From an uncultured Bdellovibrionales bacterium (GTDB lineage: Bacteria; Bdellovibrionota_C; UBA2361; SZUA-149; CAZDIO01), in assembly GCA_964505555.1 (NCBI GenBank), contig CAZDIO010000102.1, forward strand, positions 13,355 through 77,354: a stretch of DNA of 64,000 bases, given 5' to 3'. A program made the translations under genes and the position numbers. Numbering within the stretch: position 1 is the first letter of the stretch; every line of letters starts with the position of its first letter. The notes below the pieces were generated by a model. It did not search any database and was not told where the DNA came from. It worked only from the letters and a program-made list of their open reading frames with translations. This document shows positions 1-64,000 of the stretch, one piece after another.

Positions 1-720
1 TTGTAAGTAGGCGGTAGTGAGAAAAATTACCGTTCCACTACAAAACAGTAAGATCACTTCTTGTTGATGATTAAAGGCGATAAGAAAAAAAAGTGCTGCG
101 ATCTCTCTCCATCTGCTTGACTGACCAGAAAAGAGTTCTATCAATACGGTGAGTGCTCGAAAGTACGCTGCGTAGGCAATAATTGTCGAAGAAAGTGCAT
201 AGTAACGAACTCCAAATGAACTTGTGCCAAAAATGCAAAAAAAAGCGATAACATGAACATAGGCGCTCCACTTTGAAAAACGCAGTGTTCTTGCAAAAAG
301 ATAAAGCTGATACGCAAGTAAGAGCTGACTACAAGCACTAAGAAGATCAAGGGCTTCTCGCCTTGAAAGTAACGGAATAAAACGCAAAAAGCTCCAAAAA
401 AAGAAATAGGAAAACTTTCCCCTTAGGTCATGTTCACCGATTGTTGTCGCAGAGGTCCAAGAAAAAATCCGCCTCACATGCTCCCATGGATCAGAAGGGT
501 ATTCTAGGTACGCACCTGGGAGAAATAACAGCAAGAAAATTAGTAGCCAAAAAAGAACATCGAACACTTGAAAAGAGGAGATTCGCTTGAGACAAAAAAG
601 CAAAAACAGCAGACAAAACCCCACATGAAGGACAGTAAAAATCGAAAGAATGATAGATATTTTGAGATTCAAAACCCATCCAAAAAGATACACGGCTAGA
701 TAAGGGATAAAGAAACTCAC
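1..720 (-). pseudogene. Possible degraded membrane-protein gene running off the left edge. Three short hydrophobic minus-strand ORFs (71-271, 141-350, 491-679) lie in two different frames.
   Basis: The ORFs are F/L/W-rich and adjacent in alternating frames with no long intact ORF. This is consistent with a frameshifted Wzy/ligase-like gene, but there is no clear motif. Confidence 0.2.
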
Positions 721-955
721 TCCATCCCTAAAAAGATTAACGGAGATTTTATCGATTATTTTCTGACATTGCGTCATACAATTTTGTCTGGAATGGCACC
801 GATCAATTATCGATTCTTTATATGGTCATTGCACTAACACACCCCCACGAGAAGCCACAATCTTGTTGAGTCGCTTGCAATCGTTCTGACCTCAATTTGA
901 ATCCATTTCCTCCTTATGCTATGAAAAAATTGAGTCTAAAAGAACGTAAACTACT

Positions 956-1828
956 TTGACAATGTTAGAAGTTTTGAAAAAGCAAGAATCGAACGTGGTA
1001 AATATCGAGCGTCAAGCAGTTGAGCTGCAACCATTTACTCTGCTACTTTCAATCCGCAAACGATACCTGCTTTTTTTATCGCTCTTGATACTTGCTATTA
1101 CTGCTAGCGTGGTGAGCTACTATCTTACTCCTCCACAGTTTGAAAGTAGGGTTGTCGTTATAATTCCAAAAATAACCGATGACGCATTTAATGTGTTTCC
1201 AAATGTAGCGAGTGTTACCTCGAGTTTTATTGAAAAATACGATGTGACCAATGCTCGTCGATCCACAAGAAAGCTGCCTTATATAAATTCTGTGCATCCT
1301 ACTTCTGGTGCTTATGTCAAAGACAGTGATGCAATAGCAATCTCTGCTCGCGGGACAACGATTGGAGAATCAGAGCACTACCTCACTATCGTCGCCAAAC
1401 AGCTCGTTGAGGAACTAAACCTCCCTCTTACTATGGTAAAAAAGAATTGGACCGATTATCTTGATTGGATAACAAGAGAGAGCATTTCATTAGAAGGATC
1501 GATAAAGGATCTCGAAACAAAAACAGCGAATCTTTCTGGAGAAAATGTAGCATTTCATGCGCTGTTGACATTAGAACAAGCAAAAGCTCGCGATAACCTC
1601 TCTGAAATGCGCTCAAAGCTTGCCGCAACGAAGCGACAGTTAGTAATCGCCGATACCTATGCAGCCTCGATCCTTGTAGGACCAAGTCCCGTCTTCGATG
1701 GCAAACCTGTGACACCACGATTTAATGAATTTTTGTTTTTCGGAGTTTTCTTTGGTCTTTTCTTGGCGTGTGTCGGTATATTAGCCGCTGAATGTCTTCC
1801 GCGTATCTCCATTTTTAAGCGGACCTGA
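956..1828 (+). CDS. Polysaccharide chain-length determinant (Wzz/PCP-like) protein
   Basis: 290 aa with an N-terminal TM (LLFLSLLILAITASVVSYYL), a long periplasmic-type middle with coiled-coil-like KDLETKTANL..LEQAKARDNLSEMRSKLAATKRQL, and a C-terminal TM. Located in a glycan locus. Confidence 0.5.
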   Translation: MTMLEVLKKQESNVVNIERQAVELQPFTLLLSIRKRYLLFLSLLILAITASVVSYYLTPPQFESRVVVIIPKITDDAFNVFPNVASVTSSFIEKYDVTNARRSTRKLPYINSVHPTSGAYVKDSDAIAISARGTTIGESEHYLTIVAKQLVEELNLPLTMVKKNWTDYLDWITRESISLEGSIKDLETKTANLSGENVAFHALLTLEQAKARDNLSEMRSKLAATKRQLVIADTYAASILVGPSPVFDGKPVTPRFNEFLFFGVFFGLFLACVGILAAECLPRISIFKRT

Positions 1829-2656
1829 GCATTCAAACACCATCTTGAAGCTATATGGTTCGAGCAACAAAAAACGTTGCATCAGACCCTTATCAAGCTC
1901 ATCAATCAAAGCAAAAAGTTTCTTACAGAGCTTTTCTGGAAGGAGGTGGCGAAGGGGTGCAATGCAAGGCAGAAAAAAATGGAAATGTTTTTTTTCCGCC
2001 CTTGAAAATGAACTTTCAAGTAGAGTAAAATCTTGAGTTTTCATAACGTGCGAAGCCGCCCATCGAGTTCGCGTTCCGCGCCAAACTCCAACCGACCGAT
2101 TGAGGTTAAATATCGGGTTATGACCCAAACATTCGATTCCAAGGAGAACCCCTCGAGGACTTAGCACCCGACACATCTCTTTTAGTGCAGAGGGAAGATT
2201 AAAACTCGAAAATGCTTCATGGTTAATCACGACATCAAAACTATCATCCGCAAAATTGAGTGTGTCCGTATCCATCGTCTGAAACGAAACCTTTTGATGC
2301 AAGCCCCGCTCAAAAGCTCCCTGCGAGGCAACTTGCACAGCCGCTGGAGCGATATCAATACCGATTACTGAAGCAGCACCAAAAGCACCTGCCAAGATAC
2401 TATGTTTTCCAGTTCCACAGCCAACCTCAAGAATTCGTGCTCCCTGACAGATCGCACGAAGCCGGGTAAGAAAAAAATCTTCACTCCTATGGAGGATCTG
2501 TTCGCGCACCTCTGGCGAAGTAAAGTGACGAGAGGCCGCATAAAGCTCTTGATAGACCTCCCGTTCAGTCGCCTTCCACGGATCCTCTGGTAGTAATTCT
2601 CGACCGGAATTAACCACAGTGATCTCTTCCATCGGTCGTTCTTTGGAACTTTGCAT
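1781..2656 (-). CDS. Class I SAM-dependent methyltransferase
   Basis: SAM-binding motif ILEVGCGTGKHSILAGAFGAASVIGIDI (motif I E/DxGxGxG). Convergent with wzz-like gene. Confidence 0.7.
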   Translation of the reverse strand: MQSSKERPMEEITVVNSGRELLPEDPWKATEREVYQELYAASRHFTSPEVREQILHRSEDFFLTRLRAICQGARILEVGCGTGKHSILAGAFGAASVIGIDIAPAAVQVASQGAFERGLHQKVSFQTMDTDTLNFADDSFDVVINHEAFSSFNLPSALKEMCRVLSPRGVLLGIECLGHNPIFNLNRSVGVWRGTRTRWAASHVMKTQDFTLLESSFSRAEKKHFHFFLPCIAPLRHLLPEKLCKKLFALIDELDKGLMQRFLLLEPYSFKMVFECSGPLKNGDTRKTFSG

Positions 2657-2865
2657 TACTCTTTCTTATGAACTCTAGCACTGTATTTTTGACACTATAG
2701 AAGAAGGATAAAGAGAAGACAAATTCTCCACTCCTCTGTAAGCCTTGAATTTGTTATGTAATAAAATATCATCAAATGAGTGCAAAACAAGTGCCCTTAT
2801 GTTATGTAGTGCGGCTTAATCAGTATGGTCAAGCTGAGATTATTGTTGGAGATTATTAAGACCTT

Positions 2866-3969
2866 ATGAAGCAAATTCCCTATTTTGACTATCCTCATAC
2901 CTTTCGTTCAGAAGAAGAATCTCTTCTTGCGATTATTACTGATATCGGGCGAAGAGGAGCGTTTGTCCTGCAAAACGATCTCACACAGTTTGAAAAGAAT
3001 TTGGCGATCTTTGCAGAGTCCCCCTTCGCGGTAGGAGTTGCAAATGCCACAGATGGACTAACTATCGCTCTGCGAGCAGCAGGGATTGGTCCTGGTGATG
3101 AGGTAATCTTTTGCTCACACACCTTTGTGGCAACTGCTGCTGCAATTCACCATACGGGTGCTACGCCGGTGCCTGTTGAATGCCAAGCTGATCATTTGAT
3201 CGATCCTCACTCAGTGAAAAAAGCGATAACAAAACGCACAAAAGCGATCCTTCCTACACAGCTCAATGGGCGAACCGCAGAAATGGATCTCTTGATGGCG
3301 ATCGCCGAAGAAAACAATCTCCTCCTTATTGAAGATGCGGCACAAGCTCTTGGCTCTCGTTTTAGGGGGAGACAAGCAGGCACTTTTGGGGTTGCCTCAG
3401 CAATTAGCTTTTTCCCTGCAAAATCGCTTGGCTGCTTAGGAGATGGTGGCGCAGTACTTGTTCGAAATGAAGAGCTCTATCACAAAATACGATTAATGAG
3501 AGATCACGGTCGAAGCGCAACCGGTGAAGTTGTGATGTGGGGGGTTAATTCCCGCCTTGATAATTTACAAGCAGCGATATTGGATTATCGATTAAAATCT
3601 TTCGATACGGTCATTGCGCGCCGCAGAAAGATCGCTCAAATCTATCAAGAAGAACTAGAAGCAACGTCCCAAGTTGTTCTCCCACCCGGGCCAAATGCAA
3701 ACAGTGATCACTTTGATACCTTTCAAAATTATGAGATCGAGGCCGAACTGAGAGATGCTTTAAAGAATTTTCTTCGTGAGCAAGGTGTGGGCACTTTGAT
3801 TCAATGGGGAGGAAAAGCGGTACATGAATTTCCAGCGCTGGGATTTCAGGTGAAACTTCCCTTCACAGAAAAAATGTTTGAACGATGTTTGATGCTCCCG
3901 ATGAACATGTCTCTAGCGGATGAAGATGTTCGACATATTTGTACGGTGATAAGAAAGTTTTATGGCTAG
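2866..3969 (+). CDS. DegT/DnrJ/EryC1/StrS-family PLP-dependent sugar aminotransferase
   Basis: Conserved family blocks: GxANATDGLTIAL, DEVIxxSHTFVATA, LIEDAAQALGS, and the SFFPAKSLGCLGDGGAV block with PLP lysine. 367 aa. Confidence 0.85.
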   Translation: MKQIPYFDYPHTFRSEEESLLAIITDIGRRGAFVLQNDLTQFEKNLAIFAESPFAVGVANATDGLTIALRAAGIGPGDEVIFCSHTFVATAAAIHHTGATPVPVECQADHLIDPHSVKKAITKRTKAILPTQLNGRTAEMDLLMAIAEENNLLLIEDAAQALGSRFRGRQAGTFGVASAISFFPAKSLGCLGDGGAVLVRNEELYHKIRLMRDHGRSATGEVVMWGVNSRLDNLQAAILDYRLKSFDTVIARRRKIAQIYQEELEATSQVVLPPGPNANSDHFDTFQNYEIEAELRDALKNFLREQGVGTLIQWGGKAVHEFPALGFQVKLPFTEKMFERCLMLPMNMSLADEDVRHICTVIRKFYG

Positions 3970-4807
3970 TAGTTTTGACGGCCTTGTGCCCGATCCCATC
4001 AGCTCGAAGGAGCTGGCAAAAAGGATTCGAATCCACGCATTAGAAATGGCAAACCGAGGCTCTAGCTCGCATATCGCTTCTAGCCTTTCTATTGCGGACA
4101 TTCTTGCCGTTCTTTATGGAGAGGTTTTGCAGGTAGACCCCACCAATCCTCAGTGGCCTGCTCGAGATCGCTTTATCTTGAGCAAAGGTCATGCTGGAGC
4201 AGCTCTTTATGCAACCCTGGCGGAAAGAGGGTTTTTCCCGCCTGAACGTCTCCTCTCACACTATCAGAATGGTTCCGATCTTAGTGGACATGTATCTCAC
4301 AAAGGTATCCCTGGGGTGGAGCTCTCCACGGGATCTCTAGGACATGGGCTTGGGGTCGGTGCCGGAATGGCATACGGAGCAAGACTTGATGCACAGACTC
4401 ATCGAGTCTTTGTGTTGATGAGTGATGGAGAGTGTGACGAAGGTTCAAATTGGGAAGCTATTTTATTTGCTGCACATCATCAACTTGATAACCTGGTGGC
4501 AATCATCGATTATAATAAGATACAAAGCCTTGCTCCTGTTTCAGAAACGTTGGGACTTGAGCCCTTCCGTGCAAAATGGGAGGCCTTTGGTTGGGAAGTA
4601 AAGGAATTAGATGGTCATCACCATCAGGAACTTTTTAGTGCTTTCTCAAAAATTCCTTTTGAAACAGGAAAGCCAAATTGCATTATTGCTCACACAACCA
4701 AGGGAAAAGGAGTTAAGTTCATGGAAGACTCTGTACTTTGGCACTACCGCACTCCTCAGGGAAGTGAATTTGAACGAGCATTAGCAGAGCTTCATTCTAC
4801 CTTATGA
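3962..4807 (+). CDS. Transketolase, N-terminal (ThDP/PP-binding) subunit of a split transketolase
   Basis: 281 aa. Motifs SKGHAGAALYATLAERGF and GSLGHGLGVGAGMAY, with GDGECDEGSNWEA (ThDP-binding GDG...E/N). Overlaps upstream DegT stop (ATGGCTAG). Confidence 0.85.
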   Translation: MASSFDGLVPDPISSKELAKRIRIHALEMANRGSSSHIASSLSIADILAVLYGEVLQVDPTNPQWPARDRFILSKGHAGAALYATLAERGFFPPERLLSHYQNGSDLSGHVSHKGIPGVELSTGSLGHGLGVGAGMAYGARLDAQTHRVFVLMSDGECDEGSNWEAILFAAHHQLDNLVAIIDYNKIQSLAPVSETLGLEPFRAKWEAFGWEVKELDGHHHQELFSAFSKIPFETGKPNCIIAHTTKGKGVKFMEDSVLWHYRTPQGSEFERALAELHSTL

Positions 4808-5760
4808 GAGATTGTTTTATCTTTAGGCTCTGTCAGATCGCAGAACACAATCCGCGTGTCATGCTCCTTACTGGAGATCTCGGATTTGCGGTGTTTGATG
4901 AATTTCGCAGTCGGTTTCCTCGACAGTTTCTTAATGTCGGTGTTGCAGAACAGAACCTCACCGGGGTAGCAACTGGATTAGCTCTAGAAGGGCGCGTTGT
5001 GTTTACCTACTCAATTGGAAACTTTCCAACTTTGCGTTGCTTAGAGCAGATTCGAAGCGACGTGCTCTATCATAACGCCAATGTAAATATTGTATCCGTG
5101 GGCTCTGGCTTTAGTTATGGTGCGCTTGGAATGTCTCATCATGCGACTGAGGATATAAGCATTATGCGCGCACTCCCTGGTCTGACGATCATGTCCCCAG
5201 GTGATGATTGGGAAGCTGAAGAATGCACCCAGGCACTGGTCATGAAGCAAGGTCCTGGATATCTACGGCTCGATAAATCAAGCGCTGGAAACACAAAAAA
5301 GCCTGGCGAAATCTTTCAATTAGGCCAAGGCCGGGTACTTCGCGAGGGGAATAACGCAACTTTGATTACGACAGGTGGAATTTTGAAGTTAGTGCTTGAA
5401 GTCGCTGATCAACTTGCTCTTGCCAAGCTCCCTTGTCGAGTGATTAGTCTCCCAACTCTAAAACCGTTAGATTGGGGGCTTATTGAACGTGGAGCGATGG
5501 AAACAGGTGGAATCGTGACGATTGAAGAACATACCGTCGAGGGTGGGTTGGGAAGCCTCGTCGCAGAACACTTATTAGAATCAGGAATTATTCCAGAAAA
5601 GTTTTTCCGTATCGGATTGCGAGATGGATTTCCTACTGTCGTGGGAAGCCAGGAGTATCTACGATCAATATGTAAAATTGATTCTCGCAGTATTTTTGAA
5701 ACCCTCGCTAAGTTCCTTCAGCGCGAGGAAAAGCTCCCCCACAGAGGTGTAGCAAGATGA
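4804..5760 (+). CDS. Transketolase, C-terminal (pyrimidine-binding + C-term) subunit
   Basis: 318 aa. Motifs NVGVAEQNLTGVATGLALEG and HHATEDISIMRALPGLTIMSPGD. 4-nt overlap (ATGA) with the N-subunit gene. Confidence 0.85.
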   Translation: MRDCFIFRLCQIAEHNPRVMLLTGDLGFAVFDEFRSRFPRQFLNVGVAEQNLTGVATGLALEGRVVFTYSIGNFPTLRCLEQIRSDVLYHNANVNIVSVGSGFSYGALGMSHHATEDISIMRALPGLTIMSPGDDWEAEECTQALVMKQGPGYLRLDKSSAGNTKKPGEIFQLGQGRVLREGNNATLITTGGILKLVLEVADQLALAKLPCRVISLPTLKPLDWGLIERGAMETGGIVTIEEHTVEGGLGSLVAEHLLESGIIPEKFFRIGLRDGFPTVVGSQEYLRSICKIDSRSIFETLAKFLQREEKLPHRGVAR

Positions 5761-6527
5761 AGCGAACACTGGACATCATTGCGGCAACACTTGGACTCAC
5801 TTTTCTGGCTCCTATTTTATCGTGTCTCGCATTTGCAATATGGCTCCAAGATCGGCACTCCCCATTCTATATTAGTCAACGAGTAGGGCGTGGGGGTAAT
5901 GTGTTTCAGATGGTGAAGTTGCGTTCGATGATCGCCTTTGCAGATCGTGCGGGAATTGATTCCACATCAGCAACGGATTCGCGCATTACACCGCTTGGTC
6001 ATTTTATTCGACGGTATAAAATGGATGAGTTATGCCAACTTTGGAATGTTCTAAGAGGTGAGATGAGCTTAGTCGGACCAAGACCGAATGTTCAGTGGGA
6101 CACTCAGCGGTACACCACAGAAGAGAAAAAGCTTCTTACCGTCCGGCCTGGAGTTACTGACTTGGCTTCGATCGTCTTCTCAGATGAGGGAGAAATACTT
6201 CGAGACAGTAGCGATCCGGACCTGGATTACAGCCGCATCATTCGGCCTTGGAAAAATCGGCTTGGATTGATTTATATCGAAAACCAATCCTTTTTCCTTG
6301 ATCTTCGAGTTATTTATCTTACCTGCATTGCGATCATTTCTAAAGATCGCGCACTGCAATCAGTCGTCAAAATTCTTATCGGATTTGGCGCTGACCCACT
6401 CCTGATAAGAATGGCTAGCCGAAAAGAGGCCTTACTTGCATATCCTCCTCCAGGAAGTAACTCCATTGCCACTACAGGGAAACCCGCAGATGAGGGTGCT
6501 GCGATGCCTAAACGACAATGCGGTTAA
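5757..6527 (+). CDS. Polyprenyl-phosphate sugar phosphotransferase (bacterial sugar transferase, PglC/WbaP-C-like initiating enzyme)
   Basis: 256 aa. N-terminal TM, then RVGRGGNVFQMVKLRSM...DELCQLWNVLRGEMSLVGPRP motif typical of the PF02397 family. ATGA overlap with upstream gene. Confidence 0.85.
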   Translation: MKRTLDIIAATLGLTFLAPILSCLAFAIWLQDRHSPFYISQRVGRGGNVFQMVKLRSMIAFADRAGIDSTSATDSRITPLGHFIRRYKMDELCQLWNVLRGEMSLVGPRPNVQWDTQRYTTEEKKLLTVRPGVTDLASIVFSDEGEILRDSSDPDLDYSRIIRPWKNRLGLIYIENQSFFLDLRVIYLTCIAIISKDRALQSVVKILIGFGADPLLIRMASRKEALLAYPPPGSNSIATTGKPADEGAAMPKRQCG

Positions 6528-6536
6528 AACACCAGA

Positions 6537-7292
6537 TTAGTCAATGAAGGCGTACGCCACATAAGGATCGAAATCAAAACGCCGGAGCCTCAATTTATTT
6601 GGTCCTAGCACATCGAGTAGAGCCCCTGTTTCGCCAGGCCAAATCGGATTGTCGAGTTCGTCAAATGCAATAACAGCTCCTTTCGGCATCCGGGGAACAA
6701 AATACTCAAGAGCAATCTTTGTCGGCTCATACAGATCAAGATCTAAATACAAAAGACTCACGACAGTGTGTTTGTTGTTTTCAATAAAAGTTGGGATCGT
6801 TTCACGAACATCTCCCCGGACAAGGTGTACTTTATCAACATGCCCAAGAAACCGGTTATCATCATAAATAGAGATGAGCTGCAAGATTTCATCATAAGAA
6901 TTAGCCGCAAGATCTCCTTTTTGTGGCAAATACTGCTTGCTGTGATCTCGTTGCGTAATTCCATTTAACCCTGAAAAACTATCAAATCCATATATTCTCC
7001 GGGTAAGATTATTTGGTTCAAGAACAGAAGAAAAATGTGCCCAACTCATTAAACCAAACCCCTGATTCACTCCACACTCTATGATTGAACCTTTGACAGG
7101 GAGGCAAAGTTTAAAAAGCTCATAGAGCGTAAGAAATCGTGTTACCTTTTGACGGCGAATGTATTTGGGAAAGTTCTCGAGATTCTGTTCTGTAATCAGG
7201 TTATTTCCGTTAAAGAGCGCCGCAATTCGTTCTCCGATCTCTGCTTCAGTTGTGGTTCTAAGCCCACCTTCAGGAACGACTGATGATTTCAT
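6537..7292 (-). CDS. TylF/MycF-family SAM-dependent O-methyltransferase
   Basis: 251 aa. Motifs GSIIECGVNQGFG..., DVRETIP and LYLDLDLYEPT, characteristic of macrocin-O-methyltransferase-like sugar O-MTs. Confidence 0.7.
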   Translation of the reverse strand: MKSSVVPEGGLRTTTEAEIGERIAALFNGNNLITEQNLENFPKYIRRQKVTRFLTLYELFKLCLPVKGSIIECGVNQGFGLMSWAHFSSVLEPNNLTRRIYGFDSFSGLNGITQRDHSKQYLPQKGDLAANSYDEILQLISIYDDNRFLGHVDKVHLVRGDVRETIPTFIENNKHTVVSLLYLDLDLYEPTKIALEYFVPRMPKGAVIAFDELDNPIWPGETGALLDVLGPNKLRLRRFDFDPYVAYAFID

Positions 7293-7457
7293 ATGTCTAA
7301 TTAAACACTAGCTTAGCGGTATTATTCGAGCCGTTTCCGCTCTTTCGTTGACATCCAAAAAGTTATACTCGGAATTAGTAGGCAATAGCAAGTTTTCTTC
7401 TAGAGAGAATTTCTCTCCTCAACCCTTCATTAGGCTCGAGAGAGCACTTTTTTTCAA

Positions 7458-8594
7458 CTATGCTGCCTCCCTCTTCTGTCTCCGATAAAACTCTTCGTAT
7501 CTGCTTGTAATCGCCTGAATGCTAAAAAAAGATTCTATTCGGACCCGAGCGGCGGCGCCTAAGGCTTCTTGTTCCGGTCGACTCATGACGATAATTTTCT
7601 CCCAGCCCTGTGCTAACGCCACAGGAGAGCCGATCGGAACAATGATACCGCTGCTACCGATAAGCGTTCTACAATCTCCGACGTCAGTAACCACGCATGG
7701 GATGCCACAAGCCATCGCTTCTCCAACCACGTTTGGGAAACCTTCACTCTTTGAGGATAAGGTAAAGATATTAAGTGCTGCCATAATTTTCTCAGCATCT
7801 TTTCGTTCCCCAAGCAGACGCACATGAGACGCAAGATCTAATCGCTCAATAATTTTTATAAGCTCAGCATTTGATGAATCAAAACCCTCTCCACAAAGAA
7901 GAAATGTGCATTGTTTGCAACTTTTTCGAAGCTCCGTTGCTGCATTTAAAAAGTTTTCAGGGTCCTTGATAGGATCGTATCGCGCAACCATCCCAATAAG
8001 CATCTCTGTAGGCCCAACATTTAACTCCCTTCTAATTTGCGCTCGTGCTTCTTGATCAGGACGAAACACCGTTGTGTCAAAACCGTTAGGAATTATCTCA
8101 AATCTCTTGGTGTTATATCCCAAACGTTTGTGACTTTCTTTTGCTGCTGAAGAGTTACAGATAATTGCCTTTGGGACACTGTATGAAAGCCACGCGCAGA
8201 GTTTCATTACCATCCATGTTGTCTTCTTTGTTCGTGAAATCTCCACATCACTTCGTCGACAATTCCAAATAACGGGAGCCTTACTTATCAATCGTGTTAC
8301 GACTCCACCAAGAAGATCGGCATGATACATCCATGTTTGAACAATATCTGGAGAAAAAGTTTTTATATAGCGCGCAAGTTTAAAGCTTGCTGATAAGTCA
8401 GGAACCCCTCTTTTCATATTAAGAGTTCTGACAACAATTCCAATCTCCTCAAGACGTTGAGCGATGGGGCCGGGAGAAATAAGAGAGATAACTTCGTTCT
8501 CGAATTCATCCCGATTCATATGTGCAAGCAATTTAAAAAGCATCATTTCAGCACCACCAACGTGCAAACCAGTGATGATGTGGAGGACCTTCAT
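7458..8594 (-). CDS. Glycosyltransferase family 4 (GT-B, Glycos_transf_1)
   Basis: 378 aa. N-terminal MKVLHIITGLHVGGAEMMLFKL and C-terminal EGFPNVVGEAMACGIPCVVTDVG (E-x7-E region). Confidence 0.85.
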   Translation of the reverse strand: MKVLHIITGLHVGGAEMMLFKLLAHMNRDEFENEVISLISPGPIAQRLEEIGIVVRTLNMKRGVPDLSASFKLARYIKTFSPDIVQTWMYHADLLGGVVTRLISKAPVIWNCRRSDVEISRTKKTTWMVMKLCAWLSYSVPKAIICNSSAAKESHKRLGYNTKRFEIIPNGFDTTVFRPDQEARAQIRRELNVGPTEMLIGMVARYDPIKDPENFLNAATELRKSCKQCTFLLCGEGFDSSNAELIKIIERLDLASHVRLLGERKDAEKIMAALNIFTLSSKSEGFPNVVGEAMACGIPCVVTDVGDCRTLIGSSGIIVPIGSPVALAQGWEKIIVMSRPEQEALGAAARVRIESFFSIQAITSRYEEFYRRQKREAA

Positions 8595-8673
8595 TACCTA
8601 AAACATCTCCTTGCTTTCATAAGAAAATCCATGTTTATTATATACTTCTGGAAAAATCTATAATTGCCATTAC

Positions 8674-9963
8674 ATGATATTCTCCTTACTTCCGATGTTT
8701 GTTGTCACCACCACTTCTGTCGTAATGCTCTTGGTATGGGGGCTTTCGCAACGTTTCAACCTGCACTCATTGCACAACATTTTTATCCTTATTTGGGCAT
8801 ACTATACGTTTTGTGTCCCGTTGGATTTGATGTTTTTCCCTGAATTACTTTCTCCCTCAGTCGGTGGCATGCCTAATCTCGGAGATGAAACCTTCGGAGA
8901 TGAGATAGGAATTACATTTTTTCATTATCTGATACTTGGCGGCTCATTTTTTTTAATCTACCACTTTCTGCCGGGTGGATCTCATAAAAACCCCAGGTGG
9001 AAATTATTGGAACTTCCTCTTCCCCCTCTCTGGGTGGTGATTACTTTAAATACGTTGGTCTTCGTAGCCTCAGTGGTGCTCATCGGCAGCCTTTCGCGAA
9101 GCGAAGCCGCGCTCTTGGGTGCGACAAATGTTTCATATAAGTTTTTTACGATCCTCACTACATTCGTTCAGGCGCTTAATATTATTTATGTTCATGAGAT
9201 TAACGACCGACGGAAAGCGCTTCTCATAGTACTTGCTTCATTTCTTTTTACACTCGCCACTGGTGGTCGAACGACTTTTGTAATTTTCATGCTCATCTTT
9301 CTCATCCGTTATGAAATACCGATTTCACGAGTTGGGCGAATTGTAACCGGAGTACTCGCCATTTGTTTTGCTGCTTTTTGGAAATTAATCTGGAGCAGTT
9401 TATCCCAGATGATTTTTTTTGGAGGCTCGGCTTCTGCGCTTTTAGACTTACCCTCTGTGACGGTTTCTAACTTTGAGGGGATCGGTCCCTATGAAATATC
9501 GGTATCCCTTCTTCGTCACTGGGGCTCCTCCCCTTGGTTACTGGGAGAGACCTATATCGTTACTCCGTTGCAATTATTGTTCCCACGTTTTCTTAGTTGG
9601 GAGCCGGTACAAACGCTTGCCGAATATTATGGTCAGTTATTCTCGCCAAACTTTGTTGCTCTTGGTGGTGGTATTGGTTTTTCAGCCGTTGGCGAGGCTT
9701 GGCTTAATTTTTCCCACTTTGGGCCTTTTTTACTCGGCTTGGTTTTTGGTTATATCGCTAAATATTATGACAGCCACCCGCGAGGATTGAGTTATTGGAT
9801 AGTCGTTATTGTTTTCTGTAGATTGTTTCGTTCAGATTTTGCTTCCATTTTTAAGAGTTGGTTGCTGATCTTGGGAATCTCTATACTTGTGGTAACAGTA
9901 TGTCTAAGGCTGCTTGGTGAGTTGCAGGCCAAAATGCTGACACAATGCAAGGAAAACCATTGA
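8674..9963 (+). CDS. Polytopic membrane protein, O-antigen/oligosaccharide repeat-unit polymerase (Wzy)-like
   Basis: 429 aa with about 10–12 predicted TM segments and no soluble domain. Location is between a GT4 gene and other glycan genes. Assignment is by context only. Confidence 0.4.
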   Translation: MIFSLLPMFVVTTTSVVMLLVWGLSQRFNLHSLHNIFILIWAYYTFCVPLDLMFFPELLSPSVGGMPNLGDETFGDEIGITFFHYLILGGSFFLIYHFLPGGSHKNPRWKLLELPLPPLWVVITLNTLVFVASVVLIGSLSRSEAALLGATNVSYKFFTILTTFVQALNIIYVHEINDRRKALLIVLASFLFTLATGGRTTFVIFMLIFLIRYEIPISRVGRIVTGVLAICFAAFWKLIWSSLSQMIFFGGSASALLDLPSVTVSNFEGIGPYEISVSLLRHWGSSPWLLGETYIVTPLQLLFPRFLSWEPVQTLAEYYGQLFSPNFVALGGGIGFSAVGEAWLNFSHFGPFLLGLVFGYIAKYYDSHPRGLSYWIVVIVFCRLFRSDFASIFKSWLLILGISILVVTVCLRLLGELQAKMLTQCKENH

Positions 9964-10010
9964 AGCAACCGGTTAATTTGGTGGTTTAACGTTAGCGTTA
10001 AAAAGAAACT

Positions 10011-11399
10011 ATGAGATACAGCACACGAATAATATTTCTTCTCTTTCTCTGCTACGTCGTGCTTTTTTGGCTCAATGGCTTAGGCTTTCGTCGGAAAGGA
10101 TACGTCCAAGATGATGCTCTTCAACATGTAATGTATGCTTACAATTTAGTTCATCACGGAGTAATCTCAGATGTACAATGCAGTAAGGAACCGGCCCCAG
10201 AAGCATGCAACCGCTCCCCAAGCGCCTATCGTGGTCCAGGCTATCCCTTCTTTCTCGCTCTCAACATTGCATTGAATCCCAAACTGCGCGCGCTTGACGA
10301 ACAACAGATTGTAAAACCTGAATTCCTTAATCCCCTTAGAAACAGTGAACTGTTGCTTCTCTGGCTCACTTCGATTTTCATTTATAAAATTGTATTTATT
10401 TTGACACAAAGAAGATTTCCCGCATTTGTTGCGCTCCTGAGCGTTGGTTTTAATCCGATTCTCCTAGACTATCAGAATGAATTTTATTCGGAAAATTTCG
10501 GCGCCCTTTTGGTTACAATCCTTTCTTACGCACTGCTCATGGCATACAGAAGTGGCCGATATAGATATTATGGATTGAGTGGATTTCTTACCGGTTGTTT
10601 GACATTAACGATCCCCATTTTTTACTACCTCCCATGGCTTTTTATAATCGTTTCCTTTGGTTTATCTCGAAGCAAAAAGATTCATTATCAACAATGGCTG
10701 AAAACTTCAGGGATATTTTTGATTTGTTTCGCGGGTGTTGTGCTTCCTTGGATGGTGCGTAACTACCTCCATTTTGATCGGTTCTACATTACAGAGCGTG
10801 CTGGAGCGATGCTCAACGTTCGTGCGGAGAAAGATCTCATGAATAAAAAAGAGTTTTTTGCGGCGTTTTGTTATTGGAGCAACTGTTCTTTTTTACAGAG
10901 TTTAAGAAAACCATTTGAGAATGATCCCGCATTTCATCGCCTTATTCGCGGCAATCCAGATAGTTTCTATCGAACCGGAAGAGTTCGCCGATTGGAACTA
11001 AACCGTGAGCATGGTCCGGTGGTGGCAGACAAACTATTACTTCGAGAAGCAGTAGAAAAAATTACTTCGCATCCATTTCGACATCTTGCAGTAACCCTCC
11101 CGGTGATGTTTCGTGGCATGGGAATGCAAAGCTGTGGACTAGATTTTATTCTTTTTGGAAGCACATTACTGTTGTTCCTTGCTTCAATTGCGAAACGTGA
11201 TGGACAACTTTTTATTCTCTTATTACCAACCGCTTACTGCTATGCTTTTTATAGCTTGGTAACTTACCATCTCCCACGGTACAGCCTACCACTTTTGCCA
11301 ATGTTTTGGGTCGCCACAATTGTGGCTCTTTATCGTCTGACAAAGAGAATGGAAACTAACAAAGACGATATGTTCCAAAGCTCTCTTACCAACACTTAG
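10011..11399 (+). CDS. Polytopic membrane protein, GT-C-fold (ArnT/PMT-like) glycosyltransferase candidate
   Basis: 462 aa, multi-TM with a periplasmic-loop-rich architecture. No certain motif. Confidence 0.35.
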   Translation: MRYSTRIIFLLFLCYVVLFWLNGLGFRRKGYVQDDALQHVMYAYNLVHHGVISDVQCSKEPAPEACNRSPSAYRGPGYPFFLALNIALNPKLRALDEQQIVKPEFLNPLRNSELLLLWLTSIFIYKIVFILTQRRFPAFVALLSVGFNPILLDYQNEFYSENFGALLVTILSYALLMAYRSGRYRYYGLSGFLTGCLTLTIPIFYYLPWLFIIVSFGLSRSKKIHYQQWLKTSGIFLICFAGVVLPWMVRNYLHFDRFYITERAGAMLNVRAEKDLMNKKEFFAAFCYWSNCSFLQSLRKPFENDPAFHRLIRGNPDSFYRTGRVRRLELNREHGPVVADKLLLREAVEKITSHPFRHLAVTLPVMFRGMGMQSCGLDFILFGSTLLLFLASIAKRDGQLFILLLPTAYCYAFYSLVTYHLPRYSLPLLPMFWVATIVALYRLTKRMETNKDDMFQSSLTNT

Positions 11400-11438
11400 T
11401 ACATGACCACAATTCGTTATGGGTAACGAAAATGAATG

Positions 11439-12557
11439 CTATTGTTCCTTGGATACGGTGCGTGGAAAAGGACTTTGATGCAAGGAATCACTCCCGGGCG
11501 CCCCTGGAGATGAGTCTCCAAATGTCACCGTTCTTCCCAGCTTACGAGATTCGCTCGCAGCTTCCAAGAGCGAAACAACGTCAACACCAGAATTACCATC
11601 CGTAAGTGGGTTTTCATTGTTCACAATACAATGAATGAAATGCTCTGCTTCAACCTGAAGCGGCTCTCGAAATGAAAGTTTCGGAATGACAATATCTCCT
11701 GCTCGTTGAATCAGCGCAAACTGATCATAAGAGTGAAATGGTCTTGCACCCCAAGTATCTTTTACACTTTTTCGCTCAACTCCTTTGTCAAAAACAGTGA
11801 TTTTTTGATCTAGAGAGGTATCATCATAAATCACCATCTTTTTGCTTCCAACGAGTACCCCCTTTCGGGTCTTACTCGGGTCAAGCCAACTTACGTGGAT
11901 GTTGGCAAACTTTCCGCTCGGGAAGCGAAGACTTACGAAGGAGATATCGTCAATATCCTGTTGCAGGTAAGACATCCCGGTTGCGATTACTTCCGTGGGC
12001 TGCTCACCAAACCAGTAGAGCACAATAGAAAGATCATGTGGCGCTAAATTCCATAGCGCATCGACATCTTGCCTTACCTGACCCAAAGCCAAACGCTGCA
12101 TATACACGTAATAAATCTGGCCAAGCTCACCGTCATCAATAAACTTTTTAACCCACCGCACGGCATCGTTGTAAAGGAAGGTGTGTCCCACAGCGAGCTT
12201 AACGTTTTGAAGCTGTGCAAGCTCAACGAGTTCTTTGGCTTCTATTACGGTCGTAGCAAGTGGCTTCTCAACAAAAACATGCTTTCCTCGAAGGATCGCT
12301 GCTTTTGCCTGCCGATAATGTTCCTTTGCAGGACTAGCGATGATTACCGCCTCAATTTCTGATCGGGACAGAAGATCATCCAAAGAACGATCGATATATC
12401 GAACTCGTGGATATTTCTTCTCTATTTCTCTATGTTGCTCCTCTCGCGGCTCACAACAAGCAATAAGATCGCATCCTTCAAGAGAGGAAAAACAGCGCAG
12501 GAGGTTTGCACCCCAGTATCCATAGCCGATCAGTGCGCAATTTATTGTTCGTGACAC
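11439..12557 (-). CDS. Gfo/Idh/MocA-family NAD(P)-dependent oxidoreductase (sugar-nucleotide dehydrogenase-like)
   Basis: 372 aa. N-terminal Rossmann IGYGYWGANLLRCF plus the EKP motif (VFVEKPLAT). Confidence 0.8.
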   Translation of the reverse strand: MSRTINCALIGYGYWGANLLRCFSSLEGCDLIACCEPREEQHREIEKKYPRVRYIDRSLDDLLSRSEIEAVIIASPAKEHYRQAKAAILRGKHVFVEKPLATTVIEAKELVELAQLQNVKLAVGHTFLYNDAVRWVKKFIDDGELGQIYYVYMQRLALGQVRQDVDALWNLAPHDLSIVLYWFGEQPTEVIATGMSYLQQDIDDISFVSLRFPSGKFANIHVSWLDPSKTRKGVLVGSKKMVIYDDTSLDQKITVFDKGVERKSVKDTWGARPFHSYDQFALIQRAGDIVIPKLSFREPLQVEAEHFIHCIVNNENPLTDGNSGVDVVSLLEAASESRKLGRTVTFGDSSPGAPGSDSLHQSPFPRTVSKEQ

Positions 12558-12752
12558 CGAGTAATCCTTCTTCTGTAATCGCCTTTATTTGCAATCAGTT
12601 ATACGCGCTGGCTGGAGAAAAGAATACGCACCCAATAAATAAACCATCCCCACTAATTCTCACAGTAGACTTGTAATATTACTGGTGCTTGGATAATGTC
12701 AAGGCGAGCTTCAGTAGCCTTGAGATAAGGTGAATTTCGAGTAAAAAAATCG

Positions 12753-13727
12753 ATGCAACTAACGGGAAAAACAGTTCTTGTAACTGGTGGTGCAGGATTC
12801 ATTGGCAGTCATATCGTTGATGAATGCCTAAAGCGTGATGCAAAAAAAGTCATTGTGCTTGATAATTTTGTAATCGGCCACAATACCAATATTACCCATC
12901 TTGAGAATAATACTCGGGTGAAAATTGAAGCTGGGGATGTAAGAGATTTTGACTCTGTTTCTCCTCTTGTTCGCTCAGCTGACATTGTCTTTCATGAAGC
13001 AGCTTCCAAGCTTGTTGTTTCACGCACCCGACCTCGAATTGATCTGGAAACAAATGTAATCGGCACTTTCAATGTGCTTGAAGCCGCGCGGGGAAATAAT
13101 ACACTTATTGTTCACGCTTCTACAGGCTCTGTCCTAGGAAGCGGAGATGATGCAATGAAGGAGCAACACCCTCATAACCCAAGCACCCTTTATGGAATCA
13201 GTAAAAGCACAGCAGAACGGTACTGCCAATTCTATGCGCGCGAATTTGGGGTTCGAGTAGGAATCCTTCGTTACTTTCACGTTTTTGGCCCAAGACAAGA
13301 CTTCGATGGGGAGGCAGGCGTGGTAAGTATCTTTCTTGGTCGTGTACTTCGTAAAGAACCTCCAATTATCTTTGGAACTGGAGAGCAGATTAGATGCCTT
13401 ACTTTTGTAAAAGATGACGTGCAGGCTAATTTTTTACTGCTCAATGAACTTGCGAAAGGAAATTACCTTGGAGAAGTTTTTAATGTTGCCTCAAAAACAC
13501 GCATCGAAGTTGGTGAATTGGCCAAGATGATTATTAGCAAATATGGCCCGGTAAATATGAAACCACAATATGGTCCCTCTCGTCCGGGAGAAAATCTTCG
13601 TCCGATTCCAGATACAGCGAAGATTGAGAGCTTAGGTTTTCGTGAATCCGTAACTTTTGAGCAAGGGTTAGAACACACAAAACAGTGGGTAGAACAAAAA
13701 CTTCATCGGCCTACAGGTTCTTCATGA
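12753..13727 (+). CDS. NAD-dependent epimerase/dehydratase (extended SDR), sugar-nucleotide modifying
   Basis: 324 aa. VLVTGGAGFIGSH Rossmann motif and YxxxK (YGISKSTAE). Confidence 0.85.
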   Translation: MQLTGKTVLVTGGAGFIGSHIVDECLKRDAKKVIVLDNFVIGHNTNITHLENNTRVKIEAGDVRDFDSVSPLVRSADIVFHEAASKLVVSRTRPRIDLETNVIGTFNVLEAARGNNTLIVHASTGSVLGSGDDAMKEQHPHNPSTLYGISKSTAERYCQFYAREFGVRVGILRYFHVFGPRQDFDGEAGVVSIFLGRVLRKEPPIIFGTGEQIRCLTFVKDDVQANFLLLNELAKGNYLGEVFNVASKTRIEVGELAKMIISKYGPVNMKPQYGPSRPGENLRPIPDTAKIESLGFRESVTFEQGLEHTKQWVEQKLHRPTGSS

Positions 13728-14803
13728 AGAAGCTCAGTTGGCTACAGCTCGTTGGCGTAGTCATTATCGCGCGAATTATTTACAAGCTTGATTTTCAGCA
13801 ATTCTTATCTGTTTTTTCAAATGTTGATTTTCAAGCTCTTACTCTCTCCGCAATATGTTTACTGATTTTTGGTCTCAGTAAAAGTATTCGGTGGTATTCT
13901 TTTTTGCGAATACAAAAATTGCCGCTCCGATTGTTTCAAACGATTAACATCTATCTTATCGGCCAGCTATTTTCTCTTGTAACACCAGCAAAGCTTGGTG
14001 AATTTATCAAGGTTTTCTATGTTGAAAAAGAAACGCCAGTAAATCATTCGCAGGCACTTTCTAGTGTTGTTGCGGATCGTTTATGTGACTTACTCATGCT
14101 TTTTAGTATCGCAATCATTTGTATTCAAGAGAACTTCCTTCCAAAACCATACCAAACCCCGTGCGAGATTGTTAGCGGCCTACTTCTCCTTTCCCTCCTC
14201 CTTCTTCTTCACCGCCGTTCTGCCCTTGTACTGTACGACCTGATTAAGCGCTTGCCGTTTATTGGTTCATATTTCGCAATCAGCCGTAAATTTTTTTCTG
14301 ATTTCTATAATAGCTTCTCACAGTTTAAGTGTAGGATGGTAATCATTCCGATCGCCTTAACTTTTTCAGCTTATCTTTTTCTTTTCTTTCACGCATATTA
14401 CCTTGCTCAAGCCTTACGGATTGATATGACATTGAAAGAAACTGTTTTCTGTATCACGATTTCAAATATCGCAGCACTTCTTCCTATTTCAGTAGGAGGA
14501 TTAGGGCCACGAGAGCAAGCAATGAAGGAGTTTTTCACACGTGTACTTCCTCGGGGAAATACTCTCTCTACAGAAGCACTCTCGTATTTGAGCGCATCTG
14601 CTGTCGGCTTCTCACTTGCTTTTTATGGAATGTTTTTGCTCACTGCTGGTGTTTTTGGGTATATTGCATGGCTGCGAAATCCGGTAAGTTTGTCAAGCGT
14701 ACAACGCCTTGCTGACGAGATTCGATTACAAACAACAAAGCATCGACGAGAAGAAGTTTCTCTTGTGGAAGTAGGTGAGGTTAACGAGGCATGCCACCAA
14801 TAA
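13724..14803 (+). CDS. Flippase-like / LPG-synthase-TM (UPF0104) family membrane protein
   Basis: About 8 TM. Start chosen at MKKLSW (ATGA overlap with epimerase stop). The longer ORF from 13685 is less likely. Confidence 0.45.
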   Translation: MKKLSWLQLVGVVIIARIIYKLDFQQFLSVFSNVDFQALTLSAICLLIFGLSKSIRWYSFLRIQKLPLRLFQTINIYLIGQLFSLVTPAKLGEFIKVFYVEKETPVNHSQALSSVVADRLCDLLMLFSIAIICIQENFLPKPYQTPCEIVSGLLLLSLLLLLHRRSALVLYDLIKRLPFIGSYFAISRKFFSDFYNSFSQFKCRMVIIPIALTFSAYLFLFFHAYYLAQALRIDMTLKETVFCITISNIAALLPISVGGLGPREQAMKEFFTRVLPRGNTLSTEALSYLSASAVGFSLAFYGMFLLTAGVFGYIAWLRNPVSLSSVQRLADEIRLQTTKHRREEVSLVEVGEVNEACHQ

Positions 14804-15564
14804 ATTCTCAAGCTGCGGCAGTTGCATCTCCCGAATTGAACGCTCAAGCTCGACCGCGAGTCGCAGTCATTATTCCTGTCTATAATGAAGAAAAAGTTAT
14901 CGGACGAGTTCTTGATGCCATTCCACGAGAACATGTTGATGTGGTGATCGTGGTTGATGATGGTTCAACTGATTCGACCCCAACTGAATTAGAAAAAAGA
15001 GATGTTCAGGTCATCCGTCACGAGAAACAACTCTTTATCGGGGCGGCTATTCGAGATGGACTTCGGAAGGCAAAAGAGCTGGGAATAGACATTGTGTGCG
15101 TTTTTGCCGGGAACGGAAAGGACGATCCTCAAGAATTACCATTATTACTTCGACCGATCATCGAACAAGGTTATGATTTTGTCCAAGGCTCTCGCTATCT
15201 TCCGGGTGGGCGATCCGGAAAAATGCCTCGTCATCGTCGGATCGTAACAAAGGTTTACCCACTTCTTGTGAGATTTTTCACCGGAGTCAAGATTACTGAT
15301 GGAACTAATGGATTTCGGGCTTATCGCTTACAACTCCTTGATGATCCGGAGATAGATCTCGATCAGCCATGGCTCAGTGAGTGCCTAGAGTATTATTTTT
15401 CACTCAGAGTGTTTCAGCAAGGGTATTCAGTGACCGAAGTCCCTGTTTCAAAAATCTATCCTGATACTGCTGTGTATAGTGAGTATACAAAAGTTCGTCC
15501 CGGAATTGGATGGCTCAATCGCCTTAAACCACTTTTTTTTCTTGGTTTCCGCCTGAGAAAGTAA
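14791..15564 (+). CDS. Glycosyltransferase family 2 (polyprenyl-phosphate glycosyltransferase, DPM1/GtrB-like)
   Basis: 257 aa. VAVIIPVYNEE...VVDDGSTDST and the DGTNGFRAY motif of GT2 Dpm1-like enzymes. Confidence 0.85.
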   Translation: MPPINSQAAAVASPELNAQARPRVAVIIPVYNEEKVIGRVLDAIPREHVDVVIVVDDGSTDSTPTELEKRDVQVIRHEKQLFIGAAIRDGLRKAKELGIDIVCVFAGNGKDDPQELPLLLRPIIEQGYDFVQGSRYLPGGRSGKMPRHRRIVTKVYPLLVRFFTGVKITDGTNGFRAYRLQLLDDPEIDLDQPWLSECLEYYFSLRVFQQGYSVTEVPVSKIYPDTAVYSEYTKVRPGIGWLNRLKPLFFLGFRLRK

Positions 15565-16825
15565 GCTCGCCTCGAATATCTTCGCGAAGGCTGATGAGAA
15601 AAATAACGGCGGCACCAACAAAAAAGACTGCACTTCCAGCCAGCGTTGCATATGCTGCTCCCTCCGTGGAAGTTTCAGGGATAAGGAGCAGTCCGATAGA
15701 AACGTTTATGATCAGCGATATTCCTGCAAGAACTCCTTGTATTCGAAGACGCCTCATGATGGTAATTGCTGCGTTGAGATATCCATAGAGATACATCATT
15801 GCAGCAGCAACCATGAAGATTCCGAGAATCTTTCCTGAGTGTGCAAGATCTTTTCCATAAATGAGCGACAATAGCTGATCCCCATAGGCAAAGCTGATTA
15901 CAATACCAACCGCACCGATACTGAGTGCAAATAATAACAACCCCCTTAGAAAAAATATGAACCGCTTTCGAGAAGCATGATACGTTTGAGCAAGCGGAGT
16001 AAGTGCCGATGCAGTTAACGCCTCACAGAGCGTCACGCCGATGTACATAAAGTAGCTCACCGCCGTATAGATTCCAAGCGAACCAAGACCTTGCAAACGC
16101 TCTAATAAATATCGAGGAGCATTCGTGTTAAGAGAAACCAGAAGTCGTCTTGCACCCAGAGGCGAGGCTTTTTTTGCAAGTAAAAAGAGCTGTTGATATC
16201 TAATTGGCTGAGCAAGTTCTCTCCATGAAAGATTTTCAGCAAGAAACGTGCGCGCACGTTTTGAAATGAAATACAGCACGATTCCACGCGAAAGAATGAG
16301 AAAAAACAACGCTGATATTAAATCACTAAAAAAATACATCCCAATCAAAATAGAAAGAACACTGAGTACTCCATTGATGATTTGAAACTTCGCAACTTCT
16401 CCTAAGCGTTCCTTGCGCTGAAAAAGTGCTTCGACCATATCGTGGAAGGAATCAACAACCTTTACCAAAGCAACAAGAAGTATCACCTGCCACTGCTCCA
16501 CATCTTTGGTGTAAGTAAAACCAACACCCATAATGACAATAAAGCAGATGATCGAGGTAAAGAAGCGGAGATGAAAATACGTACACGGTTCATTGTCACG
16601 ATTAATATCCGTAACCAGTAAATCCCGGGCACTAAAATTAAAAAATGCAAAAAATGGTGCGCTCAATGCAAGTGCGAGCCCAAAAAGGCCCACCATTTCT
16701 ACATCCCCTAACCACATCAGAATAACCAATATCATCCACTGCGAAAACGAGTAGAATACGTTTCCGATGAGCATCCAGACAAAATTTGACCCGATGCGGC
16801 TTTGTAGAGAAAACCACCTAACCAT
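15524..16825 (-). CDS. Polysaccharide biosynthesis protein / Wzx-type flippase (MOP superfamily)
   Basis: 433 aa, 12–14 TM. N-terminal pattern (NFVWMLIGNVFYSFSQWMILVILMWL) typical of PF01943. Confidence 0.7.
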   Translation of the reverse strand: MVRWFSLQSRIGSNFVWMLIGNVFYSFSQWMILVILMWLGDVEMVGLFGLALALSAPFFAFFNFSARDLLVTDINRDNEPCTYFHLRFFTSIICFIVIMGVGFTYTKDVEQWQVILLVALVKVVDSFHDMVEALFQRKERLGEVAKFQIINGVLSVLSILIGMYFFSDLISALFFLILSRGIVLYFISKRARTFLAENLSWRELAQPIRYQQLFLLAKKASPLGARRLLVSLNTNAPRYLLERLQGLGSLGIYTAVSYFMYIGVTLCEALTASALTPLAQTYHASRKRFIFFLRGLLLFALSIGAVGIVISFAYGDQLLSLIYGKDLAHSGKILGIFMVAAAMMYLYGYLNAAITIMRRLRIQGVLAGISLIINVSIGLLLIPETSTEGAAYATLAGSAVFFVGAAVIFLISLREDIRGELTFSGGNQEKKVV

Positions 16826-17014
16826 GAATTGTAAAGCCTCAGCTTTTTAAGTAGGAGCAGAACTCATATCACACGTCATTTGGCAGTGTCTATTATAGCT
16901 AGCAGGCGGACAGACCGTGGTTGTATTTTGGCACGCAAGAAGGTATTGAGAACGGTGTTATTTTTGTAGGTACATCAAATAATAACTAGCTCTTAAAGTG
17001 AAGGAAAATAGATC

Positions 17015-18118
17015 ATGAGCGGAGTCCCTTTTGCAGATCTCAGTAGACAGCATTCGTCGATGAAATCAGAGCTCCAAACTGCCTTTGATCGAGTTGTCGG
17101 TAAAGGTGATTTTATTCTTGGTGCAGAAGTAAAACATTTTGAAGAGGAGTGGGCAAACTTTACCGGCGCAAAAGCTGCTATCGGTTGCTCGAATGGAACA
17201 GATTCTCTCGTGCTGATCTTACTCGCATTAGGTATTGGTCCTGGTGATGAAGTCATCACTGTTTCACATACATTCTTTGCAACTGTTGAAGCAATTCAAA
17301 GCGTGGGTGCAACCCCTATTTTGGTTGACATTCTTCCACGCAATGGGTTGATGGATCCTCAATTAATTGAACCCGCTATTACTCCTCGGACAAAGGCGAT
17401 TATTCCAGTTCACCTCTATGGTCAGCCGGTTGAACTGGATGAGATTCTTGCAGTTTCAGAGAAGTATAATCTTTACTGTATCCAAGATGCCGCTCAAGCG
17501 CATGGTGCTCTCTATAAGAAAAAGCCACTTGCCAATTATGGTATCGCTTCATCATACAGTTTCTACCCGGGCAAAAATCTCGGCGCTCTTGGAGACGCAG
17601 GCGCTGTAGTCACTAATGATTTAGAACTTGCAAAGAGAATGAGATCGTTACGTGATCATGGGCGAAGCGAAAAATACAGTCACAATGAATTTGGCTGGAA
17701 TATGCGCATGGATGGTTTACAAGCGGCATTTCTATCTGCAAAACTCCCTAAGCTTTCCGGCTGGAACGATGATCGAAAGAAAGTTGCTGCAATGTACCTA
17801 GAAAGCTTGCGCGAACTACCAGGCCTTACCTTTCTGGAAATTTCTCGCCATGTCGATCACGTTTTTCATCTTTTTGTAGTTTGCCATGAACAACGAGACG
17901 ACCTCCAAAGGAAATTAAAAGCTGAAGGAGTCGCAACAGGAATTCACTACCCGTTAGGATGTCACCAACAAACTGCTTGGAAAAACCGCTACGGCGAGAT
18001 GAATCTTCCGCATACAGAGAAACTTGCCCGTACCTGTCTCTCGCTGCCGATCTTTGGAGAGATGAGGGAAGAGGAGGCAATGATGGTTGTCTCTGCACTT
18101 CGTCGCGTGCTTAGCTAA
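17015..18118 (+). CDS. DegT/DnrJ/EryC1/StrS-family sugar aminotransferase
   Basis: 367 aa. GCSNGTDSLVLIL, DEVITVSHTFFAT, IQDAAQAHGA and SFYPGKNLGALGDAGAV (PLP Lys). Confidence 0.85.
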   Translation: MSGVPFADLSRQHSSMKSELQTAFDRVVGKGDFILGAEVKHFEEEWANFTGAKAAIGCSNGTDSLVLILLALGIGPGDEVITVSHTFFATVEAIQSVGATPILVDILPRNGLMDPQLIEPAITPRTKAIIPVHLYGQPVELDEILAVSEKYNLYCIQDAAQAHGALYKKKPLANYGIASSYSFYPGKNLGALGDAGAVVTNDLELAKRMRSLRDHGRSEKYSHNEFGWNMRMDGLQAAFLSAKLPKLSGWNDDRKKVAAMYLESLRELPGLTFLEISRHVDHVFHLFVVCHEQRDDLQRKLKAEGVATGIHYPLGCHQQTAWKNRYGEMNLPHTEKLARTCLSLPIFGEMREEEAMMVVSALRRVLS

Positions 18119-18156
18119 TTTTAAGAAGCATGCGTATCGTTTCGAGCAAAGAACGA

Positions 18157-18801
18157 TCACTTTCGTCCGAGGTGTATCGGACCTGAAGGTGAGGGAGAAA
18201 GAAGCACACAGCTTGTTTGATCAAGTGCATATTTAAGATCGCATCGGGGACAACTTACTTCGATCTTCACTGAAAAATCCTTCATCGCTCCAAGTTTTTC
18301 ACCGCATTCGCATATCCATCCAACCTGCTTTGCTGGAACACCAAGCATAAAAGCATAGTCGGGAACGTTTTTTGTTATAACTGCGCCAGCGGCAACAAAA
18401 GCGTGTTTCCCAATGGTGCGGCCACATACGACAGTGGCATTAGCACCGATCGAAGCACCTTCCCTAACGAGAGTCTTTTTATAAAATTCAGCTCCTCGTT
18501 GGGGATACTTAGAGCGGGGATCTAAAACGTTGGTAAACACCATCGAGGGGCCACAGAAGACAAAATCTTCAAGTTCAACCCCTTCGTACACAGAAACGTT
18601 GTTTTGAATTTTTACATAATTTCCAATTTTTACACCCTCTCCCACAACAACATTTTGCCCAAGAGAGCAATGAGCACCGATACTTGCATTTTTTTGCAGA
18701 TGACTAAAATACCAGATCTTTGTCCCCTCTCCAATGGTAACATCTTCATCGATAATGCTTGAGGAATGAACAAAATATGATTTCTTCTCTGCCACGTTCA
18801 T
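18157..18801 (-). CDS. Hexapeptide-repeat (left-handed beta-helix) sugar N-acetyltransferase with C-terminal Cys4 tail
   Basis: 214 aa. Repeated [LIV]G.... hexapeptides (IGAHCSLGQNVVVGEGVKIGNYVKIQNNVSV). The C-terminus CECGEK...CPRCD resembles a zinc ribbon. Confidence 0.8.
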   Translation of the reverse strand: MNVAEKKSYFVHSSSIIDEDVTIGEGTKIWYFSHLQKNASIGAHCSLGQNVVVGEGVKIGNYVKIQNNVSVYEGVELEDFVFCGPSMVFTNVLDPRSKYPQRGAEFYKKTLVREGASIGANATVVCGRTIGKHAFVAAGAVITKNVPDYAFMLGVPAKQVGWICECGEKLGAMKDFSVKIEVSCPRCDLKYALDQTSCVLLSPSPSGPIHLGRK

Positions 18802-18825
18802 AACTATTCTCTCTGCTCTCTGAGT

Positions 18826-19965
18826 TTACTGATAGAAACTTTGTAACGTTTCAACTACATATTGTTGCATCTCGGTAGTAAGCTCCGGATATATCGGCAA
18901 GGCAAGTGAGTGCGCCGCTGCAAACTCGCTCTGTGGAAAATCTCCCTTTTTATAGCCGAGTGAGGAAAAACACTCTTGAAGGTGAAATGGGACTGGATAA
19001 TAAATCTCAGTTCCAACGTTATGGGCAGTAAGAAACGCCCGTAACTCGTCTCGTTTTTCACCTACAGAGATAACGTATTGGTTATAGATATGGTACTCAC
19101 GTTGATAGGCGATGGGCGGTTTCTTGATCTGTTCAACCTGAATATGTTGGTCATAAAAGGCGGCATTATTTTGCCTCATTTCATGCCACCTACTGAGGTG
19201 CCCAAACTTTACTAACAAGACCGCTGCCTGCAGGGTATCAAGACGAAAATTTCCGCCAATGAGCGAATGATAATATTTTGGGTTTGCACCATGGTTACGA
19301 AGAGAAGTAATTTTTTCTGCAAAAGCTTTATCATTTGTTACCACCATCCCACCATCACCCATCGCACCTAAGTTTTTACTAGGAAAAAACGATAGGCATC
19401 CCGCAAGGCCGATGCTCCCCGCTTTTTTCACTCCGTGTTTTGATGGATAACGTGCTCCAATTGCCTGTGCAGAATCTTCAATAATAGGAATACCGTAAAG
19501 TTCCCCTACCTCCTTTATTGGATCCATATCCGCACACTGTCCATAAAGATGAACAGGAATAATTGCTTTGATCTTACCTTTTTTGTCTGAGTGCTCGAGA
19601 AACGTTGCTAATGCTCTCGGGCAAATATTATAGGTCAGCGGATCAATATCGACAAAAAGAGGTGTGGCACGAAGCCTTGCAACAACACCTGCGGTCGCAA
19701 AAAAAGAATACGGTGAGGTAATAACGAACTCTCCGGGTTCGAGATCAAGTGCCATCAGCGAAACCAACAAGGCATCAGTCCCCGAAGAAACCGCTATTCC
19801 AAACTGTGAATCACAGTAGGTAGAGATAGTTCTTTCGAGCTTTCCTATCTCTGGTCCCATTATATAGGCAGTAGAATTGATTACTGCCTCGATCGCCGGG
19901 TTTAGTTCAGGACGAATGGACTCAAGTTGAGCTTGGAGATCAAGAAGTGGTACCTTCAATGGCAT
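18826..19965 (-). CDS. DegT/DnrJ/EryC1/StrS-family sugar aminotransferase
   Basis: 379 aa. SGTDALLVSLMAL, IEDSAQAIGA and SFFPSKNLGAMGDGGMV. Confidence 0.85.
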   Translation of the reverse strand: MPLKVPLLDLQAQLESIRPELNPAIEAVINSTAYIMGPEIGKLERTISTYCDSQFGIAVSSGTDALLVSLMALDLEPGEFVITSPYSFFATAGVVARLRATPLFVDIDPLTYNICPRALATFLEHSDKKGKIKAIIPVHLYGQCADMDPIKEVGELYGIPIIEDSAQAIGARYPSKHGVKKAGSIGLAGCLSFFPSKNLGAMGDGGMVVTNDKAFAEKITSLRNHGANPKYYHSLIGGNFRLDTLQAAVLLVKFGHLSRWHEMRQNNAAFYDQHIQVEQIKKPPIAYQREYHIYNQYVISVGEKRDELRAFLTAHNVGTEIYYPVPFHLQECFSSLGYKKGDFPQSEFAAAHSLALPIYPELTTEMQQYVVETLQSFYQ

Positions 19966-20101
19966 TCCTTATTTCACGGTGTAGTATAGTATCGTGTATC
20001 TGAATTTTCCAGCGTATCTAATTTGCCGGTGCTTAATATTGATCTTCGAGACAAAAAAGTAAAGGCACTAAAAACCCCGGATTTCACGATCGGTCTTTAA
20101 A

Positions 20102-21352
20102 TCACAGTAACAAAATTACGTTACCACTAAAGAGCATTACTATAAAAAAAACACTGGGAATCAATGGTGCCCACCTTTCGCAAACACCTACTTTTAAAAG
20201 CAACTGCGAATTCAAAATGATTGCAAAGAGAATAAAGAACGCTCCTAATTGCAACAATAGTCGTCCTTGAATTGCTAACTCCGTAGTGAGCGCAAGGGGA
20301 AGGTATGTCGATACAAGGAGCACTGGAGTAGCAAAAAGAATCAATCGAGAGACACCAGGACAGATAGTCTTCCCGCTTAGTTCCATTCCAAAGACTGCTC
20401 CAAAAAGTGCTAAAATATATGCCATCATCAAGGAGACTAAATACCACTCGGGAAGACTTCCAAGCTGTCGCCATCCACCCCAGGTCGTTCTCCATACGTA
20501 AGGAAGCTCCTTGATACGGCGTTTTGTTAGTTCTTCATTGAAGTATGCTCCAGGAATCTCAAGCGTTCCCTCTCCTTTAAATGTTGAGCGCATCAGCGCT
20601 AAGTGATCTTTACCAGCAAGAATATGTCCATTCCCAAGTTCTTTATATACCCAAAAATGAAACCAACCAGAAAATACGAGGGGAAGAGCAAGAGCAAGAC
20701 CGATGCTTCGCCATTTGAAAGAAAATTTCTCTGATCCTTTTACCATGCGATAAAGAAAAACTCCCAAGAGAAGAACTCCCACAGGAAAAGTGTTGTATTT
20801 TGCATGAGCAATCAGCGAAAGTGCTAATCCAACAAGAACTCCCTCTCGGAGATGGAACTTCGTGGTTTGCACTACACGAAAGAGAACAACTATTCCAAAT
20901 GTCGCGGCACAGATTGAAAATGAATCTGCATTTATGTAACCATGAATATAGCGAAGTTGAGGGATTAAGTTAATGCTTAGCGCTGATAATAACGATACGG
21001 TTTTTGAATAAAATATCTGCTGCGTTAGCGCTAAACAGAGAAAAAATTGAATCAATGCATAGACACAGCCTCCTAGTCGAATTACGGTTCTCTTTGAAGC
21101 GGTATCTACGTGTTTTGATATCCAAGCAAAGGGAAGATAGATCAGATACGGCACAGGAGAAAATAAATGATAGGCATGTCCACGATGTGTTCCGTACTGA
21201 GTATCTTTCCAAGAAGCAAGCCGTAATTGAACAGCATAATGCTCTACCATATGGAGGTGATTCCCCTCATCCGGAGCATCCTTTATACGAAAGGCTAAAA
21301 AGGCCGATATTGAGACTACCAAAAAACACGCCACCAGTATTGAACCCTTCAT
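20102..21352 (-). CDS. Polytopic membrane protein (GT-C/DUF2142-like glycosyl or phospholipid-carrier-dependent transferase candidate)
   Basis: 416 aa, about 11 TM. Conserved-looking N-terminus DEGNHLHMVEHY. Assignment tentative. Confidence 0.35.
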   Translation of the reverse strand: MKGSILVACFLVVSISAFLAFRIKDAPDEGNHLHMVEHYAVQLRLASWKDTQYGTHRGHAYHLFSPVPYLIYLPFAWISKHVDTASKRTVIRLGGCVYALIQFFLCLALTQQIFYSKTVSLLSALSINLIPQLRYIHGYINADSFSICAATFGIVVLFRVVQTTKFHLREGVLVGLALSLIAHAKYNTFPVGVLLLGVFLYRMVKGSEKFSFKWRSIGLALALPLVFSGWFHFWVYKELGNGHILAGKDHLALMRSTFKGEGTLEIPGAYFNEELTKRRIKELPYVWRTTWGGWRQLGSLPEWYLVSLMMAYILALFGAVFGMELSGKTICPGVSRLILFATPVLLVSTYLPLALTTELAIQGRLLLQLGAFFILFAIILNSQLLLKVGVCERWAPLIPSVFFIVMLFSGNVILLL

Positions 21353-22146
21353 AGCATCTCCAAGGAAACTCGGTGAATGACTGCTTTTGTTTTTGTTTCG
21401 CTAGTACTGCGATGAATAAGATCGATTATGACCTCTTTACTTTTTGTTCCTTTCCTTTGTTCTTCATTGAGATCAAAGCGAAAGTCTAATCGAAAGGGGT
21501 TTTCTACTACACGTTTTAAAGTAAATGAGCTTTGCTCGATCGCCCGATTATGACTCTTCACCGCGATCTCAATTACGCTTTCATTTTTCTTATTTCTGAC
21601 AAATGCCTCCACAGAAAAACGATACGACCCCTCTGTAAGAACGTAATGAAATTGTCGATGCTCATTCACATTCAGCATCGTACTTTCATAAAGCGGCGAA
21701 TAGAGAAACGGTCGGCTATATTCGATAGGAATCTCCTCTCCAGAACGAAGAGGAGTAAGCGCGGCTTTTTCCAGATCAAAAAAGACAAGATGCCAGTTTT
21801 TAAAAGTACTCGTATGAGACGAAACGTCAGGGAATTGTTGTAAAACATCTTCTCTCATTATCGCTGCAGGGACTTGATGAACTGAGAAAAATTGTAGGGA
21901 GAGCCTCTCCTCATGATACAAGACCGGAGTAATTTTCTGATTGAGAAACGATGAGACCTGATCTCTCATTTCAAATGGTATTCCTACCCGAGCGGGTTCC
22001 TTCAAGGATACTTTGGATAAAAGGTTTTTGGTAATCTGCTGGTAGATATGTTTGTTCCATGCATGAGACCCAACAACACTCAAGGCAATGGCAAAAACAA
22101 AAAGAATGAAGAGATCAATTAAATAGAGATAACCCGTTTTGCTCAT
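21349..22146 (-). CDS. Hypothetical protein with N-terminal TM anchor
   Basis: 265 aa, single N-terminal TM. 4-nt overlaps to both neighbours indicate an operon. Confidence 0.4.
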   Translation of the reverse strand: MSKTGYLYLIDLFILFVFAIALSVVGSHAWNKHIYQQITKNLLSKVSLKEPARVGIPFEMRDQVSSFLNQKITPVLYHEERLSLQFFSVHQVPAAIMREDVLQQFPDVSSHTSTFKNWHLVFFDLEKAALTPLRSGEEIPIEYSRPFLYSPLYESTMLNVNEHRQFHYVLTEGSYRFSVEAFVRNKKNESVIEIAVKSHNRAIEQSSFTLKRVVENPFRLDFRFDLNEEQRKGTKSKEVIIDLIHRSTSETKTKAVIHRVSLEML

Positions 22147-22152
22147 AAGATT

Positions 22153-24027
22153 CTACGGAACCCCAGCGAAAAGTGCTGGGTCAAACCCCTTTGCTGTAAG
22201 GTGCCCGAGTAAGAATCCTCTCATTTCTTCTCCTGAAGGGATTTCTTTTTTGGGACATGAAGCAGTGTGTCCTTTGATGTGCTTAGTAACAAAGCGTTTT
22301 TTTCTAAAATCGAGTTGAAATATCTGATCACAAACCACACTACCAATCGAGCCGATACTCTGTATCGGGGAAAGTGAGGGGAACTTCTCAAATCCTCTAT
22401 TGCCCCGCCTGTGAAATGCACTATTTGAAGCAACACTAATGATTGGGCGTTGTTTCCCTTCTCCATTTTTGAGTAACGACTCTCCTTCCATCCAGTGGGG
22501 CTTTTCAATACCAAGATAGTCCAAGATAGTCGGCGCAATATCTAAGTTCTGAACATTCCGGGTTATTCTTCCCTGATATGTTTTTTTCGGGAACCGGACG
22601 AGTAAGGGAAGTCTTTCATCTGTTTTAAAACCCTTTCCATGATCGGTATGCACAATAAGTAAGGTATCTTCTAAAAGATCTTCTTTTATTAGCAACGAAA
22701 CCATCTGCTCTAGATAGTGATCAAAATCAAGAATGGCGTCATCATAAAAATCTCTCATCCATTCCTTTGTCTGCTCCCTTCCTCCTGAGAACATTTGGGT
22801 GGTTGGAAGATACTTTGGTCCATGGGTTCCGATAAGATGGAGATGAATAAAAAAGGGGCGCGGCAGACGGGTGATGTTTTTTAAAACTAACTCTATCCTT
22901 TCGGGATCCAGTTGATGAATATAGTTTGCCTGCACGACCTGATCGTACTCGTTAATCATGTTTCGAATTCCGTACGCATGAAACAGCCGATCTTCAAGTC
23001 GGTGATAGATCTGACTTAGAAAATACTCAACAAGTCCAAATCGCTTAAAAAAACTAAATTTTGTCTCACGGATCTGTCGATTATTTGCCTCATCAAATGC
23101 ATCCCTCATTCCCAGATCGTAAGGGTCAGCATAGTGCCTCATACTAATATCGACGTTGTAGTACCCTTGGCGACGAAGAATTCCGGGGAGATGTTCATAC
23201 GCGGCACTTCCTCGCAAAATATCAGGGGGATAGAGAAGCTTTGTCTCAGTAGGAAGTTTCCCAGTAAGAATCGAAGCTAGTGAGCACCCGGTATTAGCGC
23301 AATTGGTAAATGCATTTTCAAAAACGAGACTCTCCTCACCAAGTTTTTGAAGATACTCCGTCGTTTTTCGTTCATACCCATAGAGCGATAAATTCGATGC
23401 ATTTAAACCATCAGAGGAGATAAGCATAATATTTGGAAGTAAATCGTGAGGAGAATTTTTTGGGTGCGAAGTTTCATTCAATGCTATTGAGCCCCCACGA
23501 AAGTTTGAAACACAGAGGATTCCTAAAGAGAGAACGAAGAACGAAAGTGCCACTCTATGCTGAACTTTTAAAGATCGTTCTTCGCCGTCGTTTTTAGCCA
23601 TCGTTCTATAGATTCCAAAAAACAAAACGATAAACAGCCCCCCATAGAGAAATCGCCAAGAACCTGCGGTAGAGATTACCCCGAGATGAAATACTGAATA
23701 AGTGAAATTATCGATTAAAAGAAATATTGAGGAGGTAAGCACCACGGCTGAAAAAATCGTCACCAACGTAACGATTCTTTTTTTCCCAAAAAACACGGCG
23801 AGAGGAAGAGAGAAGACAAGAAGAAACAGTGCTCCAAAAAAAATCCCCACAAGGGGGGAGAGCGAAAGAACAAGGAGCTTTTCACCCCATGAGACAGGGG
23901 AGAGAAACGATGGTTTGGTTACAAAAAATAACCACTCCATCGAGACAAGAAAATAACAACTGAGAATCGCTGGAGAAGTTAACAGAATAATTCGTTTGAC
24001 ATTCACTTCGCAAACTGGCGCACGCAC
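22153..24027 (-). CDS. LTA-synthase/sulfatase-family (alkaline-phosphatase superfamily) membrane protein, phosphoglycerol/phosphoethanolamine-transferase-like
   Basis: 624 aa. Five-TM N-terminal domain followed by a sulfatase-like domain (LISSDGLN..., FTNCANTGCSLASILTG, HLHLIGTHGPKY). Confidence 0.6.
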   Translation of the reverse strand: MRAPVCEVNVKRIILLTSPAILSCYFLVSMEWLFFVTKPSFLSPVSWGEKLLVLSLSPLVGIFFGALFLLVFSLPLAVFFGKKRIVTLVTIFSAVVLTSSIFLLIDNFTYSVFHLGVISTAGSWRFLYGGLFIVLFFGIYRTMAKNDGEERSLKVQHRVALSFFVLSLGILCVSNFRGGSIALNETSHPKNSPHDLLPNIMLISSDGLNASNLSLYGYERKTTEYLQKLGEESLVFENAFTNCANTGCSLASILTGKLPTETKLLYPPDILRGSAAYEHLPGILRRQGYYNVDISMRHYADPYDLGMRDAFDEANNRQIRETKFSFFKRFGLVEYFLSQIYHRLEDRLFHAYGIRNMINEYDQVVQANYIHQLDPERIELVLKNITRLPRPFFIHLHLIGTHGPKYLPTTQMFSGGREQTKEWMRDFYDDAILDFDHYLEQMVSLLIKEDLLEDTLLIVHTDHGKGFKTDERLPLLVRFPKKTYQGRITRNVQNLDIAPTILDYLGIEKPHWMEGESLLKNGEGKQRPIISVASNSAFHRRGNRGFEKFPSLSPIQSIGSIGSVVCDQIFQLDFRKKRFVTKHIKGHTASCPKKEIPSGEEMRGFLLGHLTAKGFDPALFAGVP

Positions 24028-25436
24028 GAATAGAGAATTCTTGTGTTTGACTGAAGCTGTTCTTTCTTTTCAATACGATAATACTTACTCAAACAAGTTT
24101 CAAAATTCTCAATACTATAGTCCCAATAGATGTCCTCTTTATTCTGGAGGAGTCTTTTTACCATTACATCTTCTTTGGTGACAAACTCGATCACGAGATC
24201 TGATTCGAGAGTTGAAAGCCACTGAACAAGCTCATCAAGAGGAATATTTGCAGAGATCACCAGGTGATGAATCAATGCGAGTGCTAAGATGAGTTCCGGT
24301 TTTTCTCGATTGGTGATGCTCTTTCGTTCTAATCCACGCCAACCAAGATTCGGTGAAGGATCAGAGATATCAGAAACTAACGGAAGAATTTTTCTATTCC
24401 CCTCCTCCGCAAGTTGTCGATACAAACGCTCTATCGAGAGATGATCACTATCAAAAGCAACTACGTAGTCCGCGTTCTTTGCAGCAATTCGTGAATACCT
24501 TCCCGTATTGCACCCAAGATCCCACACAAGGTGTCGATGCTTCTGACTTACTACCGTATCAACAAATCGCACCTTTGCTTGATCATCTGCATCGGTATAG
24601 CTTGTCTGCGTAACATAATCTGCCCACACGGAGGTAGATTCCTTCCAAGTCAACGAGGAAACAAGTGCTCGTAACCGTTTTGCGTTTGCCTGAATAAGCT
24701 CGTGATGAAACCCTGCGGCTTTTAATTCGGCTTTTATATTTGTCTTTGTTCCAGAAAGTGCGTTTTTTAATTTATTATGGAGATAGACATGCTTAAAAAC
24801 GCCTCCTTTAAAAAGATCAAAGAAGCCAAGTAAGCGGTTCATCTCTTCAATTTCAATCCCATCGAGTCTCCCTCGGAGCCATCGTTGAAAAGAAACGTTC
24901 TTATACGCCTGAAGAAACAGCGGATAGAGAAACAATTGACAGAACTGTCGGTACCCTGCCCAGGGAGTTCCCGGTTGCCATTTTTCAAAGGAACAAACAT
25001 CAATAAATACTGGGAGGCACCCTTGCCATTGAACATTAAAAGAAGAGGCATCTTTTAATGTCATCTGCTCCTTGAGCGCAGCAATCAAGAGATCAAGCTG
25101 CAAAAGTGCTGCAGCTTTGAGCATGCTAAAGCTCCATTCATACGGATAAGAAAGAAAGGGAATTCGTTCATGTCGTAACACTCCGTGCCATTCTTGGTCG
25201 AAGCGCACTCCCTCAAACGTCGCCTCTTTAGTAGCAACAAGCTGACCGGTGTTAAGAAAGCTCTGAAAGAAATGTGTCTTTTTTAGAAAGAGAAAATCAT
25301 CGTATGCTTTCTTACTCAGCACCCGATAAACTTCCCCATCCCGATAGACAACCCTCCCTTCTCGATCACGAAAGGAGCCCGGCTCATAGATTAATTCTGG
25401 AGCGCTTTCTACGCTTTTCACTCCGAGGACAGACAT
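24003..25436 (-). CDS. Two-domain protein with C-terminal class I SAM methyltransferase domain
   Basis: 477 aa. VWDLGCNTGRYSRIAAKNADYVVAFDSD (motif I). N-terminal ~250 aa unassigned. Confidence 0.5.
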   Translation of the reverse strand: MSVLGVKSVESAPELIYEPGSFRDREGRVVYRDGEVYRVLSKKAYDDFLFLKKTHFFQSFLNTGQLVATKEATFEGVRFDQEWHGVLRHERIPFLSYPYEWSFSMLKAAALLQLDLLIAALKEQMTLKDASSFNVQWQGCLPVFIDVCSFEKWQPGTPWAGYRQFCQLFLYPLFLQAYKNVSFQRWLRGRLDGIEIEEMNRLLGFFDLFKGGVFKHVYLHNKLKNALSGTKTNIKAELKAAGFHHELIQANAKRLRALVSSLTWKESTSVWADYVTQTSYTDADDQAKVRFVDTVVSQKHRHLVWDLGCNTGRYSRIAAKNADYVVAFDSDHLSIERLYRQLAEEGNRKILPLVSDISDPSPNLGWRGLERKSITNREKPELILALALIHHLVISANIPLDELVQWLSTLESDLVIEFVTKEDVMVKRLLQNKEDIYWDYSIENFETCLSKYYRIEKKEQLQSNTRILYSCVRQFAK

Positions 25437-25441
25437 ATAAA

Positions 25442-25705
25442 CTACTTTGAAGCGGCCCGTTTTGGAGTTTGGTTTTCATCCTCAGAAGAGAGTTCCTCAT
25501 TGGAGGCATCCTTACTTCCCTTTGAGTGAAAAAATCCCATAATCCTCCCCCAGAACAATTTAAAAACAACTCCCGCTCCTGCAACACCAGCAAGGATAGC
25601 TTGTAGCAAAATACTTCCCGTTCCTGGATCAAGATAAGCAAACGCTTTGGTGGGATAGAACAGAGGAGAGAAAACAAATAGGGCTATTAAGAACAATACT
25701 CTCAT
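25442..25705 (-). CDS. Small membrane/secreted protein (hypothetical)
   Basis: 87 aa. Signal/TM MRVLFLIALFVFSPLF, Gly-rich TM and acidic C-tail. RBS-like GGAG upstream. Confidence 0.35.
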   Translation of the reverse strand: MRVLFLIALFVFSPLFYPTKAFAYLDPGTGSILLQAILAGVAGAGVVFKLFWGRIMGFFHSKGSKDASNEELSSEDENQTPKRAASK

Positions 25706-25851
25706 AGAAAGCTCCGCAATTTAGTAATTGAACCTAAGCCCTACAAATTTTTAGAAGCATAGTCAAGATATTCGGTCTCCTGCCGCCGATGTATTTGCGA
25801 AGACACTATGGAAACACTGTGGAGCCCCTAAGATTCTTGAAGTTTATACTG

Positions 25852-26904
25852 ATGGAAGCTATAAAAGCCCAAATGAAAGTGGTAATTCAGATCCCCTGCT
25901 TCAATGAAGCAAGCACTCTTCCCCTTGTTTTTAACGACATGCCTCGTTCTATTCCTGGAGTCGATATCCTCGAGTATCAGATCATTGATGATGGCTCTAC
26001 AGATGGAACCGCTGAGGTTGCTCGTAAATTAGGTGTCCATTATGTCGTAAATGTTGGTTCGCCAAATCGTCGATGGCTTGGAAGGGCATTTAAGTTAGGG
26101 ATTGATAATGCACTCAAAAATGGCGCGGACATCGTTGTCAACACTGATGGAGATAACCAGTATCCATCGTTTCTTATCCCAACACTCATCGAACCGATCC
26201 TCAATGGACGCGCTGACATCGTCATCGGAGATAGAGATCCGGGAGCTGTTGAAGAGTTTTCTATGCTCAAACGTTTCTTACAAAGACTCGGAAACCGCAC
26301 TATCCAGTATTTGACAGGAGAGCCTGCGCGAGATGCCGTCAGTGGCTTTCGTGCCTACAGTAGAGAGGCACTTTTAAAACTTCATGTTTTTACAAACTAT
26401 ACCTACACGGTAGACACCTTGATCCAGGCGAGAAAAAAAGGTTTAGAGATCGCCTGGATAAAAGCAAGCCCGAATAGAAAAACGCGAGATTCCCGATTAA
26501 TTACGAGTTTAAGCAGTAAGGTGCGGAAATCTGTGGCAACAATTCTCCGGCTGACTACTGTGTATGAGCCCTTTAAAACATTTTTATTTTTTAGCATCGC
26601 TTTCTTGCTTCCTGGGCTTCTCCTCTTGTCTCGATTTGGGTACTACTATTTCTTTGTGCCATTTGAGGCTAAGGGGCATATCCAATCGGTAGTAGTAGGA
26701 TGTGTGCTCATTGTAATCGCTGTGCAGATGTTTGTACTTGGGATATTAGCGGATCTGCTTGCTGTCAATCGACACTTCGTTGAAGAGCTCTTGACCCGAA
26801 TGCGACGTCTTGAAATTACAATCGAAAAATCTCATAAGTTCCCAGAAGCAAAAGAGCACGGATTAACACAAACCGAGAACGAAAAATTACGCATTAACGC
26901 TTAA
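25852..26904 (+). CDS. Glycosyltransferase family 2 with C-terminal TM helices (DPM/Ppm1-like polyprenyl-phosphate GT)
   Basis: VVIQIPCFNEASTL...IIDDGSTDGT, DGDNQYP and DAVSGFRAY motifs, then 2–3 C-terminal TM. An alternative longer start lies at 25789. Confidence 0.8.
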   Translation: MEAIKAQMKVVIQIPCFNEASTLPLVFNDMPRSIPGVDILEYQIIDDGSTDGTAEVARKLGVHYVVNVGSPNRRWLGRAFKLGIDNALKNGADIVVNTDGDNQYPSFLIPTLIEPILNGRADIVIGDRDPGAVEEFSMLKRFLQRLGNRTIQYLTGEPARDAVSGFRAYSREALLKLHVFTNYTYTVDTLIQARKKGLEIAWIKASPNRKTRDSRLITSLSSKVRKSVATILRLTTVYEPFKTFLFFSIAFLLPGLLLLSRFGYYYFFVPFEAKGHIQSVVVGCVLIVIAVQMFVLGILADLLAVNRHFVEELLTRMRRLEITIEKSHKFPEAKEHGLTQTENEKLRINA

Positions 26905-26923
26905 GGAAAAAAGGAGAGGAAAA

Positions 26924-27412
26924 ATGTTTCGCTCAAAGTTTACAAAGAAGGTGCTGGTAATTCTCATCATCGTTTTTTTATTGAGTGGTTGTAGTAGCAT
27001 GCGCTCAGCAAAGCCAACACGAGAGATGCAGATTGCCGTAGCCCTGGTCGCCTTTGAGTACCTTAATAACGTCATTCAAACCAATATCGGCTATCTTCAA
27101 TCTGCGGTGGTCTGGGATGATTATTCAAAAAATATTGGGGTCTCCAAAGATCAGTACCGTTCTCAGTTAGCATTACTTCGAGACACCTCCACTCCGACAA
27201 CTCACCCCCTGGTGGATCTCGATCTTGTTGAGACAAAAATTCATGGTGACGATGCAGAGGTTCTTGTTCAAAAGCATAAACAACCAGATGCCCCGATAAT
27301 TTCAATCAAGCTTCACTGGTCAGGGGAAGCTTGGTTAGTGGTTGAAGATTCGATTTTTGGAAGAAACGGACTTATCGCAACTCACGCTGCAAAAAACAAA
27401 ACGGTAAGTTAA
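26924..27412 (+). CDS. Lipoprotein (hypothetical)
   Basis: 162 aa. Signal peptide plus lipobox LLSGCSS. Strong RBS AAGGAGAGGA. Confidence 0.5.
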   Translation: MFRSKFTKKVLVILIIVFLLSGCSSMRSAKPTREMQIAVALVAFEYLNNVIQTNIGYLQSAVVWDDYSKNIGVSKDQYRSQLALLRDTSTPTTHPLVDLDLVETKIHGDDAEVLVQKHKQPDAPIISIKLHWSGEAWLVVEDSIFGRNGLIATHAAKNKTVS

Positions 27413-27421
27413 GTATTCCGA

Positions 27422-29185
27422 GTGTCACTTCTTTACCGCGATCTTCGGAGCTTTCTCCAAGCACTTCAAAAAGAAAAGGTGCTTGTGGAGATTCATGCGC
27501 CAGTGGACCCACACTTAGAGCTTGCAGAAATTCATCGCAGAGTTATCGAACAAAACGGACCTGCTCTTTTATTTACTCAGGTAAAAGGAGGTCGTTATCC
27601 GGTTGTTACAAATCTCTTTGGAACAAAAAAACGGGTGGATCTCGCCTTTGGTCAAAACGGTCCTGCTCTTGTTCAGCAAGCCGTAGAGCTCGTATGGGAG
27701 CTTTTTCCCCCAAGCTACTCAGCACTTTGGGAGAAACGAAATCTGCTCAAACAATTCTTCTCTTTGGGCAGCGACTCAATTAAAAATGCTCCTGTCCTTG
27801 AGGTCCATGAAAGCCCGCCAATGTTATCTCAGCTCCCTCTTCTTACCACCTGGGAACAAGATGGTGGACCGTTTATAACACTCCCTCTCGTGTACACTGA
27901 GCACCCAGAGACTGGCATTTCAAATCTCGGCATCTATCGCATGCAGCGCTACGACGATCAAACCACCGGGATGCATATGCAGATCGGAAAAGGCGGGGGA
28001 TTTCATCTTGCCCGTGCAAAAGAGTTAGGGAAAAAACTCCCGGTGAATGTTTTTGTAGGAGGCGCCCCAGCAACAATTCTTGCCGCTATTGCTCCATTAC
28101 CTGAAAATATCCCAGAGATTCTCCTTGCCTCGTTTGTGCTTGGGGAAAAGCTTCGTGTTACAAAAAACCCTGCTGGTTCCCTACCCCTCTTTGCGGATGC
28201 GGAGTTTGCGCTTACAGGTTTTGTTGATCCTTTAGAAACTCTTCCAGAAGGACCATTTGGTGATCACTACGGGTATTATTCGCTCAAGCATGATTTCCCC
28301 GTATTTCGTTGCCAGTCAGTATTTCATCGAAAAGACGCGATCTATCCGGCAACCGTCGTTGGAAAACCACGACAGGAGGATTTTTTTATTGGCGATTACT
28401 TACAGGAACTCCTCGCCCCAATTTTTCCAATCGTCATGCCCACGATAAAAAATATCTGGAGTTACGGCGAAACCGGTTTTCATTCCCTTGCTGCTGCCGT
28501 AATTACAGAACGTTATAAGAGAGAAGCAATGGTCAGCGCTTTTCGAATCCTTGGAGAAGGTCAGTTGTCACTAACAAAGTTTCTCCTTCTTGTTGATCAA
28601 GCACTTGATTTAAAAGATTTCCGCTCTGTCTTTGAGCATGTTCTTGAACGAGCAGATTTTCGCTCCGATCTCTACGTATTTTCTCACACTTCGATGGATA
28701 CTCTTGATTATACCGGTCCAAGACTCAATGAAGGGAGTAAAGGGGTGCTCCTCGGAATTGGAAACCCAATTCGTTCACTCCCTGCTGAGTTTCATGAAAC
28801 ACCACCAAATGATATTGATGCCGTTTTTGTGTTTTGCCGGGGATGTCTTGTCATCAGTGGACCAAGCTACACTGCGGATAAAGATGCTCCCCAACGTCTT
28901 GCAAATCATCCCGCATTTTCAAAGTGGCCAATAATAGTCCTCTGCGATAACGCTGAATTTACTGCAAAAGAAAGTAGCTCATTTCTTTGGAGTACGTTTA
29001 CTCGATTTGAGCCCGCTTCAGATATCTATGCAAAGCAGGTATCTCTTCGAGCTTTACATCCAAGTTTTGAATCTCCGATCGTCATTGATTCGCGAATGAA
29101 GCCAAATTATCCTGAAGAACTTTTTTGTGATCCAAACACAAAAAAACTCGTCGACGATCGCTGGTCGGAATACTTTAAAAGCTAG
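27422..29185 (+). CDS. UbiD-family (prenylated-FMN dependent) decarboxylase-like protein
   Basis: 587 aa. The N-terminal region and the stretch ELGKKLPVNVFVGGAPATILAA are typical of UbiD/3-octaprenyl-4-hydroxybenzoate carboxy-lyase. Longer than canonical UbiD. Confidence 0.7.
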   Translation: MSLLYRDLRSFLQALQKEKVLVEIHAPVDPHLELAEIHRRVIEQNGPALLFTQVKGGRYPVVTNLFGTKKRVDLAFGQNGPALVQQAVELVWELFPPSYSALWEKRNLLKQFFSLGSDSIKNAPVLEVHESPPMLSQLPLLTTWEQDGGPFITLPLVYTEHPETGISNLGIYRMQRYDDQTTGMHMQIGKGGGFHLARAKELGKKLPVNVFVGGAPATILAAIAPLPENIPEILLASFVLGEKLRVTKNPAGSLPLFADAEFALTGFVDPLETLPEGPFGDHYGYYSLKHDFPVFRCQSVFHRKDAIYPATVVGKPRQEDFFIGDYLQELLAPIFPIVMPTIKNIWSYGETGFHSLAAAVITERYKREAMVSAFRILGEGQLSLTKFLLLVDQALDLKDFRSVFEHVLERADFRSDLYVFSHTSMDTLDYTGPRLNEGSKGVLLGIGNPIRSLPAEFHETPPNDIDAVFVFCRGCLVISGPSYTADKDAPQRLANHPAFSKWPIIVLCDNAEFTAKESSSFLWSTFTRFEPASDIYAKQVSLRALHPSFESPIVIDSRMKPNYPEELFCDPNTKKLVDDRWSEYFKS

Positions 29186-29233
29186 AACCATCCTACGGCC
29201 ATTAAATTAAGGATCTGAAAGAAAGATCTATAG

Positions 29234-29307
29234 AACCACAGAGACACAGAGCCGCAGAGAAGATTAATAAAATCCCTTTCCTCTGTGTCTCTGCGCCTCT
29301 GTGGTTT
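29234..29307. repeat. Family B palindromic repeat, copy B1 (arms built from CCACAGAG/ACACAGAG/CCGCAGAG 8-nt units, AT-rich loop)
   Basis: Seen directly: aaccacagagacacagagccgcagagaag...cctctgtgtctctgcgcctctgtggttt. Second copy at 63097-63190. Confidence 0.85.
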
Positions 29308-29350
29308 AATAAAGAATCTTTAACTTAATGGCCGTGAGAATCCTCCTAAC

Positions 29351-29430
29351 GTTAGCTGTAACAAGAACCCCGGTCGTTGCGAGCCGGGAAACCTCCGCTC
29401 GCAACGACAGGGGTTCTTGTTACAGCTAAA
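29351..29430. repeat. Family C palindromic repeat, copy C1 (perfect ~35-bp stem containing the cgttgcgagc/gctcgcaacg core)
   Basis: ttagctgtaacaagaaccccggtcgttgcgagc cgggaaacctcc gctcgcaacgacaggggttcttgttacagctaa. Core shared with 56134-56235 and 59726-59782. Confidence 0.85.
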
Positions 29431-29822
29431 GTGGAATTGCTTTTAGTGTTTAAAATCTTATCGTGAGGACGCGTTGACTAGTGCTAGAACAACTCGAATG
29501 TTTAATTGCCGTGCATCGCGTTTTCCATCTCTGTTGCAGTATGTTCCAGATCTTGATTTAACGATTGGCCAAAGTTTGCAACTCCTGCCAAACAAACAAG
29601 CAACACAGAAGCTGCAAGTAGCAGATACTCAAGTAACGATGCTCCACGCTCGTTTTTTCGAATGTTCAATACCATAACCTCTCCTTTCCGGTGGCTAACC
29701 CCCTTCCAGCCTTATTATGCACGCGAATGCCTAAGGAATTAATCGAGAAATTATGGGAAAATCTTTAGATAAACTTGAAATCTTTGAATTGAGAAAAATA
29801 CTTAACTTACTGAAATAACTAG

Positions 29823-30071
29823 TTAATTACTCCAGTACTGCCCACCCTTTTTAGTAACTCCCCGCCTAAACTGCCAATCTTTCCATGCAAAGGCGAGAAA
29901 AAACATCCCAGATACAATAAACAAACTAGCAACCATAGCCGCAAGAATCCGTGGAAACTCAAGGATCAGTAACCCAAGTGCCACAAAACAAATTCCGAGG
30001 GTGAAAAACATTGAAGTCAGCCCACCCCAAAAATTTGATGCTCTTTGAAAAAACACAACTTGTCGAAACAT
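29823..30071 (-). CDS. Small two-TM membrane protein (hypothetical)
   Basis: 82 aa, two hydrophobic helices. Confidence 0.35.
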   Translation of the reverse strand: MFRQVVFFQRASNFWGGLTSMFFTLGICFVALGLLILEFPRILAAMVASLFIVSGMFFLAFAWKDWQFRRGVTKKGGQYWSN

Positions 30072-30336
30072 CTTTTTATCTCTTACGTAATTAATCTATT
30101 TGAAGTCTGCTATCATCTCGTAAGCACCCCTTGGAAGATAAGGACGTAAGCCAACTTTGGCAAGAGCCGCACCAAGAAAAGCTCTCTTCTGAAGATAGCT
30201 GGGCAAACAGCATTTGATAAAAACTATCGTCAAATACGGTAAATCCGTCGCTACCCCTTCCTGTAGTAGCACTGGGTGTAGATAGAGATACTATCAAAAA
30301 GGGGGGTAAGTGTCATTCCTACCCTTTGGGAATAAC

Positions 30337-30376
30337 AAAGAGGCAGTGGGGTAGCGTTCTACCCTACTGCCTCTTT
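30337..30376. terminator. Strong hairpin (18-bp stem, tetraloop) immediately 3' of the flagellin gene, T-run on + strand
   Basis: aaagaggcagtggggtag cgtt ctaccctactgcctcttt followed by aatagtctttttt. One G·U wobble in the stem. Confidence 0.55.
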
Positions 30377-30395
30377 AATAGTCTTTTTTAATTGT

Positions 30396-31259
30396 CTACT
30401 GCAGCAACGTCAACGCCAAGGCTGGCTGTTGATTTGCTTGTGCTAATACTGAAGCACTTGCTTGCTGGAGAATATTTAGTCGCGTAAGTTCCGCCGCTTC
30501 GAACGCTACGTCAACGTCACGGATTCGACTTTCTGCAGCGAGGAAGTTTTCTCGAGCCACTTGCAAGTTACTAATCGCCACATTCAGCCGACTCTCGGTA
30601 GAACCCAATGTTCCTCGAGACGCTGTCAAACTTCCGATGGCGAGGTTAATAGCATCAAGAGCTGATCGTGCAGAGATCTGAGATTCATTCGCCGTTGCCG
30701 CCAAGATCGAAAACAACGGTATAGAACTCCCCTCAACTGCCAACCCAATTGATGCCAAGGTAGCAGAAACTGCAGAGTAGGATACCTGTGAGGTAGTCTG
30801 CCCATCAAACCCTACCTGAAACACCGTCTGTGCTCCTCCAGAGAGAAGGTTTACACCGTTAAATTCAGTTGTTAAGGCGATTCGCTCAATTTCGCTTGAG
30901 AGCGCGAGAAACTCTAAATGCAACGCAGAACGTTGGGTGTTACTAAATACACCGTTGGCTGATTGTTCAGCAAGCTCTGCAAGCCTTGTTAATACGTTTC
31001 CGATCTGCTCCATCGCACCGTCAGTAATGGAGATCATCGAAACACCATCGCTTGCGTTTCGTATGGCGACAGTAGCTACTCGAGAATCTGAACGCAGCTG
31101 ATCGGCGATCGCAAGTCCAGCAGCATCGTCTGATGCTTTGGTAATTCGCAAACCGGACGACAACCGCTCATAGGCTTTCTGTAAACGATCCGTTGTTGAA
31201 CTTAAGTTTCTCTGCGCAGTAAGCGAGGAAACGTTAGTCCGTATATTAATTGTACCCAT
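30396..31259 (-). CDS. fliC: Flagellin (short, D0/D1 only)
   Basis: 287 aa. N-terminus NVSSLTAQRNLSSTTDRLQKAYERLSSGLRITKASDDAAGLAIADQL and C-terminus LNILQQASASVLAQANQQPALALTLLQ match the conserved flagellin N- and C-domains. Confidence 0.9.
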   Translation of the reverse strand: MGTINIRTNVSSLTAQRNLSSTTDRLQKAYERLSSGLRITKASDDAAGLAIADQLRSDSRVATVAIRNASDGVSMISITDGAMEQIGNVLTRLAELAEQSANGVFSNTQRSALHLEFLALSSEIERIALTTEFNGVNLLSGGAQTVFQVGFDGQTTSQVSYSAVSATLASIGLAVEGSSIPLFSILAATANESQISARSALDAINLAIGSLTASRGTLGSTESRLNVAISNLQVARENFLAAESRIRDVDVAFEAAELTRLNILQQASASVLAQANQQPALALTLLQ

Positions 31260-31427
31260 TTCTTACCCTCCTTGACACCCTTACACCTCCTCCGAGACCT
31301 CTACTACAACCGATACTGCTCCTAGGAACTCGATCCGTATCCAGCACGGAGATAGGTTTCAGCACTTTTGTGCATGTTAACCAATAAAACGCTCAAGATA
31401 TGTATCGCTAAACTGCTCTGACCAAAC

Positions 31428-31446
31428 AGCTACTACCGTAAGACTA
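31428..31446 (-). promoter_or_regulatory. Candidate sigma-54 (-24/-12) promoter upstream of flagellin
   Basis: On the minus strand, cTGGCACgagaaGTGCTa (TGGCAC-N5-xTGC), about 185 nt upstream of the flagellin ATG. Confidence 0.3.
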
Positions 31447-31485
31447 CTCCTAGCACTTCTCGTGCCAGGTTTTGTGATCAGCGTC

Positions 31486-32490
31486 TTAGGCGATATTTTG
31501 AAATGGAGTTTCCCGTTTGAGTGCGGCTCGAAGTTCTGCAACACGCGTCACATAAGCCCGAGTACTCGCGGGTAAGTGCGGTTCGATGCTTTCAAAGTTT
31601 GTCGGATCTTTTCCTAAACGAAGTGCCTTCGCTTGTGCTTTTGCAACATTTCCTTCACCTGCGTTAAAGGCAGCGATGGCAAGTTTTTCCAAATCGTCGG
31701 CACTTTTAGCCGGCACGGTTTTTAATCCCGGTCTTAAAAATGTTTCTCGACTAAAAATGTCGTGGAGTTTTCGTAAATACCCCACTCCTAAGTGTGCATT
31801 GAGTCGGGGATCAAAGGGATCATAACCTGCAGGCATTTTGTAACGAACAAGCATCTCACTTGCGGTTTGATCCAGAAGCTGAAATAGCCCCTTTGTTTCA
31901 TGACCATCTTTACTCACCACATGTGGCCTCAGTGATGACTCTGCTTTCGCAACCGCAATACTTAGCTCAGGATCTACACCATGGTACTTCCCTGCTGTCT
32001 TAATAATCTCCTTTATATCCTGACGAGAGTAATCGCTATAAGGCTTAATACTTGCTCGATCTGGGTACACCCTCTTAGCGCTTACAAAAAGTGGGGTGAT
32101 CGGCTTTTCTACTTTTTCTACCGCTGATATTTTTTTGACACTCTCGCTCACCGGATTGACACGGAGCGAGGCATGAATAACCCCACTACTTCCACTTCCA
32201 GAAACTGCAGTAGCGTTCTTTATTAAGGGAGGAAGGTCTGCTTCAAGCATACCGTGCTCTTTGGTGTTAAGATTAGAAACTATCTCACCTGAAGGATTTA
32301 TGGAGGGTGTAGCTTGCTTTAAGTCTTCAGAAGGAGTTGATTTTGCAGCACGCTTTTCAATATCTGAAAGGAGCTCAGAGAAATCCTTCTGATTTGAGCC
32401 ATGGGTGGCCGTATCATTACCGGAGCGACCCCTTGGGGAGTCGATCCTGTTTTGATTTTTCTCGTAGCCTACATTAAATATCGTTGTCAT
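31486..32490 (-). CDS. Lytic transglycosylase (SLT domain) with Ser/Pro-rich N-terminal region
   Basis: 334 aa. C-terminal half has the SLT motifs (ES...; GLFQLLDQTA; AYNAG-like AIAAFNAGEGNV). Directly upstream of flagellin on the same strand. Confidence 0.75.
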   Translation of the reverse strand: MTTIFNVGYEKNQNRIDSPRGRSGNDTATHGSNQKDFSELLSDIEKRAAKSTPSEDLKQATPSINPSGEIVSNLNTKEHGMLEADLPPLIKNATAVSGSGSSGVIHASLRVNPVSESVKKISAVEKVEKPITPLFVSAKRVYPDRASIKPYSDYSRQDIKEIIKTAGKYHGVDPELSIAVAKAESSLRPHVVSKDGHETKGLFQLLDQTASEMLVRYKMPAGYDPFDPRLNAHLGVGYLRKLHDIFSRETFLRPGLKTVPAKSADDLEKLAIAAFNAGEGNVAKAQAKALRLGKDPTNFESIEPHLPASTRAYVTRVAELRAALKRETPFQNIA

Positions 32491-32578
32491 CTGAACTAAT
32501 CCTTCACACTACTAGTGGAGTATTAAAGGATAAGCACGATCCATACCAAACACTTCCTACTAAAAAAGGCAGTTTAAT

Positions 32579-33031
32579 ATGTCACATCACACAGCTGCGA
32601 TTTACTGGAAAAGAGCTACCCCCACATTTACCTACGATGCATATAACCGCGATCATGAGTGGCGCTTTGATAACGGAGTAAAAATAGCGGCATCAGCAAC
32701 CCAAGCCTATCGGGGTAATCCCGCTAACATCGATCCTGAAGAGGCGTATGTCGCCTCACTCTCAAGTTGCCACATGCTGACCTTCTTGGCGTTGTGTTCA
32801 AGAGCAAAGTTCGTTGTTGATACGTACGAAGACACCGCCGAAGGATTATTAGAAAAAAACGCCGCAGGAAAATTAGCGATCACCAAAGTTGTTTTGCGAC
32901 CAAAGATCACCTTTAGTGGAGACAAAGTTCCAAATAGTGCGGAACTAGAGAATCTCCATCACCGCTCCCATGAAGAGTGCTTCATTGCAAATTCCGTCAA
33001 CACAGTGGTGAGTGTTGAGGAGGCTAGCTAG
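32579..33031 (+). CDS. OsmC/Ohr-family peroxiredoxin-like protein
   Basis: 150 aa. Conserved Cys-containing segment YVASLSSCHMLTFLALCS. Confidence 0.6.
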   Translation: MSHHTAAIYWKRATPTFTYDAYNRDHEWRFDNGVKIAASATQAYRGNPANIDPEEAYVASLSSCHMLTFLALCSRAKFVVDTYEDTAEGLLEKNAAGKLAITKVVLRPKITFSGDKVPNSAELENLHHRSHEECFIANSVNTVVSVEEAS

Positions 33032-33063
33032 AGTTGCTCTACGTAACTTCTGGTCAATTTGGA

Positions 33064-33126
33064 TTGAACACAGAGTTTCACAGGGTTACACAGAGTAAAG
33101 ATTTTAAAATTCAACTCTGTGTTCAA
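33064..33126. repeat. Family A palindromic repeat, copy A1 (right arm shortened)
   Basis: ttgaacacagagtttcacagggttacacagagt aaagattttaaaattca actctgtgttcaa. The right arm lacks the internal gtaaccctgtgaaactct present in other copies. Confidence 0.8.
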
Positions 33127-33171
33127 ATAAGATCGGAATGACCTTAGAGCTACCTTCATATTTCTTATTCA

Positions 33172-33408
33172 TTATATCCACTCTTTCATCAGTCGTTTGA
33201 TCTGACTCTGATACGGCACATTTTGTAGATCACATTTATGCCGAAACGCAGCAAGAAGGGTCTGGGGAATTTTTATACTAATGAGTTTACTCTTTTCTGG
33301 CCGTTCATTCATGAGCCGAAAATCTTCAAGAAAACGTGCTATTTCATCCGGAGAGAGCTTCTTTGAATGATGAAGATACTCTTTAGAAAAAAACTGAACA
33401 CTTTTCAT
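33172..33408 (-). CDS. BrnA-like ribbon-helix-helix antitoxin-family protein
   Basis: 78 aa. C-terminus ISIKIPQTLLAAFRHKCDLQNVPYQSQIKRLMKEWI resembles the BrnA/CopG-type RHH antitoxin C-terminus. Confidence 0.55.
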   Translation of the reverse strand: MKSVQFFSKEYLHHSKKLSPDEIARFLEDFRLMNERPEKSKLISIKIPQTLLAAFRHKCDLQNVPYQSQIKRLMKEWI

Positions 33409-33414
33409 CTCTTC

Positions 33415-33882
33415 TTACTCTCTACTTAATTCTTGTAGCGCTTCAATATCGGCGAGATCTTGTGGTCGACCCGCTTCTTGTTTCATTCGAATAAGATCTG
33501 ACAATGAAAGAAGGGAGATACTTGTTTGCTGAACCCGAACACGTTTTGTTCTTTGGGTCGAAAGATCATGGGTAATAATGATGTCAACAAGCTCTGCTGG
33601 AGTACGCGGATTTACAAAACTCCATGCAGTAAGGTTTCGATTCTTAATGTACTCCTTTCGAAATTTAAACACCTCTTTGGCGGTGATCGGAAGCTTTGCT
33701 TGAAGGCCGATACTATTTAGCGCCGCTTCCGCCTTTATAAACTGCTCCTCTTCAAAACGAAGAATAATGTCAATGTCGAGCGTTCCTCGTACCGCCCCAT
33801 GAAGAGATACGGCATATCCACCAACAAGTGCATACTTAACGTGGTTCGTATCTAAGGCCTTAATAACGCTTAAAAGAAACAT
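33415..33882 (-). CDS. Nucleotidyltransferase-fold protein (Pol-beta superfamily), putative TA-system partner
   Basis: 155 aa. GGYAVSLHGAVRGTLDIDIIL (GS/GG...D.D NTase signature). 6-nt gap to the downstream RHH gene. Confidence 0.55.
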   Translation of the reverse strand: MFLLSVIKALDTNHVKYALVGGYAVSLHGAVRGTLDIDIILRFEEEQFIKAEAALNSIGLQAKLPITAKEVFKFRKEYIKNRNLTAWSFVNPRTPAELVDIIITHDLSTQRTKRVRVQQTSISLLSLSDLIRMKQEAGRPQDLADIEALQELSRE

Positions 33883-33997
33883 GGTATATACTAGTATATA
33901 CCTAGAGCGTTATTAATACAATGCTTATTTTTTTGCTCCGTTATTTAGTTTAAATCCCATAACAAGGTAGCTGTACGGTATTTCATAAGGGGGTTTT

Positions 33998-34882
33998 ATG
34001 TCACGTTTTGCAGCGCTTCGCGCTATTGCTACGTCTGCGGGGGTAGACGGTCCAGGCACCTATCTTCCAAAAGTAATAGAGAAAATTCCGAGAGATCAAT
34101 TACACCTTCCAAATGCAGCGAGCGTCTCAGATCAAAGCGAACCAAATAATACCGAACAAAAAAGCATCATTGAGTGGAATAAAACCCCTCCTCCTGTTGT
34201 CGCTCAAGAAAACGTAAGAGGGGGTATCGAAATCGGGGCTGGTGAGGATCTTCAAAATCCGCAGGTATCTAATAAAGTCGCCACCGCCCAAAAAGCTTTA
34301 GCTCGTGTAAATGAAGTGCAAAAAGAGATCTGGTCAAATGCCCACCTCTGGAGCTCTCTTCCTAACGTTGATGATTTTAAAGAGAGAAGTTCTCAACAGA
34401 TTCAACAATTAACAAATGGCCTTACTAGTCCTGATCTCAGTGGGGTGTTTGCCGATTTAAATCAATCGGTACAGGAGAAGGCAAATAGGATTGAGCTCCG
34501 TCTAAAACAACTTGGAGTTGATCCAGCTGAGGCCGGTCATTGTAAGGAGCTGTTCTTAACAGTCGATCCGTTAAGTGGCTTTGCTAAAAACCTCCCGCAA
34601 GATAGCGCGGGACTAAAACAACAGTTGTCTCTAATGACCCCTGACTCAAGGCGGCTAGCCCTTCAAGCTTGGGTATCTAAAGAAACTGCAAAAGCACTCG
34701 AGCCAGTTGTGGGAAGGGAAAACTCTGCGCGGATTGAAACGATCTTACATCAACTGAGTTTTGAAGTTGATCGTTCGCTCGGACAGGTAGCAGCAACAAT
34801 TGCAGTTCGTCGAGAGTTTCCTGCTCAGACGCCCCATTTCATAACGAATGACGCGGTAAACCAGATGTGGGGAAAAAAGTAG
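33998..34882 (+). CDS. Hypothetical soluble protein (no TM, no signal peptide, Q/S-rich)
   Basis: 294 aa. RBS-like AGGGGG upstream. No recognisable domain. Confidence 0.45.
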   Translation: MSRFAALRAIATSAGVDGPGTYLPKVIEKIPRDQLHLPNAASVSDQSEPNNTEQKSIIEWNKTPPPVVAQENVRGGIEIGAGEDLQNPQVSNKVATAQKALARVNEVQKEIWSNAHLWSSLPNVDDFKERSSQQIQQLTNGLTSPDLSGVFADLNQSVQEKANRIELRLKQLGVDPAEAGHCKELFLTVDPLSGFAKNLPQDSAGLKQQLSLMTPDSRRLALQAWVSKETAKALEPVVGRENSARIETILHQLSFEVDRSLGQVAATIAVRREFPAQTPHFITNDAVNQMWGKK

Positions 34883-35117
34883 CGCGGGAATGAATAGTAG
34901 TAAACCGGACCGTTTTAAGTTTGCAAGAACTTGTCTTTCTGTCGTTGCGATACCTAAAGTGGAACTGCTCTAGTCACATCTTATGAAAAATCAAAATTAC
35001 TTAATTACAGGAGACACATGTAGATAAAAAACAGCCATAACTATTAATGAAAGTTGATGATGTAAAGGTTACCAGTTACGAAAATTTTCGTAACCATAAT
35101 TTAGTAGGGGGAGATAT

Positions 35118-35306
35118 ATGAGACAGTTAATTAGCGCCTTTGTTCTCTTAAGCATGTTGATAGCGTTTTGTACTTCAAACGCTTTTGCGGCACATATTAG
35201 AGAAGAAACTTATTGCGTAAAGGATCTGGGGTGTTTTTCATGCATGGTGTCAGGCTTTATTGATAATCAGACAGGACGCATCATTGGTGGATGCTATCCT
35301 CTGTAG
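35118..35306 (+). CDS. Small secreted Cys-rich peptide (signal peptide + ~38-aa mature peptide with 5 Cys)
   Basis: MRQLISAFVLLSMLIAFCTSNAFA|AHIREETYCVKDLGCFSCMVSGFIDNQTGRIIGGCYPL. Strong RBS GGGGGAG 6 nt upstream. Confidence 0.45.
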   Translation: MRQLISAFVLLSMLIAFCTSNAFAAHIREETYCVKDLGCFSCMVSGFIDNQTGRIIGGCYPL

Positions 35307-35387
35307 ATTGTCAAAAAGAAAGCGTGTAGCGAACTGCCAAAAAAAACAGCGCCAGCTCTTTGAGGTCGCTGACGTTTCCTGAGATCA

Positions 35388-36614
35388 CTACATCCGAGAA
35401 ACCATTGCCTCAGCAAACCCTGAGCAGGACACCTCGGTCGGTTTCTCCATTCCTCGGGCAAGGTCGTATGTGACGATCCCCTCCCCGATTGTTTTAGCAA
35501 AGGAATCCTCAATAAGTTTTCCAACCTCTGTCCACCCAAGATGCTCAAACATCATCTTCCCAGAGAGCATTAACGAACCGGGGTTGACCTTATCCTTTCC
35601 TGCATACTTCGGAGCAGTACCGTGCGTTGCTTCAAAAATGGAGGCTTCAACACCGATATTTGCTCCCGGTGCAAGACCAAGTCCTCCAACTTGAGCAGCA
35701 AGTGCGTCAGAGAGATAATCTCCATTTAAGTTCGTGGTGGCGATTACTGAATAGTCCTTCGGTCGGGTTTGAACCTGTTGAAACATGTTATCTGCGATAC
35801 AGTCCTTAATGAGGATCTTCCCTGGTGGCACAGCTCCGTTATGATTTTTGTTTACCTCTTCTTCTGAGATCGTAAAGGGAGCAAACTTCTCTTTTGCAAG
35901 TTTATACCCCCACTCACGAAACCCTCCTTCGGTAAACTTCATAATATTACCTTTGTGAACAAGGGTAACACTGGTGCATCTCATCGCCACCGCATACTCA
36001 ATGGCCATCGCAATTAATCTTTTTGAACCAAACTCACTAATCGGTTTAATCCCTATCGCACTCCCCTCTCGAATTTTTTTCCCTGAGATCTCTTCAATAG
36101 TTTGTGCGAGTTTTTTTGCCTCAGCGCTTCCGGCCTGAAATTCAATCCCCGCATAGACATCTTCTGTGTTTTCGCGAAAGACGATCATGTTTACATCTTG
36201 AGGACGTTTTGCTGGACTAGGCACTCCAGGAAAATATCGAATTGGCCGCACACAAGCGTAGAGATCAAGAACTTGACGAAGCGTTACATTAATTGAACGC
36301 ACCCCTCCCCCAACCGGTGTTGTGAGCGGACCTTTGATCGCAACTTTGTGTTCCTTAATGGCTGTTAAGGTATCATCTGGAAGCCAATTCCCGGTTTGAT
36401 TAAAGGATTTCTCTCCTGCAAGAATCTCAACCCAGGTAACTGATCTCTTTCCTTGAAAGGCACGTTTTATTGCAGCATCAAACACCATCTGTGAAGCTCG
36501 CCACACATCGGGTCCAACCCCGTCCCCTTCAATGTATGGGATCAGCACCTGGTCAGGAACTCGCAACTTCCCTCCCTCACCAAGTGTTATTTTCTGTGCG
36601 CTTCCTTCAGCCAT
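35388..36614 (-). CDS. icd: NADP-dependent isocitrate dehydrogenase
   Basis: 408 aa. Conserved IDH blocks: GDGVGPDV; the isocitrate/Mg site [27 protein letters not shown]; GTAPKYAG. Confidence 0.9.
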
Positions 36615-36657
36615 GAATTCTCCTTTCCAAGAGCGGTGCTAAGTTTTATCAGCCCCG

Positions 36658-38235
36658 CTAAACGCTACGATTCCTTTCTCGTTTTCTTTTCCAAGTTTCA
36701 AAGTCTACTACCGCAATTTTTTTTGCAAGCTCCTCACGAACACATCCTTCAACCGCTTCATGAAGACTTCTTCGATCAAGAGCGGTTTTTAAGCAGTTCA
36801 TCTTCTTTTCAACCTGATCATAGAGGTTTGAAAGAGACTCAGAAGAGAGTGTTTTTCGATAGCGATCGACTTCGGTAGAGAGGTATTCCTGATACTCTTT
36901 TTTCTCAACTGGATTGGCCTCTCCCCGCCCGCTAGAGATTGGGGCTTTTGGAAAGTCCCGCCCAGTATTTTTAAGGATTTTCTCTTCAAAACTCCGGGGA
37001 ATAATGAATTTATGTGGAGTTTCTACTGCCCGATAGAGAAAACCTACCCGATTTTTTGAGACTTTCGTATCATTTGTTTGCACAAGAAAATCGTAATAGG
37101 AGATGATTTTATCAACTTGTAAAAGTTCTGCGGCGTTTTTTTCACTGAGCAGCCGTTTTGCTTGCGAGAGATGAATGCCTCGCGAAAGCAGAGCTTCAAT
37201 GGCTCCTTGTCGTTGTGATTCTAGATCAGTAGAACTGCGTTGGGAGGAATCTTTTTGAAAAACAGGGGGCGAAGAAAGGATAAAGCTTCCTTGCTGCGTG
37301 TGATTTCTAGGAAGAGGGCTCTCTGTTTGCTGGAGATGTTTTTGAGATACGATCTCTTTTCCGGAATGAAAGCGCACAACGGTCTCTACGCCCCTACCTG
37401 CAAACTCATAACTTGAGAGAAACCCAAGCGCTTTTAACTCCTCGCACGCTGGTTCAATTTGTTGCTTAATCTGGGAGATGTATTGATAACTTCGAGAAAG
37501 TCCTAACTTCTCAAAGGCAAAGGTAACAAGTGGTTTTTCAATACTTGATTTGTAGTAAAAATGCTTATCAAGATACCGGTAGAGCCTTCGACTTACAGCA
37601 CTTCGAAGTGAGAAATAAAGGGTTAAATCAAGCTTTTTTATAAACCCTGATTTAAAAGAATGAAAAAGTGCCTCACTCCAAATAAAATAACTCTTTGAAG
37701 CCTCAGCCCCAGAGAGGGCTTTGTTCCCTCGCCCATCGTTTATTTCGTAGGCATCGATAATTCCGAAATTTCTTGTTTGATAGGCTTTTGAAGCATTATC
37801 AAAAAACGCATTTGCTGCCCGAATTCGAACCCCGCTTAAGCGATCAAGTGATTTTGTAAGGCGGGAGTAGCTTCGCCCTTCTGTGGTCCAGCGTAAGATT
37901 CCTAAAAGCTCATACCGGGTAAAATATACCTTTCGGTTTCGAAACCCTTGATCCATCGTTAACCGCATCAAGCCAAGAAGGACATCATCATCCGTAGCGG
38001 TGGGGAGTCCAAACTTGTCTGCCCCGGTAATAATCCACTGGCGTTCAATCACCTCCCCACTGGGGAGCCGTTGGTTGTCACGAAACTCAAGGGTTTTTAC
38101 CTTTGAGTTTGTGCGTGTCGAGAGAACCGCGAGGGGAAACTCTGCAAGGTTCATCTCATCACGTGAGGTAAGCACTACCTCGGATGAGGAGACTTCACGA
38201 TCTTCGGCTCTTTGTTGGTAGAGGGTTTGCTGCAT
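36658..38235 (-). CDS. Replication-initiator-like (RepA-type) protein
   Basis: 525 aa. N-terminus MNLAEFPLAVLSTR... resembles plasmid replication initiator A family N-termini. Basic C-terminus. Lies next to an AT-rich noncoding region and parAB. Assignment tentative. Confidence 0.4.
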   Translation of the reverse strand: MQQTLYQQRAEDREVSSSEVVLTSRDEMNLAEFPLAVLSTRTNSKVKTLEFRDNQRLPSGEVIERQWIITGADKFGLPTATDDDVLLGLMRLTMDQGFRNRKVYFTRYELLGILRWTTEGRSYSRLTKSLDRLSGVRIRAANAFFDNASKAYQTRNFGIIDAYEINDGRGNKALSGAEASKSYFIWSEALFHSFKSGFIKKLDLTLYFSLRSAVSRRLYRYLDKHFYYKSSIEKPLVTFAFEKLGLSRSYQYISQIKQQIEPACEELKALGFLSSYEFAGRGVETVVRFHSGKEIVSQKHLQQTESPLPRNHTQQGSFILSSPPVFQKDSSQRSSTDLESQRQGAIEALLSRGIHLSQAKRLLSEKNAAELLQVDKIISYYDFLVQTNDTKVSKNRVGFLYRAVETPHKFIIPRSFEEKILKNTGRDFPKAPISSGRGEANPVEKKEYQEYLSTEVDRYRKTLSSESLSNLYDQVEKKMNCLKTALDRRSLHEAVEGCVREELAKKIAVVDFETWKRKRERNRSV

Positions 38236-39130
38236 GAAAAAAAATGAAACAAAAAAATTTTAAATTAACTTCAAGTCGTTTGTTATTTTGGTACAACGTA
38301 CATCATAGTTCTTCAACAAGAAGTTTTTTTATAAGTACGTACGTTAGGAGAGAAATTATTCAATCTTTCTAGTAAGTTAAGCCAGAAAATTTCTTTCGAT
38401 TCCCGAATCTTTTGGGCTCAGATCACGATGGACTTGAAGTCAATTCACTTGAGCACTTATCTCATTTCATGAGATTTTTATTCTCCTGCCTAACTTTCTT
38501 ACTTCGACTCTCGACATTGTGAAACCAAAAGCGCGAGATTTTTATGTAAGGCTCTCTGGAGCCTCTAACATGAGTCAGATAGCCAAACATTCCGGAGAAA
38601 ACGGTAGGTGGTCACGGTCATTAAGTTAGTTCCTGTCCATAAAAGCCAATTTTGAGTCCAAGGTCGATTGAACGGCCACTACTTCTAAACTTACTCTGTG
38701 GTTTTATAAAATCTTCTTTCAGACCCTTAATGACCGTGGGTAAGAAACTCTATTTTAGTAAAGTCTCTTAGTTCATTACTCGAACCCTTATTTCAATACA
38801 CGCCTATTTGACCATTTTTGGTTATTCCATTTCACGAACAGCAGCCAAACAAAAACCACAAGATATTCTAACATATTGAAATTATTAATATAATCAGATA
38901 TTCGTGGTTTAATTGACCTCCAAAGATCGCATTATTCTGGGAATGTTCGAGCTTCGAAATAAGTACTGATCACGTTTATAAGCGAGCTTTTGAAAGATGA
39001 TTATTTCAAAGCACGCTACTTTTTGGCCACTAGGTAGGTTTCTTTACTGTTTGGAAGCTTTAGTTTAAACCAGTTATTGTTTAATTTAACCTCTGCCAAA
39101 ATCTCAACTCTTGAGTAACGAAGCTGTAAG
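38236..39130. other. About 0.9 kb AT-rich noncoding region between the rep-like gene and parA; candidate replication origin / partition site region
   Basis: No ORF over 60 aa. A-tracts present. Contains a 15-bp inverted repeat (gtcacggtcattaag / cttaatgaccgtg about 100 nt apart) and short direct repeats (agatattc ×2). Confidence 0.3.
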
Positions 39131-39913
39131 GTGGCCATGGCAAAAGTCTTTGCAATAGTGAATCAAAAGGGGGGAGTTGGAAAAACTACCACCGCTGCAA
39201 ATTTGGCCGCCGCGCTATCTGAGCGAGGTCAAAAAGTGCTTGTTATTGATCTTGATGCTCAAGCAAATCTCTCTGCTCATTTTGGAAGTTCCGTAGATGA
39301 TCAGAGTGAGCAGCTTACAATGTATGATGTGCTCAGGCACAACGCCCCGATTGAAAAAGCAATAATAAACCTCTCTTCGAACTTAAGTATCGTTCCTGCA
39401 AGCCTCCTACTAAGTGCTGCAGATTTAGAGCTTGGTGGTGTTATCGGTCGTGAGTTACTTCTTAAAAAAGCTCTTCAACCGGTAATTGATGACTATGATT
39501 ACACGATCATTGATTGCCCACCCTCACTGGGGATGCTCTCCCTCAATGGGCTTGTTGCTGCTTCACGAGTTATCGTTCCTGTTCAAAGTGAGTTTTTAGC
39601 CCTTCACGGCGTAAGGCAGCTTCTTGATACGATTGACCAGGTACGAAGTGCCTACAACCCCTTACTTGCTGTGGGTGGAGTTCTTCTCTGTCTTCATGAT
39701 TCAAGAAGGAGACTGGCGCGGAGTGTTGCCGATACGGTGCGCGAATATTTTGGAGATCTTGTTTTTGAAACTGTCATTCGCACAAACGTTGCCCTTGCTG
39801 AAGCACCTGCCCAGGGGGACTCAATTTTTCAATACGACCGCCGCTCAAGCGGTGCTGAAGATTATGCTAGCCTTGCAGAGGAGATACTAAGCCGTGGCAA
39901 AAAAGAAGGTTAA
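39131..39913 (+). CDS. parA: ParA/Soj-family partition ATPase
   Basis: 260 aa. Deviant Walker A NQKGGVGKTTT. Confidence 0.9.
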   Translation: MAMAKVFAIVNQKGGVGKTTTAANLAAALSERGQKVLVIDLDAQANLSAHFGSSVDDQSEQLTMYDVLRHNAPIEKAIINLSSNLSIVPASLLLSAADLELGGVIGRELLLKKALQPVIDDYDYTIIDCPPSLGMLSLNGLVAASRVIVPVQSEFLALHGVRQLLDTIDQVRSAYNPLLAVGGVLLCLHDSRRRLARSVADTVREYFGDLVFETVIRTNVALAEAPAQGDSIFQYDRRSSGAEDYASLAEEILSRGKKEG

Positions 39914-40814
39914 ATTCAGTGTAAACCCACTTCTTGGGGGACCAAGTCTTGCATCACGAGCAAAGATGGGGAGCCCTTATCGGGAGCTTTTAATCGACGA
40001 GATCGATTTTGATCCTGATCAACCGCGACGAGTATTTAATGAAGAGCGACTTCAAGAGCTCGCTGATTCAATTAAAGAACACGGAATCATCTCACCAATA
40101 CTTGTTAAAGTAACAGAAGGGGGAACCTATAAGCTTGTATCTGGAGAGAGAAGACTTCGTGCCTCAAAAATTGCTGGATTAGAATCGATCCCCGCAGTTA
40201 TTGAAGACGATGATAAAAGTAGTGATGTAACCCTTCCTAAGCAGCTTGTAGAAAATCTCCAACGAGAAGATCTCACCGTAATGGAGAGGGCGATCGCTAT
40301 TGGCCAACTACGAGATGCTTACAAATTGAGCATTCGTGAGATCTCCTCAAAGCTTTCCATTTCAAAAGGACTCGTTCAGAGAAGCCTTGAAGTTCTCGAT
40401 CTCCCAGACGATCTTCAAGCAGCGTTAATAAACGGTGCCTCAGAGACGAAGATTCTCGTTTTAGCGAAAGTTTCGAATCGTGAATTGAGAAAAGAATTTA
40501 TCGCTCAACTTGATAATTTCACCCGAGCACAACTTGAAGAAGAGGTAGATCGGGTTACGACACTCTTAAATGGCGACAAAGAAGAGGTGTACCACGGTGG
40601 TACACCTCGTAGTCGAAAAAATGGAAGAAATAAACTTTCCCCTCAAGATGAGCAGTTAATTAATGATTTAAAAAACAAACTAGGAACAAGAGTTTCTTTA
40701 ATGCGCAGTCGTGGCAAAGAGGGGCAGGGGAAGCTGATGATCGAGTTCTATTCAGATAACGATCTAAGCGAGATCTTTCGACGACTTTGTCGAACCGCTA
40801 GCGATTCTCTTTAA
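39894..40814 (+). CDS. parB: ParB/Spo0J-family partition protein (GTG start)
   Basis: 306 aa. ParB box ISPILVK...YKLVSGERRLRAS. 20-nt overlap with parA. Confidence 0.85.
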   Translation: MAKKKVKFSVNPLLGGPSLASRAKMGSPYRELLIDEIDFDPDQPRRVFNEERLQELADSIKEHGIISPILVKVTEGGTYKLVSGERRLRASKIAGLESIPAVIEDDDKSSDVTLPKQLVENLQREDLTVMERAIAIGQLRDAYKLSIREISSKLSISKGLVQRSLEVLDLPDDLQAALINGASETKILVLAKVSNRELRKEFIAQLDNFTRAQLEEEVDRVTTLLNGDKEEVYHGGTPRSRKNGRNKLSPQDEQLINDLKNKLGTRVSLMRSRGKEGQGKLMIEFYSDNDLSEIFRRLCRTASDSL

Positions 40815-40888
40815 GCGATTACATTTGTGCGCCAACTGTACCACGGCGGTACACTAATAACAGCACAACAACACAGGAAATTATCCAG

Positions 40889-41716
40889 TTGTCCGTAAAT
40901 TTCTCTAATAATTACAGTCAGTTACAAGAGATTATTGAATCTGCTGTTGTCAGTTCTCTTGAAAACAGTGGTCCACTCTCTGAAGTAATGAGCTATGCCG
41001 TGCTCTCTCCGGGAAAGCGAGTTCGACCAGTCTTAACCCTTGCTGTTTCAGAACTTATAGAGGTGGATAAGAAAAGGTTGATTCCTTTTAGTCTCGCAGT
41101 TGAGTTTATTCACTCAGCGTCACTGATCCATGATGATCTTCCCGCGCTTGATAATGATACTTTAAGACGGGGAAAGCCAACCGCGCATGTTCGATACGGA
41201 GAAGCGTTAGCACTTCTTGGAGGGGATGCGCTTTTTGGAAAAGCATTTCAAATCGTCTCCTCCTCTGGAGAGGATCCAGAGATGATTACCAAACTAAATT
41301 CCCTTCTTAGCCAGACCCTTTTTGATCTGTGTGAGGGACAGGCGATGGAGTTTGCGTATGACAAAGAGGAGATGCTGAATGAAGAGGACATTCGAAATAT
41401 TCATCTGAAAAAAACAGCCTCATTGCTCTCTGCAAGCGCTGCTGCTCCAGGGCTGTTTTTTGACAAAAACCCAAGTCTTTACGGCATCTTAGCCGAGTTT
41501 GGCAGTTGTCTCGGGCTTCTCTTTCAGATTACAGATGATATCCTTGATCAAGATGAAGAAAAGAAGACAACCTACATCCATGCGATCGGACTTGAGGGAA
41601 GTAAGGACCGGGCAAGAGAGGAGCACAGTAAGCTCCTTCAAATATTAAAACCCTTCGGTGAAAGGGCTTGGTTTCTTAGAGAGCTTTGTGACTATGTTCT
41701 CAATCGACAACAGTAA
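40889..41716 (+). CDS. Polyprenyl synthetase (FPP/GGPP synthase)
   Basis: 275 aa. First DDxxD motif SLIHDDLPALDNDTLRRGKPT and second FQITDDILD. Confidence 0.85.
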   Translation: MSVNFSNNYSQLQEIIESAVVSSLENSGPLSEVMSYAVLSPGKRVRPVLTLAVSELIEVDKKRLIPFSLAVEFIHSASLIHDDLPALDNDTLRRGKPTAHVRYGEALALLGGDALFGKAFQIVSSSGEDPEMITKLNSLLSQTLFDLCEGQAMEFAYDKEEMLNEEDIRNIHLKKTASLLSASAAAPGLFFDKNPSLYGILAEFGSCLGLLFQITDDILDQDEEKKTTYIHAIGLEGSKDRAREEHSKLLQILKPFGERAWFLRELCDYVLNRQQ

Positions 41717-41734
41717 CGAAATAAGTCTGACAAA

Positions 41735-42571
41735 ATGAATCCTCCCTTTAGAAGATATCGATTTCTAAACACCCGCCCCAAACACCAGGCAGCATCTCTT
41801 TCAGAAATAGTTGTTAAAAACGGTGGAGAAGTAGTGGAGCTTCCCACACTTGAGATCTGTGCAGTTGAAGCTTCTCTCCAGAGAGATTTTGCAGAGGCGT
41901 TGCGCTCACTTCGAACAGGAGATTGGGTGTTTTTTACAAGTGCAAACGGAGTGAGAGAGGTTTGTAATTACCTGGAGAAGGAAAATCAGGAGGCACTAAA
42001 GGTGCTTTCTCAAGTAGGGATAGCCGTAGTGGGGGAGGTAACGAAAGAGGCTCTCTTTGAATTTGGAATTAAGGCCAGTTTCTGTGGGAAAACCGCTACT
42101 TCAAAATCACTTGGAGAGGAGTTTTTAGCGCAGCTTGGACAGAAGAGAAGGGGACAAAAAGCCCTTCTTTTTCAAGCAAAAAACGCCTCAGCAGAGCTTT
42201 CTGCGCTTTTGGAGGAGGGAGGATTTGAGGTGATAAACAGCGTGGTTTATTACTCAATCTGTCCTGAGGTTAGTAATGACCTGAGGGAGCAAGTGTATCG
42301 TTTAGTAAGAGAGAAGGCGCTTGATGGGATATTTTCTACAAGTAGTGAAGCGCTTCGAAATCTTAGTACTTTTTTTGAAGGTCATCTCCTTGAAGTGATA
42401 AGGAACACCCCTCTCTTTGTTATCGGCTCACAAACCGAAGCGACAGCGATGAAGCTTGGATTTAAGGAGATCTATCAGTCCCCTCATCCAAAGGTGAACT
42501 CTCTTGTAGAGACAGCTTTTCATTACTTTTCTACACAAAATCAATTACTGGAAGGAGGAGGACGAGTATGA
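41735..42571 (+). CDS. hemD: Uroporphyrinogen-III synthase
   Basis: 278 aa with HemD-like two-lobed pattern. Directly precedes and overlaps hemB. Confidence 0.65.
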   Translation: MNPPFRRYRFLNTRPKHQAASLSEIVVKNGGEVVELPTLEICAVEASLQRDFAEALRSLRTGDWVFFTSANGVREVCNYLEKENQEALKVLSQVGIAVVGEVTKEALFEFGIKASFCGKTATSKSLGEEFLAQLGQKRRGQKALLFQAKNASAELSALLEEGGFEVINSVVYYSICPEVSNDLREQVYRLVREKALDGIFSTSSEALRNLSTFFEGHLLEVIRNTPLFVIGSQTEATAMKLGFKEIYQSPHPKVNSLVETAFHYFSTQNQLLEGGGRV

Positions 42572-43539
42572 GTTTTCCTAACACTCGGATGCGAAGACTA
42601 CGACAGAATATCGCTCTTCGTGCCCTTACGGAAGAAACGAAACTTTCAAGTAAGGATTTTATCGCTCCCCTTTTTATTGTTCCAGGAAGGGGAGTAAAAA
42701 AAGAGATCTCCTCGCTTGAGGGGCAGTTTCATCTAAGTGCTGATGCGGCTGTTGAAGAGGTGTATACGCTTAGGAAACTCGGGGTTAAATCGGTATTACT
42801 CTTTGGACTTCCTGAAAAAAAAGATGAGCGAGGGGAGGTAAGTTGTCTTCCCGATGGAGTAGTACAGCAAGCAATTAGTGCGATAAAGAAGGAAGTTCGT
42901 GAGGTGGCCATTATCGCTGACCTCTGTTTTTGTGAATACACAACCCATGGTCATTGCGGAATTATTGTTGATGGGGATGTGGATAATGATCTGACCTTGG
43001 AGATGACCGGAAAGCAGGCGATCTCCCTTGCTCGCGCTGGAGCGGACATTATCGCTCCATCGGGGATGATGGATGGGATGGTGCAAACGATCCGTTTAGC
43101 ACTGGATAAAGAACAATTTATAAACACGGCCATTATGAGCTACTCCGCTAAGTACTGCTCCTCTTTTTATGGGCCATTTCGAGAAGCGGTAGCCTCTTCC
43201 CCCTCTTTTGGGGACAGAAAAACGTATCAGATGAATCCTGCAAATAGCGAGGAAGCACTACGAGAAGTAGCTCTCGATCTGGAAGAGGGTGCTGATATTG
43301 TAATGGTAAAGCCAGCCCTCTCGTATCTGGATATTATTTCCCGAGTAAAAGAGAGATTTCATGTACCACTTGCTGCATACAACGTCAGTGGTGAGTATGC
43401 GATGGTGAAAGCCGCCGCAGAGAAAGGTCTTATTGATGGCGAAAAGGTAATGATCGAAACCCTCCTCTCTATAAAACGCGCCGGTGCAGATACGATCATC
43501 ACCTACTTTGCAAAGGAAGCAGCAACTTTTTTATCTTAG
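42568..43539 (+). CDS. hemB: Porphobilinogen synthase (delta-aminolevulinate dehydratase)
   Basis: 323 aa. RMRRLR near the N-terminus, active-site region around ADIIAPSGMMDG, and MVKPAL...Y motif. Confidence 0.9.
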   Translation: MSFPNTRMRRLRQNIALRALTEETKLSSKDFIAPLFIVPGRGVKKEISSLEGQFHLSADAAVEEVYTLRKLGVKSVLLFGLPEKKDERGEVSCLPDGVVQQAISAIKKEVREVAIIADLCFCEYTTHGHCGIIVDGDVDNDLTLEMTGKQAISLARAGADIIAPSGMMDGMVQTIRLALDKEQFINTAIMSYSAKYCSSFYGPFREAVASSPSFGDRKTYQMNPANSEEALREVALDLEEGADIVMVKPALSYLDIISRVKERFHVPLAAYNVSGEYAMVKAAAEKGLIDGEKVMIETLLSIKRAGADTIITYFAKEAATFLS

Positions 43540-43550
43540 AGGCTGTATCA

Positions 43551-43717
43551 AAACCTCAAGAAACCTTAGACTTAGGGTCTTTAAGCCTTCGACTTAAACT
43601 ACACTTAGCCTTGCTCCTGCACTTGCTAAGTGTAGTTTAAGGAGAGGTCGAAGTGAAAGTCTAAGATAGTGTATAAAAACTTTCAGAGCCTTTGATTTAG
43701 AAGGTTTTGATACAGCG
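43551..43717. repeat. About 170-nt compound palindrome (nested stems) immediately downstream of hemB
   Basis: Outer arms ggctgtatcaaaacc ... ggttttgatacagcg. Inner stem cttcgacttaaactacacttagc ... gctaagtgtagtttaa..gtcgaag. Confidence 0.7.
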
Positions 43718-43781
43718 TCCAAGTAAACACCTGTTTCTCTCTAGGGCGGGTTGGCTAAAGTACGTCGGGCTGTTTTTTTAA

Positions 43782-43869
43782 TGAACACAGAGTTTCACAG
43801 AGATCCACAGAGTAAAGAAAAAAGCTTTTAGATTTAACTCTGTGTAACCCTGTGAAACTCTGTGTTCAA
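43782..43869. repeat. Family A palindromic repeat, copy A2 (left arm variant agatc for ggtta)
   Basis: tgaacacagagtttcacagagatccacagagt aaagaaaaaagcttttagattta actctgtgtaaccctgtgaaactctgtgttcaa. Confidence 0.85.
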
Positions 43870-44020
43870 ACCTACTAAATGAAACGACGCTAGTTGAAAC
43901 CACCTCTATTTGACCCATATAAACCCTAGGGAACTTAAGCTTTAAATCATCGATAAAGATTATGAGGGCAATTCGTCTCTCATCACTATTACGAAATAGA
44001 CTTCAAATAGGGAGGCCATC

Positions 44021-45376
44021 ATGATCGTTACTGATTCACCATTTCGCACGCAATATAGCGCCAATAACGTTGCAATTCGAAACGGAGCAACAAGTACTAC
44101 GCCGGCGCAATTTAGTAATCTTTCTTTTCTTCGATCGACACCACCTTCTTTACCTTCAAGCAATCTCCTTGCCCCATCAAGTAGCGGAGGATTTGTTTCT
44201 CAAGTGCAGTCGATGCTGCAGCAAGTTTCGGTGCTGATGGATCTCATCGGTGCCGCAAGACAATCAGATCAAAGTGCTGGGGTTAGTCTCCTCGATGGGG
44301 CGAAACTCTTTTCTCAAAATGTTTCTCAGGAGCTTTTTAACCTTCAGACAAGAGGAGGTATCGGAGGGGTTTTTGATGCTGTTCCGACCTCTATAGATAG
44401 TCTTGGTACTGCCGCTCAACAGTACGTTCTTGGGAACCTCAAGCGAGAGTTTTTTGACGCAGTTGGTGAGGCGTTTGGGGTGGATGTTTCACAGCTTTCT
44501 GTAACAGATCTTGCCAATTTGGCTTATGAAAGCGTTTTTGGAGAGGGAACATCGCTCTCTAGTACCCTCTCAGATGGGGTGGCAGGAATCTTCTCCGGTC
44601 AGGATCCCTTTGTAGCAGGAGAACTTAGTGGAGAAATTGGTGGAGAAATAAGCACTGAAGTAGGCGGGGCAACTTCAGGAATTGGCCAATTTACAGGCGC
44701 TTTAGCAACCGCGTATTCTCTCTATGGAATAATTAATGACTGGGGAAAGAGCACCCCAGCCATGGGTGCGATGCGAGGTGCTACGGCTGGAGCGTACATC
44801 GGGAGTATTATTCCAGGAGTTGGAACTCTTATCGGAGGTGCCATCGGTGGGGTTGCGGGGGCGATCTCTGGATTGTTTCATAGTGGGAAGCATAAAAACC
44901 AGATTCAACGCGATCAGGTTCGAGAGTTTTTAAGAAATGCCCAAATTATCGATTCAGATAACTCCCTTCAGTTAGCAAATGGTGAACGTTTTGATATCGG
45001 AAAAGATGGAGGTGCTCGCTATCTTGGACTTGACGGAGTTGAGAGACGACCCTACGTGACTGACCCTTCAAATCCACTTACCGCTGAGGCGATAGGGCTT
45101 GTAAATCCGTTAGCAATAATTCTCACCGGAGGTGATCCTGGACTTTCTTCAGCTTTTGCAGGGTATTTTAGTAATGCCATCGTCAGTAACGCACAAGATC
45201 TCGAAGGCGTCCGCCAAAATGCCTTGGCGATATTCTCAAAATTTCAGGTTACCCCAGAGCAATTGATCGCTGGCTTAGAAAATCTTACTGCCTCCGGCAA
45301 AATCCCCCCAGAAGATTTTGCTGCATACGCAAACGGGGTAAGAACTCTCCTTGAAGGGTTTTCTTCACCTTCATAA
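44021..45376 (+). CDS. Hypothetical protein with central glycine-zipper hydrophobic segment; candidate secreted/translocator-like protein
   Basis: 451 aa, no signal peptide. Ser/Thr-rich N-terminus. Segment AGAYIGSIIPGVGTLIGGAIGGVAGAISGLF (GxxxG repeats). Flanked by family A repeats. Confidence 0.5.
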   Translation: MIVTDSPFRTQYSANNVAIRNGATSTTPAQFSNLSFLRSTPPSLPSSNLLAPSSSGGFVSQVQSMLQQVSVLMDLIGAARQSDQSAGVSLLDGAKLFSQNVSQELFNLQTRGGIGGVFDAVPTSIDSLGTAAQQYVLGNLKREFFDAVGEAFGVDVSQLSVTDLANLAYESVFGEGTSLSSTLSDGVAGIFSGQDPFVAGELSGEIGGEISTEVGGATSGIGQFTGALATAYSLYGIINDWGKSTPAMGAMRGATAGAYIGSIIPGVGTLIGGAIGGVAGAISGLFHSGKHKNQIQRDQVREFLRNAQIIDSDNSLQLANGERFDIGKDGGARYLGLDGVERRPYVTDPSNPLTAEAIGLVNPLAIILTGGDPGLSSAFAGYFSNAIVSNAQDLEGVRQNALAIFSKFQVTPEQLIAGLENLTASGKIPPEDFAAYANGVRTLLEGFSSPS

Positions 45377-45390
45377 GAAGCGTTAGATTA

Positions 45391-45479
45391 TTGAACACAG
45401 AGTTTCACAGGGTTACACAGAGTTTGAACTATCTTACTTATCCCACACTCTGTGTAACCCTGTGAAACTCTGTGTTCAA
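45391..45479. repeat. Family A palindromic repeat, copy A3 (followed by ccttccttttttgc extension)
   Basis: ttgaacacagagtttcacagggttacacagagt ttgaactatcttacttatcccac actctgtgtaaccctgtgaaactctgtgttcaa, then ccttccttttttgc. Confidence 0.9.
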
Positions 45480-45546
45480 CCTTCCTTTTTTGCTCAAAAA
45501 GTTTAAAAACATCTTTACTGCTATATCGAATAGTGATATTAATCTA

Positions 45547-45708
45547 GTGGTGATTCGATCGTACAAAAACATTGGCACACGTGATATTGCTGAGAATTCG
45601 AAAGCAGCGCGGCGACTGTTGCCGCAACCATTTAATGCTCAGTATCGCATTTGCTTTCTTTGGAATGGCATTGATGCTGACGCAGTTGAAATAGTGGATT
45701 ATCACTGA
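45547..45708 (+). pseudogene. higB: HigB-like toxin remnant (internally truncated RelE/ParE-superfamily killer protein)
   Basis: N-terminus VVIRSYKNIG... and C-terminus YRICFLWNGIDADAVEIVDYH match the HigB ends (…RVIFRFEDGDAYDVDYIDYH). The central ~40 residues are missing. The longer ORF from 45472 begins inside repeat A3. Confidence 0.5.
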
Positions 45709-45732
45709 GAGATTACAAAAAAGGGCTTCAGC

Positions 45733-46026
45733 ATGTTGAAACCTAGGCGTGTTATAGCAGTGCATCCTGGAGAGATGCTTGAAGAGGTTCTTAAACAGAA
45801 CAAGATTAGCCAATCTTCCCTTGCCGCTCATCTCGGAGTTACTCAAGCAAAGATCAACGAAATCTGTCGTGGTAAGCGAGGAGTGACGCCAGATATGGCG
45901 ATGAAGTTCGGTAAAGCTTTTGGACAGAGCCCAATGTTTTGGATAAATATCCAAAAAAATTGGGAGATGAGCCAGCTCGATGAATCTGATTACAAAGACA
46001 TACAACGGATAAAATGTCGTGCGTAG
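45733..46026 (+). CDS. higA: HigA-family antitoxin (XRE-type HTH)
   Basis: 97 aa. HPGEMLEEVLKQNKISQSSLAAHLGVTQAKINEICRGKRGVTPDMAMKFGKAFG matches the HigA/VapI HTH. Confidence 0.85.
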   Translation: MLKPRRVIAVHPGEMLEEVLKQNKISQSSLAAHLGVTQAKINEICRGKRGVTPDMAMKFGKAFGQSPMFWINIQKNWEMSQLDESDYKDIQRIKCRA

Positions 46027-46142
46027 AAAGCAAGTAAAAGGATTTTACTGGACTTCTGCTGATGCACGGCGACTGCATTTGCTCTCTATTTGAATCCCGA
46101 CTGAGGATCTGGAGAGTTTTATTAAATTACAGCTTATGATTA

Positions 46143-46232
46143 TTGAACACAGAGTTTCACAGGGTTACACAGAGTGTGGGAATAATTAAGATAATTTAAA
46201 CTCTGTGTAACCCTGTGAAACTCTGTGTTCAA
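46143..46232. repeat. Family A palindromic repeat, copy A4 (followed by ccttccctttttgc extension)
   Basis: ttgaacacagagtttcacagggttacacagagt gtgggaataattaagataatttaa actctgtgtaaccctgtgaaactctgtgttcaa, then ccttccctttttgc. Confidence 0.9.
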
Positions 46233-46482
46233 CCTTCCCTTTTTGCCTGTGGGCATGTGGAGTTACCGATTGCTCTAAGAAAAATCATTGATGAAGGCCA
46301 ATTAAGCTGAGGCAAATTGCCTCAGTAGATTCAAAATGCATCAGCGATCATTATTCTAACCCTCTGAAACTGTTCAGATCTTCTTTCACACCAAAGTTGG
46401 CATGACCTTGCAATAGAAACGGTAGGTTCTTGCTACAGGTTCTTTTTGTTTTTTAGTCAGAAAACTTAGCAAGGAGGACTTT

Positions 46483-47196
46483 GTGGTGAAAGGGACAACG
46501 GAAAAATTAACTGAAGAGCAGATTCCCCTCGTAATTGAAAATATTCTTTATGCAAAAAAACTGGCGAGGCAGTTTTATCAACAACGAAGCCACTTCGGTT
46601 TCGATGTTGAGGATTTTGAAGGCGCAGCATTGTTTGGATTATGTGACGCTGCAAGGAGGTTTGAGCCTGATAAGACACTTCATTTTAGAACATTTTCCTA
46701 TTTTCGCATTCGGGGTGCGATGTATGATCTGCTGCGACATGGGGGGGGAATTTCGAAGAAACACTTCAAGTGTTTCATTGAAAATCGAAATCAAACGGGA
46801 GAGGGGACAAAACCTCGAGCAGAGGAAGAAGGGAGCCTCCCCTATTCATTTGCAAGAACTGCTGAGGAGTTATCGAGCATTATTGCCACGATTGAAGAGA
46901 TCGATATCGCTGTGCATGTCAGCACGGACAGCGAGATTCCTGAACTCAGCTACGCACGAGACCTAAATCCTGAAGAGATCAATACCATTCGTGCAACCCG
47001 GTCCTATATTAGAAAACTTATCTCTCAACTTCCCACTGAACAACGAACCGTAATTGAACTTCGCTACTACAATGGCGCTACCTTTGATGAAATTAGCGCA
47101 AATCTCGGTGGGCACTCACGGAGTTGGGTTTCACGAACCCATGTTCGAGCTCTTGATAATTTGCGAGGGATGATTCTTAGCGAAAGGAGAGTGTAA
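46483..47196 (+). CDS. Sigma-70-family sigma factor, FliA/sigma-28-like
   Basis: 237 aa. Region 2 (FEGAALFGLCDAARRFEPDKTLHFRTFSYFRIRGAMYD) and region 4 HTH (VIELRYYNGATFDEISANLGGHSRSWVSRTHVRALDNLR). RBS AAGGAGGA. Stop overlaps the sctJ start (TAATG). Confidence 0.8.
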   Translation: MVKGTTEKLTEEQIPLVIENILYAKKLARQFYQQRSHFGFDVEDFEGAALFGLCDAARRFEPDKTLHFRTFSYFRIRGAMYDLLRHGGGISKKHFKCFIENRNQTGEGTKPRAEEEGSLPYSFARTAEELSSIIATIEEIDIAVHVSTDSEIPELSYARDLNPEEINTIRATRSYIRKLISQLPTEQRTVIELRYYNGATFDEISANLGGHSRSWVSRTHVRALDNLRGMILSERRV

Positions 47197-48131
47197 TGAC
47201 ATCCTCAAAATGGAAAGGAATTTTTCTTGCGCTCGTAGCGTTTTTTCAGGTCAGTTGTAAAGAGACCGTTCTTCATAACTTAGATGAGGTGCGAGCCAAT
47301 CAGGTAAAAGTAACACTAGAGAAACGAGGAATTACTGCGCAAAAGCTTTTTGAAGGGAGCGGATGGAGTATTCGAGTCAAGCGTGCTGACGAAACAGAGG
47401 CACTCTCGATTCTTGAAGAAAGCAGAGTTCTCAAACGGAATCTCCGAACCCCGATAGAACCACCAAAGGGGCTTATTCCAAGCCGAGAGGAACGAGCATC
47501 ATTTTCAGAACGGCAACTGGCGGCAAGTTTAGAAAGTACTCTTGAGCGCTTACCCTATGTGCTAGAAGCTCGAGTTCATCTGAACTTAAATGCCGAAGAG
47601 AACCTTCAAATGGTTTTGCCAAAAGAGGGCCATACGGGAAGTGCTCTGATTGTCACCGATGATCATATGCCTGATCATTTAGCAATTCAAAAATCTCAAG
47701 TACAACAACTCATTGCAGGAGCATCAGGAGTAAACCCACAATCAATCTCGGTAGTAATCGCCAAAGCAAGTGCTGAAAACTACGCAGAGCCACAGATCCA
47801 TAAAGTAGCAAAGCCAGTAGAGACGACGAAAAAAGATACTCCCTCCCATTCTCCATCGTGGATAAAAAAGCTGATAGTGCATGCTCGACAGTATCAAACA
47901 TTTTTAATCTATCTCGCTGGGGTATTAATTGCAGTTCTTGCACTCCGATTGATTTTTCGAAAAAACCCATTTCGAAGTGAGCAAACAATACCGAGTTTTC
48001 AAATGCCTCCTCTGAAGAACTCAAAAAATACCGTCTCCTCTGGTGTTCTGGTCAACGGTACCCAACACGGAAATGGCAGTCAGTTTAAACTGCAACCAAA
48101 CAAACAACATGAAACATTGGAGGTGTACTAA
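47196..48131 (+). CDS. sctJ: Type III secretion inner-membrane ring lipoprotein SctJ (YscJ/PrgK/CdsJ family)
   Basis: 311 aa. Signal plus Cys (FFQVSCKE), then LDEVRANQVKVTLEKRGITAQKL...ETEALSILEESRV (YscJ-like secretin/ring-building motif pair). Single C-terminal TM (FLIYLAGVLIAVLALRLIF). Confidence 0.75.
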   Translation: MTSSKWKGIFLALVAFFQVSCKETVLHNLDEVRANQVKVTLEKRGITAQKLFEGSGWSIRVKRADETEALSILEESRVLKRNLRTPIEPPKGLIPSREERASFSERQLAASLESTLERLPYVLEARVHLNLNAEENLQMVLPKEGHTGSALIVTDDHMPDHLAIQKSQVQQLIAGASGVNPQSISVVIAKASAENYAEPQIHKVAKPVETTKKDTPSHSPSWIKKLIVHARQYQTFLIYLAGVLIAVLALRLIFRKNPFRSEQTIPSFQMPPLKNSKNTVSSGVLVNGTQHGNGSQFKLQPNKQHETLEVY

Positions 48132-48132
48132 G

Positions 48133-48408
48133 ATGATGGCTTCTTCTTTAAATATCCATTGCTCACGGCGATGTGAATTGCTTCTCTGCTTAAGTTATCT
48201 CCTTACCCCAGAAGCAGTTACTTCCATCGCCTCAAAATTAGCAACCAATCGCGATCAAGCCGCGAGAAACCTTGCTCAGGCGATGATGTCACTCTCTCCT
48301 CAGTATGTACGAGACCTGAGTTTAAAAACACTTGCCAATGCCGGAATGAGTATCGGTAATTATAAAAACCAAACGCATGCTCACGGGGTAGCCTCGAGGA
48401 AGTTGTAA
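48133..48408 (+). CDS. Small T3SS-locus protein (hypothetical)
   Basis: 91 aa from ATG immediately after the sctJ stop. The longer ORF from 48043 overlaps sctJ. No motif. Confidence 0.3.
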   Translation: MMASSLNIHCSRRCELLLCLSYLLTPEAVTSIASKLATNRDQAARNLAQAMMSLSPQYVRDLSLKTLANAGMSIGNYKNQTHAHGVASRKL

Positions 48409-48409
48409 A

Positions 48410-49333
48410 ATGAAAGAGAACGACAACAATACGTTTGTTGCTGTAATCAGAGCAAAACTTCAAGCAGGGGGGCGCACTCTCGCATCAACGGAAAATGCAC
48501 CACTGCATACACTACGATTTCGGATGATGGCAAATCAATTTCTCTCTATTCTTTCTTCGTTACTTTCTTTACATCTTACAAAGGAAGTTCATATCTCACT
48601 TGATGAGTCATCAACCTTTCCTCGATCACCTGAAGAGGGGTGCGATGGAGAACAGGTGATCGTGAATCTTCGAGTGTATCATCAAAATATACAACTTGTT
48701 TTACCCGGAGAGCTTGTTCATGACCTTGGTGCTTACGTCCTTCATAAGATGCCAACAGCGGTAATCTCTTCTCTCACGAACGAAGAGATTACCGCTGTGA
48801 GTTTCTTAATCGCTTCAGTCCTTGCTGATCGAGCGCTCTCGAAACAACGAATCTACCTCTCTTCAGTGCACAAAAAATGTAACGAAGAAAAACAAGAGAC
48901 CTCAAAACGCGATCGAGAACAAAATCAGCAACTCTGTGTATCAGCCACGGTTGATAAGAGTCACTACCGAGTGCTCGTACGTATCCCCGAGGAGCTTGTT
49001 GGGCGTTTAGAAAGTTATGGGAAATTAATCTTTCATAGGGAACAAACAACACGTCTTCTTTCAAGGGTGTTTGCGCAGTGGTCGCTGCAACTTCGACTCA
49101 ACGTAGGATCGCTTCACGGTCTTACTGCGCTAAAAGAAGGTCAACGTTTTCCACTTACAGAGTCTACGGGGGCACTTTTTTCTCCAAGCCCTCTCTGTGG
49201 TGAAGAAGGGGTAGCGGTTGAAATACTTTCTGCAAGTATTCCTGGACTTTTAAAATTACGAATTAGGGGAGAAAAAGATTTATATCAACGCACTCAATGG
49301 AGGAATAATGACCAGAGAAGATGCCCACAGTAA
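48410..49333 (+). CDS. sctQ: SctQ-like protein, N-terminal part of a split cytoplasmic-ring/sorting-platform protein (contains a SpoA-like C-terminal segment)
   Basis: 307 aa. C-terminal LQLRLNVGSLHGLTALKEGQRFPL...VAVEILSASIPGLLKLRI fits the SpoA/FliN-fold pattern. Overlaps the next SpoA gene by 26 nt. Confidence 0.45.
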   Translation: MKENDNNTFVAVIRAKLQAGGRTLASTENAPLHTLRFRMMANQFLSILSSLLSLHLTKEVHISLDESSTFPRSPEEGCDGEQVIVNLRVYHQNIQLVLPGELVHDLGAYVLHKMPTAVISSLTNEEITAVSFLIASVLADRALSKQRIYLSSVHKKCNEEKQETSKRDREQNQQLCVSATVDKSHYRVLVRIPEELVGRLESYGKLIFHREQTTRLLSRVFAQWSLQLRLNVGSLHGLTALKEGQRFPLTESTGALFSPSPLCGEEGVAVEILSASIPGLLKLRIRGEKDLYQRTQWRNNDQRRCPQ

Positions 49334-49673
49334 TGAATTGTTTAGAGAATTTACAAATCACCATACCCAGACGATGAACCAAAATGGGGAATCGGCTCGT
49401 GAAATAAAGCGAGAAAGCGGCTCATTGCTTACATTGCAGCAAGCAAAATTTCTTTCAGAGATACAGGTTGGGCTTGATGTCGAGATCGGAAAACTCTCCA
49501 TCCCAGCAGATAAACTCATTGATCTCCTTCCTGGGCAAACATTTGAGTTTGAGTTTGATCCGCTTCTAGAGGTTTCGCTCTCACTGGGAGGAGAAAAGAT
49601 AGCAAAAGCTAAATTCATGCTTGATGGAGAGACGCTCTATCTTGAAGTGAGCTCAGTAAAAACCACTTTATGA
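49308..49673 (+). CDS. SpoA/FliN/SctQ-C domain protein (separate C-terminal SctQ gene)
   Basis: 121 aa. VGLDVEIGKLSIPADKLIDLLPGQTFEFEFDPLLEVSLSLGGEKIAKAKFMLDGETLYLEV is the classic SpoA domain. Confidence 0.7.
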   Translation: MTREDAHSNELFREFTNHHTQTMNQNGESAREIKRESGSLLTLQQAKFLSEIQVGLDVEIGKLSIPADKLIDLLPGQTFEFEFDPLLEVSLSLGGEKIAKAKFMLDGETLYLEVSSVKTTL

Positions 49674-49768
49674 CAAAACCGATCGGAAACCATTGATGGA
49701 AATAAACGATAATACGTACGAGACCTAAAAACTGTTGTGAATTAATTGAATTAATAAGGAGAAATAAC

Positions 49769-50071
49769 ATGTCAGATGTAGCCTCGGCGCTTTTTAATAT
49801 CGGAAGTGTTGTGCGTGAAACCGCAAGTTACTTACCAGAACCTGCAACGCAAGGCGTTAGTATGTTTTCTGACGTTATGGATATCGTAAAAAGCCTCACC
49901 GGTAATGGTGTTGGTGGAGTTCCTACCGAGATCGGCGGGGACTTTATGGAACTTCTTGAATTGCAGATTCAAACTCAGCTTGAGCTTCAGACGGTATCAA
50001 TGGTGTCAAACGTTGAGAAGTCTGAACACGAATCAAAGATGGCTGCGATTCGAAACGTTCGCGTAAACTAA
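49769..50071 (+). CDS. Small T3SS-associated protein, needle/inner-rod (SctF/SctI)-like candidate
   Basis: 100 aa, helical. C-terminus ...KMAAIRNVRVN. Position between sctQ and sctV. RBS AAGGAGA. Confidence 0.3.
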   Translation: MSDVASALFNIGSVVRETASYLPEPATQGVSMFSDVMDIVKSLTGNGVGGVPTEIGGDFMELLELQIQTQLELQTVSMVSNVEKSEHESKMAAIRNVRVN

Positions 50072-50099
50072 AACAAGAAAATTAGATTGGAGAAATACT

Positions 50100-50417
50100 A
50101 TGGCCGTATCAAGTGTAACCACCGCTGCACCTCAAACAGCCGAAGGAAAAGCAGCAAAGAGTGAAGGTGAAGATAAAAAGGAGCGCACCTCTCAGGTGAA
50201 CCAATGGGGAAAAGAGATCCTTGATTTAAAAACCTCAAATGCGCGTCTTCTTGAGATCGTTGAAGCAGCAACAAAAGAGGCAAATGATAGCCCCTGGGTG
50301 ATGAACATGATTGAAAAGTTCATCGGTCAACGGGCGGTAAAGGGTGCCGCTGTTTCAAACATGATTCAAGCAATCATGGAAACGATGAAACGAATCGCTA
50401 ATAATATTGGGCGTTAG
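50100..50417 (+). CDS. Small T3SS-associated protein, needle/inner-rod (SctF/SctI)-like candidate
   Basis: 105 aa. C-terminus VSNMIQAIMETMKRIANNIGR resembles needle-family C-termini (…IIQNFR-like). RBS GGAGAAA. Confidence 0.3.
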   Translation: MAVSSVTTAAPQTAEGKAAKSEGEDKKERTSQVNQWGKEILDLKTSNARLLEIVEAATKEANDSPWVMNMIEKFIGQRAVKGAAVSNMIQAIMETMKRIANNIGR

Positions 50418-50428
50418 TTTCTGATTCC

Positions 50429-52507
50429 ATGAGGCAGCACGCCAAAATACGCGATATTTTACTCCCTATCGCTGTTGTTGCGGTAGTAGGGATGATGATT
50501 TTTCCTTTACCATCAGGAGTGCTCGATGCGCTCCTGATGGTAAATATCGCGTTTTCTTTAGTTCTTCTGGTAAGTTCTGTTTATCTTTCTGAACCAAGAC
50601 ACTTTACCTCCCTTCCAGCGATCCTTCTCCTCTCCACTCTTTTTCGCTTAGGATTAAACGTTTCAACAACACGACAGATTCTTGGTCATGCCGAGGCACC
50701 TGAGATTATTGTTGCCTTTGGTTCTTTTGTTGTAACTGGAAGTTTAATTGTCGGTGCGGTGGTATTTTTGATTATCACCGTAGTGCAGTTTCTAGTGATC
50801 ACCAAGGGGGCAGAGAGAGTTGCTGAGGTTGCCGCGAGATTTACCCTCGATGCGATGCCTGGAAAACAGATGGCGATTGATGCTGATGTGCGTTCAGGTT
50901 CCATTAGTGTTGAAGAGGCAAAGGAGCGAAGGCTTGAATTACAACAGGAATCAAAACTCTACGGTGCCCTTGATGGGGCGATGAAGTTTATCAAAGGGGA
51001 CGCAATTGCTGGTTTGATCATCATCGTTATTAATATCACCGCAGGCCTTGCTGTGGGGGTAACACAGATGGGGCTTAGTTTTTCAGAGGCTCTTCATAAG
51101 TACACCCTCTATACGATTGGTGATGGCCTTGTTTCACAACTTCCGGCACTTCTTGTCTCTGTGGCAGCGGGGATTGTAATTACCAGGGTTGAAAATAAAA
51201 GTGGGGCTTTTCTCGGAAGAGATATCTTTGTTCAACTCGGTGCAGAACCTCAAGCCGTGGCCACCAGTGGAGGAGTGCTTCTTCTTCTCTCACTTGTTCC
51301 TGCGTTGCCAGGAATTCCTTTTTTTGTTGTTGGGGTAATTCTTCTTTCTCTTGCAAGAAAGACAAGTCTTCGACAGAAAAGCTCTGAACAGGGAAGGACA
51401 GATTCAGAGTTTCGACCAAAGGTATTTTCTCCACTCGTTTTAGTTCTCTCCCCCGGAGCTGCCGTTCTTCTTCAACGGCTCGGCACCCTTCCCAAGGCGA
51501 TTCATCAATTACGAAGCGAGATGTTTCAAAAATGGGGGGTGATTGTTCCCGATGTCCAATTTGATCTAGAAAAAGGGGAGAGTGAGATCGCTCTCTGGGT
51601 TACTCTTCATGGAGTGCAAGTTGATTCGCTTCGTGGAGATGAAAAAGATTCTGGAGTTTTTGTTGAGAAAACTATTCAATGCTTACAACAGTCCATTGAA
51701 GCTCATCTTTCTGAACTCATCGATGATACGCAAACAAGAATGCTTCTTGAGGTTCATCAAAGCGTTGCCGAGGATCTGATCAATAGTGTCATTCCTGAGA
51801 TGTTGAGTATTACGGCGCTCACGACAATTCTTCGGCAGTTAGTTATTGAGGGGATCCATATTCGTCAGATGCGTTCGATCCTCCAAGCCGTAGCAGAATC
51901 TCATCTTCGCGAGCAGGAGATGAGCCTTTCACTCCCGAGTGCTTCCGGTGCAAATTCACAACGTCTGCAACTTTTAGGGAAGAAAGAAGGAGCGACAAGG
52001 CAAGGACGAGAGCTCCTTGCTGATGTGAGAATCTCTTTAAAGCGAGTTATTTCAAAACAGATCACGGATGATAATTGGAATTTACAAGCCTTCATCTGTG
52101 CGCCTCTTTTGGAACAGATATTTTCCTCTCCCGTTGCCCTTGGAGCGCCCATTGAACCGGGAATACGTGAAAGCATTTTGAATCAGATTAATAAAGCATT
52201 CTCTACACAAAATACCCCCACAAAAGTTCTCTTAACTTCTAAACAGTCACGAACAAATCTCTTCAACCTGATTCGTTTTGACTGTCCAATGGTCTCAGTT
52301 ATCGCAATTGATGAGCTGGCTCCTGAAGTGACGCTCAGTATTCTTGGGGAGATAAAATTAGAAACTGGAGAGACAGCAGACAGTGAGGAGCAGGAAGGGG
52401 GCAAGAGTAAGAAGATTCAGGAAGAGACTCAAGCTAAACCGGAGCGGAGAGTTTTTCGAAATGTTTCTGAAGTGAGAACAAAAGATTCTCAGAAGATCGC
52501 AGCATAA
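50429..52507 (+). CDS. sctV: Type III secretion export-gate protein SctV (LcrD/InvA/CdsV family; injectisome-type rather than FlhA)
   Basis: 692 aa. FLVITKGAERVAEVAARFTLDAMPGKQMAIDAD, AMKFIKGDAIAGLIIIVIN and TIGDGLVSQLPALL match the LcrD/YscV variants (SLDAMPGKQM, FVKGDAIAGLIII, GDGMVSQVPALL) more closely than the FlhA variants (VLDGMPGKQM, FVRGDAIAGILIM). Confidence 0.85.
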   Translation: MRQHAKIRDILLPIAVVAVVGMMIFPLPSGVLDALLMVNIAFSLVLLVSSVYLSEPRHFTSLPAILLLSTLFRLGLNVSTTRQILGHAEAPEIIVAFGSFVVTGSLIVGAVVFLIITVVQFLVITKGAERVAEVAARFTLDAMPGKQMAIDADVRSGSISVEEAKERRLELQQESKLYGALDGAMKFIKGDAIAGLIIIVINITAGLAVGVTQMGLSFSEALHKYTLYTIGDGLVSQLPALLVSVAAGIVITRVENKSGAFLGRDIFVQLGAEPQAVATSGGVLLLLSLVPALPGIPFFVVGVILLSLARKTSLRQKSSEQGRTDSEFRPKVFSPLVLVLSPGAAVLLQRLGTLPKAIHQLRSEMFQKWGVIVPDVQFDLEKGESEIALWVTLHGVQVDSLRGDEKDSGVFVEKTIQCLQQSIEAHLSELIDDTQTRMLLEVHQSVAEDLINSVIPEMLSITALTTILRQLVIEGIHIRQMRSILQAVAESHLREQEMSLSLPSASGANSQRLQLLGKKEGATRQGRELLADVRISLKRVISKQITDDNWNLQAFICAPLLEQIFSSPVALGAPIEPGIRESILNQINKAFSTQNTPTKVLLTSKQSRTNLFNLIRFDCPMVSVIAIDELAPEVTLSILGEIKLETGETADSEEQEGGKSKKIQEETQAKPERRVFRNVSEVRTKDSQKIAA

Positions 52508-52528
52508 TCTTAGCGCGCTGTATGGGAG

Positions 52529-53146
52529 GTGAAAATGAATATATCTTATAGAAAAATCTCTCTTCATCATTTAGCACTCTGGAGTTTTGTCTGTTTCATT
52601 CTTTTCTTGAGTACTGGCTGTATTTACCGAAATAAAAATAGCCTTACGGCTCATGAAGCCGTAACTCGGGAAACAAAGATGAAGTCACTCCTTGCTTTTA
52701 GTGTTTCACAGCTTCGAATCGGAGATGAAGTGGCACTTGATCGCGCCTATGCAACGCTTGAGCTTGCACGAGAGTTAGACCCAAACGATGCACGAGTGTT
52801 TGATGGTTTAGGAAGTGTGGAATGGCGTCGCGAAGGGTATAAGTTAGCGGAGTTCTACTTTAAAAAAGCGGTATCTCTTGATCCTAACTATTCTCGTCCG
52901 TATGCACATCTTTCGCTTGTTGCAGAAAGAAATGGTGATTATCAGGCAGCAAAAGAGCTCCTTCTAAAATCTCTTGAACTTAATCCTCTTAATTACCGGG
53001 CAAGAAACAACTACGCCGCCCTTCTTGTTCGTTACGGAAATCAAACAAGTAATGAACAAACGGCGTACTATGAGTTTCTAAAAGTTGCCCGAGGTGCTTC
53101 AAAAGAAGATCCCGTTCTTCAGTATAATCTAGGTCGGTTTGAGTAG
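52529..53146 (+). CDS. TPR-repeat lipoprotein
   Basis: 205 aa. Signal plus LSTGC lipobox. At least three TPR units (AYATLELARELDPNDARVF..., AEFYFKKAVSLDPNYSRPY..., AKELLLKSLELNPLNYRAR...). Confidence 0.6.
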   Translation: MKMNISYRKISLHHLALWSFVCFILFLSTGCIYRNKNSLTAHEAVTRETKMKSLLAFSVSQLRIGDEVALDRAYATLELARELDPNDARVFDGLGSVEWRREGYKLAEFYFKKAVSLDPNYSRPYAHLSLVAERNGDYQAAKELLLKSLELNPLNYRARNNYAALLVRYGNQTSNEQTAYYEFLKVARGASKEDPVLQYNLGRFE

Positions 53147-53183
53147 GCGTTATCCGTAGTCGCAGGAGGAACCTGATTTTTAA

Positions 53184-53271
53184 TTGAACACAGAGTTTCA
53201 CAGGGTTACACAGAGTAAAGAGAAGAGATTTTAAATTTAACTCTGTGTAACCCTGTGAAACTCTGTGTTCA
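53184..53271. repeat. Family A palindromic repeat, copy A5
   Basis: ttgaacacagagtttcacagggttacacagagt aaagagaagagattttaaattta actctgtgtaaccctgtgaaactctgtgttca. Confidence 0.9.
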
Positions 53272-53329
53272 TACCAGAAGCTAAATGGACCTACTCTAGC
53301 CTTACAATTCAAAACTTGCTAAGTATTCA

Positions 53330-54337
53330 TTGGAAATCCCTCTTCGGATATTTATGCAAGATCCTCAATCAACGATAAATGTTTCTTCAATAGATTACTC
53401 GCCAACGGTAGGGATAGTAATTATCAATTATAACTGCGCTCCTTATACGCTAGACTGCCTGCGCACAGTAGAGAAGCTTTCCTATACAAATTATTTTGTA
53501 GTGATCATTGATAACAACTCCCCAGATCTCTCCGGCTACTACTTACAACAAGCGCTCAAAGATAAGCGGGTAACCGTCATTATCAACCCTGAAAACTGTG
53601 GCTTCGGGGCAGGAAACAATATCGGTATTCGTCATGCGTTAGAAGGGGAGGCAGAGTATATCTGGCTTTTAAATGCAGATACCTTTGTTCATCCTGAGGC
53701 ACTCTCCCAACTTGTAAAACAAGCAAACGAATATCCTGAGGTTGGAGCGTTTGGAAGTAAGGTTCTGTATGAGGAAGAACCTTTGTCTCCTAAAAAAGAA
53801 GAGGGAAAACCGATAATATGGAGTGCTGGAGCCTCGATAGATTTTTCTAAAGAAGAAGTAAAGATGTTTGGTTCCCATGAAGAAGATCGAGGGCAGCACG
53901 ATCAGCTCCGCGAGTGCGAATACATTCCCGGATGCTCACTTTTCTTTCCTGCAAAGGTGATCTCAGAAGTTGGCTACCTGCCGGAAGAATACTTTATGTA
54001 TTTTGAAGAAACAGAGTGGTGTACGAGGATGAGAAAAAAGCATTTCAAACTGCTCTATGTTCCAGAAAGTGTAGTTTGGCACCGGTTTCAAGATAACAAA
54101 ATGCAAACCCCTTTTGGAGTGTATTATTACAACAGAAATAATCGTTACTTCTGGTTTCGTCAGGGAGATATCTTTAAAAAAATCGCGATGATTGTGCGAA
54201 CACTTTTTAAAGACCTTCCCCGTGCACAGAGAGCGTTTAAAAAAGCCCCCGATGAAGCTTCTCGCGAAATCTTCTCTGCTCACCGAGCTAGCTGTCTTGA
54301 TTTTCTTTTTGGGAGGTTTGGGAAGAGACGGTATTGA
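53330..54337 (+). CDS. Glycosyltransferase family 2
   Basis: 335 aa. VGIVIINYNCAPYTLDCL...VVIIDNNSPD, DxD-like NADTF, and GCSLFFPAKV. Start may be downstream of 53330. Confidence 0.8.
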   Translation: MEIPLRIFMQDPQSTINVSSIDYSPTVGIVIINYNCAPYTLDCLRTVEKLSYTNYFVVIIDNNSPDLSGYYLQQALKDKRVTVIINPENCGFGAGNNIGIRHALEGEAEYIWLLNADTFVHPEALSQLVKQANEYPEVGAFGSKVLYEEEPLSPKKEEGKPIIWSAGASIDFSKEEVKMFGSHEEDRGQHDQLRECEYIPGCSLFFPAKVISEVGYLPEEYFMYFEETEWCTRMRKKHFKLLYVPESVVWHRFQDNKMQTPFGVYYYNRNNRYFWFRQGDIFKKIAMIVRTLFKDLPRAQRAFKKAPDEASREIFSAHRASCLDFLFGRFGKRRY

Positions 54338-54379
54338 GTTAAATATTGATATGTTAAATGTTTGCGAGTGTTTTTAGGA

Positions 54380-54457
54380 TGAACACAGAGTTCAACAGAG
54401 GAAAGAAAACAAACCAATAATTTTAACTCTGTGAAACCCTGTGAAACTCTGTGTTCA
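54380..54457. repeat. Family A palindromic repeat, copy A6 (diverged)
   Basis: gaacacagagttcaacagagg aaagaaaacaaaccaataatttta actctgtgaaaccctgtgaaactctgtgttca. Confidence 0.75.
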
Positions 54458-54516
54458 TTATAAAGAAACTAATCAATACTTACGGAATCCTTTTTTGGGA
54501 ATGATGTTCAATCTGA

Positions 54517-55671
54517 CTACGCCATCGCGCTCGTAATAAAAAATCCCCACATGATCGTCATCGCTGCTAGCAAGGCGGTAAATACAATATAGAGAGTTTT
54601 TCTAAATCCCGTTGAATCCTCACTTTTGGCAAGAAGTAAAAAGATAGGAAAGAGCACCATAACGATTCTTCCCATCGATTGTAAGGTTCCGGTGAGAATT
54701 GATACAACAACGGGAAGAAGGGTAAGTAACGATAGTGAATAATTCTTTTTACGAAAAAGTTCGGCAGAAGATAAAAAAGCAATCAGTACACACAGACAAT
54801 TAAAAAAGGTAAAGTTCCAGTCCGTCATTACATGTTCTGGGTGCTTAAAAAGTGAACCGACAAGGGTAAAAAGTGAATTTTCTCCTCCCCGACCCCACGC
54901 GGCCTGGTTTTTTGAAAATGCCAAAGGATCTCCTGTAAGTGCATAGAGATGAAGCATGAAAAGGACTATCCCGAGTGGAGCGATAATCGTGATCAACACG
55001 CTTTGAATGGAAAACAATCTCACCTTTTTATGGCAAAACAGTAAGTATCCAGGAAGCATCAGGAGACCAAGGGGTCGTGTGGCAGTGGAGAGGGAGAAGC
55101 AAAGAGCAGAGAGAAGAAACTTATCTTTTTGAACTAAGTAGAAACTTCCAATAACCAGTAACAAAAAGAGCGATTCGGTAAAAGGCGCTGAGAAGAAATA
55201 ACTTGTTGGAAACAAACATAACAGCCAAAGCGCTTCAGCTGCTTGGGATTTAGTCATCCCGTATTGCAATGAAAATTTATAGAGAAGCACTAAAGCGAAA
55301 AAAAATGAGATGTTTGAGAGAATAACCCCGACCCCAACATAACTGTTCCAGAACTTAGAGAAAAATGAGAGGAGGAGTGGATAGAGGGGAAAGAAGGCCC
55401 AATTTCTTTGGATCGTTCCCTGTGCCGGCTCGCGATGGTAACCATTTTTTGCAATATTAATATACCAACCCGCATCTGCAGCGCTGAAGATACTCAGAAG
55501 AGTTTGAGTAATCTCTTTTTTTGAAAGAAAGATTTCGGGATGACGTACAACTCCTCCAGGAGACGCTGAGGGGGAAACGTGGAGTTGTGAACTAAAAATT
55601 AATAAGACTAAAATCAGCAATCTTGAGATAAAAAACGGCTTGGCTGACTCAATTATCGGTTCAGATAACAT
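54517..55671 (-). CDS. Polytopic membrane protein, GT87/DUF2029 (PIG-V-like mannosyltransferase) family candidate
   Basis: 384 aa. DAGWYINIAKNGY...NWAFFPLYPLL resembles the DUF2029 N-terminal signature. 9–10 TM. Confidence 0.5.
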   Translation of the reverse strand: MLSEPIIESAKPFFISRLLILVLLIFSSQLHVSPSASPGGVVRHPEIFLSKKEITQTLLSIFSAADAGWYINIAKNGYHREPAQGTIQRNWAFFPLYPLLLSFFSKFWNSYVGVGVILSNISFFFALVLLYKFSLQYGMTKSQAAEALWLLCLFPTSYFFSAPFTESLFLLLVIGSFYLVQKDKFLLSALCFSLSTATRPLGLLMLPGYLLFCHKKVRLFSIQSVLITIIAPLGIVLFMLHLYALTGDPLAFSKNQAAWGRGGENSLFTLVGSLFKHPEHVMTDWNFTFFNCLCVLIAFLSSAELFRKKNYSLSLLTLLPVVVSILTGTLQSMGRIVMVLFPIFLLLAKSEDSTGFRKTLYIVFTALLAAMTIMWGFFITSAMA

Positions 55672-55835
55672 AATTTTACAAACAGTAACCTTAATTAAGT
55701 GAATTTAGAGATAGAGTTCTTGCAGGAAATCACTTTTTTTTCAAACCCCATATCTTAGGGTTTTTTCAAACGATATAATAGGCGCCTCTCCTGGAGGAGC
55801 TTTTTTAACAATTAGAGGAAAATAAAGGGAAACTA

Positions 55836-56048
55836 GTGGTGGATGAGGTAACTTTGGAAACAAGAAACGAAGTAAATAATGATTTATTCCTCTCAGCAGC
55901 TGCAATAGTCGATGCTGCTATTGCTTGTCAGGAAGCCAAGGGCCACGAAGTAAGCCCAGAACTTCGCCCGACACTCATTCAGGCAATTATCGATGATCCA
56001 CTCTTAACGGCAGCGATTTTTAAGAACCCAACCTGTCTTATTCAATAG
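55836..56048 (+). CDS. Small hypothetical protein
   Basis: 70 aa, acidic, no TM. Weak evidence. Followed by repeat C2. Confidence 0.25.
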   Translation: MVDEVTLETRNEVNNDLFLSAAAIVDAAIACQEAKGHEVSPELRPTLIQAIIDDPLLTAAIFKNPTCLIQ

Positions 56049-56133
56049 TGGAAACTTCTCACTGAAGTATTTACCTTTTAATCTTCTATTTAGACTAAGT
56101 AGAAGATTTAGAGCTTCTGATACAATGAAAACA

Positions 56134-56235
56134 CCTGTCGTTGCGAGCCGGGAGGCCCGGCCGCCGGGCGAAGCGAAGCAATCTCGTATTACCAATGAGG
56201 GTTCGAGATTGCTTCGCTTCGCTCGCAACGACAGG
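56134..56235. repeat. Family C palindromic repeat, copy C2 (outer cctgtcgttgcgagc/gctcgcaacgacagg arms enclosing nested inner hairpins)
   Basis: cctgtcgttgcgagc cgggaggcccgg ccgccgggcgaagcgaagcaatctcg...cgagattgcttcgcttc gctcgcaacgacagg. Confidence 0.85.
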
Positions 56236-56267
56236 AAGGAGTTATTCATTAAATTGTGAAAGTCTCA

Positions 56268-57695
56268 TTACCGAAAGAACAAAAACAAAAGAAGGAAAGT
56301 TCCTCCGTTTACCAAAGCGTGAGCAAGCATTGGGGCGATTAGGGAATTTCTCCACTCTCGAAGGAACGCTAACATCATTCCCACGATAGTCAGCGGAACT
56401 ACTCCGATCGGGCCTTGGGGGTGAACTGCCGCAAATATTACGGCTGAGGCAAAGATTGAAAACCCTGCTCCAAAGTGGTCCCGCAGCCATGAATAGAGTG
56501 CACCCCGAAACATGAGTTCCTCAACAAATGGTGCGACTACCACCCCAAGTACCAGTATCAGGAACACTGTTTTATTATCTGCAGAAAGAAGCATCGGAAC
56601 TACCGGATGAGCTCCTTGGTTGAGGTCCACTCCAAGAGCTTCAAGAGCGAGTGAATAAGGAACGATGACAATGAAGATGATCGTCCATAACGCAAGATAG
56701 GAGATAACGGCAGTTCCCGCGTTTCCAAAAAACCATCGAATTCCGCCACAGGTAATTCCTAACATCTTTTTTATCTCTACCCATTGTACCTTAAAAAATT
56801 TGGGCCAAAGCACAAGTAAGGAGAGGCTTACAATACCTACAAGATTTACTAACAAGGGATCTACAGAGGGGTTTCTTACCGCTACAAACCTCAACCCCAC
56901 AGAGGCGATCAACATCCCAAGAAGATAGAGACAAAAGATCTCCAGTCCATAGGGAGAAACACCGGGGACCTGTTGAAACCGAAAGTGAAACTTTCCCCGA
57001 ATAAGCTGTATTCCAAGAATGAGCGCGGAGAGAAAACTTATTACGGCTAAAATAATAAAGATAAAAAGTGCAACGAAAACCTTCATAAAGGTGTAATTTG
57101 CCTCCTCATATAAAGAGGACTCAAGCGCAGACAGCGTTTCCTTTGTGTCTTTTGCCAGAGCTACAACATAGAGCTTTCCAAACCACCCCCAACTGTTTAC
57201 CGCAACGGTAGCTTCTGCTTCGCTGAGGGGTGTATCTTTTGTGAGTATTTCATTCTTTTTAGGATCGTTATTTTGGGATAATTTCCCTCTCAGTTCAGTT
57301 ACAACATCGGAGAGTCCGAAATACTTTGCAGCGATAATCTTTCTTATAAGCAATGCTTGAGCAGAGGCATTATCTGATTTGTTCAATGGAGATTCTGCGC
57401 GGAGGATAGATCGAAACATCTCTCGCGCTTGTGCGCTGACCTCTTTTACCTCCTCTGGGCTATCTGCGATCTCTGTGGGATTTGCTTCGATGTAGCGAAG
57501 TGCACCGATGACCAACTGGGTTTGAATGGTAAAGAGCTTGATCTCTAAATCAGTACGAAAATCAATGGTTTGCGAGGGATCAGGGAGCGTTTTTGGTGCG
57601 GGGGACTTTTGCCAGGAACTAACGATCGTTAGCCCAAGGAGCACAACAAATAGTGATAAAAAAAAATATCTTCTTTTCTTTTCCATAAAGAACAA
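56268..57695 (-). CDS. CPBP-family intramembrane glutamic endopeptidase (CAAX protease/Abi domain) with large N-terminal extracytoplasmic domain
   Basis: 475 aa. C-terminal EELMFRGALYSW...FAAVHPQ...HALVNG motifs (EExxxR, FxxxH, HxxxN). Confidence 0.75.
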   Translation of the reverse strand: MFFMEKKRRYFFLSLFVVLLGLTIVSSWQKSPAPKTLPDPSQTIDFRTDLEIKLFTIQTQLVIGALRYIEANPTEIADSPEEVKEVSAQAREMFRSILRAESPLNKSDNASAQALLIRKIIAAKYFGLSDVVTELRGKLSQNNDPKKNEILTKDTPLSEAEATVAVNSWGWFGKLYVVALAKDTKETLSALESSLYEEANYTFMKVFVALFIFIILAVISFLSALILGIQLIRGKFHFRFQQVPGVSPYGLEIFCLYLLGMLIASVGLRFVAVRNPSVDPLLVNLVGIVSLSLLVLWPKFFKVQWVEIKKMLGITCGGIRWFFGNAGTAVISYLALWTIIFIVIVPYSLALEALGVDLNQGAHPVVPMLLSADNKTVFLILVLGVVVAPFVEELMFRGALYSWLRDHFGAGFSIFASAVIFAAVHPQGPIGVVPLTIVGMMLAFLREWRNSLIAPMLAHALVNGGTFLLLFLFFR

Positions 57696-57768
57696 TGTGC
57701 ACTCTCTTCGTTTCGGATATATAACTGAGGAAACGTAACATTGTTTGTACGCGAATTAAAAGCTTATT

Positions 57769-58488
57769 TTGGTAACAAGAGTTTTTCATAGGGATTTAGA
57801 ACTGCTCTTCATCAGAGCGGTACGAACCCTTTTTGGCTATATTTTGAGCTCTACAGAGAGCAAGCTCCTTGTTGGGCTCCCCGGTGGAAGAAGTGTCACG
57901 CCGTTTCTTGAGCAGCTTGTGCGGCTTCATGATGAATTAGGAAGAAGGGAGTGGGAGAGACTGCACTTTTTTTTTGTAGATGAAAGAATGGTTTCACTTC
58001 AGTCACCAGAGAGTAATTATCACTTAGTGCAGAGTGTGTTTTTTGAACCTGCCCTCAATGAGGGGTTTCTTACTGAAAGTCAGATTCATCCCTTTATCTA
58101 CGATCAAGAAAAAAAAGATGAGGGACTCTCAGACTATAATGATGCCTTTAATTCTTTGGGGGGAAGGTTTCACATCGTCATCTTAGGAGTAGGGGAGGAT
58201 GGTCATATCGCCTCACTTTTTCCAAAGCACCCTTCGATACGAGAGACCGTTGAGCGATTTGTTTTTACCGAGAACTCACCAAAACCTCCCCTTCGAAGAA
58301 TTACAGCGACACGTTCGATGCTTTCAAAGGCTGAGTGTGGAATGGCGATCTTTGTAGGAGAGGGGAAGATGGAGGCGTATCAGCGCTTCTATAATAACGA
58401 TCTTACGGTAGAAGAATGTCCAGTAAAGCTCTTAAAAGATATTGACGAAATGTATCTCATTACTAATCTCCCCGGTAAGGATGAATGA
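57769..58488 (+). CDS. pgl: 6-phosphogluconolactonase
   Basis: 239 aa. VGLPGGRSVTPFLEQL and FHIVILGVGEDGHIASLFP motifs. Confidence 0.8.
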   Translation: MVTRVFHRDLELLFIRAVRTLFGYILSSTESKLLVGLPGGRSVTPFLEQLVRLHDELGRREWERLHFFFVDERMVSLQSPESNYHLVQSVFFEPALNEGFLTESQIHPFIYDQEKKDEGLSDYNDAFNSLGGRFHIVILGVGEDGHIASLFPKHPSIRETVERFVFTENSPKPPLRRITATRSMLSKAECGMAIFVGEGKMEAYQRFYNNDLTVEECPVKLLKDIDEMYLITNLPGKDE

Positions 58489-59705
58489 GCAACACCTCTT
58501 TTCCCAAGCAAAAGTTAAAGATCTTAATTCTTGAAAACATTGATCATATCGCCTGTGTGCGGTTTCAAGAAGCGGGATACTCCCCAGAGGAGATAACTCG
58601 TTCTCTTAAAGAGGATGAGTTACTAGAGGCGATTGAAGATGCTCATGTTCTTTGCATCCGTTCAAAAACCAAGGTCACGAAGGAACATTTAAAAAAGGCA
58701 AAACGACTTCTGGTTATTGGGTGCTTTGGTGTGGGCACCAATCAGGTTGCAACCGAAGAGGCAACAAATCTAGGAATCCCAGTTTTTAATGCGCCCTACA
58801 GTAGCACACGAAGTGTTGCAGAACTTGCGATCGGATGTGTAATTATGCTTGCCCGGAATGCTTTTTCTGCAAGTGAAAAGATGCATCAGGGGATGTGGGA
58901 GAAGAGTTCCTCAGGATCCTATGAGGTCCGAGAAAAAGTTATCGGTATCGTTGGCTATGGTCATATCGGTCAACAGGTGGGGCTTCTTGCAGAAGCACTT
59001 GGTCTTCAGGTACTTTTTTATGACTCCATAAAGAAGCTCCCCCTTGGTCGGGCACGCCAGGTCTCCTCACTTCAGGAGTTATTAAAAGAATCAGATTTTG
59101 TATCGCTTCATGTGCCCGGGCTTTCTCGCGAACTTCTTGGGGCAAGTGAGCTCTCCTTAATGAAGCAAGGAAGTTATCTGTTGAACTTCTCTCGAGGAAA
59201 CACCGTATCTCTTGCCGCATTAAAAGAAGCTCTTCAATCGAACCACCTTGCAGGGGCAGCGATTGATGTTTACCCAAATGAACCAAAAACAAACAAAGAA
59301 CCGTTTCAGTGTGAACTTGCCACCCTCAATAACGTAATTCTTACTCCGCACATCGGAGGAAGTACGGAAGAAGCACAATATAAAATTGCGTTAGAGGTAA
59401 GTGCCTCTCTTCTTGGATATATTGAGTCAGGAGCTACAATGGGCGCAGTGAATTTTCCTCAAGTCAATCTTCCCCCATTTCCAAATTCCCACCGCATTCT
59501 CAATATTCACCGAAACGTTCCTGGGGTGTTGAGTGAGGTAAATAAAATCATCTCCGATCTTGGGGCGAATATAGATGCTCAACACCTCAGCACCTATAAA
59601 GAGATAGGGTATCTAATCATGGATATCAATAAAACACTCTCTGACGAAGTGAGGGAGAGTATCTCACGACTTGATAGCAATCTTAAAACGCGGGTGTTGT
59701 ACTAA
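58485..59705 (+). CDS. serA: D-3-phosphoglycerate dehydrogenase (2-hydroxyacid dehydrogenase + C-terminal ACT domain)
   Basis: 406 aa. GxGxxG (GIVGYGHIGQQVG), catalytic region HIGGST-E, and C-terminal ACT-like ~70 aa. Confidence 0.85.
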   Translation: MSNTSFPKQKLKILILENIDHIACVRFQEAGYSPEEITRSLKEDELLEAIEDAHVLCIRSKTKVTKEHLKKAKRLLVIGCFGVGTNQVATEEATNLGIPVFNAPYSSTRSVAELAIGCVIMLARNAFSASEKMHQGMWEKSSSGSYEVREKVIGIVGYGHIGQQVGLLAEALGLQVLFYDSIKKLPLGRARQVSSLQELLKESDFVSLHVPGLSRELLGASELSLMKQGSYLLNFSRGNTVSLAALKEALQSNHLAGAAIDVYPNEPKTNKEPFQCELATLNNVILTPHIGGSTEEAQYKIALEVSASLLGYIESGATMGAVNFPQVNLPPFPNSHRILNIHRNVPGVLSEVNKIISDLGANIDAQHLSTYKEIGYLIMDINKTLSDEVRESISRLDSNLKTRVLY

Positions 59706-59725
59706 CTGACCATCCCTTGGTCATT

Positions 59726-59782
59726 CCTGTTCCTACGACCCGAATATCCTGGATGATGCGCCCCTTCGCTCGCAACGACAGG
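59726..59782. repeat. Family C repeat, degenerate copy C3 (intact right arm cttcgctcgcaacgacagg, decayed left arm)
   Basis: cctgttcctacgacccgaa ... cttcgctcgcaacgacagg. The left arm has ~5 mismatches versus cctgtcgttgcgagccggg. Confidence 0.6.
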
Positions 59783-59979
59783 ATTCTTGCCACCCTTAAG
59801 GTAGAACACTCTAGTTTAGAAGCGAGCAGCGGTTTGACCCATATGGAGAGTTCTGTTACTTCGAGGGCACCTCGATGAGGTGTTGTTATCACTGGTTGTT
59901 CTTTTCATGATTCCAATTTTCTTTGGGTATTTGACTAAAGACATTCCCTTCCTTTCTTACGTTTCGCAAACGTTGGAGA

Positions 59980-60450
59980 GTGCGGGTATGTCTGTCTATG
60001 GGGGTTGAAGAAAGGAGGAGAAAGGCTGTGAATGTTTTAGCGTATGGGACGTTGATGTTTCCTGAAGTTATGGAAGCACTTACCGGGAAGCAGTTTCCCT
60101 CTGAAGCATATGAGCTGAAGGGGTTTGTGCGGAGAAGATTGATCGGCCAACTCTATCCAGGTCTTATAGAGAAGGTTGGAGAAACAGTTTGCTGTTCTCT
60201 CTATTTTGATATCGATCCAGCTTCGTTGCAAATTCTCGATCAGGCCGAAGATCAATGTTACGAACGTAGAATGATGGAGGTTGTTTCGGTATCAAGAGGA
60301 GCTCTCTCCGCGCGAGTCTACGTAATACCTCTGACACGTGCGCGCTTGTTGAGTGAGGAGAGGTGGGATCATGAAGCATTCAGAGAGAGGCACTTAACTG
60401 AGTATGTCATGCTGTGTAAGCAGCATCGACAGAGTCTGGGAAGTCAGTAA
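59980..60450 (+). CDS. Gamma-glutamyl cyclotransferase-like (AIG2/GGACT fold) protein
   Basis: 156 aa. VLAYGTLMFPEVM... (YGTL motif) and Glu-containing core. True start may be GTG near 60030. Confidence 0.65.
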   Translation: MRVCLSMGVEERRRKAVNVLAYGTLMFPEVMEALTGKQFPSEAYELKGFVRRRLIGQLYPGLIEKVGETVCCSLYFDIDPASLQILDQAEDQCYERRMMEVVSVSRGALSARVYVIPLTRARLLSEERWDHEAFRERHLTEYVMLCKQHRQSLGSQ

Positions 60451-60677
60451 AGGGTGCGGACGCTAGAGAGTTCTTGGTTTTAAGAAAGGAGGTTAAAACG
60501 AACCATCATAGCGCACTATCCGCACTTTATCTTCCATTTTATCTCTTACGTTTTTCATTCTATTGCTAGAAATTACGAATATCGTTTAAAAATATTTAAT
60601 GTTGTAAAGGGGTTTGGGCAGACTTCGAGAGGATAGGGGGTTTTACTTACAGCGCTTTTTTCAGTCTCGCCCAAAGG

Positions 60678-61130
60678 TTGCCGATACACCCATGGAGCTT
60701 CCATCATAGAGAGGGTTTCTTGGAAGAAAACGAAATAGCAAATTACACCGTACTAGTTGCAGAAGACGAGAGCATATCACTCTATGTTCTTGGAACTCTT
60801 GTCCAATGGGCGGGAGGCGTTCCGATTCTTGTGCGAGATGGAAAGGAGGCATGGGAGTATCTTGAAAGTGGTGCTTCCTGCGATGCGCTCCTTACCGATC
60901 TCAAAATGCCAAATATGAGTGGAGAAGAACTTATCGCAAAAATTCGAAAAACTCCCTCACTTGCAAAACTTCCAATTATTATTGTTTCTGGAGTCAATAA
61001 CGAAGAGGTTGCTCCCTATCTTAGTGACCCTCATACCGCATACTTAGAAAAACCTATCGACCACACCACCTTTAAACGTGTATTGTCAGAAATGACGCCG
61101 CTCAATCCCTTTCGACCGTTACATTCCTAG
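60678..61130 (+). CDS. Single-domain response regulator (CheY-like receiver)
   Basis: 150 aa. VLVAEDE..., phospho-acceptor region ALLTDLKMPNMSG, and PIIIVSG. Confidence 0.8.
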   Translation: MPIHPWSFHHREGFLEENEIANYTVLVAEDESISLYVLGTLVQWAGGVPILVRDGKEAWEYLESGASCDALLTDLKMPNMSGEELIAKIRKTPSLAKLPIIIVSGVNNEEVAPYLSDPHTAYLEKPIDHTTFKRVLSEMTPLNPFRPLHS

Positions 61131-61169
61131 AAAGCGGCTCTCTGGTAAGTAAAACAATAGTTTTAGACA

Positions 61170-61649
61170 TTGATGAGAAACAATCTACCTACCTCCATTA
61201 TTTCTGGTCTTATCTGTGGAATAGTGGGTTTGTTTGCTGTGATGCATAGTGTCGGGATCGGCTTATTTTCGATGGGGTCCTTTCTCAAAGTCCCTGCGTA
61301 CTTACGGGTTATCGTTTCTCAAGCTAAAGAACCACTCGATGTTCAACTAGCTAAGAAGCTCAGTCGACGTGAAAATGTCGATTATCTTTCGCCTGTTCTC
61401 GCCCTTCGTGCTCTTTCTACAAATTGTATCGGTGTAACACAAAAGGCCCGCAGCGCTTTAGAAGAGGAACTCTATTTTTATCGTTATTTCTTGATGGAGA
61501 AGCAATTAGTTTTTACAGAAACGTATGTTGAAGATCAATTGCTTCCATGTTCTCATTTTATTTTAACCACGAAAGAGGCAGCAAATTACGAAACTTCGCT
61601 AAAGACTCTGCAGATATTAACTACATCACTTCGATTATATCAGAGATGA
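61170..61649 (+). CDS. Hypothetical protein with N-terminal TM
   Basis: 159 aa. Stop overlaps the next gene start (ATGA). Confidence 0.35.
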   Translation: MMRNNLPTSIISGLICGIVGLFAVMHSVGIGLFSMGSFLKVPAYLRVIVSQAKEPLDVQLAKKLSRRENVDYLSPVLALRALSTNCIGVTQKARSALEEELYFYRYFLMEKQLVFTETYVEDQLLPCSHFILTTKEAANYETSLKTLQILTTSLRLYQR

Positions 61650-63070
61650 AGATCGTTATTCTTCTAAGTTTTTTTCTTCCAGGTTTAGTGCTCTTCTACG
61701 GCGCACGCATTGATTTCGTGTTGAAGGTTCTTTTTGCTCTCGTCTACTCAATGGGAATTACCGTGCTTCTGTATTTAACAATTCTTGTTATCTCACCAGC
61801 ACCGATCGGGACAAACCTCACACTGACAATGCTTTTTGGGATAATGCTTAGTATTTACCTGCGAACAGCTGTTTTTTCCGAAGTAAAGAGAGAACATTTC
61901 CCGGATAATAAGAATCATCAAACGATAAAAAATATTGTGTTTGGATGCTCTTGTCTTCTTTTAGGTGTTCACCTGCTTTCAACACTTGCTGCAATCAAGA
62001 TCTCACCAGGAGTTGAGTGGGATGAGTTTGTTATTTGGAATATTCGGGGAAGGAGTATCTTCCAAACACAATCGTTAGCCGCAAATGTAAACTTCTTAGA
62101 TTATCCAGGATACCCCCCTCTCTGGCCTGCTCTTCTTTCAATCTGTTGGTATTTTGATGAACATTGTACCTATTTTCTTTCCCCCATTCTTTTAATGTTT
62201 ACAGTGCTTTTCTGCCTGCGGTGGATGCAGGAGCGAAGTCGATCAACAGTATTTCAGTTTCTTCTTCTTGGGTTTGCTCCAATAGTATATGGGCACTTCT
62301 TTCTTTGGGGAAACTCCTATCAACTGTATATCCCGTATGCAAATGTATGTGCGGGATGTTTTTTTACGATCGGTGTTCTCTGCTCTCTCTCGTATCTAGA
62401 AACAAAAGCACCACACGAGCTACTTCTTGGAGCGCTGAACTTGGCAGTAACCGTGTTGGTTCGTCCAGAAAGTTTGATCCATGTGTTGATTTTTTTTGGA
62501 TTGTTTACCCCAGTTCTTGTCAAGACCTTTCAAAAAGCGGGGATGGGAAAAAAAATAATTACCAAACGGGTTGTTCAACTGTTTTGTCCTGCAGGTGGTT
62601 TTTGGATCGTCTGGTCGGGATATCGAACGCTTTTTAAACTTGAAAATATCGGAGATCGGTACTTACAACGAGGAATTTCAGAGACATTTGCCATGTCTCT
62701 ATCTGACATAGTGTTTAAAATAAAATCTATTTTTGCCTACAGTTTTACACCATCTCGGCTTATTACTCCTTTTGAAAAGGAATTTTGTTTTTTACTGTTT
62801 CTTGTTTTCTTTATCTTAGGAAGTGGGATGTATTTTGTGGCAAAAAAGAGAGCGATGTTTCCTTCGCTATTTTTAGGGGTGTTGGTTTTTCTGCAGATAA
62901 GTGCGGTAATGATGATCTACTTAGTAACTTCAAACGTTAAGCCAATTGATTGGTGGTTAGTAACAGGCTACTGGCGAATGACCGCTTCTTACATGCTCTT
63001 ACTTTTTGTTTTTCTCTTTGAAACAGCCAATGGGATATTTTCTAGAGTAGAACAACATCACGGCGATTAG
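61646..63070 (+). CDS. Polytopic membrane protein (GT-C-like glycosyltransferase candidate)
   Basis: About 474 aa from MKIVILLSFF. 12 or more TM. Followed by repeat B2. Confidence 0.4.
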   Translation: MKIVILLSFFLPGLVLFYGARIDFVLKVLFALVYSMGITVLLYLTILVISPAPIGTNLTLTMLFGIMLSIYLRTAVFSEVKREHFPDNKNHQTIKNIVFGCSCLLLGVHLLSTLAAIKISPGVEWDEFVIWNIRGRSIFQTQSLAANVNFLDYPGYPPLWPALLSICWYFDEHCTYFLSPILLMFTVLFCLRWMQERSRSTVFQFLLLGFAPIVYGHFFLWGNSYQLYIPYANVCAGCFFTIGVLCSLSYLETKAPHELLLGALNLAVTVLVRPESLIHVLIFFGLFTPVLVKTFQKAGMGKKIITKRVVQLFCPAGGFWIVWSGYRTLFKLENIGDRYLQRGISETFAMSLSDIVFKIKSIFAYSFTPSRLITPFEKEFCFLLFLVFFILGSGMYFVAKKRAMFPSLFLGVLVFLQISAVMMIYLVTSNVKPIDWWLVTGYWRMTASYMLLLFVFLFETANGIFSRVEQHHGD

Positions 63071-63096
63071 TTAGGGTTCTGGAAGAAAGATTATAA

Positions 63097-63190
63097 AACC
63101 ACAGAGACACAGAGTCGCAGAGAAGATCAACAAAATCCTTTTCTCCGTATTCTATCTCTGTGTCTCTGTGTCTCTGCGTCTCTGTGGTTT
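63097..63190. repeat. Family B palindromic repeat, copy B2 (one extra ctctgtgt unit)
   Basis: aaccacagagacacagagtcgcagagaag...tctatctctgtgtctctgtgtctctgcgtctctgtggttt. Confidence 0.85.
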
Positions 63191-63459
63191 TATTAAAAAT
63201 CTTTAATTTATGGCTGTAAAAGCGAGAGGACTTCTATATCTAAATTGTTTACACACTAATCAAGTCGACAATCCTTCTGCAATTGTCTATCCAAAAACCG
63301 TATTTCGACACTATTTCTTATCGTCATGCATCAAAAAAGAATGATCAAAAGCCATAGTTTTGCCTGAATTTTTAGGGAGTTGTGAGTTGTTTTGTAGGTG
63401 ACTGTAATCCGGGCGATCCAGAAGGGCGATAATAATTTTTCAGAAACGGAAATTCCACC

Positions 63460-64000
63460 ATGACAAAAGACCAAGTGTTGGTAGTTGTGCCTAATTACAA
63501 CGGTGGAAAAATCGTATTGGAATGTATCCAATCAATTTTAAAACAAACCTACCCACACATTGAACTGGTTGTTGTTGATAATGCCTCCACAGATGGCTCT
63601 CGTGCTGAAATAGAAAAAACATTTCCACAACTCCGAATCATCGATTCCGGATACAACGCGGGATGGGGTATCGCCTGTAACATCGGAATGAAGGCAAGTG
63701 AAAGCGAATACATCGTTCTTGTAAATAATGACGCTGTTTTAGATCCTCACTGCGTAGAGGAGATGGTCAAAGTTGTTACTTCAGACAAACGTTGTGGTTC
63801 GGTAGCAAGCCGTATTTTGTTGATGGATAAACCAGATACCATCGAAGTATGTGGCTTGGTAATTTATCGAGACGGTTTTTCCTGCGGACGGGGTCGGCTT
63901 GAGAGCGCAAACCGTTACTTAGAAGCTGAAGAGGTATTTTGTGCCAACGACTGTTGTTGTCTCTACCGTCGTGAGATGATTAACGACATTGGAGATTACG
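63460..64000 (+). CDS. Glycosyltransferase family 2 (5' part; runs off right edge)
   Basis: MTKDQVLVVVPNYNGGKIVLECIQSI...VVVDNASTDGS...DNDAV. Open to the window end. Confidence 0.75.
   Translation, partial: MTKDQVLVVVPNYNGGKIVLECIQSILKQTYPHIELVVVDNASTDGSRAEIEKTFPQLRIIDSGYNAGWGIACNIGMKASESEYIVLVNNDAVLDPHCVEEMVKVVTSDKRCGSVASRILLMDKPDTIEVCGLVIYRDGFSCGRGRLESANRYLEAEEVFCANDCCCLYRREMINDIGDY

Follow-up and report, generated by a model that had tools for sequence, protein, structure and literature searches.

Organization of the operon and its surroundings

In the stretch of 64 kb analysed here, hereafter called the window, four genes lie in the same direction at 2866-6527 on the forward strand, according to the list of open reading frames. 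The first (2866-3969) encodes a DegT-family PLP aminotransferase of 367 aa (Pfam DegT_DnrJ_EryC1, PF01041, 1e-94). It is followed by the two subunits of a split transketolase-like enzyme, namely TktN (3962-4807, 281 aa), the ThDP/PP-domain subunit (Transketolase_N, PF00456, 9.6e-43), and TktC (4804-5760, 318 aa), which comprises the Pyr and C-terminal domains (Transket_pyr, PF02779, 1.1e-25; Transketolase_C, PF02780, 8.2e-22). The last gene (5757-6527) encodes a small monotopic polyprenyl-phosphate phosphoglycosyl transferase (PGT) of the PglC-like kind with 256 aa (Bac_transf, PF02397, 3.4e-50). As read in the sequence, successive genes overlap by 8, 4 and 4 nt: the start of tktN and the stop of degT share ATGGCTAG at 3962-3969, and ATGA joins the next pairs at 4804-4807 and 5757-5760. 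The starts of tktC and of the PGT gene agree with those of their homologues, which begin with the same residues (MR(D/T)... and MKR..., respectively). Since ATGA-type overlaps are frequent in bacterial operons, the overlaps by themselves are unremarkable; what goes beyond chance is that this gene order is found again in over 25 loci belonging to unrelated phyla.

Upstream of degT, a gap of 209 bp (2657-2865), presumed to be the promoter region of the operon, leads to a divergent class I SAM methyltransferase gene (1781-2656, reverse strand; Pfam Methyltransf_31/11/25, 1e-20). The gap holds one sigma-70-like match per strand, at 2745-2772 (+) and 2722-2694 (-), and promoter and terminator scans of 2400-8800 gave no excess over the shuffled expectation. 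Downstream, a TylF-family SAM methyltransferase gene (6537-7292, reverse strand; PF05711, 1.7e-10, together with PF13578) is convergent with the operon. The operon sits inside a Wzx/Wzy glycan locus, whose other members by Pfam are a Wzz-like gene, a GT4, Wzy, Wzx, GT2s, two more DegT genes, a hexapeptide acetyltransferase and a GFO/IDH/MocA oxidoreductase. The preliminary description of this DNA had taken the four genes as one tightly coupled operon in a glycan locus, and the coordinates, the three overlaps, the domain content and the neighbours all confirm it. The 64-kb window encodes no PglF-like or other 4,6-dehydratase and no second transketolase; the only nearby SDR (12753-13727) resembles a GalE-type 4-epimerase and has no dehydratase Asp-Glu motif.

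The DegT protein carries the PLP lysine in SFFPAKSLG and scores under every NCBIfam equivalog cut-off. Its closest solved structure is 7B0D (233 bits), an entry named glutamine--scyllo-inositol transaminase, and it matches the solved DesV, QdtB and WbpE, known as C-3 aminotransferases, with 233-207 bits versus 111 bits for C. jejuni PglE. The PGT reaches 187 bits with TIGR03025, over its C-terminal catalytic part, and its translation carries the Asp-Glu dyad (KMDEL) and the SLVGPRP motif.

The active site of TktN and TktC

Among solved structures, TktN is matched best by 6YAK (267 bits) and TktC by 6YAJ (180 bits); 6YAK is the N-terminal subunit of a split transketolase from C. hydrogenoformans. 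That enzyme is likewise divided into a PP-domain subunit followed by a Pyr plus C-terminal-domain subunit, and it shares the ThDP/Mg motif, the catalytic His residues and the Glu with the pair in the window. In TktN, His37, His77, His110 and His261 are kept (equivalent to human His37/77/110/258), and so is the Mg-ThDP motif, which reads SDG...N with Asp155 and Asn185. TktC in turn keeps Arg2 (human R318/E. coli R358), Glu49 (E366/E411), His112 (E. coli H473) and Arg155 (R474/R520). With these residues the catalytic machinery for ketol transfer is intact, while the acceptor channel is altered at three others.

In canonical transketolases, the aldose acceptor is bound at its phosphate and C2-OH by Ser385, His461 and Asp469, as established by structure-function work. 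TktC has Ala29 in place of Ser345/385 (human/E. coli), Gly100 in place of His416/461 and Leu108 in place of Asp424/469, corresponding in E. coli numbering to Ser385→Ala, His461→Gly and Asp469→Leu. The C. hydrogenoformans enzyme retains the Ser, His and Asp in 'ADLSKST...THAGLTVGEDGASHQ', whereas TktC of the window reads 'GDLGFAV...VGSGFSYGALGMSHH', and the three residues are conserved in each of the six canonical split transketolases that the scan covered. Among the best 150 representatives at 50% identity, Gly occupies position 100 in 146 and Asp occupies position 108 in none. NDP-sugar genes were found near none of the six canonical split transketolases, as against 59 of 76 non-canonical loci. 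The Gly/Leu pocket is not confined to glycan loci: catabolic operons that carry ABC sugar transporters, ROK proteins and FGGY kinases have it as well, which counts against the function proposed below.

Recurrence of the cassette across phyla

In many phyla the pair belongs to a recurrent cassette composed of a DegT or an aldo-keto reductase (AKR), in some loci a TylF methyltransferase, TktN, TktC and the PGT, and often adjoining a PglF-type UDP-GlcNAc 4,6-dehydratase. TktN homologues of 68-75% identity come from Cyanobacteria, Planctomycetota, Acidobacteriota and Proteobacteria. Of 27 loci whose TktN has 60% identity or more, 19 have a PGT next to the transketolase pair, 18 a DegT, 9 a TylF methyltransferase (with a second TylF type in 4 further loci) and 7 a PglF-like dehydratase, and in four of the 27 an AKR stands instead of DegT. 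Orthologues of the PGT (53-58% identity) come after TktC in at least 12 loci.

Each of the six closest DegT homologues sampled (63-67% identity) is immediately followed by the genes of a two-subunit ThDP enzyme, which is a split transketolase in four cases and of the E1 alpha/beta type in two. In the latter two loci, the E1 pair occupies the exact place of the transketolase between orthologous DegT and PGT. PglF is adjacent in 5/6 of these loci and once fused to the PGT. More distant relatives show another operon form, rfbF - rfbG - rfbH/DegT - SDR - TktN - TktC - GT2, one example of which (L064) lies above the NCBIfam cut-offs for rfbF (TIGR02623, 423 bits), rfbG (TIGR02622, 476 bits) and rfbH (NF011936, 714 bits). 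The rfbF, rfbG and rfbH genes are those for the CDP-4-keto-3,6-dideoxyhexose that feeds the branching enzyme YerE. Throughout, the gene beside the transketolase encodes a consumer of ketones, be it an aminotransferase, an AKR or an SDR, which fits a transketolase reaction that creates a new ketone. We infer that the cassette is portable and that it makes an unusual modified sugar, which becomes the first one attached to undecaprenyl phosphate.

Orthologues of the TylF methyltransferase at 6537-7292 (55-69% identity) directly adjoin the transketolase pair in twelve loci, and this gene very probably belongs to the cassette together with 2866-6527; its product probably O-methylates the modified sugar. 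A Methyltransf_11 gene lies directly upstream of DegT in six sister cassettes, including the two with E1 pairs, but the methyltransferase at 1781-2656 shares only 26-34% identity with those proteins, in the SAM-binding core. Its membership in the cassette is uncertain, and a tailoring role by N- or O-methylation is possible.

Proposed function and alternative explanations

We lean, if only modestly, to the reading that TktN/TktC passes glycolaldehyde, bound to ThDP, on to an NDP-4-keto-6-deoxy sugar, and that the product is then aminated by DegT at the new side-chain ketone, methylated and installed as the first sugar on undecaprenyl phosphate. TktN and TktC would assemble into one ThDP enzyme that still generates the transketolase intermediate dihydroxyethyl-ThDP ('active glycolaldehyde'), with a ketose phosphate or hydroxypyruvate as donor. 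Its acceptor channel being rebuilt, it would no longer use an aldose phosphate but attack a nucleotide-activated keto-sugar at the carbonyl. The likeliest acceptor would be the C-4 ketone of UDP-2-acetamido-4-keto-6-deoxyhexose supplied by a PglF-type dehydratase, and the product a tertiary alcohol with a hydroxyacetyl branch. The coupled DegT would transaminate the new side-chain ketone, which in sister cassettes would be reduced by the AKR or SDR instead. The aminated product may then be methylated, or N-acetylated in relatives, before the small PGT hands the finished sugar-1-phosphate to undecaprenyl phosphate.

Several observations argue for C2 branching. The E1 type, which substitutes for the transketolase in two of the six sampled DegT loci, has already been shown to put C2 branches on keto-sugars (PMC12247030), and the rfbF/rfbG/rfbH operons place TktN-TktC in the position that YerE takes for CDP-yersiniose. 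That a split transketolase can deal with a tertiary alpha-ketol or a ketone has precedents in DesAB (PMC3735941, PMC12065433) and the proposal for miharamycin and amipurimycin (PMC12247030). On the opposite side, the dehydratase that would form the keto-sugar is absent from the window. Furthermore, we know of no bacterial glycan sugar with the predicted 4-C-(1-amino-2-hydroxyethyl) branch, nor of a DegT enzyme aminating an exocyclic side-chain ketone. The comparative context supports the earlier suggestion of a two-carbon transfer onto a sugar intermediate; of the two products named there, the C-branched sugar, formed on a ketone acceptor in a YerE-like manner, is preferred, and the chain-extended heptose or octose is disfavoured. 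The role had also been called poorly characterised, rightly so, as a 2025 review knows no transketolase-type sugar-branching enzyme characterised in vitro and only 13 Streptomyces sequences predicted as such (PMC12247030). If true, the proposed branching would be a reaction never before shown for a transketolase-type enzyme in surface-glycan synthesis.

Among the alternatives, a bacillosamine-like pathway (4-keto to 4-amino to N-acyl or N-methyl to Und-P) deserves most attention, although we think it rather unlikely. Here DegT, an N-modifier, the PGT and a PglF-type dehydratase would make the sugar, and the ThDP enzyme would spare the sugar ring and make a small C2-derived building block to decorate the sugar or glycan, which might be a glycolyl unit, an acetoin-type unit or, once transaminated, an aminopolyol. 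The C. jejuni PglF/PglE/PglD/PglC pathway of bacillosamine makes the first, reducing-end sugar, and sister loci hold the full set GNAT - DegT - [TK] - PGT - PglF, matching PglD, PglE, PglC and PglF by function, with a small monotopic PGT, a DegT, an N-modifier and a membrane-anchored Polysacc_synt_2 dehydratase clustered likewise. As PglF, DegT, GNAT and PGT alone complete a bacillosamine-type pathway, the transketolase is left without an obvious substrate, a point against branching; moreover, reduction at C-4, yielding QuiNAc or FucNAc, could be all that the AKR variant does, and the source of the ring ketone is not visible in the window, which holds no PglF. However, the DegT is far nearer DesV, QdtB and WbpE than PglE by the bit scores given above, the ThDP genes are always inserted between DegT and PGT and translationally coupled to both, and the relatives in CDP-4-keto-3,6-dideoxyhexose operons have no amino sugar to acylate. 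Nor is a lipoyl or ACP partner encoded nearby, and to our knowledge transketolase and E1 enzymes do not release an activated acyl group without one.

Chain extension we consider unlikely. By this reading the C2 ketol would be added to an aldehyde, such as a free aldose or the 6-aldehyde of a sugar, and the resulting higher-carbon keto-sugar of the heptulose or octulose type would be aminated and methylated. Aldehydes are the native acceptor class of transketolases, every donor-side catalytic residue and both anion-binding Arg residues are retained, and, as established for E. coli D469 mutants, an acceptor that lacks the usual 2-hydroxyl would go well with Asp469→Leu. Nevertheless, neither a gene for producing a sugar aldehyde (6-oxidase) nor the heptose-pathway genes GmhA/HldE/GmhB were seen in the window or the cassette loci, the genes that recur nearby encode 4,6-dehydratases, whose products are ketones, and the E1-type substitutes are known from ketone-branching chemistry (PMC12247030).

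That the pair is a housekeeping or precursor-supply enzyme of the pentose-phosphate pathway (for instance for sedoheptulose-7-P or erythrose-4-P) merely located in a glycan locus is very improbable, even though the central enzyme of some bacteria and archaea can be a split transketolase (C. hydrogenoformans, 6YAK/6YAJ) and the window encodes no other transketolase, for the three substrate-channel residues kept by canonical split enzymes are lost, the NCBIfam transketolase equivalogs give 274 and 161 bits, far under the cut-off of 488, synteny with DegT, PGT and TylF is kept across phyla, and an E1-type enzyme incapable of pentose-phosphate chemistry replaces the pair in orthologous cassettes, all of which supports the original view that this is not the transketolase of central metabolism.

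Comparison with related systems

For C2 branching, a functional parallel is the YerE/YerF system for yersiniose A in Yersinia pseudotuberculosis, whose operon position behind rfbF/rfbG/rfbH is that of the relatives of the window transketolase. YerE, a ThDP enzyme, has the C-4 ketone of a nucleotide-activated 4-keto-6-deoxy sugar as its acceptor and attaches a C2 unit there, after which a reductase processes the side-chain ketone and the product enters the surface glycan (PMC12247030). It differs in belonging to the decarboxylase (acetolactate-synthase-like) ThDP family, with pyruvate as donor and an acetyl branch, whereas the window pair is a two-subunit enzyme of the transketolase type, predicted to form a hydroxyacetyl branch; it is also coupled to an aminotransferase, the YerE system only to a reductase.

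The ThDP enzymes of the E1 alpha/beta type (alpha-keto acid dehydrogenase 2) likewise consist of two subunits and equip deoxy-keto-sugars with a C2 branch; examples are KbDH-alpha/beta (kibdelomycin) and the aldgamycin and kosinostatin enzymes (PMC12247030). They differ from the window pair in ThDP subfamily (PF00676) and in the donor, pyruvate, and the known examples come from actinomycete antibiotics, not from surface-glycan loci. DesAB, the steroid-17,20-desmolase of Clostridium scindens, is a split transketolase reported as experimentally assigned. Its substrate is a tertiary alpha-ketol with a 17-hydroxy-20-keto-21-hydroxy side chain, and the product set free is a ketone (PMC3735941, PMC12065433). 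This reaction is the microscopic reverse of the addition of glycolaldehyde to a ketone, and it is by reaction that we liken it to the window pair; DesAB itself is catabolic and uses a steroid substrate, and its operon, desABCD, also encodes a hydroxysteroid dehydrogenase and a transporter. By proposed chemistry, the same as that suggested here, the split transketolases of miharamycin and amipurimycin are also alike, being thought to move a hydroxyacetyl unit to a keto-sugar (PMC12247030). These, however, stem from Streptomyces nucleoside-antibiotic clusters and their function is putative, the knockouts having failed to give the expected substrate. The single Streptomyces locus recovered in our analysis is a catabolic operon.

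Organization of the operon and the surrounding glycan locus

The preliminary description had placed the split transketolase in a run of four co-directional, overlapping genes, and both the ORF listing and the raw sequence bear this out. The gene of a DegT-type aminotransferase (2866-3969, +; Pfam DegT_DnrJ_EryC1/PF01041, 1e-94) is followed by tktN (3962-4807, +; Transketolase_N/PF00456, 9.6e-43), tktC (4804-5760, +; Transket_pyr/PF02779 and Transketolase_C/PF02780) and the gene of a small phosphoglycosyl transferase, PGT (5757-6527, +; Bac_transf/PF02397, 3.4e-50). The overlaps read in the raw sequence are ATGGCTAG (8 nt), then ATGA and again ATGA. Such ATGA overlaps are ordinary in operons, and the notable point is the conservation of the cassette. 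A promoter and terminator scan of 2400-8800 gave no signal beyond shuffled expectation. As PglC-like small monotopic PGTs we counted Bac_transf proteins of about 200-250 aa with a single N-terminal re-entrant helix, an Asp-Glu dyad and a GPRP motif; the PGT of the window falls into this class, with PF02397 over residues 2-194 of 256 and both MDEL and SLVGPRP in its translation.

The neighbourhood of the operon is a Wzx/Wzy-type glycan locus in a window of about 43% G+C. Among its genes are a Wzz-like gene (956-1828), a class I methyltransferase (1781-2656, -), a TylF-type methyltransferase (6537-7292, -), a GT4 (7458-8594, -), Wzy (8674-9963), an extended SDR (12753-13727) and Wzx (15524-16825, -). 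The class I methyltransferase shares 26-34% identity with the methyltransferases of related cassettes across the core only, and orthology is for this reason not claimed. A second amino-sugar module, likely a WbpB/WbpE/WbpD-like 3-acetamido pathway, is formed by a GFO/IDH/MocA oxidoreductase resembling UDP-GlcNAc 3-dehydrogenase (11439-12557, -), two further DegT genes (17015-18118, +; 18826-19965, -) and a NeuD/PglB-type hexapeptide acetyltransferase (18157-18801, -). No second transketolase was found within the 64-kb window. Beyond the window, an exact look-up of TktN matched just two Logan contigs, each about 2 kb long, that of DegT matched no record, and megablast with 24 kb against plasmids gave no match.

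A transketolase fold with a rebuilt acceptor channel

A split enzyme of the transketolase type was recognized by the Mg-ThDP motif (G/S)DG-X(25-30)-N in the PP domain of one chain, together with the Pyr and TK C-terminal domains on the second, and this is the division seen in TktN (PF00456) and TktC (PF02779, PF02780). The motif of TktN, S154-D155-G156...N185, is invariant across the clade, and the Pfam matches of the two subunits are of transketolase type only, with a weak DXP_synthase_N match besides and no decarboxylase-type domains. The closest solved proteins are the two chains of the Carboxydothermus hydrogenoformans split transketolase, 6YAK for TktN (267 bits) and 6YAJ for TktC (180 bits), with human transketolase as the second-best match for both.

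The catalytic set was checked in E. coli numbering, namely H26, H66, H100, H261 and H473, which bind the donor C1-OH and C2 carbonyl, and the cofactor-activating E411. In alignment with the human and C. hydrogenoformans enzymes the whole cluster is present, as H37, H77, H110 and H261 of TktN and as E49 and H112 of TktC (the cofactor-activating Glu and the equivalent of H473), and these residues are invariant or nearly so among relatives. TktC also keeps both arginines that bind the anionic group of the substrate, Arg2 (R358) and Arg155 (R520). According to established structural work, Ser385, His461 and Asp469 line the acceptor/phosphate channel of the canonical transketolase, and a canonical EC 2.2.1.1 channel was defined here by these three residues with Arg358 and Arg520. 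All three are replaced in TktC, by Ala29, Gly100 and Leu108. The scores on the best NCBIfam transketolase equivalog, NF004559, were 274 bits for TktN and 161 bits for TktC against a cut-off of 488 set for the full-length protein. The earlier claim that this is not the tkt of central metabolism is supported by the replaced channel residues and by scores far under the cut-off; judged on its sequence, TktN/TktC is a transketolase by fold and is predicted not to be the pentose-phosphate enzyme.

Pocket variants and size of the family

The canonical pattern 'ADLSKST...THAGITVGEDGxSHQ' was seen in only 6 of 78 related loci from other genomes (L062, L068, L073, L074, L080 and L085, which retain all five channel residues), and their hosts are a member of Syntrophomonadaceae, two Dehalococcoidia MAGs, Desulfothermobacter, a Clostridia MAG and Desulforamulus. 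In the remaining loci the His is replaced by Gly or Ser, and the Asp is only rarely still in place. A profile-free search, run exhaustively, found 1,762 representatives at E≤1e-30; among the best 150 of them the Asp is missing in all 150 and Gly occupies the His position in 146, which argues for a large, distinct family. The clade comprises at least 150 clusters at 50% identity, hosted by Cyanobacteria, Planctomycetota, Acidobacteriota, Proteobacteria, Chloroflexota, Actinomycetota, Firmicutes and candidate phyla.

We rejected the Gly/Leu pocket as a diagnostic of keto-sugar acceptors, as the same pocket occurs in the operons of L036, L049 and L070, where ROK-family genes, ABC sugar-transporter genes, an SDR and a GFO/IDH/MocA oxidoreductase form a non-glycan, apparently catabolic neighbourhood. 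These belong to a subclade (L036, L049, L063, L067, L070, L071) that shares the Gly/Leu pocket and the pattern 'ADIGYGEI...GGGVSYGPLGVSHHSTE', with the transketolase pair near position 10000 in most loci; the neighbours were checked in those three loci. The enzymes of this subclade may act on unphosphorylated sugars or polyols. In one Streptomyces locus (L081:9791-13444) the split transketolase has a Ser/Leu pocket and precedes genes for an FGGY carbohydrate kinase, an ABC permease and a SorC-type regulator; the reading of this locus as a miharamycin-like cluster was rejected, the genes being those of a catabolic operon and not of an antibiotic cluster. The Gly/Leu pocket signals 'not the classical enzyme', and the glycan role derives from synteny.

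Conservation of the cassette across phyla

Homologues of TktN at 68-75% identity are found in Sphaerospermopsis (Cyanobacteria), Planctomycetota, 'Deltaproteobacteria' and many metagenomes. When one genome per species was scanned, 80 loci emerged, and the 27 with a TktN at least 60% identical were ORF-clustered. A small PGT orthologous to that of the window (53-58% identity) flanks the pair in 19 of the 27 and a DegT (48-59%) in 18, while a TylF-type methyltransferase (55-69%) is present in 9, with a second TylF type in 4 more, and a PglF-like Polysacc_synt_2 dehydratase of about 650 aa in 7. The usual order, (MT)-DegT-TylF-TktN-TktC-PGT(-PglF), was found in Bryobacterales, Steroidobacteraceae, Pirellulaceae, Burkholderiaceae, Roseovarius, Hoeflea, Verrucomicrobiia, Actinomycetes and Saccharibacteria. 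Four loci carry an aldo-keto reductase (AKR) in the usual slot of DegT, in the order GT4-TylF-PGT-AKR-TktN-TktC: Sphaerospermopsis (L003), Adhaeretor mobilis (L010), Brevundimonas (L024) and Vicinamibacterales (L032). The order in L004 is DegT-TktN-TktC-SDR. At least one NDP-sugar gene family lies within about 8 kb in 59 of 76 non-canonical loci, as against none of the 6 canonical ones.

Two of these loci have further peculiarities. In the Brevundimonas MAG, TktN and TktC apparently form one ORF (L024:9938-11734) in a sequence with ambiguous bases; if this is real, the two halves of the split enzyme have been fused again in nature. A radical-SAM/SPASM protein (L004:7057-8034) lies directly upstream of MT-DegT-TktN-TktC-SDR and suggests further tailoring chemistry in some variants.

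Candidate sources of the keto sugar

A PglF-like dehydratase, of the UDP-GlcNAc 4,6-dehydratase type, adjoins the ThDP genes in L003, L006, L013, L019, L021, L025, L034, L086, L087, L089, L090 and L091. Among more distant relatives, at least 16 loci have the transketolase pair after a gene of the glucose-1-phosphate cytidylyltransferase type, typically also with SDR and DegT/RfbH-type genes and often with a GT2 of PgfS/ArnC type. The NCBIfam check of these rfb-type genes was done on L064, where the rfbF-type cytidylyltransferase (TIGR02623, 423 bits), the rfbG-type CDP-glucose 4,6-dehydratase (TIGR02622, 476 bits) and the 3-dehydrase RfbH (NF011936, 714 bits) all score above cut-off; rfbF/rfbG/rfbH accompany the pair in other loci as well. 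Genes of these three types make CDP-4-keto-3,6-dideoxyglucose. This compound is the substrate that YerE branches with an acetyl unit in the synthesis of yersiniose A, after which YerF reduces the product (PMC12247030). The transketolase pair of these distant relatives thus stands where YerE does.

A keto-sugar-forming gene beside the pair is thus present in relatives (PglF-like, rfb) but absent from the window: tblastn with PglF, RfbG, RfbF and AKR queries on the window gave no real match, and no PglF-like or other 4,6-dehydratase was found within the 64 kb. The SDR at 12753-13727 was considered as a keto-sugar dehydratase and rejected, since it resembles GalE-type epimerases. Upstream, the glycan locus may extend beyond the start of the window.

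DegT and the neighbours of its homologues

The dehydratase members of the DegT family carry His in place of the PLP-binding Lys. The DegT of the window has the PF01041 fold with this Lys in SFFPAKSLG, as expected of an aminotransferase, and stays under every NCBIfam equivalog cut-off. Its best solved matches are 7B0D, an entry named glutamine--scyllo-inositol transaminase (233 bits), and DesV, QdtB and WbpE (207-233 bits).

Six loci of its closest database homologues (61-68% identity), chosen for long contigs, were compared, and in all six a two-subunit ThDP enzyme lies directly downstream of DegT. In four it is a split transketolase with the Gly/Leu pocket (L086 of Litorilinea aerophila, L087, L090, L091). 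In the other two, an alpha/beta pair of the pyruvate-dehydrogenase E1 type (PF00676 with PF02779/PF02780) takes the transketolase slot, lying between a DegT 63-67% identical to that of the window and the PGT (L088:8131-10267; L089:8154-10045), and this is a non-orthologous replacement. Enzymes of the E1 type have been shown to put C2 branches on deoxy-keto-sugars, KbDH-alpha/beta being an example (PMC12247030). No other single argument for a similar task of the transketolase is as strong as this replacement by an E1 pair, in a cassette whose remaining genes are orthologous. For the second DegT of L091, the match to solved structures was only partial and uninformative. In L089, a single protein of 621 aa (10042-11907) is a small PGT (Bac_transf) fused to a PglF-type Polysacc_synt_2 4,6-dehydratase, which joins the first and last soluble-pathway steps in one polypeptide.

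A PglF-like dehydratase is adjacent in five of the six loci, and the gene immediately before DegT encodes a GNAT acetyltransferase in L086, L087, L090 and L091 and a Methyltransf_11 protein in L088 and L089. PglF, DegT, GNAT and PGT would by themselves suffice for a bacillosamine-type sugar; we hold this rival reading to be unlikely. PglE, a C-4 enzyme, matches the window DegT at 111 bits only, against the 207-233 bits of DesV, QdtB and WbpE, which argues against a plain PglE-like role. Phosphonate (PEP mutase/Ppd) and heptose readings were dropped, such genes being absent.

Proposed reaction and its relation to known branching enzymes

On balance, the explanation we favour is that TktN/TktC adds a C2 unit to an NDP-4-keto-6-deoxy sugar and that DegT then aminates the side-chain ketone; we infer both the substrate and the product of TktN/TktC from context throughout. 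Every donor-side catalytic residue is kept, which argues that dihydroxyethyl-ThDP would still be formed from a ketose phosphate or hydroxypyruvate, and the rebuilt acceptor channel argues for a different electrophile. The only recurrent carbonyl source in the cassettes is the 4,6-dehydratase, whose product is an NDP-4-keto-6-deoxy sugar. TktN/TktC would make dihydroxyethyl-ThDP and attack the C-4 ketone of this sugar; the product would be a tertiary alcohol that bears a hydroxyacetyl branch as well as a new ketone. In every case the transketolase is physically coupled to the gene of a ketone-consuming enzyme (DegT, AKR or SDR), and in the window DegT overlaps tktN, a candidate for the coupled enzyme that processes the side-chain ketone and that is a reductase in known branching systems. 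The new amine would then be modified by a GNAT or a methyltransferase, a hydroxyl be methylated by the TylF enzyme, and the product be loaded onto undecaprenyl phosphate by the PGT. More tentatively, and with the balance somewhat against so specific a structure, the cassette may in many phyla make an undescribed reducing-end sugar, a 2-acetamido-6-deoxyhexose with a 4-C-(1-amino-2-hydroxyethyl) branch, N-/O-methylated or N-acetylated, via a ketone-accepting transketolase and then a DegT acting on the exocyclic ketone. If true, this would be the first transketolase to form a tertiary alcohol in primary glycan biosynthesis, the first side-chain-aminating DegT and the first amino-branched sugar.

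ThDP-dependent C-branching of nucleotide sugars is already known from YerE and E1-type enzymes, the only two ThDP families shown to branch sugars, and the basic idea was anticipated by the preliminary description and by the antibiotic literature. For miharamycin and amipurimycin, the same hydroxyacetyl transfer is an unproven proposal; transketolase-type sugar branching is a hypothesis from 13 Streptomyces sequences, with no member characterised in vitro according to a 2025 review (PMC12247030). YerE is a single chain with TPP_enzyme_N/M/C domains and a pyruvate donor, whereas TktN/TktC is of the two-chain transketolase type, an analogue by position and not a homologue. DesAB, a steroid-17,20-desmolase, establishes that tertiary ketols and ketones are within the reach of a split transketolase (PMC3735941; PMC12065433); its operon combines the enzyme with a 20-hydroxysteroid dehydrogenase (desC/desE) and a steroid transporter, while the neighbours in the window are glycan genes, and the likeness is mechanistic only. 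The literature searched on transketolases with PGT, O-antigen or nucleotide sugars gave no account of the cassette.

The results indicate that operons for surface glycans harbour a large and very widely distributed clade of transketolases. The window copy is one member of this very widespread, uncharacterised clade, with the obligatorily coupled aminotransferase as the added twist. C-branched sugars are rare, immunodominant components of bacterial surfaces, and C-branching enzymes are sought as biocatalysts for chiral tertiary alcohols. The context is testable: the likely acceptor is defined (the PglF or RfbG/RfbH product), there are natural swaps of DegT for AKR and of transketolase for E1, and the cultured hosts include Litorilinea aerophila (L086), Adhaeretor mobilis HG15A2 (L010), Roseovarius sp. 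E0-M6 (L014), Hoeflea sp. AS60 (L018) and Sphaerospermopsis (L003). For annotation, the results warn against taking the 'transketolase subunit' genes of glycan loci for those of pentose-phosphate enzymes.

Other genes in the window

Within the glycan locus, the gene for an LPG_synthase_TM-family membrane protein of 372 aa overlaps that for a GT2 glycosyltransferase (13685-15564), a pairing which, to our knowledge, is not usual in O-antigen loci. At the edge of the locus and adjoining a GT2 are genes for a sulfatase-family membrane protein that resembles LTA-synthase or phosphoethanolamine-transferase (22153-24027, -) and for a UbiD-family decarboxylase of 587 aa (27422-29185, +). A flagellin gene follows at 30396-31259 (-). 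The Replication-initiator-protein-A gene at 36658-38235 (-; PF10134) hints that the contig may be a plasmid or an integrated element. An FlhA/SctV-type export-gate gene at 50429-52507 (+) gets a better score from the SctV model than from the FlhA model, and the best named relatives of its product, in Bdellovibrionota/Oligoflexia MAGs, are at most 57% identical.

Follow-up and report, generated by a model that had tools for sequence, protein, structure and literature searches.

In GTAG REPs, the copying enzyme is of the HUH-tyrosine RAYT type. MITEs (such as Correia/NEMIS, ERIC, and Nezha) and the pneumococcal BOX elements are short non-coding repeats whose ends are inverted; they often lie at gene ends and are sometimes co-transcribed. 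The CGTC-tagged REPs include Neisseria dRS3 and Rickettsia RPE-4 and RPE-6 (Di Nocera, De Gregorio & Rocco 2013, BMC Genomics 14:522). In that description (PMC3733652), the unit carries a CGTC tag (variants TGTC and CCTC) and, at the untagged end, a 3-nt tail with the consensus CCA; its 8–9-bp stem has A-T at positions 1 and 2 and a 4–5-nt loop. The units are mostly inverted dimers near 3' ends, between unidirectional or convergent ORFs, and are described there without an associated transposase.

The window, that is, the whole 64-kb stretch of DNA analysed here, contains ~11 palindromic elements of families A, B, and C, which occupy a visible share of its intergenic space. The five B and C elements proposed in the first-pass annotation are present at the coordinates given below, far beyond chance. 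Sequences read directly agree with the annotation, and both copy counts and folding exceed chance. In particular, GCTCGCAACGAC (up to one mismatch) occurs 5 times (0.16 expected), CACAGAGNCACAGAG occurs 9 times (0.00 expected), and CACAGAG occurs 44 times (7.2 expected), with 32 of the 44 inside A or B elements. The folding energies, with z-scores against shuffles, are -61.1 kcal/mol for B1 (z -8.7), -51.5 kcal/mol for B2 (z -6.8), -65.5 kcal/mol for C1 (z -12.1), -73.0 kcal/mol for C2 (z -8.9), and -21.2 kcal/mol for the decayed C3 (z -2.4). The proposal of REP/BIME-like palindromic families in 3' intergenic DNA is supported, and we consider it rather likely that B and C are non-autonomous hairpin palindromic repeats of the REP/REPIN kind, small selfish or domesticated elements that accumulate just downstream of genes.

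Family B is a foldback element, the arms of which are tandem arrays of three to four CACAGAG heptamers with an 8-nt period, set in a lineage-specific AT-rich outer stem. B1 (29195–29335; like all the elements below, assigned to no strand) spans ~141 nt; the UbiD stop codon (29185) precedes it by 10 nt. Its outer AT-rich arms are ACGGCCATTAA... and ...TTAATGGCCGT, and each inner arm consists of three 8-nt units (CCACAGAG A CACAGAG C CGCAGAG and the inverse). B2 (63060–63217) is the same element again at ~90% identity (left halves 90%, right halves 89% by the repeat finder), with three units in the left arm, four in the right arm, and a longer loop than that of B1. Its outer left arm extends into the final codons and the stop codon (63068–63070) of the plus-strand ORF 61547–63070. 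The nesting of B in an AT-rich inverted repeat, already noted at first pass, is confirmed, with outer arms longer than reported; the extents of B1 and B2 are corrected to include them. The two copies were said to differ by one 8-nt unit, which is incomplete: in the alignment, a 20-nt indel comprises one 8-nt ctctgtgt unit, in the right arm only, and 12 nucleotides of the loop.

B1 and C1 lie between convergent genes, UbiD on the plus strand and a Flp-like 57-aa gene on the minus strand. C1 (29349–29432) is a hairpin with 36-nt arms (94% complementary by the repeat finder), of which 34 of 36 positions are paired; the stem is therefore not the perfect one that had been claimed. Inside an 18-bp lineage-specific outer stem lie the conserved core of the outer stem (GGTCGTTGCGAGC/GCTCGCAACGACAGG) and a loop of 12 nt. 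C2 (56134–56235) is a canonical C-type inverted dimer with a TGTC tag, a loop, and two stems, GTTGCGAGC (outer) and GCGAAGCAATC (inner). Its left arm alone has a further GC-rich mini-hairpin (56149–56168) inserted. C3 (59726–59782), 21 nt after the serA-like stop codon (59705), is a decayed copy, as annotated. Its right arm CGCTCGCAACGACAGG is intact, and its left arm is matched at 12 of 17 positions. The left arm starts with GGTCATTCC, and C3 may therefore be a hybrid with a CGTC-1-like unit. Location at plus-strand gene ends applies to B1, C1, C3, and B2 only, because C2 follows a minus-strand CPBP-protease-like gene (56268–57695), at 32 nt from its stop codon.

Family A shares the CACAGAG unit with B. 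The arms of the copy at 43782–43868 consist of three CACAGAG/CACAGGG heptamers with a 10-nt period; the other copies are located at about 33064–33121 (decayed), 45391–45479, 46143–46232, 53185–53271, and 54379–54460. A 153-aa ORF between two family A copies gives no match in a Pfam search.

In the genome scan, the C core is present at at least 82 loci, several per genome. The hosts among the matches listed are Alpha- and Gammaproteobacteria, Cyanobacteria, Chloroflexota, Abditibacteriota, Bacillota, Bacteroidota, and Planctomycetota. The cores form hairpins with a 30-bp stem in at least eight phyla, and the 30-nt arm is nearly letter-identical throughout. The stem is 95.8% paired, with 12 pairs changed on both sides, a result reached by none of 500 shuffles. 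The inner stem GCGAAGCAATC, which the search pattern does not require, is found on both arms in 56 of the 82 matches listed. C2 scores 63.3 bits (E 1e-14) against the multi-phylum C model, and C1 scores 32 bits, not above generic hairpins. The architecture with outer and inner stems, which recurs in eight phyla, is thus canonical and represented by C2; C1 is a derived, truncated form, because its inner stem is missing through internal deletion. The derivation does not run the other way. The core is embedded in longer repeats that differ between lineages (Nostoc, ~130 nt; Sphingomonas mollis, ~77 nt), and one Novosphingobium megaplasmid carries at least 40 copies. The copies are biased towards 3' and convergent intergenic sites; among the matches listed, 19 lie between convergent genes, 23 between tandem genes, and 3 between divergent genes. 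The neighbourhoods of the 82 C loci listed contain no recurrent protein or ORF and no transposase-containing version. Neither a transposition event nor a clean empty site is seen for family C.

Family C belongs with the CGTC-tagged REPs, placed there by tag, tail, and layout as described for that superfamily. The tag is CGTC in 44, TGTC in 20, and CCTC in 4 of the 82 matches listed, the first two letters not being imposed by the pattern, and CCA follows GCAAT in 37 of 56 listed copies. All the listed copies are inverted dimers with the tags outward. The location at 3' ends and between convergent genes, the occurrence in several phyla with many alphaproteobacteria, and the lack of an associated transposase also agree with the description. 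Set against it, family C differs in that two units pair with each other, whereas the single unit has no defining stem. The consensus arm CGTCATTGCGAGCGTAGCGAAGCAATCCAG alone forms a 5-bp outer stem (ATTGC/GCAAT) plus 2 bp at -5.2 kcal/mol, compared with an 8-bp stem at -13.7 kcal/mol for a CGTC-1-type unit from another locus (L160). The single arm folds poorly and therefore lacks the 8–9-bp self-stem given there. In addition, the C copies in the window start the stem with GT rather than AT, the tag is GGTC in C1, and the tail of C2 is CTC rather than CCA. A widespread GTCATT variant of C keeps the geometry of tag, 22 nt, and tail, as well as the A-T start.

The families are not private to this genome: the C tag and tail are those of the CGTC-tagged REPs, and the B core occurs in many phages. 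The absence of copies elsewhere, named at first pass as a refutation of the families, is not borne out, because both cores recur widely in other genomes. The B core (three CACAGAG heptamers with an 8-nt period, inverted) is found at 79 IMG/VR loci, many of which have the inverted partner arm. Terminase, portal, and capsid genes identify some contigs as genuine tailed phages, and the core is also present in a Magnetospirillum prophage. CACAGAG triplets occur at 8-, 9-, and 10-nt periods, and across unrelated phage contigs the heptamer is constant while the spacers vary, in support of the proposal that CACAGAG is a functional unit shared by A and B. In phages that are ~78% identical, the orthologous B hairpin keeps its heptamers and has a diverged loop, indicating function and not only selfish spread. 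In one related phage, the corresponding intergenic site has no such hairpin. The neighbourhoods of the 79 loci contain no conserved ORF and no transposase-containing version. The core has no Rfam match and no description in the literature searched, and a hairpin of repeated CACAGAG units is apparently undescribed. It is conceivable, though we hold it only tentatively, that the CACAGAG-triplet hairpin (B, with A as a 10-nt-period relative) represents a third superfamily beside the GTAG and CGTC types, with tandem-heptamer arms, hosts among bacteria of different phyla and tailed phages, and presumably its own recognising protein. Phages may have turned B into an element of gene expression between cistrons, because single-arm versions with 8- or 9-nt periods are found between genes of the same direction, some directly next to a start codon.

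Like REPINs (Bertels & Rainey 2011; E. coli and Pseudomonas REP and BIME), B and C combine two inverted REP-like units into one long hairpin, are extragenic and multi-copy, and lack target-site duplications; in both cases, mobilisation in trans on single-stranded DNA is presumed. Membership of the REPIN/RAYT system is rejected, since B and C lack the GTAG/GTGG 5' tag. No RAYT gene is found in the window or adjoining the fetched copies. By description, REPIN–RAYT systems are lineage-specific and passed on vertically, whereas the B and C cores cross phyla. An IS-derived MITE is likewise rejected: inspection by eye of four copies (B1, B2, C1, and C2) reveals no flanking direct repeats that could be target-site duplications, and the fetched loci contain no transposase version. 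Unlike MITEs, B and C have no recognisable parent IS. Compared with MITEs and BOX elements, they have the conserved part inside and lineage-specific stems outside; the three or four heptamer units of B resemble the variable internal modules of BOX. Eukaryotic Foldback (FB) transposons are far larger, belong to another domain of life, and carry a transposase in autonomous copies; by analogy only, they share with B the long inverted arms made of a variable number of tandem short units. Integron attC sites have the order 5' RYYYAAC ... GTTRRRY 3' and are arrayed after each cassette. Family C has the reverse order (GTTGCGA ... TCGCAAC), GTTGCGA does not fit GTTRRRY, and the copies are dispersed, so that attC is rejected.

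Intrinsic terminators have a short GC-rich stem, a 3–8-nt loop, and a U-tract; B and C have no U-tract and far longer stems and loops, and are rejected as such. A terminator scan of the window does not report B1, B2, C1, or C2, and no canonical terminator features are found at B or C; the scan reports only a small hairpin adjoining C3 (59707–59723) and the flagellin terminator (30337–30376). B and C resemble terminators and the RNase III intercistronic hairpins of phage T7 in being stable stem-loops right after or between cistrons, but terminators, unlike B and C, are not conserved in sequence across phyla. Rfam yields no gathering-score match for the window and 14 representative B and C loci; at E<=5, only meaningless miRNA-hairpin matches appear.

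As mobile palindromic repeats, B and C would be copied by a trans-acting enzyme acting on single-stranded hairpin DNA; no candidate mobilising enzyme is found in the window or the fetched loci. C would be an inverted dimer of CGTC-tagged REP-type units, with the CCA-type tails towards the loop. The cores may have spread horizontally between lineages, and phages are plausible carriers of B. After transcription, the 24–36-bp stems at mRNA 3' ends would serve as exonuclease barriers or as termination or processing sites without a U-tract, and the transcribed hairpins probably act as 3' stem-loops. Neither strand is consistently favoured when the folding energies of the plus and minus strands are compared.

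B and C might instead be mainly functional RNA, namely 3'-UTR stabilisers, terminators without a U-tract, or RNase III-type intercistronic processing sites as in T7. The conservation would then reflect recognition by a conserved host or phage factor, and the multiplicity would reflect recruitment rather than selfish copying. The phage B hairpins fill the entire intergenic gap, 4–26 nt from the flanking ORFs (11 nt after the stop codon and 13 nt before the next start codon in one example), and C copies lie mostly ~30–120 nt from upstream stop codons. The drift of the loop around constant heptamers in diverged phages points in the same direction. Stems of 24–36 bp are long enough for double-strand RNase substrates. 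Di Nocera et al. (PMC3733652) argue that many REPs work as RNA. However, there is no strand asymmetry: ~4 phage copies favour the sense strand, 4 favour the antisense strand, and 1 is a tie, and in the window the sense and antisense energies are equal or reversed. Near-identical 30-nt arms in eight phyla require DNA transfer or copying, and no Rfam family matches. In addition, the decayed C3, the truncated C1, and the nested copies in other genomes (locus L114) resemble neutral decay of insertions. We regard a mainly RNA-based role as unlikely.

Still less probable is that the CACAGAG arrays of B and A are duplex-DNA sites for a phage or host regulator, a nucleoid protein, or a transposase, paired as arrays and forming no hairpin. 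The conserved heptamers, the variable spacers, and the three periods would suit such sites, and the 10-nt period of family A equals one B-DNA turn. Among arms with a 9-nt period, just 17 of 152 are followed within 200 nt by an inverted partner, and 62% lie within 40 nt of a same-strand upstream ORF stop, some abutting a start codon. However, in B-type copies the partner arm, the flanking A/T pair (100%), and a portion of the outer flank are complementary. In the window, lineage-specific outer stems lengthen the palindromes, an argument that pairing as such is important. Single arms are only weakly biased in orientation towards downstream genes (44% versus 31% in the control), and no candidate binding protein is linked to the B-core loci.

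That the repeats are palindromes formed by chance, or artefacts of chimeric assembly or collapsed reads, is effectively refuted: a short-read Logan contig does end inside C1, indicating that such hairpins disturb assembly, but independent Logan contigs (SRR13076506/17) are 100% identical across 29421–32430, isolate genomes from several phyla carry the same cores, and chance predicts 0.00–0.16 matches. Two lineage-specific metagenome scans found nothing, and the collections contain no close relative of the Bdellovibrionales source organism, the best UbiD homologue being 67% identical.

Hairpin repeats of this kind break short-read assemblies and create spurious ORFs, and annotation is therefore improved when they are recognised. 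With family C, the CGTC-tagged REP class now reaches a Bdellovibrionota-like lineage, in a variant in which the dimer folds and the unit does not; this bears on the way in which CGTC repeats multiply when they have no transposase of their own. Of the two families, B is the more novel. It connects repeats of bacterial chromosomes with a motif that is common among uncultured tailed phages, and its three CACAGAG heptamers at fixed spacing provide a concrete query for a binding or mobilising protein. Family B thereby makes it possible to test whether such elements are carried from phylum to phylum by phages.

All five palindromic elements of the first-pass annotation are present on reading the sequence: B1 and B2, hairpins with arms of tandem CACAGAG heptamers at an 8-nt period (family B), and C1, C2, and C3, hairpins with a CGTTGCGAGC-type core (family C). 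In the window, the 12-mer GCTCGCAACGAC occurs five times (0.16 expected) and CACAGAGNCACAGAG nine times (0.00 expected). CACAGAG occurs 44 times (7.2 expected); 32 of the 44 are inside elements of family B or of the related family A, which carries CACAGAG/CACAGGG heptamers at a 10-nt period, and the other 12 are near chance. The folding energies of B1, B2, C1, and C2 range from -51 to -73 kcal/mol (z-scores, -6.8 to -12.1). C3 folds marginally (z-score, -2.4), as its decay would predict, in agreement with its description as a decayed copy.

With the outer AT-rich arms counted, B1 extends over 29195-29335 and B2 over 63060-63217. The ctctgtgt unit held to separate them is indeed an 8-nt difference, but not the sole one: B2 has a 20-nt insertion, made up of this unit and 12 loop bases. 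Otherwise the two align end to end, and B2 has three units on the left arm and four on the right. The stem of C1 (29349-29432) is not perfect as claimed, its arms pairing at 34 of 36 positions. The placement at plus-strand gene ends holds for B1 and C1, between the convergent genes of a futalosine-type UbiD decarboxylase (27422-29185, plus, stop at 29185) and a Flp/Fap-like protein of 57 aa (29502-29675, minus); for C3 (59726-59782), after the phosphoglycerate dehydrogenase gene (58485-59705, plus); and for B2, whose outer arm overlaps the stop of an ORF (61547-63070, plus). It fails for C2 (56134-56235), found 32 nt past the stop of a gene on the minus strand (CPBP-type protease-like, 56268-57695). 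No canonical intrinsic terminator features are found in the B or C elements of the window, and no direct repeats are seen to flank them. Directly past the stop of a short flagellin gene (30396-31259, minus), at 30337-30376, a perfect 18-bp hairpin flanked by an A-run 5' and a T-run 3' forms a bidirectional intrinsic terminator of the classical type, indicating that terminators of the ordinary sort, in contrast to B and C, are in use in this organism.

The G+C content of the window is 41-46%; tRNA genes are absent from it, and Rfam gives no match at gathering score. Cyanobacterial SDR/STRR/Nezha elements, the first guess, were dropped on account of the flagellin, the futalosine-pathway genes, and the Bdellovibrionota-like UbiD homologues. 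The closest non-identical homologues of the UbiD protein are just 67% identical, and the named ones belong to Bdellovibrionota, Oligoflexia, and 'Deltaproteobacteria' MAGs. The source is therefore probably an uncultured, Bdellovibrionota-like bacterium lacking close relatives in the collections. The flagellin match is of the spirochaete type, but Leptospira, which it had suggested, finds no support in these homologues. Exact-protein look-ups for the window proteins return two short Logan contigs only, and lineage-specific scans of metagenomes, by the B loop and by the family-A arm, give no match. The 660-nt segment between two hairpins of family A (45391-45479 and 46143-46232) could be a composite element or non-coding cargo. 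Its sole long ORF (45544-46005, minus) has no Pfam match and, with a TTG start and an atypical composition of the translated product, looks spurious. Paralogous stretches at 3076-3167 and 17225-17316 (72% identical over 92 nt) are inside two 367-aa ORFs (2866-3969 and 17015-18118), which are probably paralogous genes with no relation to the repeats. A structure-driven covariance model search finds additional stable hairpins at 50507-50543, 48755-48798, 43586-43648, 7566-7645, 26420-26461, and 61499-61545.

Family C is widespread. A scan of one genome per species with the pattern TCGTTGCGAGC-N(12-72)-GCTCGCAACGA yields at least 82 loci. Among the matches listed are Bradyrhizobium, Sphingomonas, Novosphingobium, Methylobacterium, Legionella and other Gammaproteobacteria, as well as Nostoc, Anaerolineae, Abditibacteriales, Pelosinus, Hymenobacter, and a planctomycete, several genomes having many loci each. 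The likeness among the sequences goes far beyond what the search pattern required. The consensus is nCGTCGTTGCGAGCG-N-AGCGAAGCAATCCAG, a loop, and then the inverse, and 56 of the 82 copies among the matches listed have the inner stem GCGAAGCAATC on both arms. In an alignment of 44 sequences, pairing in the 30-bp stem amounts to 95.8%, with double-sided changes at 12 pairs, values attained by none of 500 shuffles. Ascertainment by the search pattern accounts in part for the invariance of the outer helix, but not for that of the inner one. The core is set in different longer repeats by lineage (~130 nt in Nostoc, ~77 nt in Sphingomonas mollis), and in Legionella it is within a longer asymmetric unit with conserved flanks. 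One Novosphingobium megaplasmid has at least 40 copies on a single replicon, none annotated; a search of PLSDB for an empty site of a Novosphingobium C copy found no close homologue. Intergenic copies among the matches listed are convergent (19), tandem (23), or divergent (3), usually tens of bases from the upstream stop, by crude ORF calls that overcall 'genic' in high-GC loci. Viral loci were scanned with the 8-nt C arms, the fifth base free. The matches are mostly due to chance, and inspection identifies true C hairpins in 7 of the 120 loci listed, all of the GTCATTGCGAGC variant. Therefore, the A form of the core is probably the commoner. Several hairpin repeat families are unusually dense within single 8-kb loci of a gammaproteobacterial MAG, CAWASG01 (loci L012, L055, L059, L061, L064, L068, L071, L073, L081, L083, and L090).

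Two superfamilies of prokaryotic REPs, one with a GTAG and the other with a CGTC tag, are distinguished by Di Nocera et al. (2013, PMC3733652). According to that paper, a CGTC unit has the tag CGTC, often TGTC or CCTC, an 8-9-bp stem beginning with A-T, a 4-5-nt loop, and a CCA tail. The units mostly form inverted dimers, with hybrid dimers mentioned, between unidirectional or convergent ORFs near 3' ends; they occur in five phyla, mainly in Alphaproteobacteria, without a dedicated transposase, and no candidate for the copying enzyme is named in the literature (PMC3733652). Family C shares the tag (CGTC in 44, TGTC in 20, and CCTC in 4 of the 82 copies among the matches listed), the tail (CCA in 37 of 56 among the matches listed), the dimer arrangement, the genomic context, and the lack of a linked transposase, and neither tag nor tail was imposed by the search pattern. 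However, a single C arm forms a 5-bp stem of only -5.2 kcal/mol, compared with 8 bp and -13.7 kcal/mol for a CGTC-1-type unit in a phage locus; two C units pair with one another instead of folding singly. As tag, tail, and context agree and the self-stem of the unit fails, C is classed here as a REP-type dimer with CGTC tag and CCA tail, a divergent member of the superfamily that is assigned to none of the four published CGTC families. C-type translations are absent among the REP-encoded peptides in the supplement of that paper (PMC3733652).

Against the covariance model of the 44-sequence alignment, C2 of the window scores 63 bits (E ~1e-14), and C1 scores 32 bits, a value that generic hairpins, family A among them, also reach. 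Therefore, C2 is the canonical form; its left arm has one extra GC-rich mini-hairpin. C1 is a derivative that keeps the outer stem and the shared CCGGGA and has lost the inner stem; it is enclosed by an outer stem of 18 bp that is specific to the lineage. In C3, the left half (59720-59760) starts GGTCATTCC...CCCGAAT, like a decayed CGTC-1-type unit, so that C3 may, with low confidence, be a hybrid dimer and not just a C copy in decay.

Family B is found in phages. The pattern CCACAGAG-N-CRCAGAG-N-CRCAGAG matches 79 IMG/VR loci, of which 23 have a strict inverted partner 63-146 nt off; near many other arms a degenerate partner appears on reading the sequences. The contigs (G+C, 41-70%) encode terminase, portal, and capsid proteins, indicating that they are genuine tailed phages, and in one locus, a prophage, the tape-measure protein shares 92-93% identity with Magnetospirillum proteins. 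The hairpins occupy short intercistronic gaps, in one phage starting 11 nt past a stop and ending 13 nt before the next start. In two phages ~78% identical, an orthologous hairpin retains all heptamers, with changed spacer bases and loop; the orthologous junction of a more distant relative has no hairpin and a gap of 16 nt instead of ~140 nt. This conservation between orthologues is the strongest sign of B being more than junk. The base next to the core is complementary (A...T) in every one of the 19 distinct strict pairs; 47% of spacer positions form Watson-Crick pairs, and outer flanks are complementary in 37-58%, versus 25% by chance. The unit of B is the heptamer CACAGAG. BLAST of a B hairpin against cultured phages gives no match, possibly due to low-complexity masking.

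Triplets of the heptamer at a 9-nt period (CCACAGAGGACACAGAGAACACAGAG) are commoner still, in at least 120 viral loci (IMG/VR L308-L386, e.g. L331, L339, and L325), and 10-nt-period triplets of the family-A type are rare in viral loci and mostly microsatellite-like, with few hairpins. Only 17 of 152 9-nt-period arms listed have an inverted partner within 200 nt. Among the matches listed, 62% lie within 40 nt of the stop of a same-strand upstream ORF, and some abut an ATG start. The triplets contain an SD-like GAGG, in several followed by a CTTAAAACTTAAAACT-like motif. They may represent a phage intercistronic expression element.

Having no GTAG or CGTC tags and purine-rich arms that are not self-folding, B is outside both published superfamilies and is a new sequence family of the REP-like general kind. 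The literature searched by DNA strings and translated peptides gives no match; B strings are not found in it, and B-type peptides are absent from the supplement of Di Nocera et al. 2013 (PMC3733652). The order of the core is wrong for attC sites, and Rfam gives no match, with no family for B; both attC and a ribozyme or known structured RNA were rejected on these grounds. B and C cores are generally apart: 610 kb of C loci have no B units, and 720 kb of B loci have stray C half-sites only. The exceptions are two loci. In L114 (95-199), the loop of a B-type hairpin harbours a nested CGTC-1-type REP unit (GTCATTCCCGCGAAAGCGGGAATCC), and in L135 (~6430-6520), a B-type arm is followed at once by half a C-type unit, echoing the B1/C1 pair and the insert of C2.

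The most economical reading, which we regard as moderately probable, is that B and C are non-autonomous palindromic repeats of the REP/REPIN kind. Both are multi-copy and have conserved cores, whereas their loops are free and their outer stems differ by lineage, and compensatory changes keep up the pairing. They are biased to 3' and convergent intergenic DNA, and truncated (C1), decayed (C3), nested (L114), and absent (locus L155) states are seen. No target-site duplication or linked transposase is found for either: ORF clustering around the 82 C loci among the matches listed and the 79 B loci detects just housekeeping or phage structural genes and no transposase or RAYT, and no protein family recurs beside the C copies. 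A trans-acting enzyme acting on single-stranded hairpin DNA would copy such repeats; for GTAG REPs, the copying enzyme is the RAYT HUH-tyrosine enzyme. Both families would spread horizontally, with phages plausible carriers of B, and once transcribed they would have a role at the RNA level as 3' stem-loops. That they are primarily functional RNA elements is less likely; the folding energy shows no consistent strand bias, which lends a purely RNA-level explanation no support. Less likely still, the heptamers, kept in the orthologous phage hairpins, would be duplex-DNA binding arrays. An artefact, such as the collapsed reads considered in the first-pass annotation, is hardly credible, because independent Logan assemblies match the window at 100% identity over 29421-32430, one of which (L091, SRR13076506) terminates in the right arm of C1, indicating that hairpin repeats break short-read assemblies.

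The interpretation of B and C in the first-pass annotation is thus supported in part. C adds a somewhat aberrant member to a class already described and will be ordinary to specialists; the only really new leads are the tandem-heptamer arms of B and its broad occurrence in phages.

Follow-up and report, generated by a model that had tools for sequence, protein, structure and literature searches.

A gene for a short flagellin stands, with a gene for an SLT-domain protein just upstream, in a 64-kb stretch of DNA from an uncultured Bdellovibrionota lineage (the window, meaning the whole stretch analysed). The initial annotation left open whether this flagellin is exported by a true flagellar system or is a relic, in a genome read as encoding an injectisome, and placed a candidate sigma-54 promoter ~185 nt upstream of the flagellin gene. 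The question is therefore what kind of system the pair belongs to, how its genes are transcribed and what the SLT-domain protein does there.

The flagellin gene, its partner and their surroundings

The flagellin gene, fliC (positions 30396 to 31259, minus strand), encodes 287 amino acids. Residues 6-142 match Pfam Flagellin_N (PF00669, E 1.7e-39, 135.5 bits) and residues 201-286 match Flagellin_C (PF00700, E 5.8e-22, 78.3 bits), each over the full profile length. Since just ~58 residues separate the two matches, the protein consists of D0/D1 only, as initially described, and it aligns end to end with short flagellins of solved filaments (270-304 aa; for example 9lah, 9oxk and B. subtilis Hag, 5wjt). 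Its identity to flagellins from metagenome-assembled genomes (MAGs) of Bdellovibrionota is 68-86%. The exact sequence was found only on Logan contigs of 1-3 kb. Among six orthologues, pN is 0.13-0.22 and pS is 0.66-0.84, with synonymous sites saturated, which gives a dN/dS of ~0.1 or less. The flagellin is maintained by strong purifying selection over its full length, both D0 termini included, and some relatives carry tandem fliC duplicates.

The strong hairpin annotated ~20 nt downstream of fliC is part of a tandem intrinsic terminator (30296-30376, minus strand), detected by terminator scan and RNA folding. Hairpin 1 (30337-30376) has an 18-bp stem and lies 19 nt past the fliC stop codon, and hairpin 2 (30304-30324) is followed by a T-run. 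Both hairpins together fold with -41.5 kcal/mol (z = -7.3), and none of 200 shuffles was as stable.

The SLT gene (31486-32490, minus strand) encodes 334 amino acids and lies upstream of fliC on the same strand. The suspected association of the two genes holds and is closer than had been assumed: each of the 14 related loci examined has SLT immediately upstream of fliC, and the pairing persists down to 68% flagellin identity. The pair is found in three neighbourhoods, namely beside RPA/ParAB, inside a che/flh cluster and elsewhere; in a sister lineage (L089 and L090), it sits between a che operon and flhB-flhA-flhG-fliA. The purifying selection and this sister-lineage setting point to a working flagellar module, not to a relic or an injectisome cargo, and fliC is an intact gene of what is probably a mostly ordinary motility module.

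Nor is the isolated position of the gene unusual, as had been thought. The flagellins of Bdellovibrio bacteriovorus (FliC1-6) and Bacteriovorax marinus are short, and their genes are spread over several places in the genome, apart from those for the basal body. In the account of PMC3526173, which cites Lambert et al. 2006, these two species have five or six fliC genes per genome, and dispersed, multiple short fliC genes are normal in Bdellovibrio-like organisms. The flagellin of the window shares its phylum and its small size with these proteins. Its SLT partner belongs to a family that, among the 120 of 279 matches listed, was seen in uncultured lineages only, with no cultured organism named. 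A search of 185,579 species genomes gave close SLT matches in just six MAGs of Bdellovibrionota type (three carry broader names), and the best identity in the species-representative genome collection is 43%.

We scanned nearly all open reading frames of the window that are at least 110 aa long and not inside a larger one against Pfam and NCBIfam. In the strict sense, the window has no other flagellar genes, as had been reported. The sole related find, at 46.5-53.1 kb, is a divergent cluster of type III secretion-like genes. It includes SctJ-, SctQ- and SctV-like genes plus one for a FliA/WhiG-like sigma factor, and each of them stays under its NCBIfam cut-off (SctV-like, 513 bits against a cut-off of 692; SctJ-like, 77 against 162; SctQ-like, 28 against 101). 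The injectisome of the initial annotation finds partial support at most; in the 64-kb window, the scan turned up neither a secretin nor an ATPase nor SctRSTU genes. The FHIPEP protein of the window is 32% identical to FlhA of the L089 lineage, whereas the flagellins of the two are 73% identical, which marks the FHIPEP protein as a paralogue of the flagellar gate component.

Predicted sigma-54 promoters and the fliC leader

The motif TGGCACGAGAAGTGCT (31452-31467, minus strand) is the sole match to TGGCAC-N5-KTGCW in the window; chance alone would give 0.07 matches, and one turned up in 7 of 100 shuffles. It matches 10 of 11 scored positions, with exact GG-N10-GC spacing, and is near to TGGCAC-N5-TTGCW. 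The motif begins 18 nt past the SLT stop codon, and 194 nt separate its -12 GC from the fliC ATG, in line with the ~185 nt given earlier. All 14 related loci have a GG-N10-GC element 126-283 nt ahead of the fliC ATG, in a spacer that is otherwise diverged and not alignable. Besides the ribosome-binding site (Shine-Dalgarno AAGGAGGG at 31266-31273, minus strand, inside a conserved GTCAAGGAGGGT context), the -24/-12 element is the single conserved block of the spacer. The background for a score of at least 10/11 is 0.0046 per 250 nt, and score-10 motifs are otherwise nearly missing from the related loci. Retained in every locus amid unalignable spacer, the candidate is very probably a genuine sigma-54 promoter.

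A second sigma-54-type motif, TGGTATGGATCGTGCT, was found by the window scan at 32533-32548 (minus strand), 44 nt 5' of the SLT start codon. In each of the 11 related loci with a defined SLT start, an equivalent motif precedes that start by 27-58 nt, and a sigma-54 motif is also located 66 nt before flhB in L089. We infer from these motifs that sigma-54 is used at both promoters of the pair. Cultured Bdellovibrio and Bacteriovorax possess rpoN (PMC3464611, PMC3526173). An NtrC-type sigma-54 activator gene is found ~5 kb from the module in L087; within the window, the profile scan detected a Sigma54_activat domain in no open reading frame, and no activator binding site was identified. Other sigma-54-like motifs were rejected. 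Matches with scores of 8 to 10 in the fliC 3' end (30403-30418, and position 10842 in L003) are false positives, because conserved LALTLL codons produce such letters, and a motif at 30159-30174, before a downstream gene for an 82-aa membrane protein, is absent in L003 and weak in L004 and is thus taken as chance.

FliA has been reported as the driver of most attack-phase genes in B. bacteriovorus, so sigma-28 control of the flagellins might have been expected (PMC11209729). We did not find TAAA-N14-16-GCCGATAA (class consensus TAAA-N15-GCCGATAA) in the 241 nt upstream of fliC. The best sigma-28 candidate, which was rejected, matches 9 of 12 positions, overlaps the SLT stop codon and is not conserved in relatives. 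Sigma-70-like matches in the region number 4 against 5.0 expected, and thus none in the spacer exceeds chance. The terminator scan gave no hit in the stretch from SLT to fliC, so that transcripts reading through from SLT may contribute too.

Given the promoter position, the predicted fliC 5' leader is ~182 nt long (31260-31441, minus strand), and leader lengths range from 123 to 281 nt in the 14 loci. The motifs AAGGAT, TCAAGGA and AGTAGT are enriched in these leaders; TCAAGGA is present in 6 of 14 (0.18 expected) and AAGGAT in 7 of 14 (1.2 expected), counts that shared ancestry inflates. GGA motifs are also present in the fliC leader of the window. CsrA/FliW control of a flagellin leader would call for a pair of CsrA sites with GGA, one of which covers the Shine-Dalgarno, and for csrA and fliW in the genome; what the 14 leaders show are these two kinship-inflated motifs. 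A riboswitch or structured leader was considered and rejected: the fold is not unusual (z = -0.6), and the Rfam search of 29000-33200 gave only sub-threshold matches of miRNA models on the hairpins.

The Vibrio cholerae FlaA, Campylobacter and Helicobacter FlaB, and Caulobacter FljK/L flagellins are sigma-54-dependent and FliA-independent. The same has been described for FlaA of Shewanella putrefaciens (PMC6299084). Like these genes, fliC of the window has a predicted -24/-12 promoter of its own, and the search for a sigma-28 promoter came up empty; it is presumably co-expressed with middle-class (basal-body and hook) genes in an organism with several flagellins. Unlike in those model organisms, its leader is long (~180 nt), its promoter is predicted from sequence and a lytic transglycosylase gene accompanies it in every locus examined.

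The SLT protein and its N-terminus

The SLT domain (PF01464) spans residues 162-292 of the protein (E 2e-18, 66.5 bits). All 60 homologues have E184 and S185, and the GLFQL and AAFNAGEG motifs are conserved among them; by these signatures, the protein is a family-1 lytic transglycosylase with a predicted catalytic Glu. In the AlphaFold2 model, pLDDT is >90 in most 10-residue blocks of the region 161-320 and lower around 181-200, and Foldseek matches the model to MltF, MltC, MltE and Slt70 (probability 1.00). The catalytic domain thus forms the C-terminal part of the protein, and the N-terminal ~150 aa are disordered. The dN/dS of SLT is about 0.2-0.3.

A hydrophobicity scan of the first 150 aa found a Sec or lipoprotein signal peptide in none of the 60 homologues, and no member has a hydrophobic segment there. 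The top 10-residue Kyte-Doolittle mean is 1.87 across the 60 proteins (median 1.2), so a hydrophobic core region, and with it a Sec signal, is missing. Conservation of the MTSIF N-terminus and the position of the promoter settle the choice of start codon. The N-terminus follows the pattern M-[TS]-[ST]-[IV]-[FY], with [IV][FY] at residues 4-5 in 58 of 60 proteins, and is followed by an invariant F at residue 31-44 (mode 37), then x-x-[VLI]-L in 58 of 60. Both the N-terminal tip and the F-x-x-[VLI]-L pattern are also found in the divergent SLT proteins of L089, L091 and L093.

Rod/hook-type export signals comprise a small hydrophobic extreme N-terminus and, ~20-30 residues on, an F-x-x-x-hydrophobic motif for gate recognition; in Salmonella FlgD these are 2-SIAV-5 and 36-FLTLL-40 (PMC8983047). 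The MTSIF tip and F37xx[VLI]L of the SLT protein parallel the two FlgD elements, and its N-terminus fits the pattern of an early (rod/hook-type) export substrate, a resemblance at the level of sequence pattern. The motif is short and could also reflect another protein interaction.

The protein resembles the dual-domain FlgJ of Salmonella and other beta- and gamma-proteobacteria in its size, in the arrangement of a disordered N-terminal half of ~150 aa with a C-terminal peptidoglycan-cleaving domain, and in having N-terminal rod/hook-type export motifs without a Sec signal (PMC8983047). Unlike FlgJ, whose catalytic domain is a GH73 glucosaminidase, it carries a family-1 lytic transglycosylase domain, and its gene adjoins fliC instead of lying in the flg rod operon. 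A permissive Pfam scan gave no match to the Rod-binding domain PF10135 at E <=1 in the 60 members, and glucosaminidase matches are weak (best E 0.011, in 3 of 60), so we rejected membership in the FlgJ family. The SLT protein may nevertheless work like FlgJ and be exported via the flagellar type III system.

Delta- and epsilon-proteobacteria and spirochaetes as a rule have a single-domain FlgJ and, apart from it, a lytic enzyme (PMC8517470). SltF of Rhodobacter sphaeroides and BB0259 of Borrelia burgdorferi are flagellum-associated SLT-domain enzymes from lineages with single-domain FlgJ, as the protein studied here would be, and they have Sec or lipoprotein signal peptides that are needed for function (PMC8517470). 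SltF, BB0259 and PleA differ in this from the present family, in which all 60 members are free of a Sec or lipoprotein signal. The BB0259 model (BB0259_flg_lyt) is the best NCBIfam match of the SLT protein, but with 35.8 bits it is far under the cut-off of 234.

A putative two-gene flagellar module

We consider it likely that the pair forms a two-gene flagellar module. Each gene would be read from its own sigma-54 promoter, presumably with the help of an activator of the NtrC/FlrC/FlgR type. The SLT enzyme, having no Sec signal, would leave the cytoplasm through the flagellar export gate by means of its N-terminal signals and cut peptidoglycan where the rod passes, a task that in Salmonella falls to the C-terminal domain of FlgJ and in other organisms to the Sec-exported SltF and BB0259. 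The fliC transcript would start at its own promoter, carry the leader of ~180 nt and end at the strong terminator, and the minimal flagellin would probably be made in the 'middle' class with basal-body and hook genes, by analogy with Vibrio, Shewanella, Campylobacter and Caulobacter.

Bdellovibrio-like predators have many peptidoglycan-modifying enzymes, and SLT might be one of these, a general or predation-related wall enzyme without a flagellar role that shares only its regulatory class and an ancestral neighbourhood with fliC. The low score of its only flagellum-specific family match (BB0259_flg_lyt) and the housekeeping character of its nearest folds (MltF, MltC and MltE) fit such an enzyme. 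However, periplasmic enzymes for housekeeping or predation have a Sec or lipoprotein signal and SLT has none, both genes have kept a sigma-54 promoter of their own, and the pairing survives in three unrelated genomic contexts and at flagellin identities down to 68%; we find this explanation unlikely. It is quite improbable, in our judgement, that the sigma-54 motif is not the working promoter and that fliC owes its transcription to read-through from SLT or to a sigma-28 or sigma-70 promoter that went unrecognised in the long spacer. The terminator-free junction, the 123-281 nt of spacer past the motif, which leave room for another promoter, and the control of most attack-phase genes by FliA in B. 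bacteriovorus (PMC11209729) would accommodate it, but the best sigma-28 match (9/12) is missing in relatives, sigma-70-like matches stay below expectation and nothing else in the spacer besides the ribosome-binding site is conserved.

The absence of basal-body, hook and motor genes from the window, together with the SctJ/SctQ/SctV-like cluster and FliA-like sigma factor gene 15 kb away, would also suit an organism without a true flagellum, in which the flagellin is a relic or the cargo of that divergent type III-like system. Against this stand the strong purifying selection on the entire flagellin, D0 termini included, the tandem fliC duplicates of relatives, the occurrence of the same pair inside the che/flhBA/fliA cluster of the sister lineage, and the paralogous nature of the window's FHIPEP protein (32% to the sister FlhA, at 73% flagellin identity), and we regard it as extremely improbable.

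Most features of the favoured two-gene flagellar module, namely the short flagellin, the sigma-54 promoter and the intrinsic terminator, are textbook cases. The promoter footprints at fliC, SLT and flhB indicate that at least part of the flagellar hierarchy of this uncultured Bdellovibrionota group depends on sigma-54, which resembles the control seen in polar flagellates among the gamma- and epsilon-proteobacteria. A brief literature search, which included Bdellovibrio flagellin in combination with sigma-54, returned nothing relevant on a published sigma-54 flagellar hierarchy for the Bdellovibrionota. The signal-less SLT protein with its FlgD-like export motifs suggests a third solution for the passage of the rod through the cell wall, next to the dual-domain FlgJ and the Sec-exported SltF/BB0259. 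A more tentative proposal, about which we are somewhat doubtful, is that SLT represents an undescribed class of flagellar peptidoglycan-cutting enzyme: a Sec-less lytic transglycosylase with rod/hook-type signals that would be exported through the flagellar gate, do the enzymatic job of FlgJ without kinship to it, and be fixed with an 'early' flagellin in a doubly sigma-54-driven pair across an uncultured Bdellovibrionota clade. As a bolder extension, the enzyme may be secreted outward via the flagellar apparatus and act on prey cell walls.

Elsewhere in the window, a sugar-gene island at 1-27 kb encodes a Wzy-like polymerase, a flippase-type protein and PMT_2. We rejected it as a candidate island for flagellin glycosylation: no Maf/Pse genes were seen in it, and its content fits O-antigen or exopolysaccharide synthesis.

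The flagellin and its transglycosylase partner

The flagellin gene fliC (30396-31259, minus strand) encodes a protein of 287 amino acids with a Pfam Flagellin_N domain at residues 6-142 (E 1.7e-39) and a Flagellin_C domain at residues 201-286 (E 5.8e-22). The two helical regions are about 58 residues apart, so the flagellin consists of D0/D1 only, as proposed in the initial annotation. Short flagellins are its top NCBIfam matches, all under the species-specific cut-offs, and solved flagellins of short filaments (270-304 amino acids, including Hag of B. subtilis) align with it end to end. Its relatives number in the thousands (285-288 amino acids, 68-86% identical), and the named sources are MAGs labelled Bdellovibrionales, Bdellovibrionota or 'Deltaproteobacteria'. 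An 81-kb NCBI contig and several short Logan ones carry the exact protein; the GC content of the window is 40-47%. The strong hairpin noticed earlier downstream of fliC is a terminator hairpin with an 18-bp stem (30337-30376) that begins 19 nt past the stop codon. It is followed by a second hairpin and a T-run, and the joint fold reaches -41.5 kcal/mol (z = -7.3).

The upstream gene on the same strand (SLT, 31486-32490, minus strand) indeed encodes a lytic transglycosylase, of 334 amino acids, with a Pfam SLT domain at residues 162-292 (E 2e-18). We compared the window with seven loci found via flagellin homologues (73-84% identical) and six found via the SLT protein. In every locus looked at, fliC is immediately preceded on its own strand by an SLT gene. 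In the species-representative genome collection, the nearest loci belong to Bdellovibrionota-type MAGs, whose SLT proteins show 42-54% identity. The surroundings of the pair vary. In the window and in L003, L004, L006, L008, L009, L012, L087 and L091 it lies zero to a few genes from an RPA initiator gene. In the sister-lineage locus L089 and in L090 it is flanked by a che operon (cheA/W/R/D/Y/X/B and MCP genes) and by flhB-flhA-flhG-like-fliA, and in L093 and L094 it occupies a further, different context. This persistence through rearrangements argues for a functional link between SLT and fliC.

The initial annotation had raised the possibility that the flagellin is a relic. Across six orthologues, pN of fliC is 0.13-0.22 and, with synonymous sites at or near saturation (pS 0.66-0.84), its dN/dS comes to about 0.1 or less; dN/dS of the SLT gene is about 0.2-0.3. 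A second fliC stands in tandem in L012, L091 and L093. Taken together with these duplications and with the che/flh surroundings in L089, the purifying selection shows that the flagellin is part of a functioning flagellar system in this group, and speaks against a relic. In a search for FlhA, the only SLT-fliC contig linked to this protein was that of L089 itself. Bdellovibrio-like organisms normally have several short fliC genes at dispersed sites: B. bacteriovorus has six and B. marinus five (PMC3526173).

Probable sigma-54 promoters and the fliC leader

The TGGCAC-type motif reported upstream of fliC held up. It is located at 31452-31467 (minus strand, TGGCACGAGAAGTGCT), 18 nt past the SLT stop codon, with its GC 194 nt ahead of the fliC ATG, and is the sole match to TGGCAC-N5-KTGCW in 64 kb, compared with 0.07 expected by chance. 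When the SLT-fliC spacers of the four closest loci are aligned, only two blocks are conserved: TGGCAYG-N4-RTGCT immediately past the SLT stop codon, and the ribosome-binding site GTCAAGGAGGGT. We scanned all loci for GG-N10-GC and scored the hits against TGGCACG....TTGC over 11 positions. All 14 loci have a match of at least 8/11 located 126-283 nt ahead of the fliC ATG, and the motif scores 10/11 in nine of them. The background, computed over both strands of the window and nine of the 14 loci, is 0.07 per 250 nt for scores of at least 8 and 0.0046 per 250 nt for scores of at least 10; these promoters account for most of the score-10 sites in the data.

SLT is preceded by a second sigma-54 motif, typically TGGTATG-N4-NTGCT, at 27-58 nt from its start codon in each of the 11 loci with a defined SLT start (32533-32548 in the window). 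Upstream of fliC we found no sigma-28-type promoter, the top match reaching 9/12 positions without conservation, and sigma-70-like matches are no more frequent than chance. On the basis of this phylogenetic footprint, the sigma-54 holoenzyme very probably transcribes both SLT and fliC. An NtrC-type sigma-54 activator with receiver, Sigma54_activat and HTH_8 domains is encoded 5 kb from the pair in L087, and rpoN is present in cultured relatives (PMC3464611, PMC3526173). A score-10 motif also precedes flhB by 66 nt in L089 (13504-13519, plus strand, GGGCACGTAAGTTGCT), suggesting that the flhBA-flhG-fliA operon may be sigma-54-dependent as well in this group.

In the window, fliC is predicted to have a leader of about 182 nt; in relatives the promoter motif lies 123-281 nt from the ATG. 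The leader has no Rfam family match and no unusual structure by folding. Three short motifs recur among the 14 leaders, in counts that shared ancestry inflates: TCAAGGA at the ribosome-binding site (6 leaders, 0.18 expected), AAGGAT upstream of it (7 leaders, 1.2 expected) and AGTAGT (7 leaders, 1.0 expected). Translation of B. subtilis hag is under CsrA/FliW-type control, and the GGA motifs would be compatible with control of this type, which we offer as a suggestion. The Vibrio FlrC activator site at flaA sits downstream of the transcription start, and by analogy the long leader might also accommodate a similarly placed activator site. AGTAGT (core AGTAG) recurs early in the leader, about +5 to +65 past the promoter motif, in most loci (leader at 31260-31451 in the window).

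Vibrio FlaA, Campylobacter FlaB and Caulobacter FljK are cases similar to FlaA of Shewanella. The latter is a sigma-54-dependent, FliA-independent flagellin (PMC6299084). The flagellin described here and its promoter class are of known kinds. What is new, in a modest way, is an invariable SLT-fliC module with two sigma-54 promoters in an uncultured Bdellovibrionota clade, and a flagellum-linked lytic transglycosylase that has rod/hook-type export motifs and no Sec signal.

The transglycosylase as a candidate export substrate

The SLT protein has 279 homologues at E <= 1e-10, and the 120 of them listed are all encoded by MAGs of uncultured Bdellovibrionota, 'Oligoflexia' or 'Deltaproteobacteria'. 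Across 60 aligned homologues the catalytic E184-S185 is kept, as are the GLFQL and AAFNAGEG motifs. An AlphaFold2 model has pLDDT >90 in most 10-residue blocks of residues 161-320, lower near 181-200, and the C-terminal domain matches MltF, MltC, MltE and Slt70 (Foldseek and sequence profiles). By prediction, most of the N-terminal ~150 residues are disordered, and no Pfam domain occurs there, Rod-binding included. None of the 60 homologues has a hydrophobic segment in this region (top 10-residue hydropathy mean 1.87), and the protein thus lacks a Sec, Tat or lipoprotein signal and a membrane anchor. The first 45 residues have few conserved features: M-[TS]-[ST]-[IV]-[FY] at residues 1-5 in 58 of the 60 homologues, a conserved R15, aromatic or hydrophobic residues at positions 9, 13 and 16, and an invariant Phe at residue 31-44 (mode 37) inside F-x-x-[VLI]-L. 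This layout is unchanged in the more divergent SLT proteins of L089, L091 and L093.

Salmonella FlgD is exported through an N-terminal hydrophobic signal (2-SIAV-5) and a gate-recognition motif (36-FLTLL-40), and in early subunits the two signals need a spacing of at least 19 residues, with about 24 or more as the ideal (PMC8983047). The N-terminal motifs of SLT have the same arrangement as a sequence pattern, and we consider it slightly better than an even bet that SLT is an early substrate of the flagellar type III system. Once exported, it would open the peptidoglycan for the rod, acting like the enzymatic half of FlgJ, although it is not a FlgJ family member. Delta/epsilon-proteobacteria and spirochaetes typically have a single-domain FlgJ and a separate lytic enzyme (PMC8517470). 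In the known dedicated flagellar lytic transglycosylases BB0259 and SltF, Sec signals are present and essential for function (PMC8517470), whereas SLT has none.

The type III secretion-like cluster and other features of the window

The initial annotation placed the flagellin in a genome that encodes an injectisome. The cluster at 46483-53146 encodes a FliA/WhiG-like sigma factor (84 bits, cut-off 190), an SctJ-like lipoprotein (77 bits, cut-off 162), two unknown ORFs, an SctQ/FliN-like protein, two small unknown ORFs, an SctV-like FHIPEP protein (SctV 513 bits, slightly above FlhA at 475 bits) and a TPR protein. The matches are all under NCBIfam cut-offs, and the other small ORFs have no family match. 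The SctJ-, SctQ- and SctV-like genes support that statement only in part; ATPase, secretin and SctRSTU genes were not found within the window. The FHIPEP protein shares 32% identity with L089's flagellar FlhA, and the sigma factor 23% with L089's FliA, as against 73% between the flagellins of both organisms. Judged by these identities, the cluster is a paralogous, divergent type III secretion-like one, distinct from the flagellar export gate.

Between the RPA gene (PF10134, a plasmid-type replication initiator; 36658-38235, minus strand) and the divergent parA-parB (39131-40814, plus strand) lies a spacer of ~900 bp (38236-39130) that includes the region's lowest GC (0.376 at 38.5-39.0 kb) and at which the 2-kb GC skew switches sign. 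The block is flanked by the housekeeping genes icd, hemB, hemD, ubiD and polyprenyl synthase, showed no clear iterons, and is also found beside SLT-fliC in L003, L004, L006, L008 (on a contig of 1.87 Mb), L009, L012, L087 and L091. The block resembles the origin of a large replicon, be it a chromosome or a chromid, that relies on a RepA-type initiator.

Downstream of fliC are an 82-amino acid membrane protein gene (29823-30071, minus strand), preceded by a sigma-54-like motif that is not conserved, and a 57-amino acid Flp/Fap pilin-like ORF (29502-29675, minus strand; Pfam E 1.6e-5, under the cut-off). L003 and L004 carry both as well, a few kb past fliC. Two near-perfect long hairpins of ~80-90 nt (29226-29316 and 29344-29436), located between ubiD and the flp-like gene, have only sub-threshold Rfam matches to miRNA precursor models and could be terminators or repeat elements.

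A large polysaccharide island (1781-26904) encodes three DegT-type aminotransferases, a hexapeptide acyltransferase, a GFO/IDH oxidoreductase, an epimerase/dehydratase, a split transketolase, several glycosyltransferases, a sulfatase, a Wzy-like polymerase, a flippase-type protein, and PMT_2 and DUF2142 membrane proteins. It probably serves O-antigen or exopolysaccharide synthesis, not flagellin glycosylation. Finally, a DUF6036 nucleotidyltransferase (155 amino acids) and a CopG-antitoxin-like protein (78 amino acids, sub-threshold Pfam match), encoded at 33172-33882 (minus strand) between an OsmC-like gene and an unknown 294-amino acid ORF, may form a toxin-antitoxin system.
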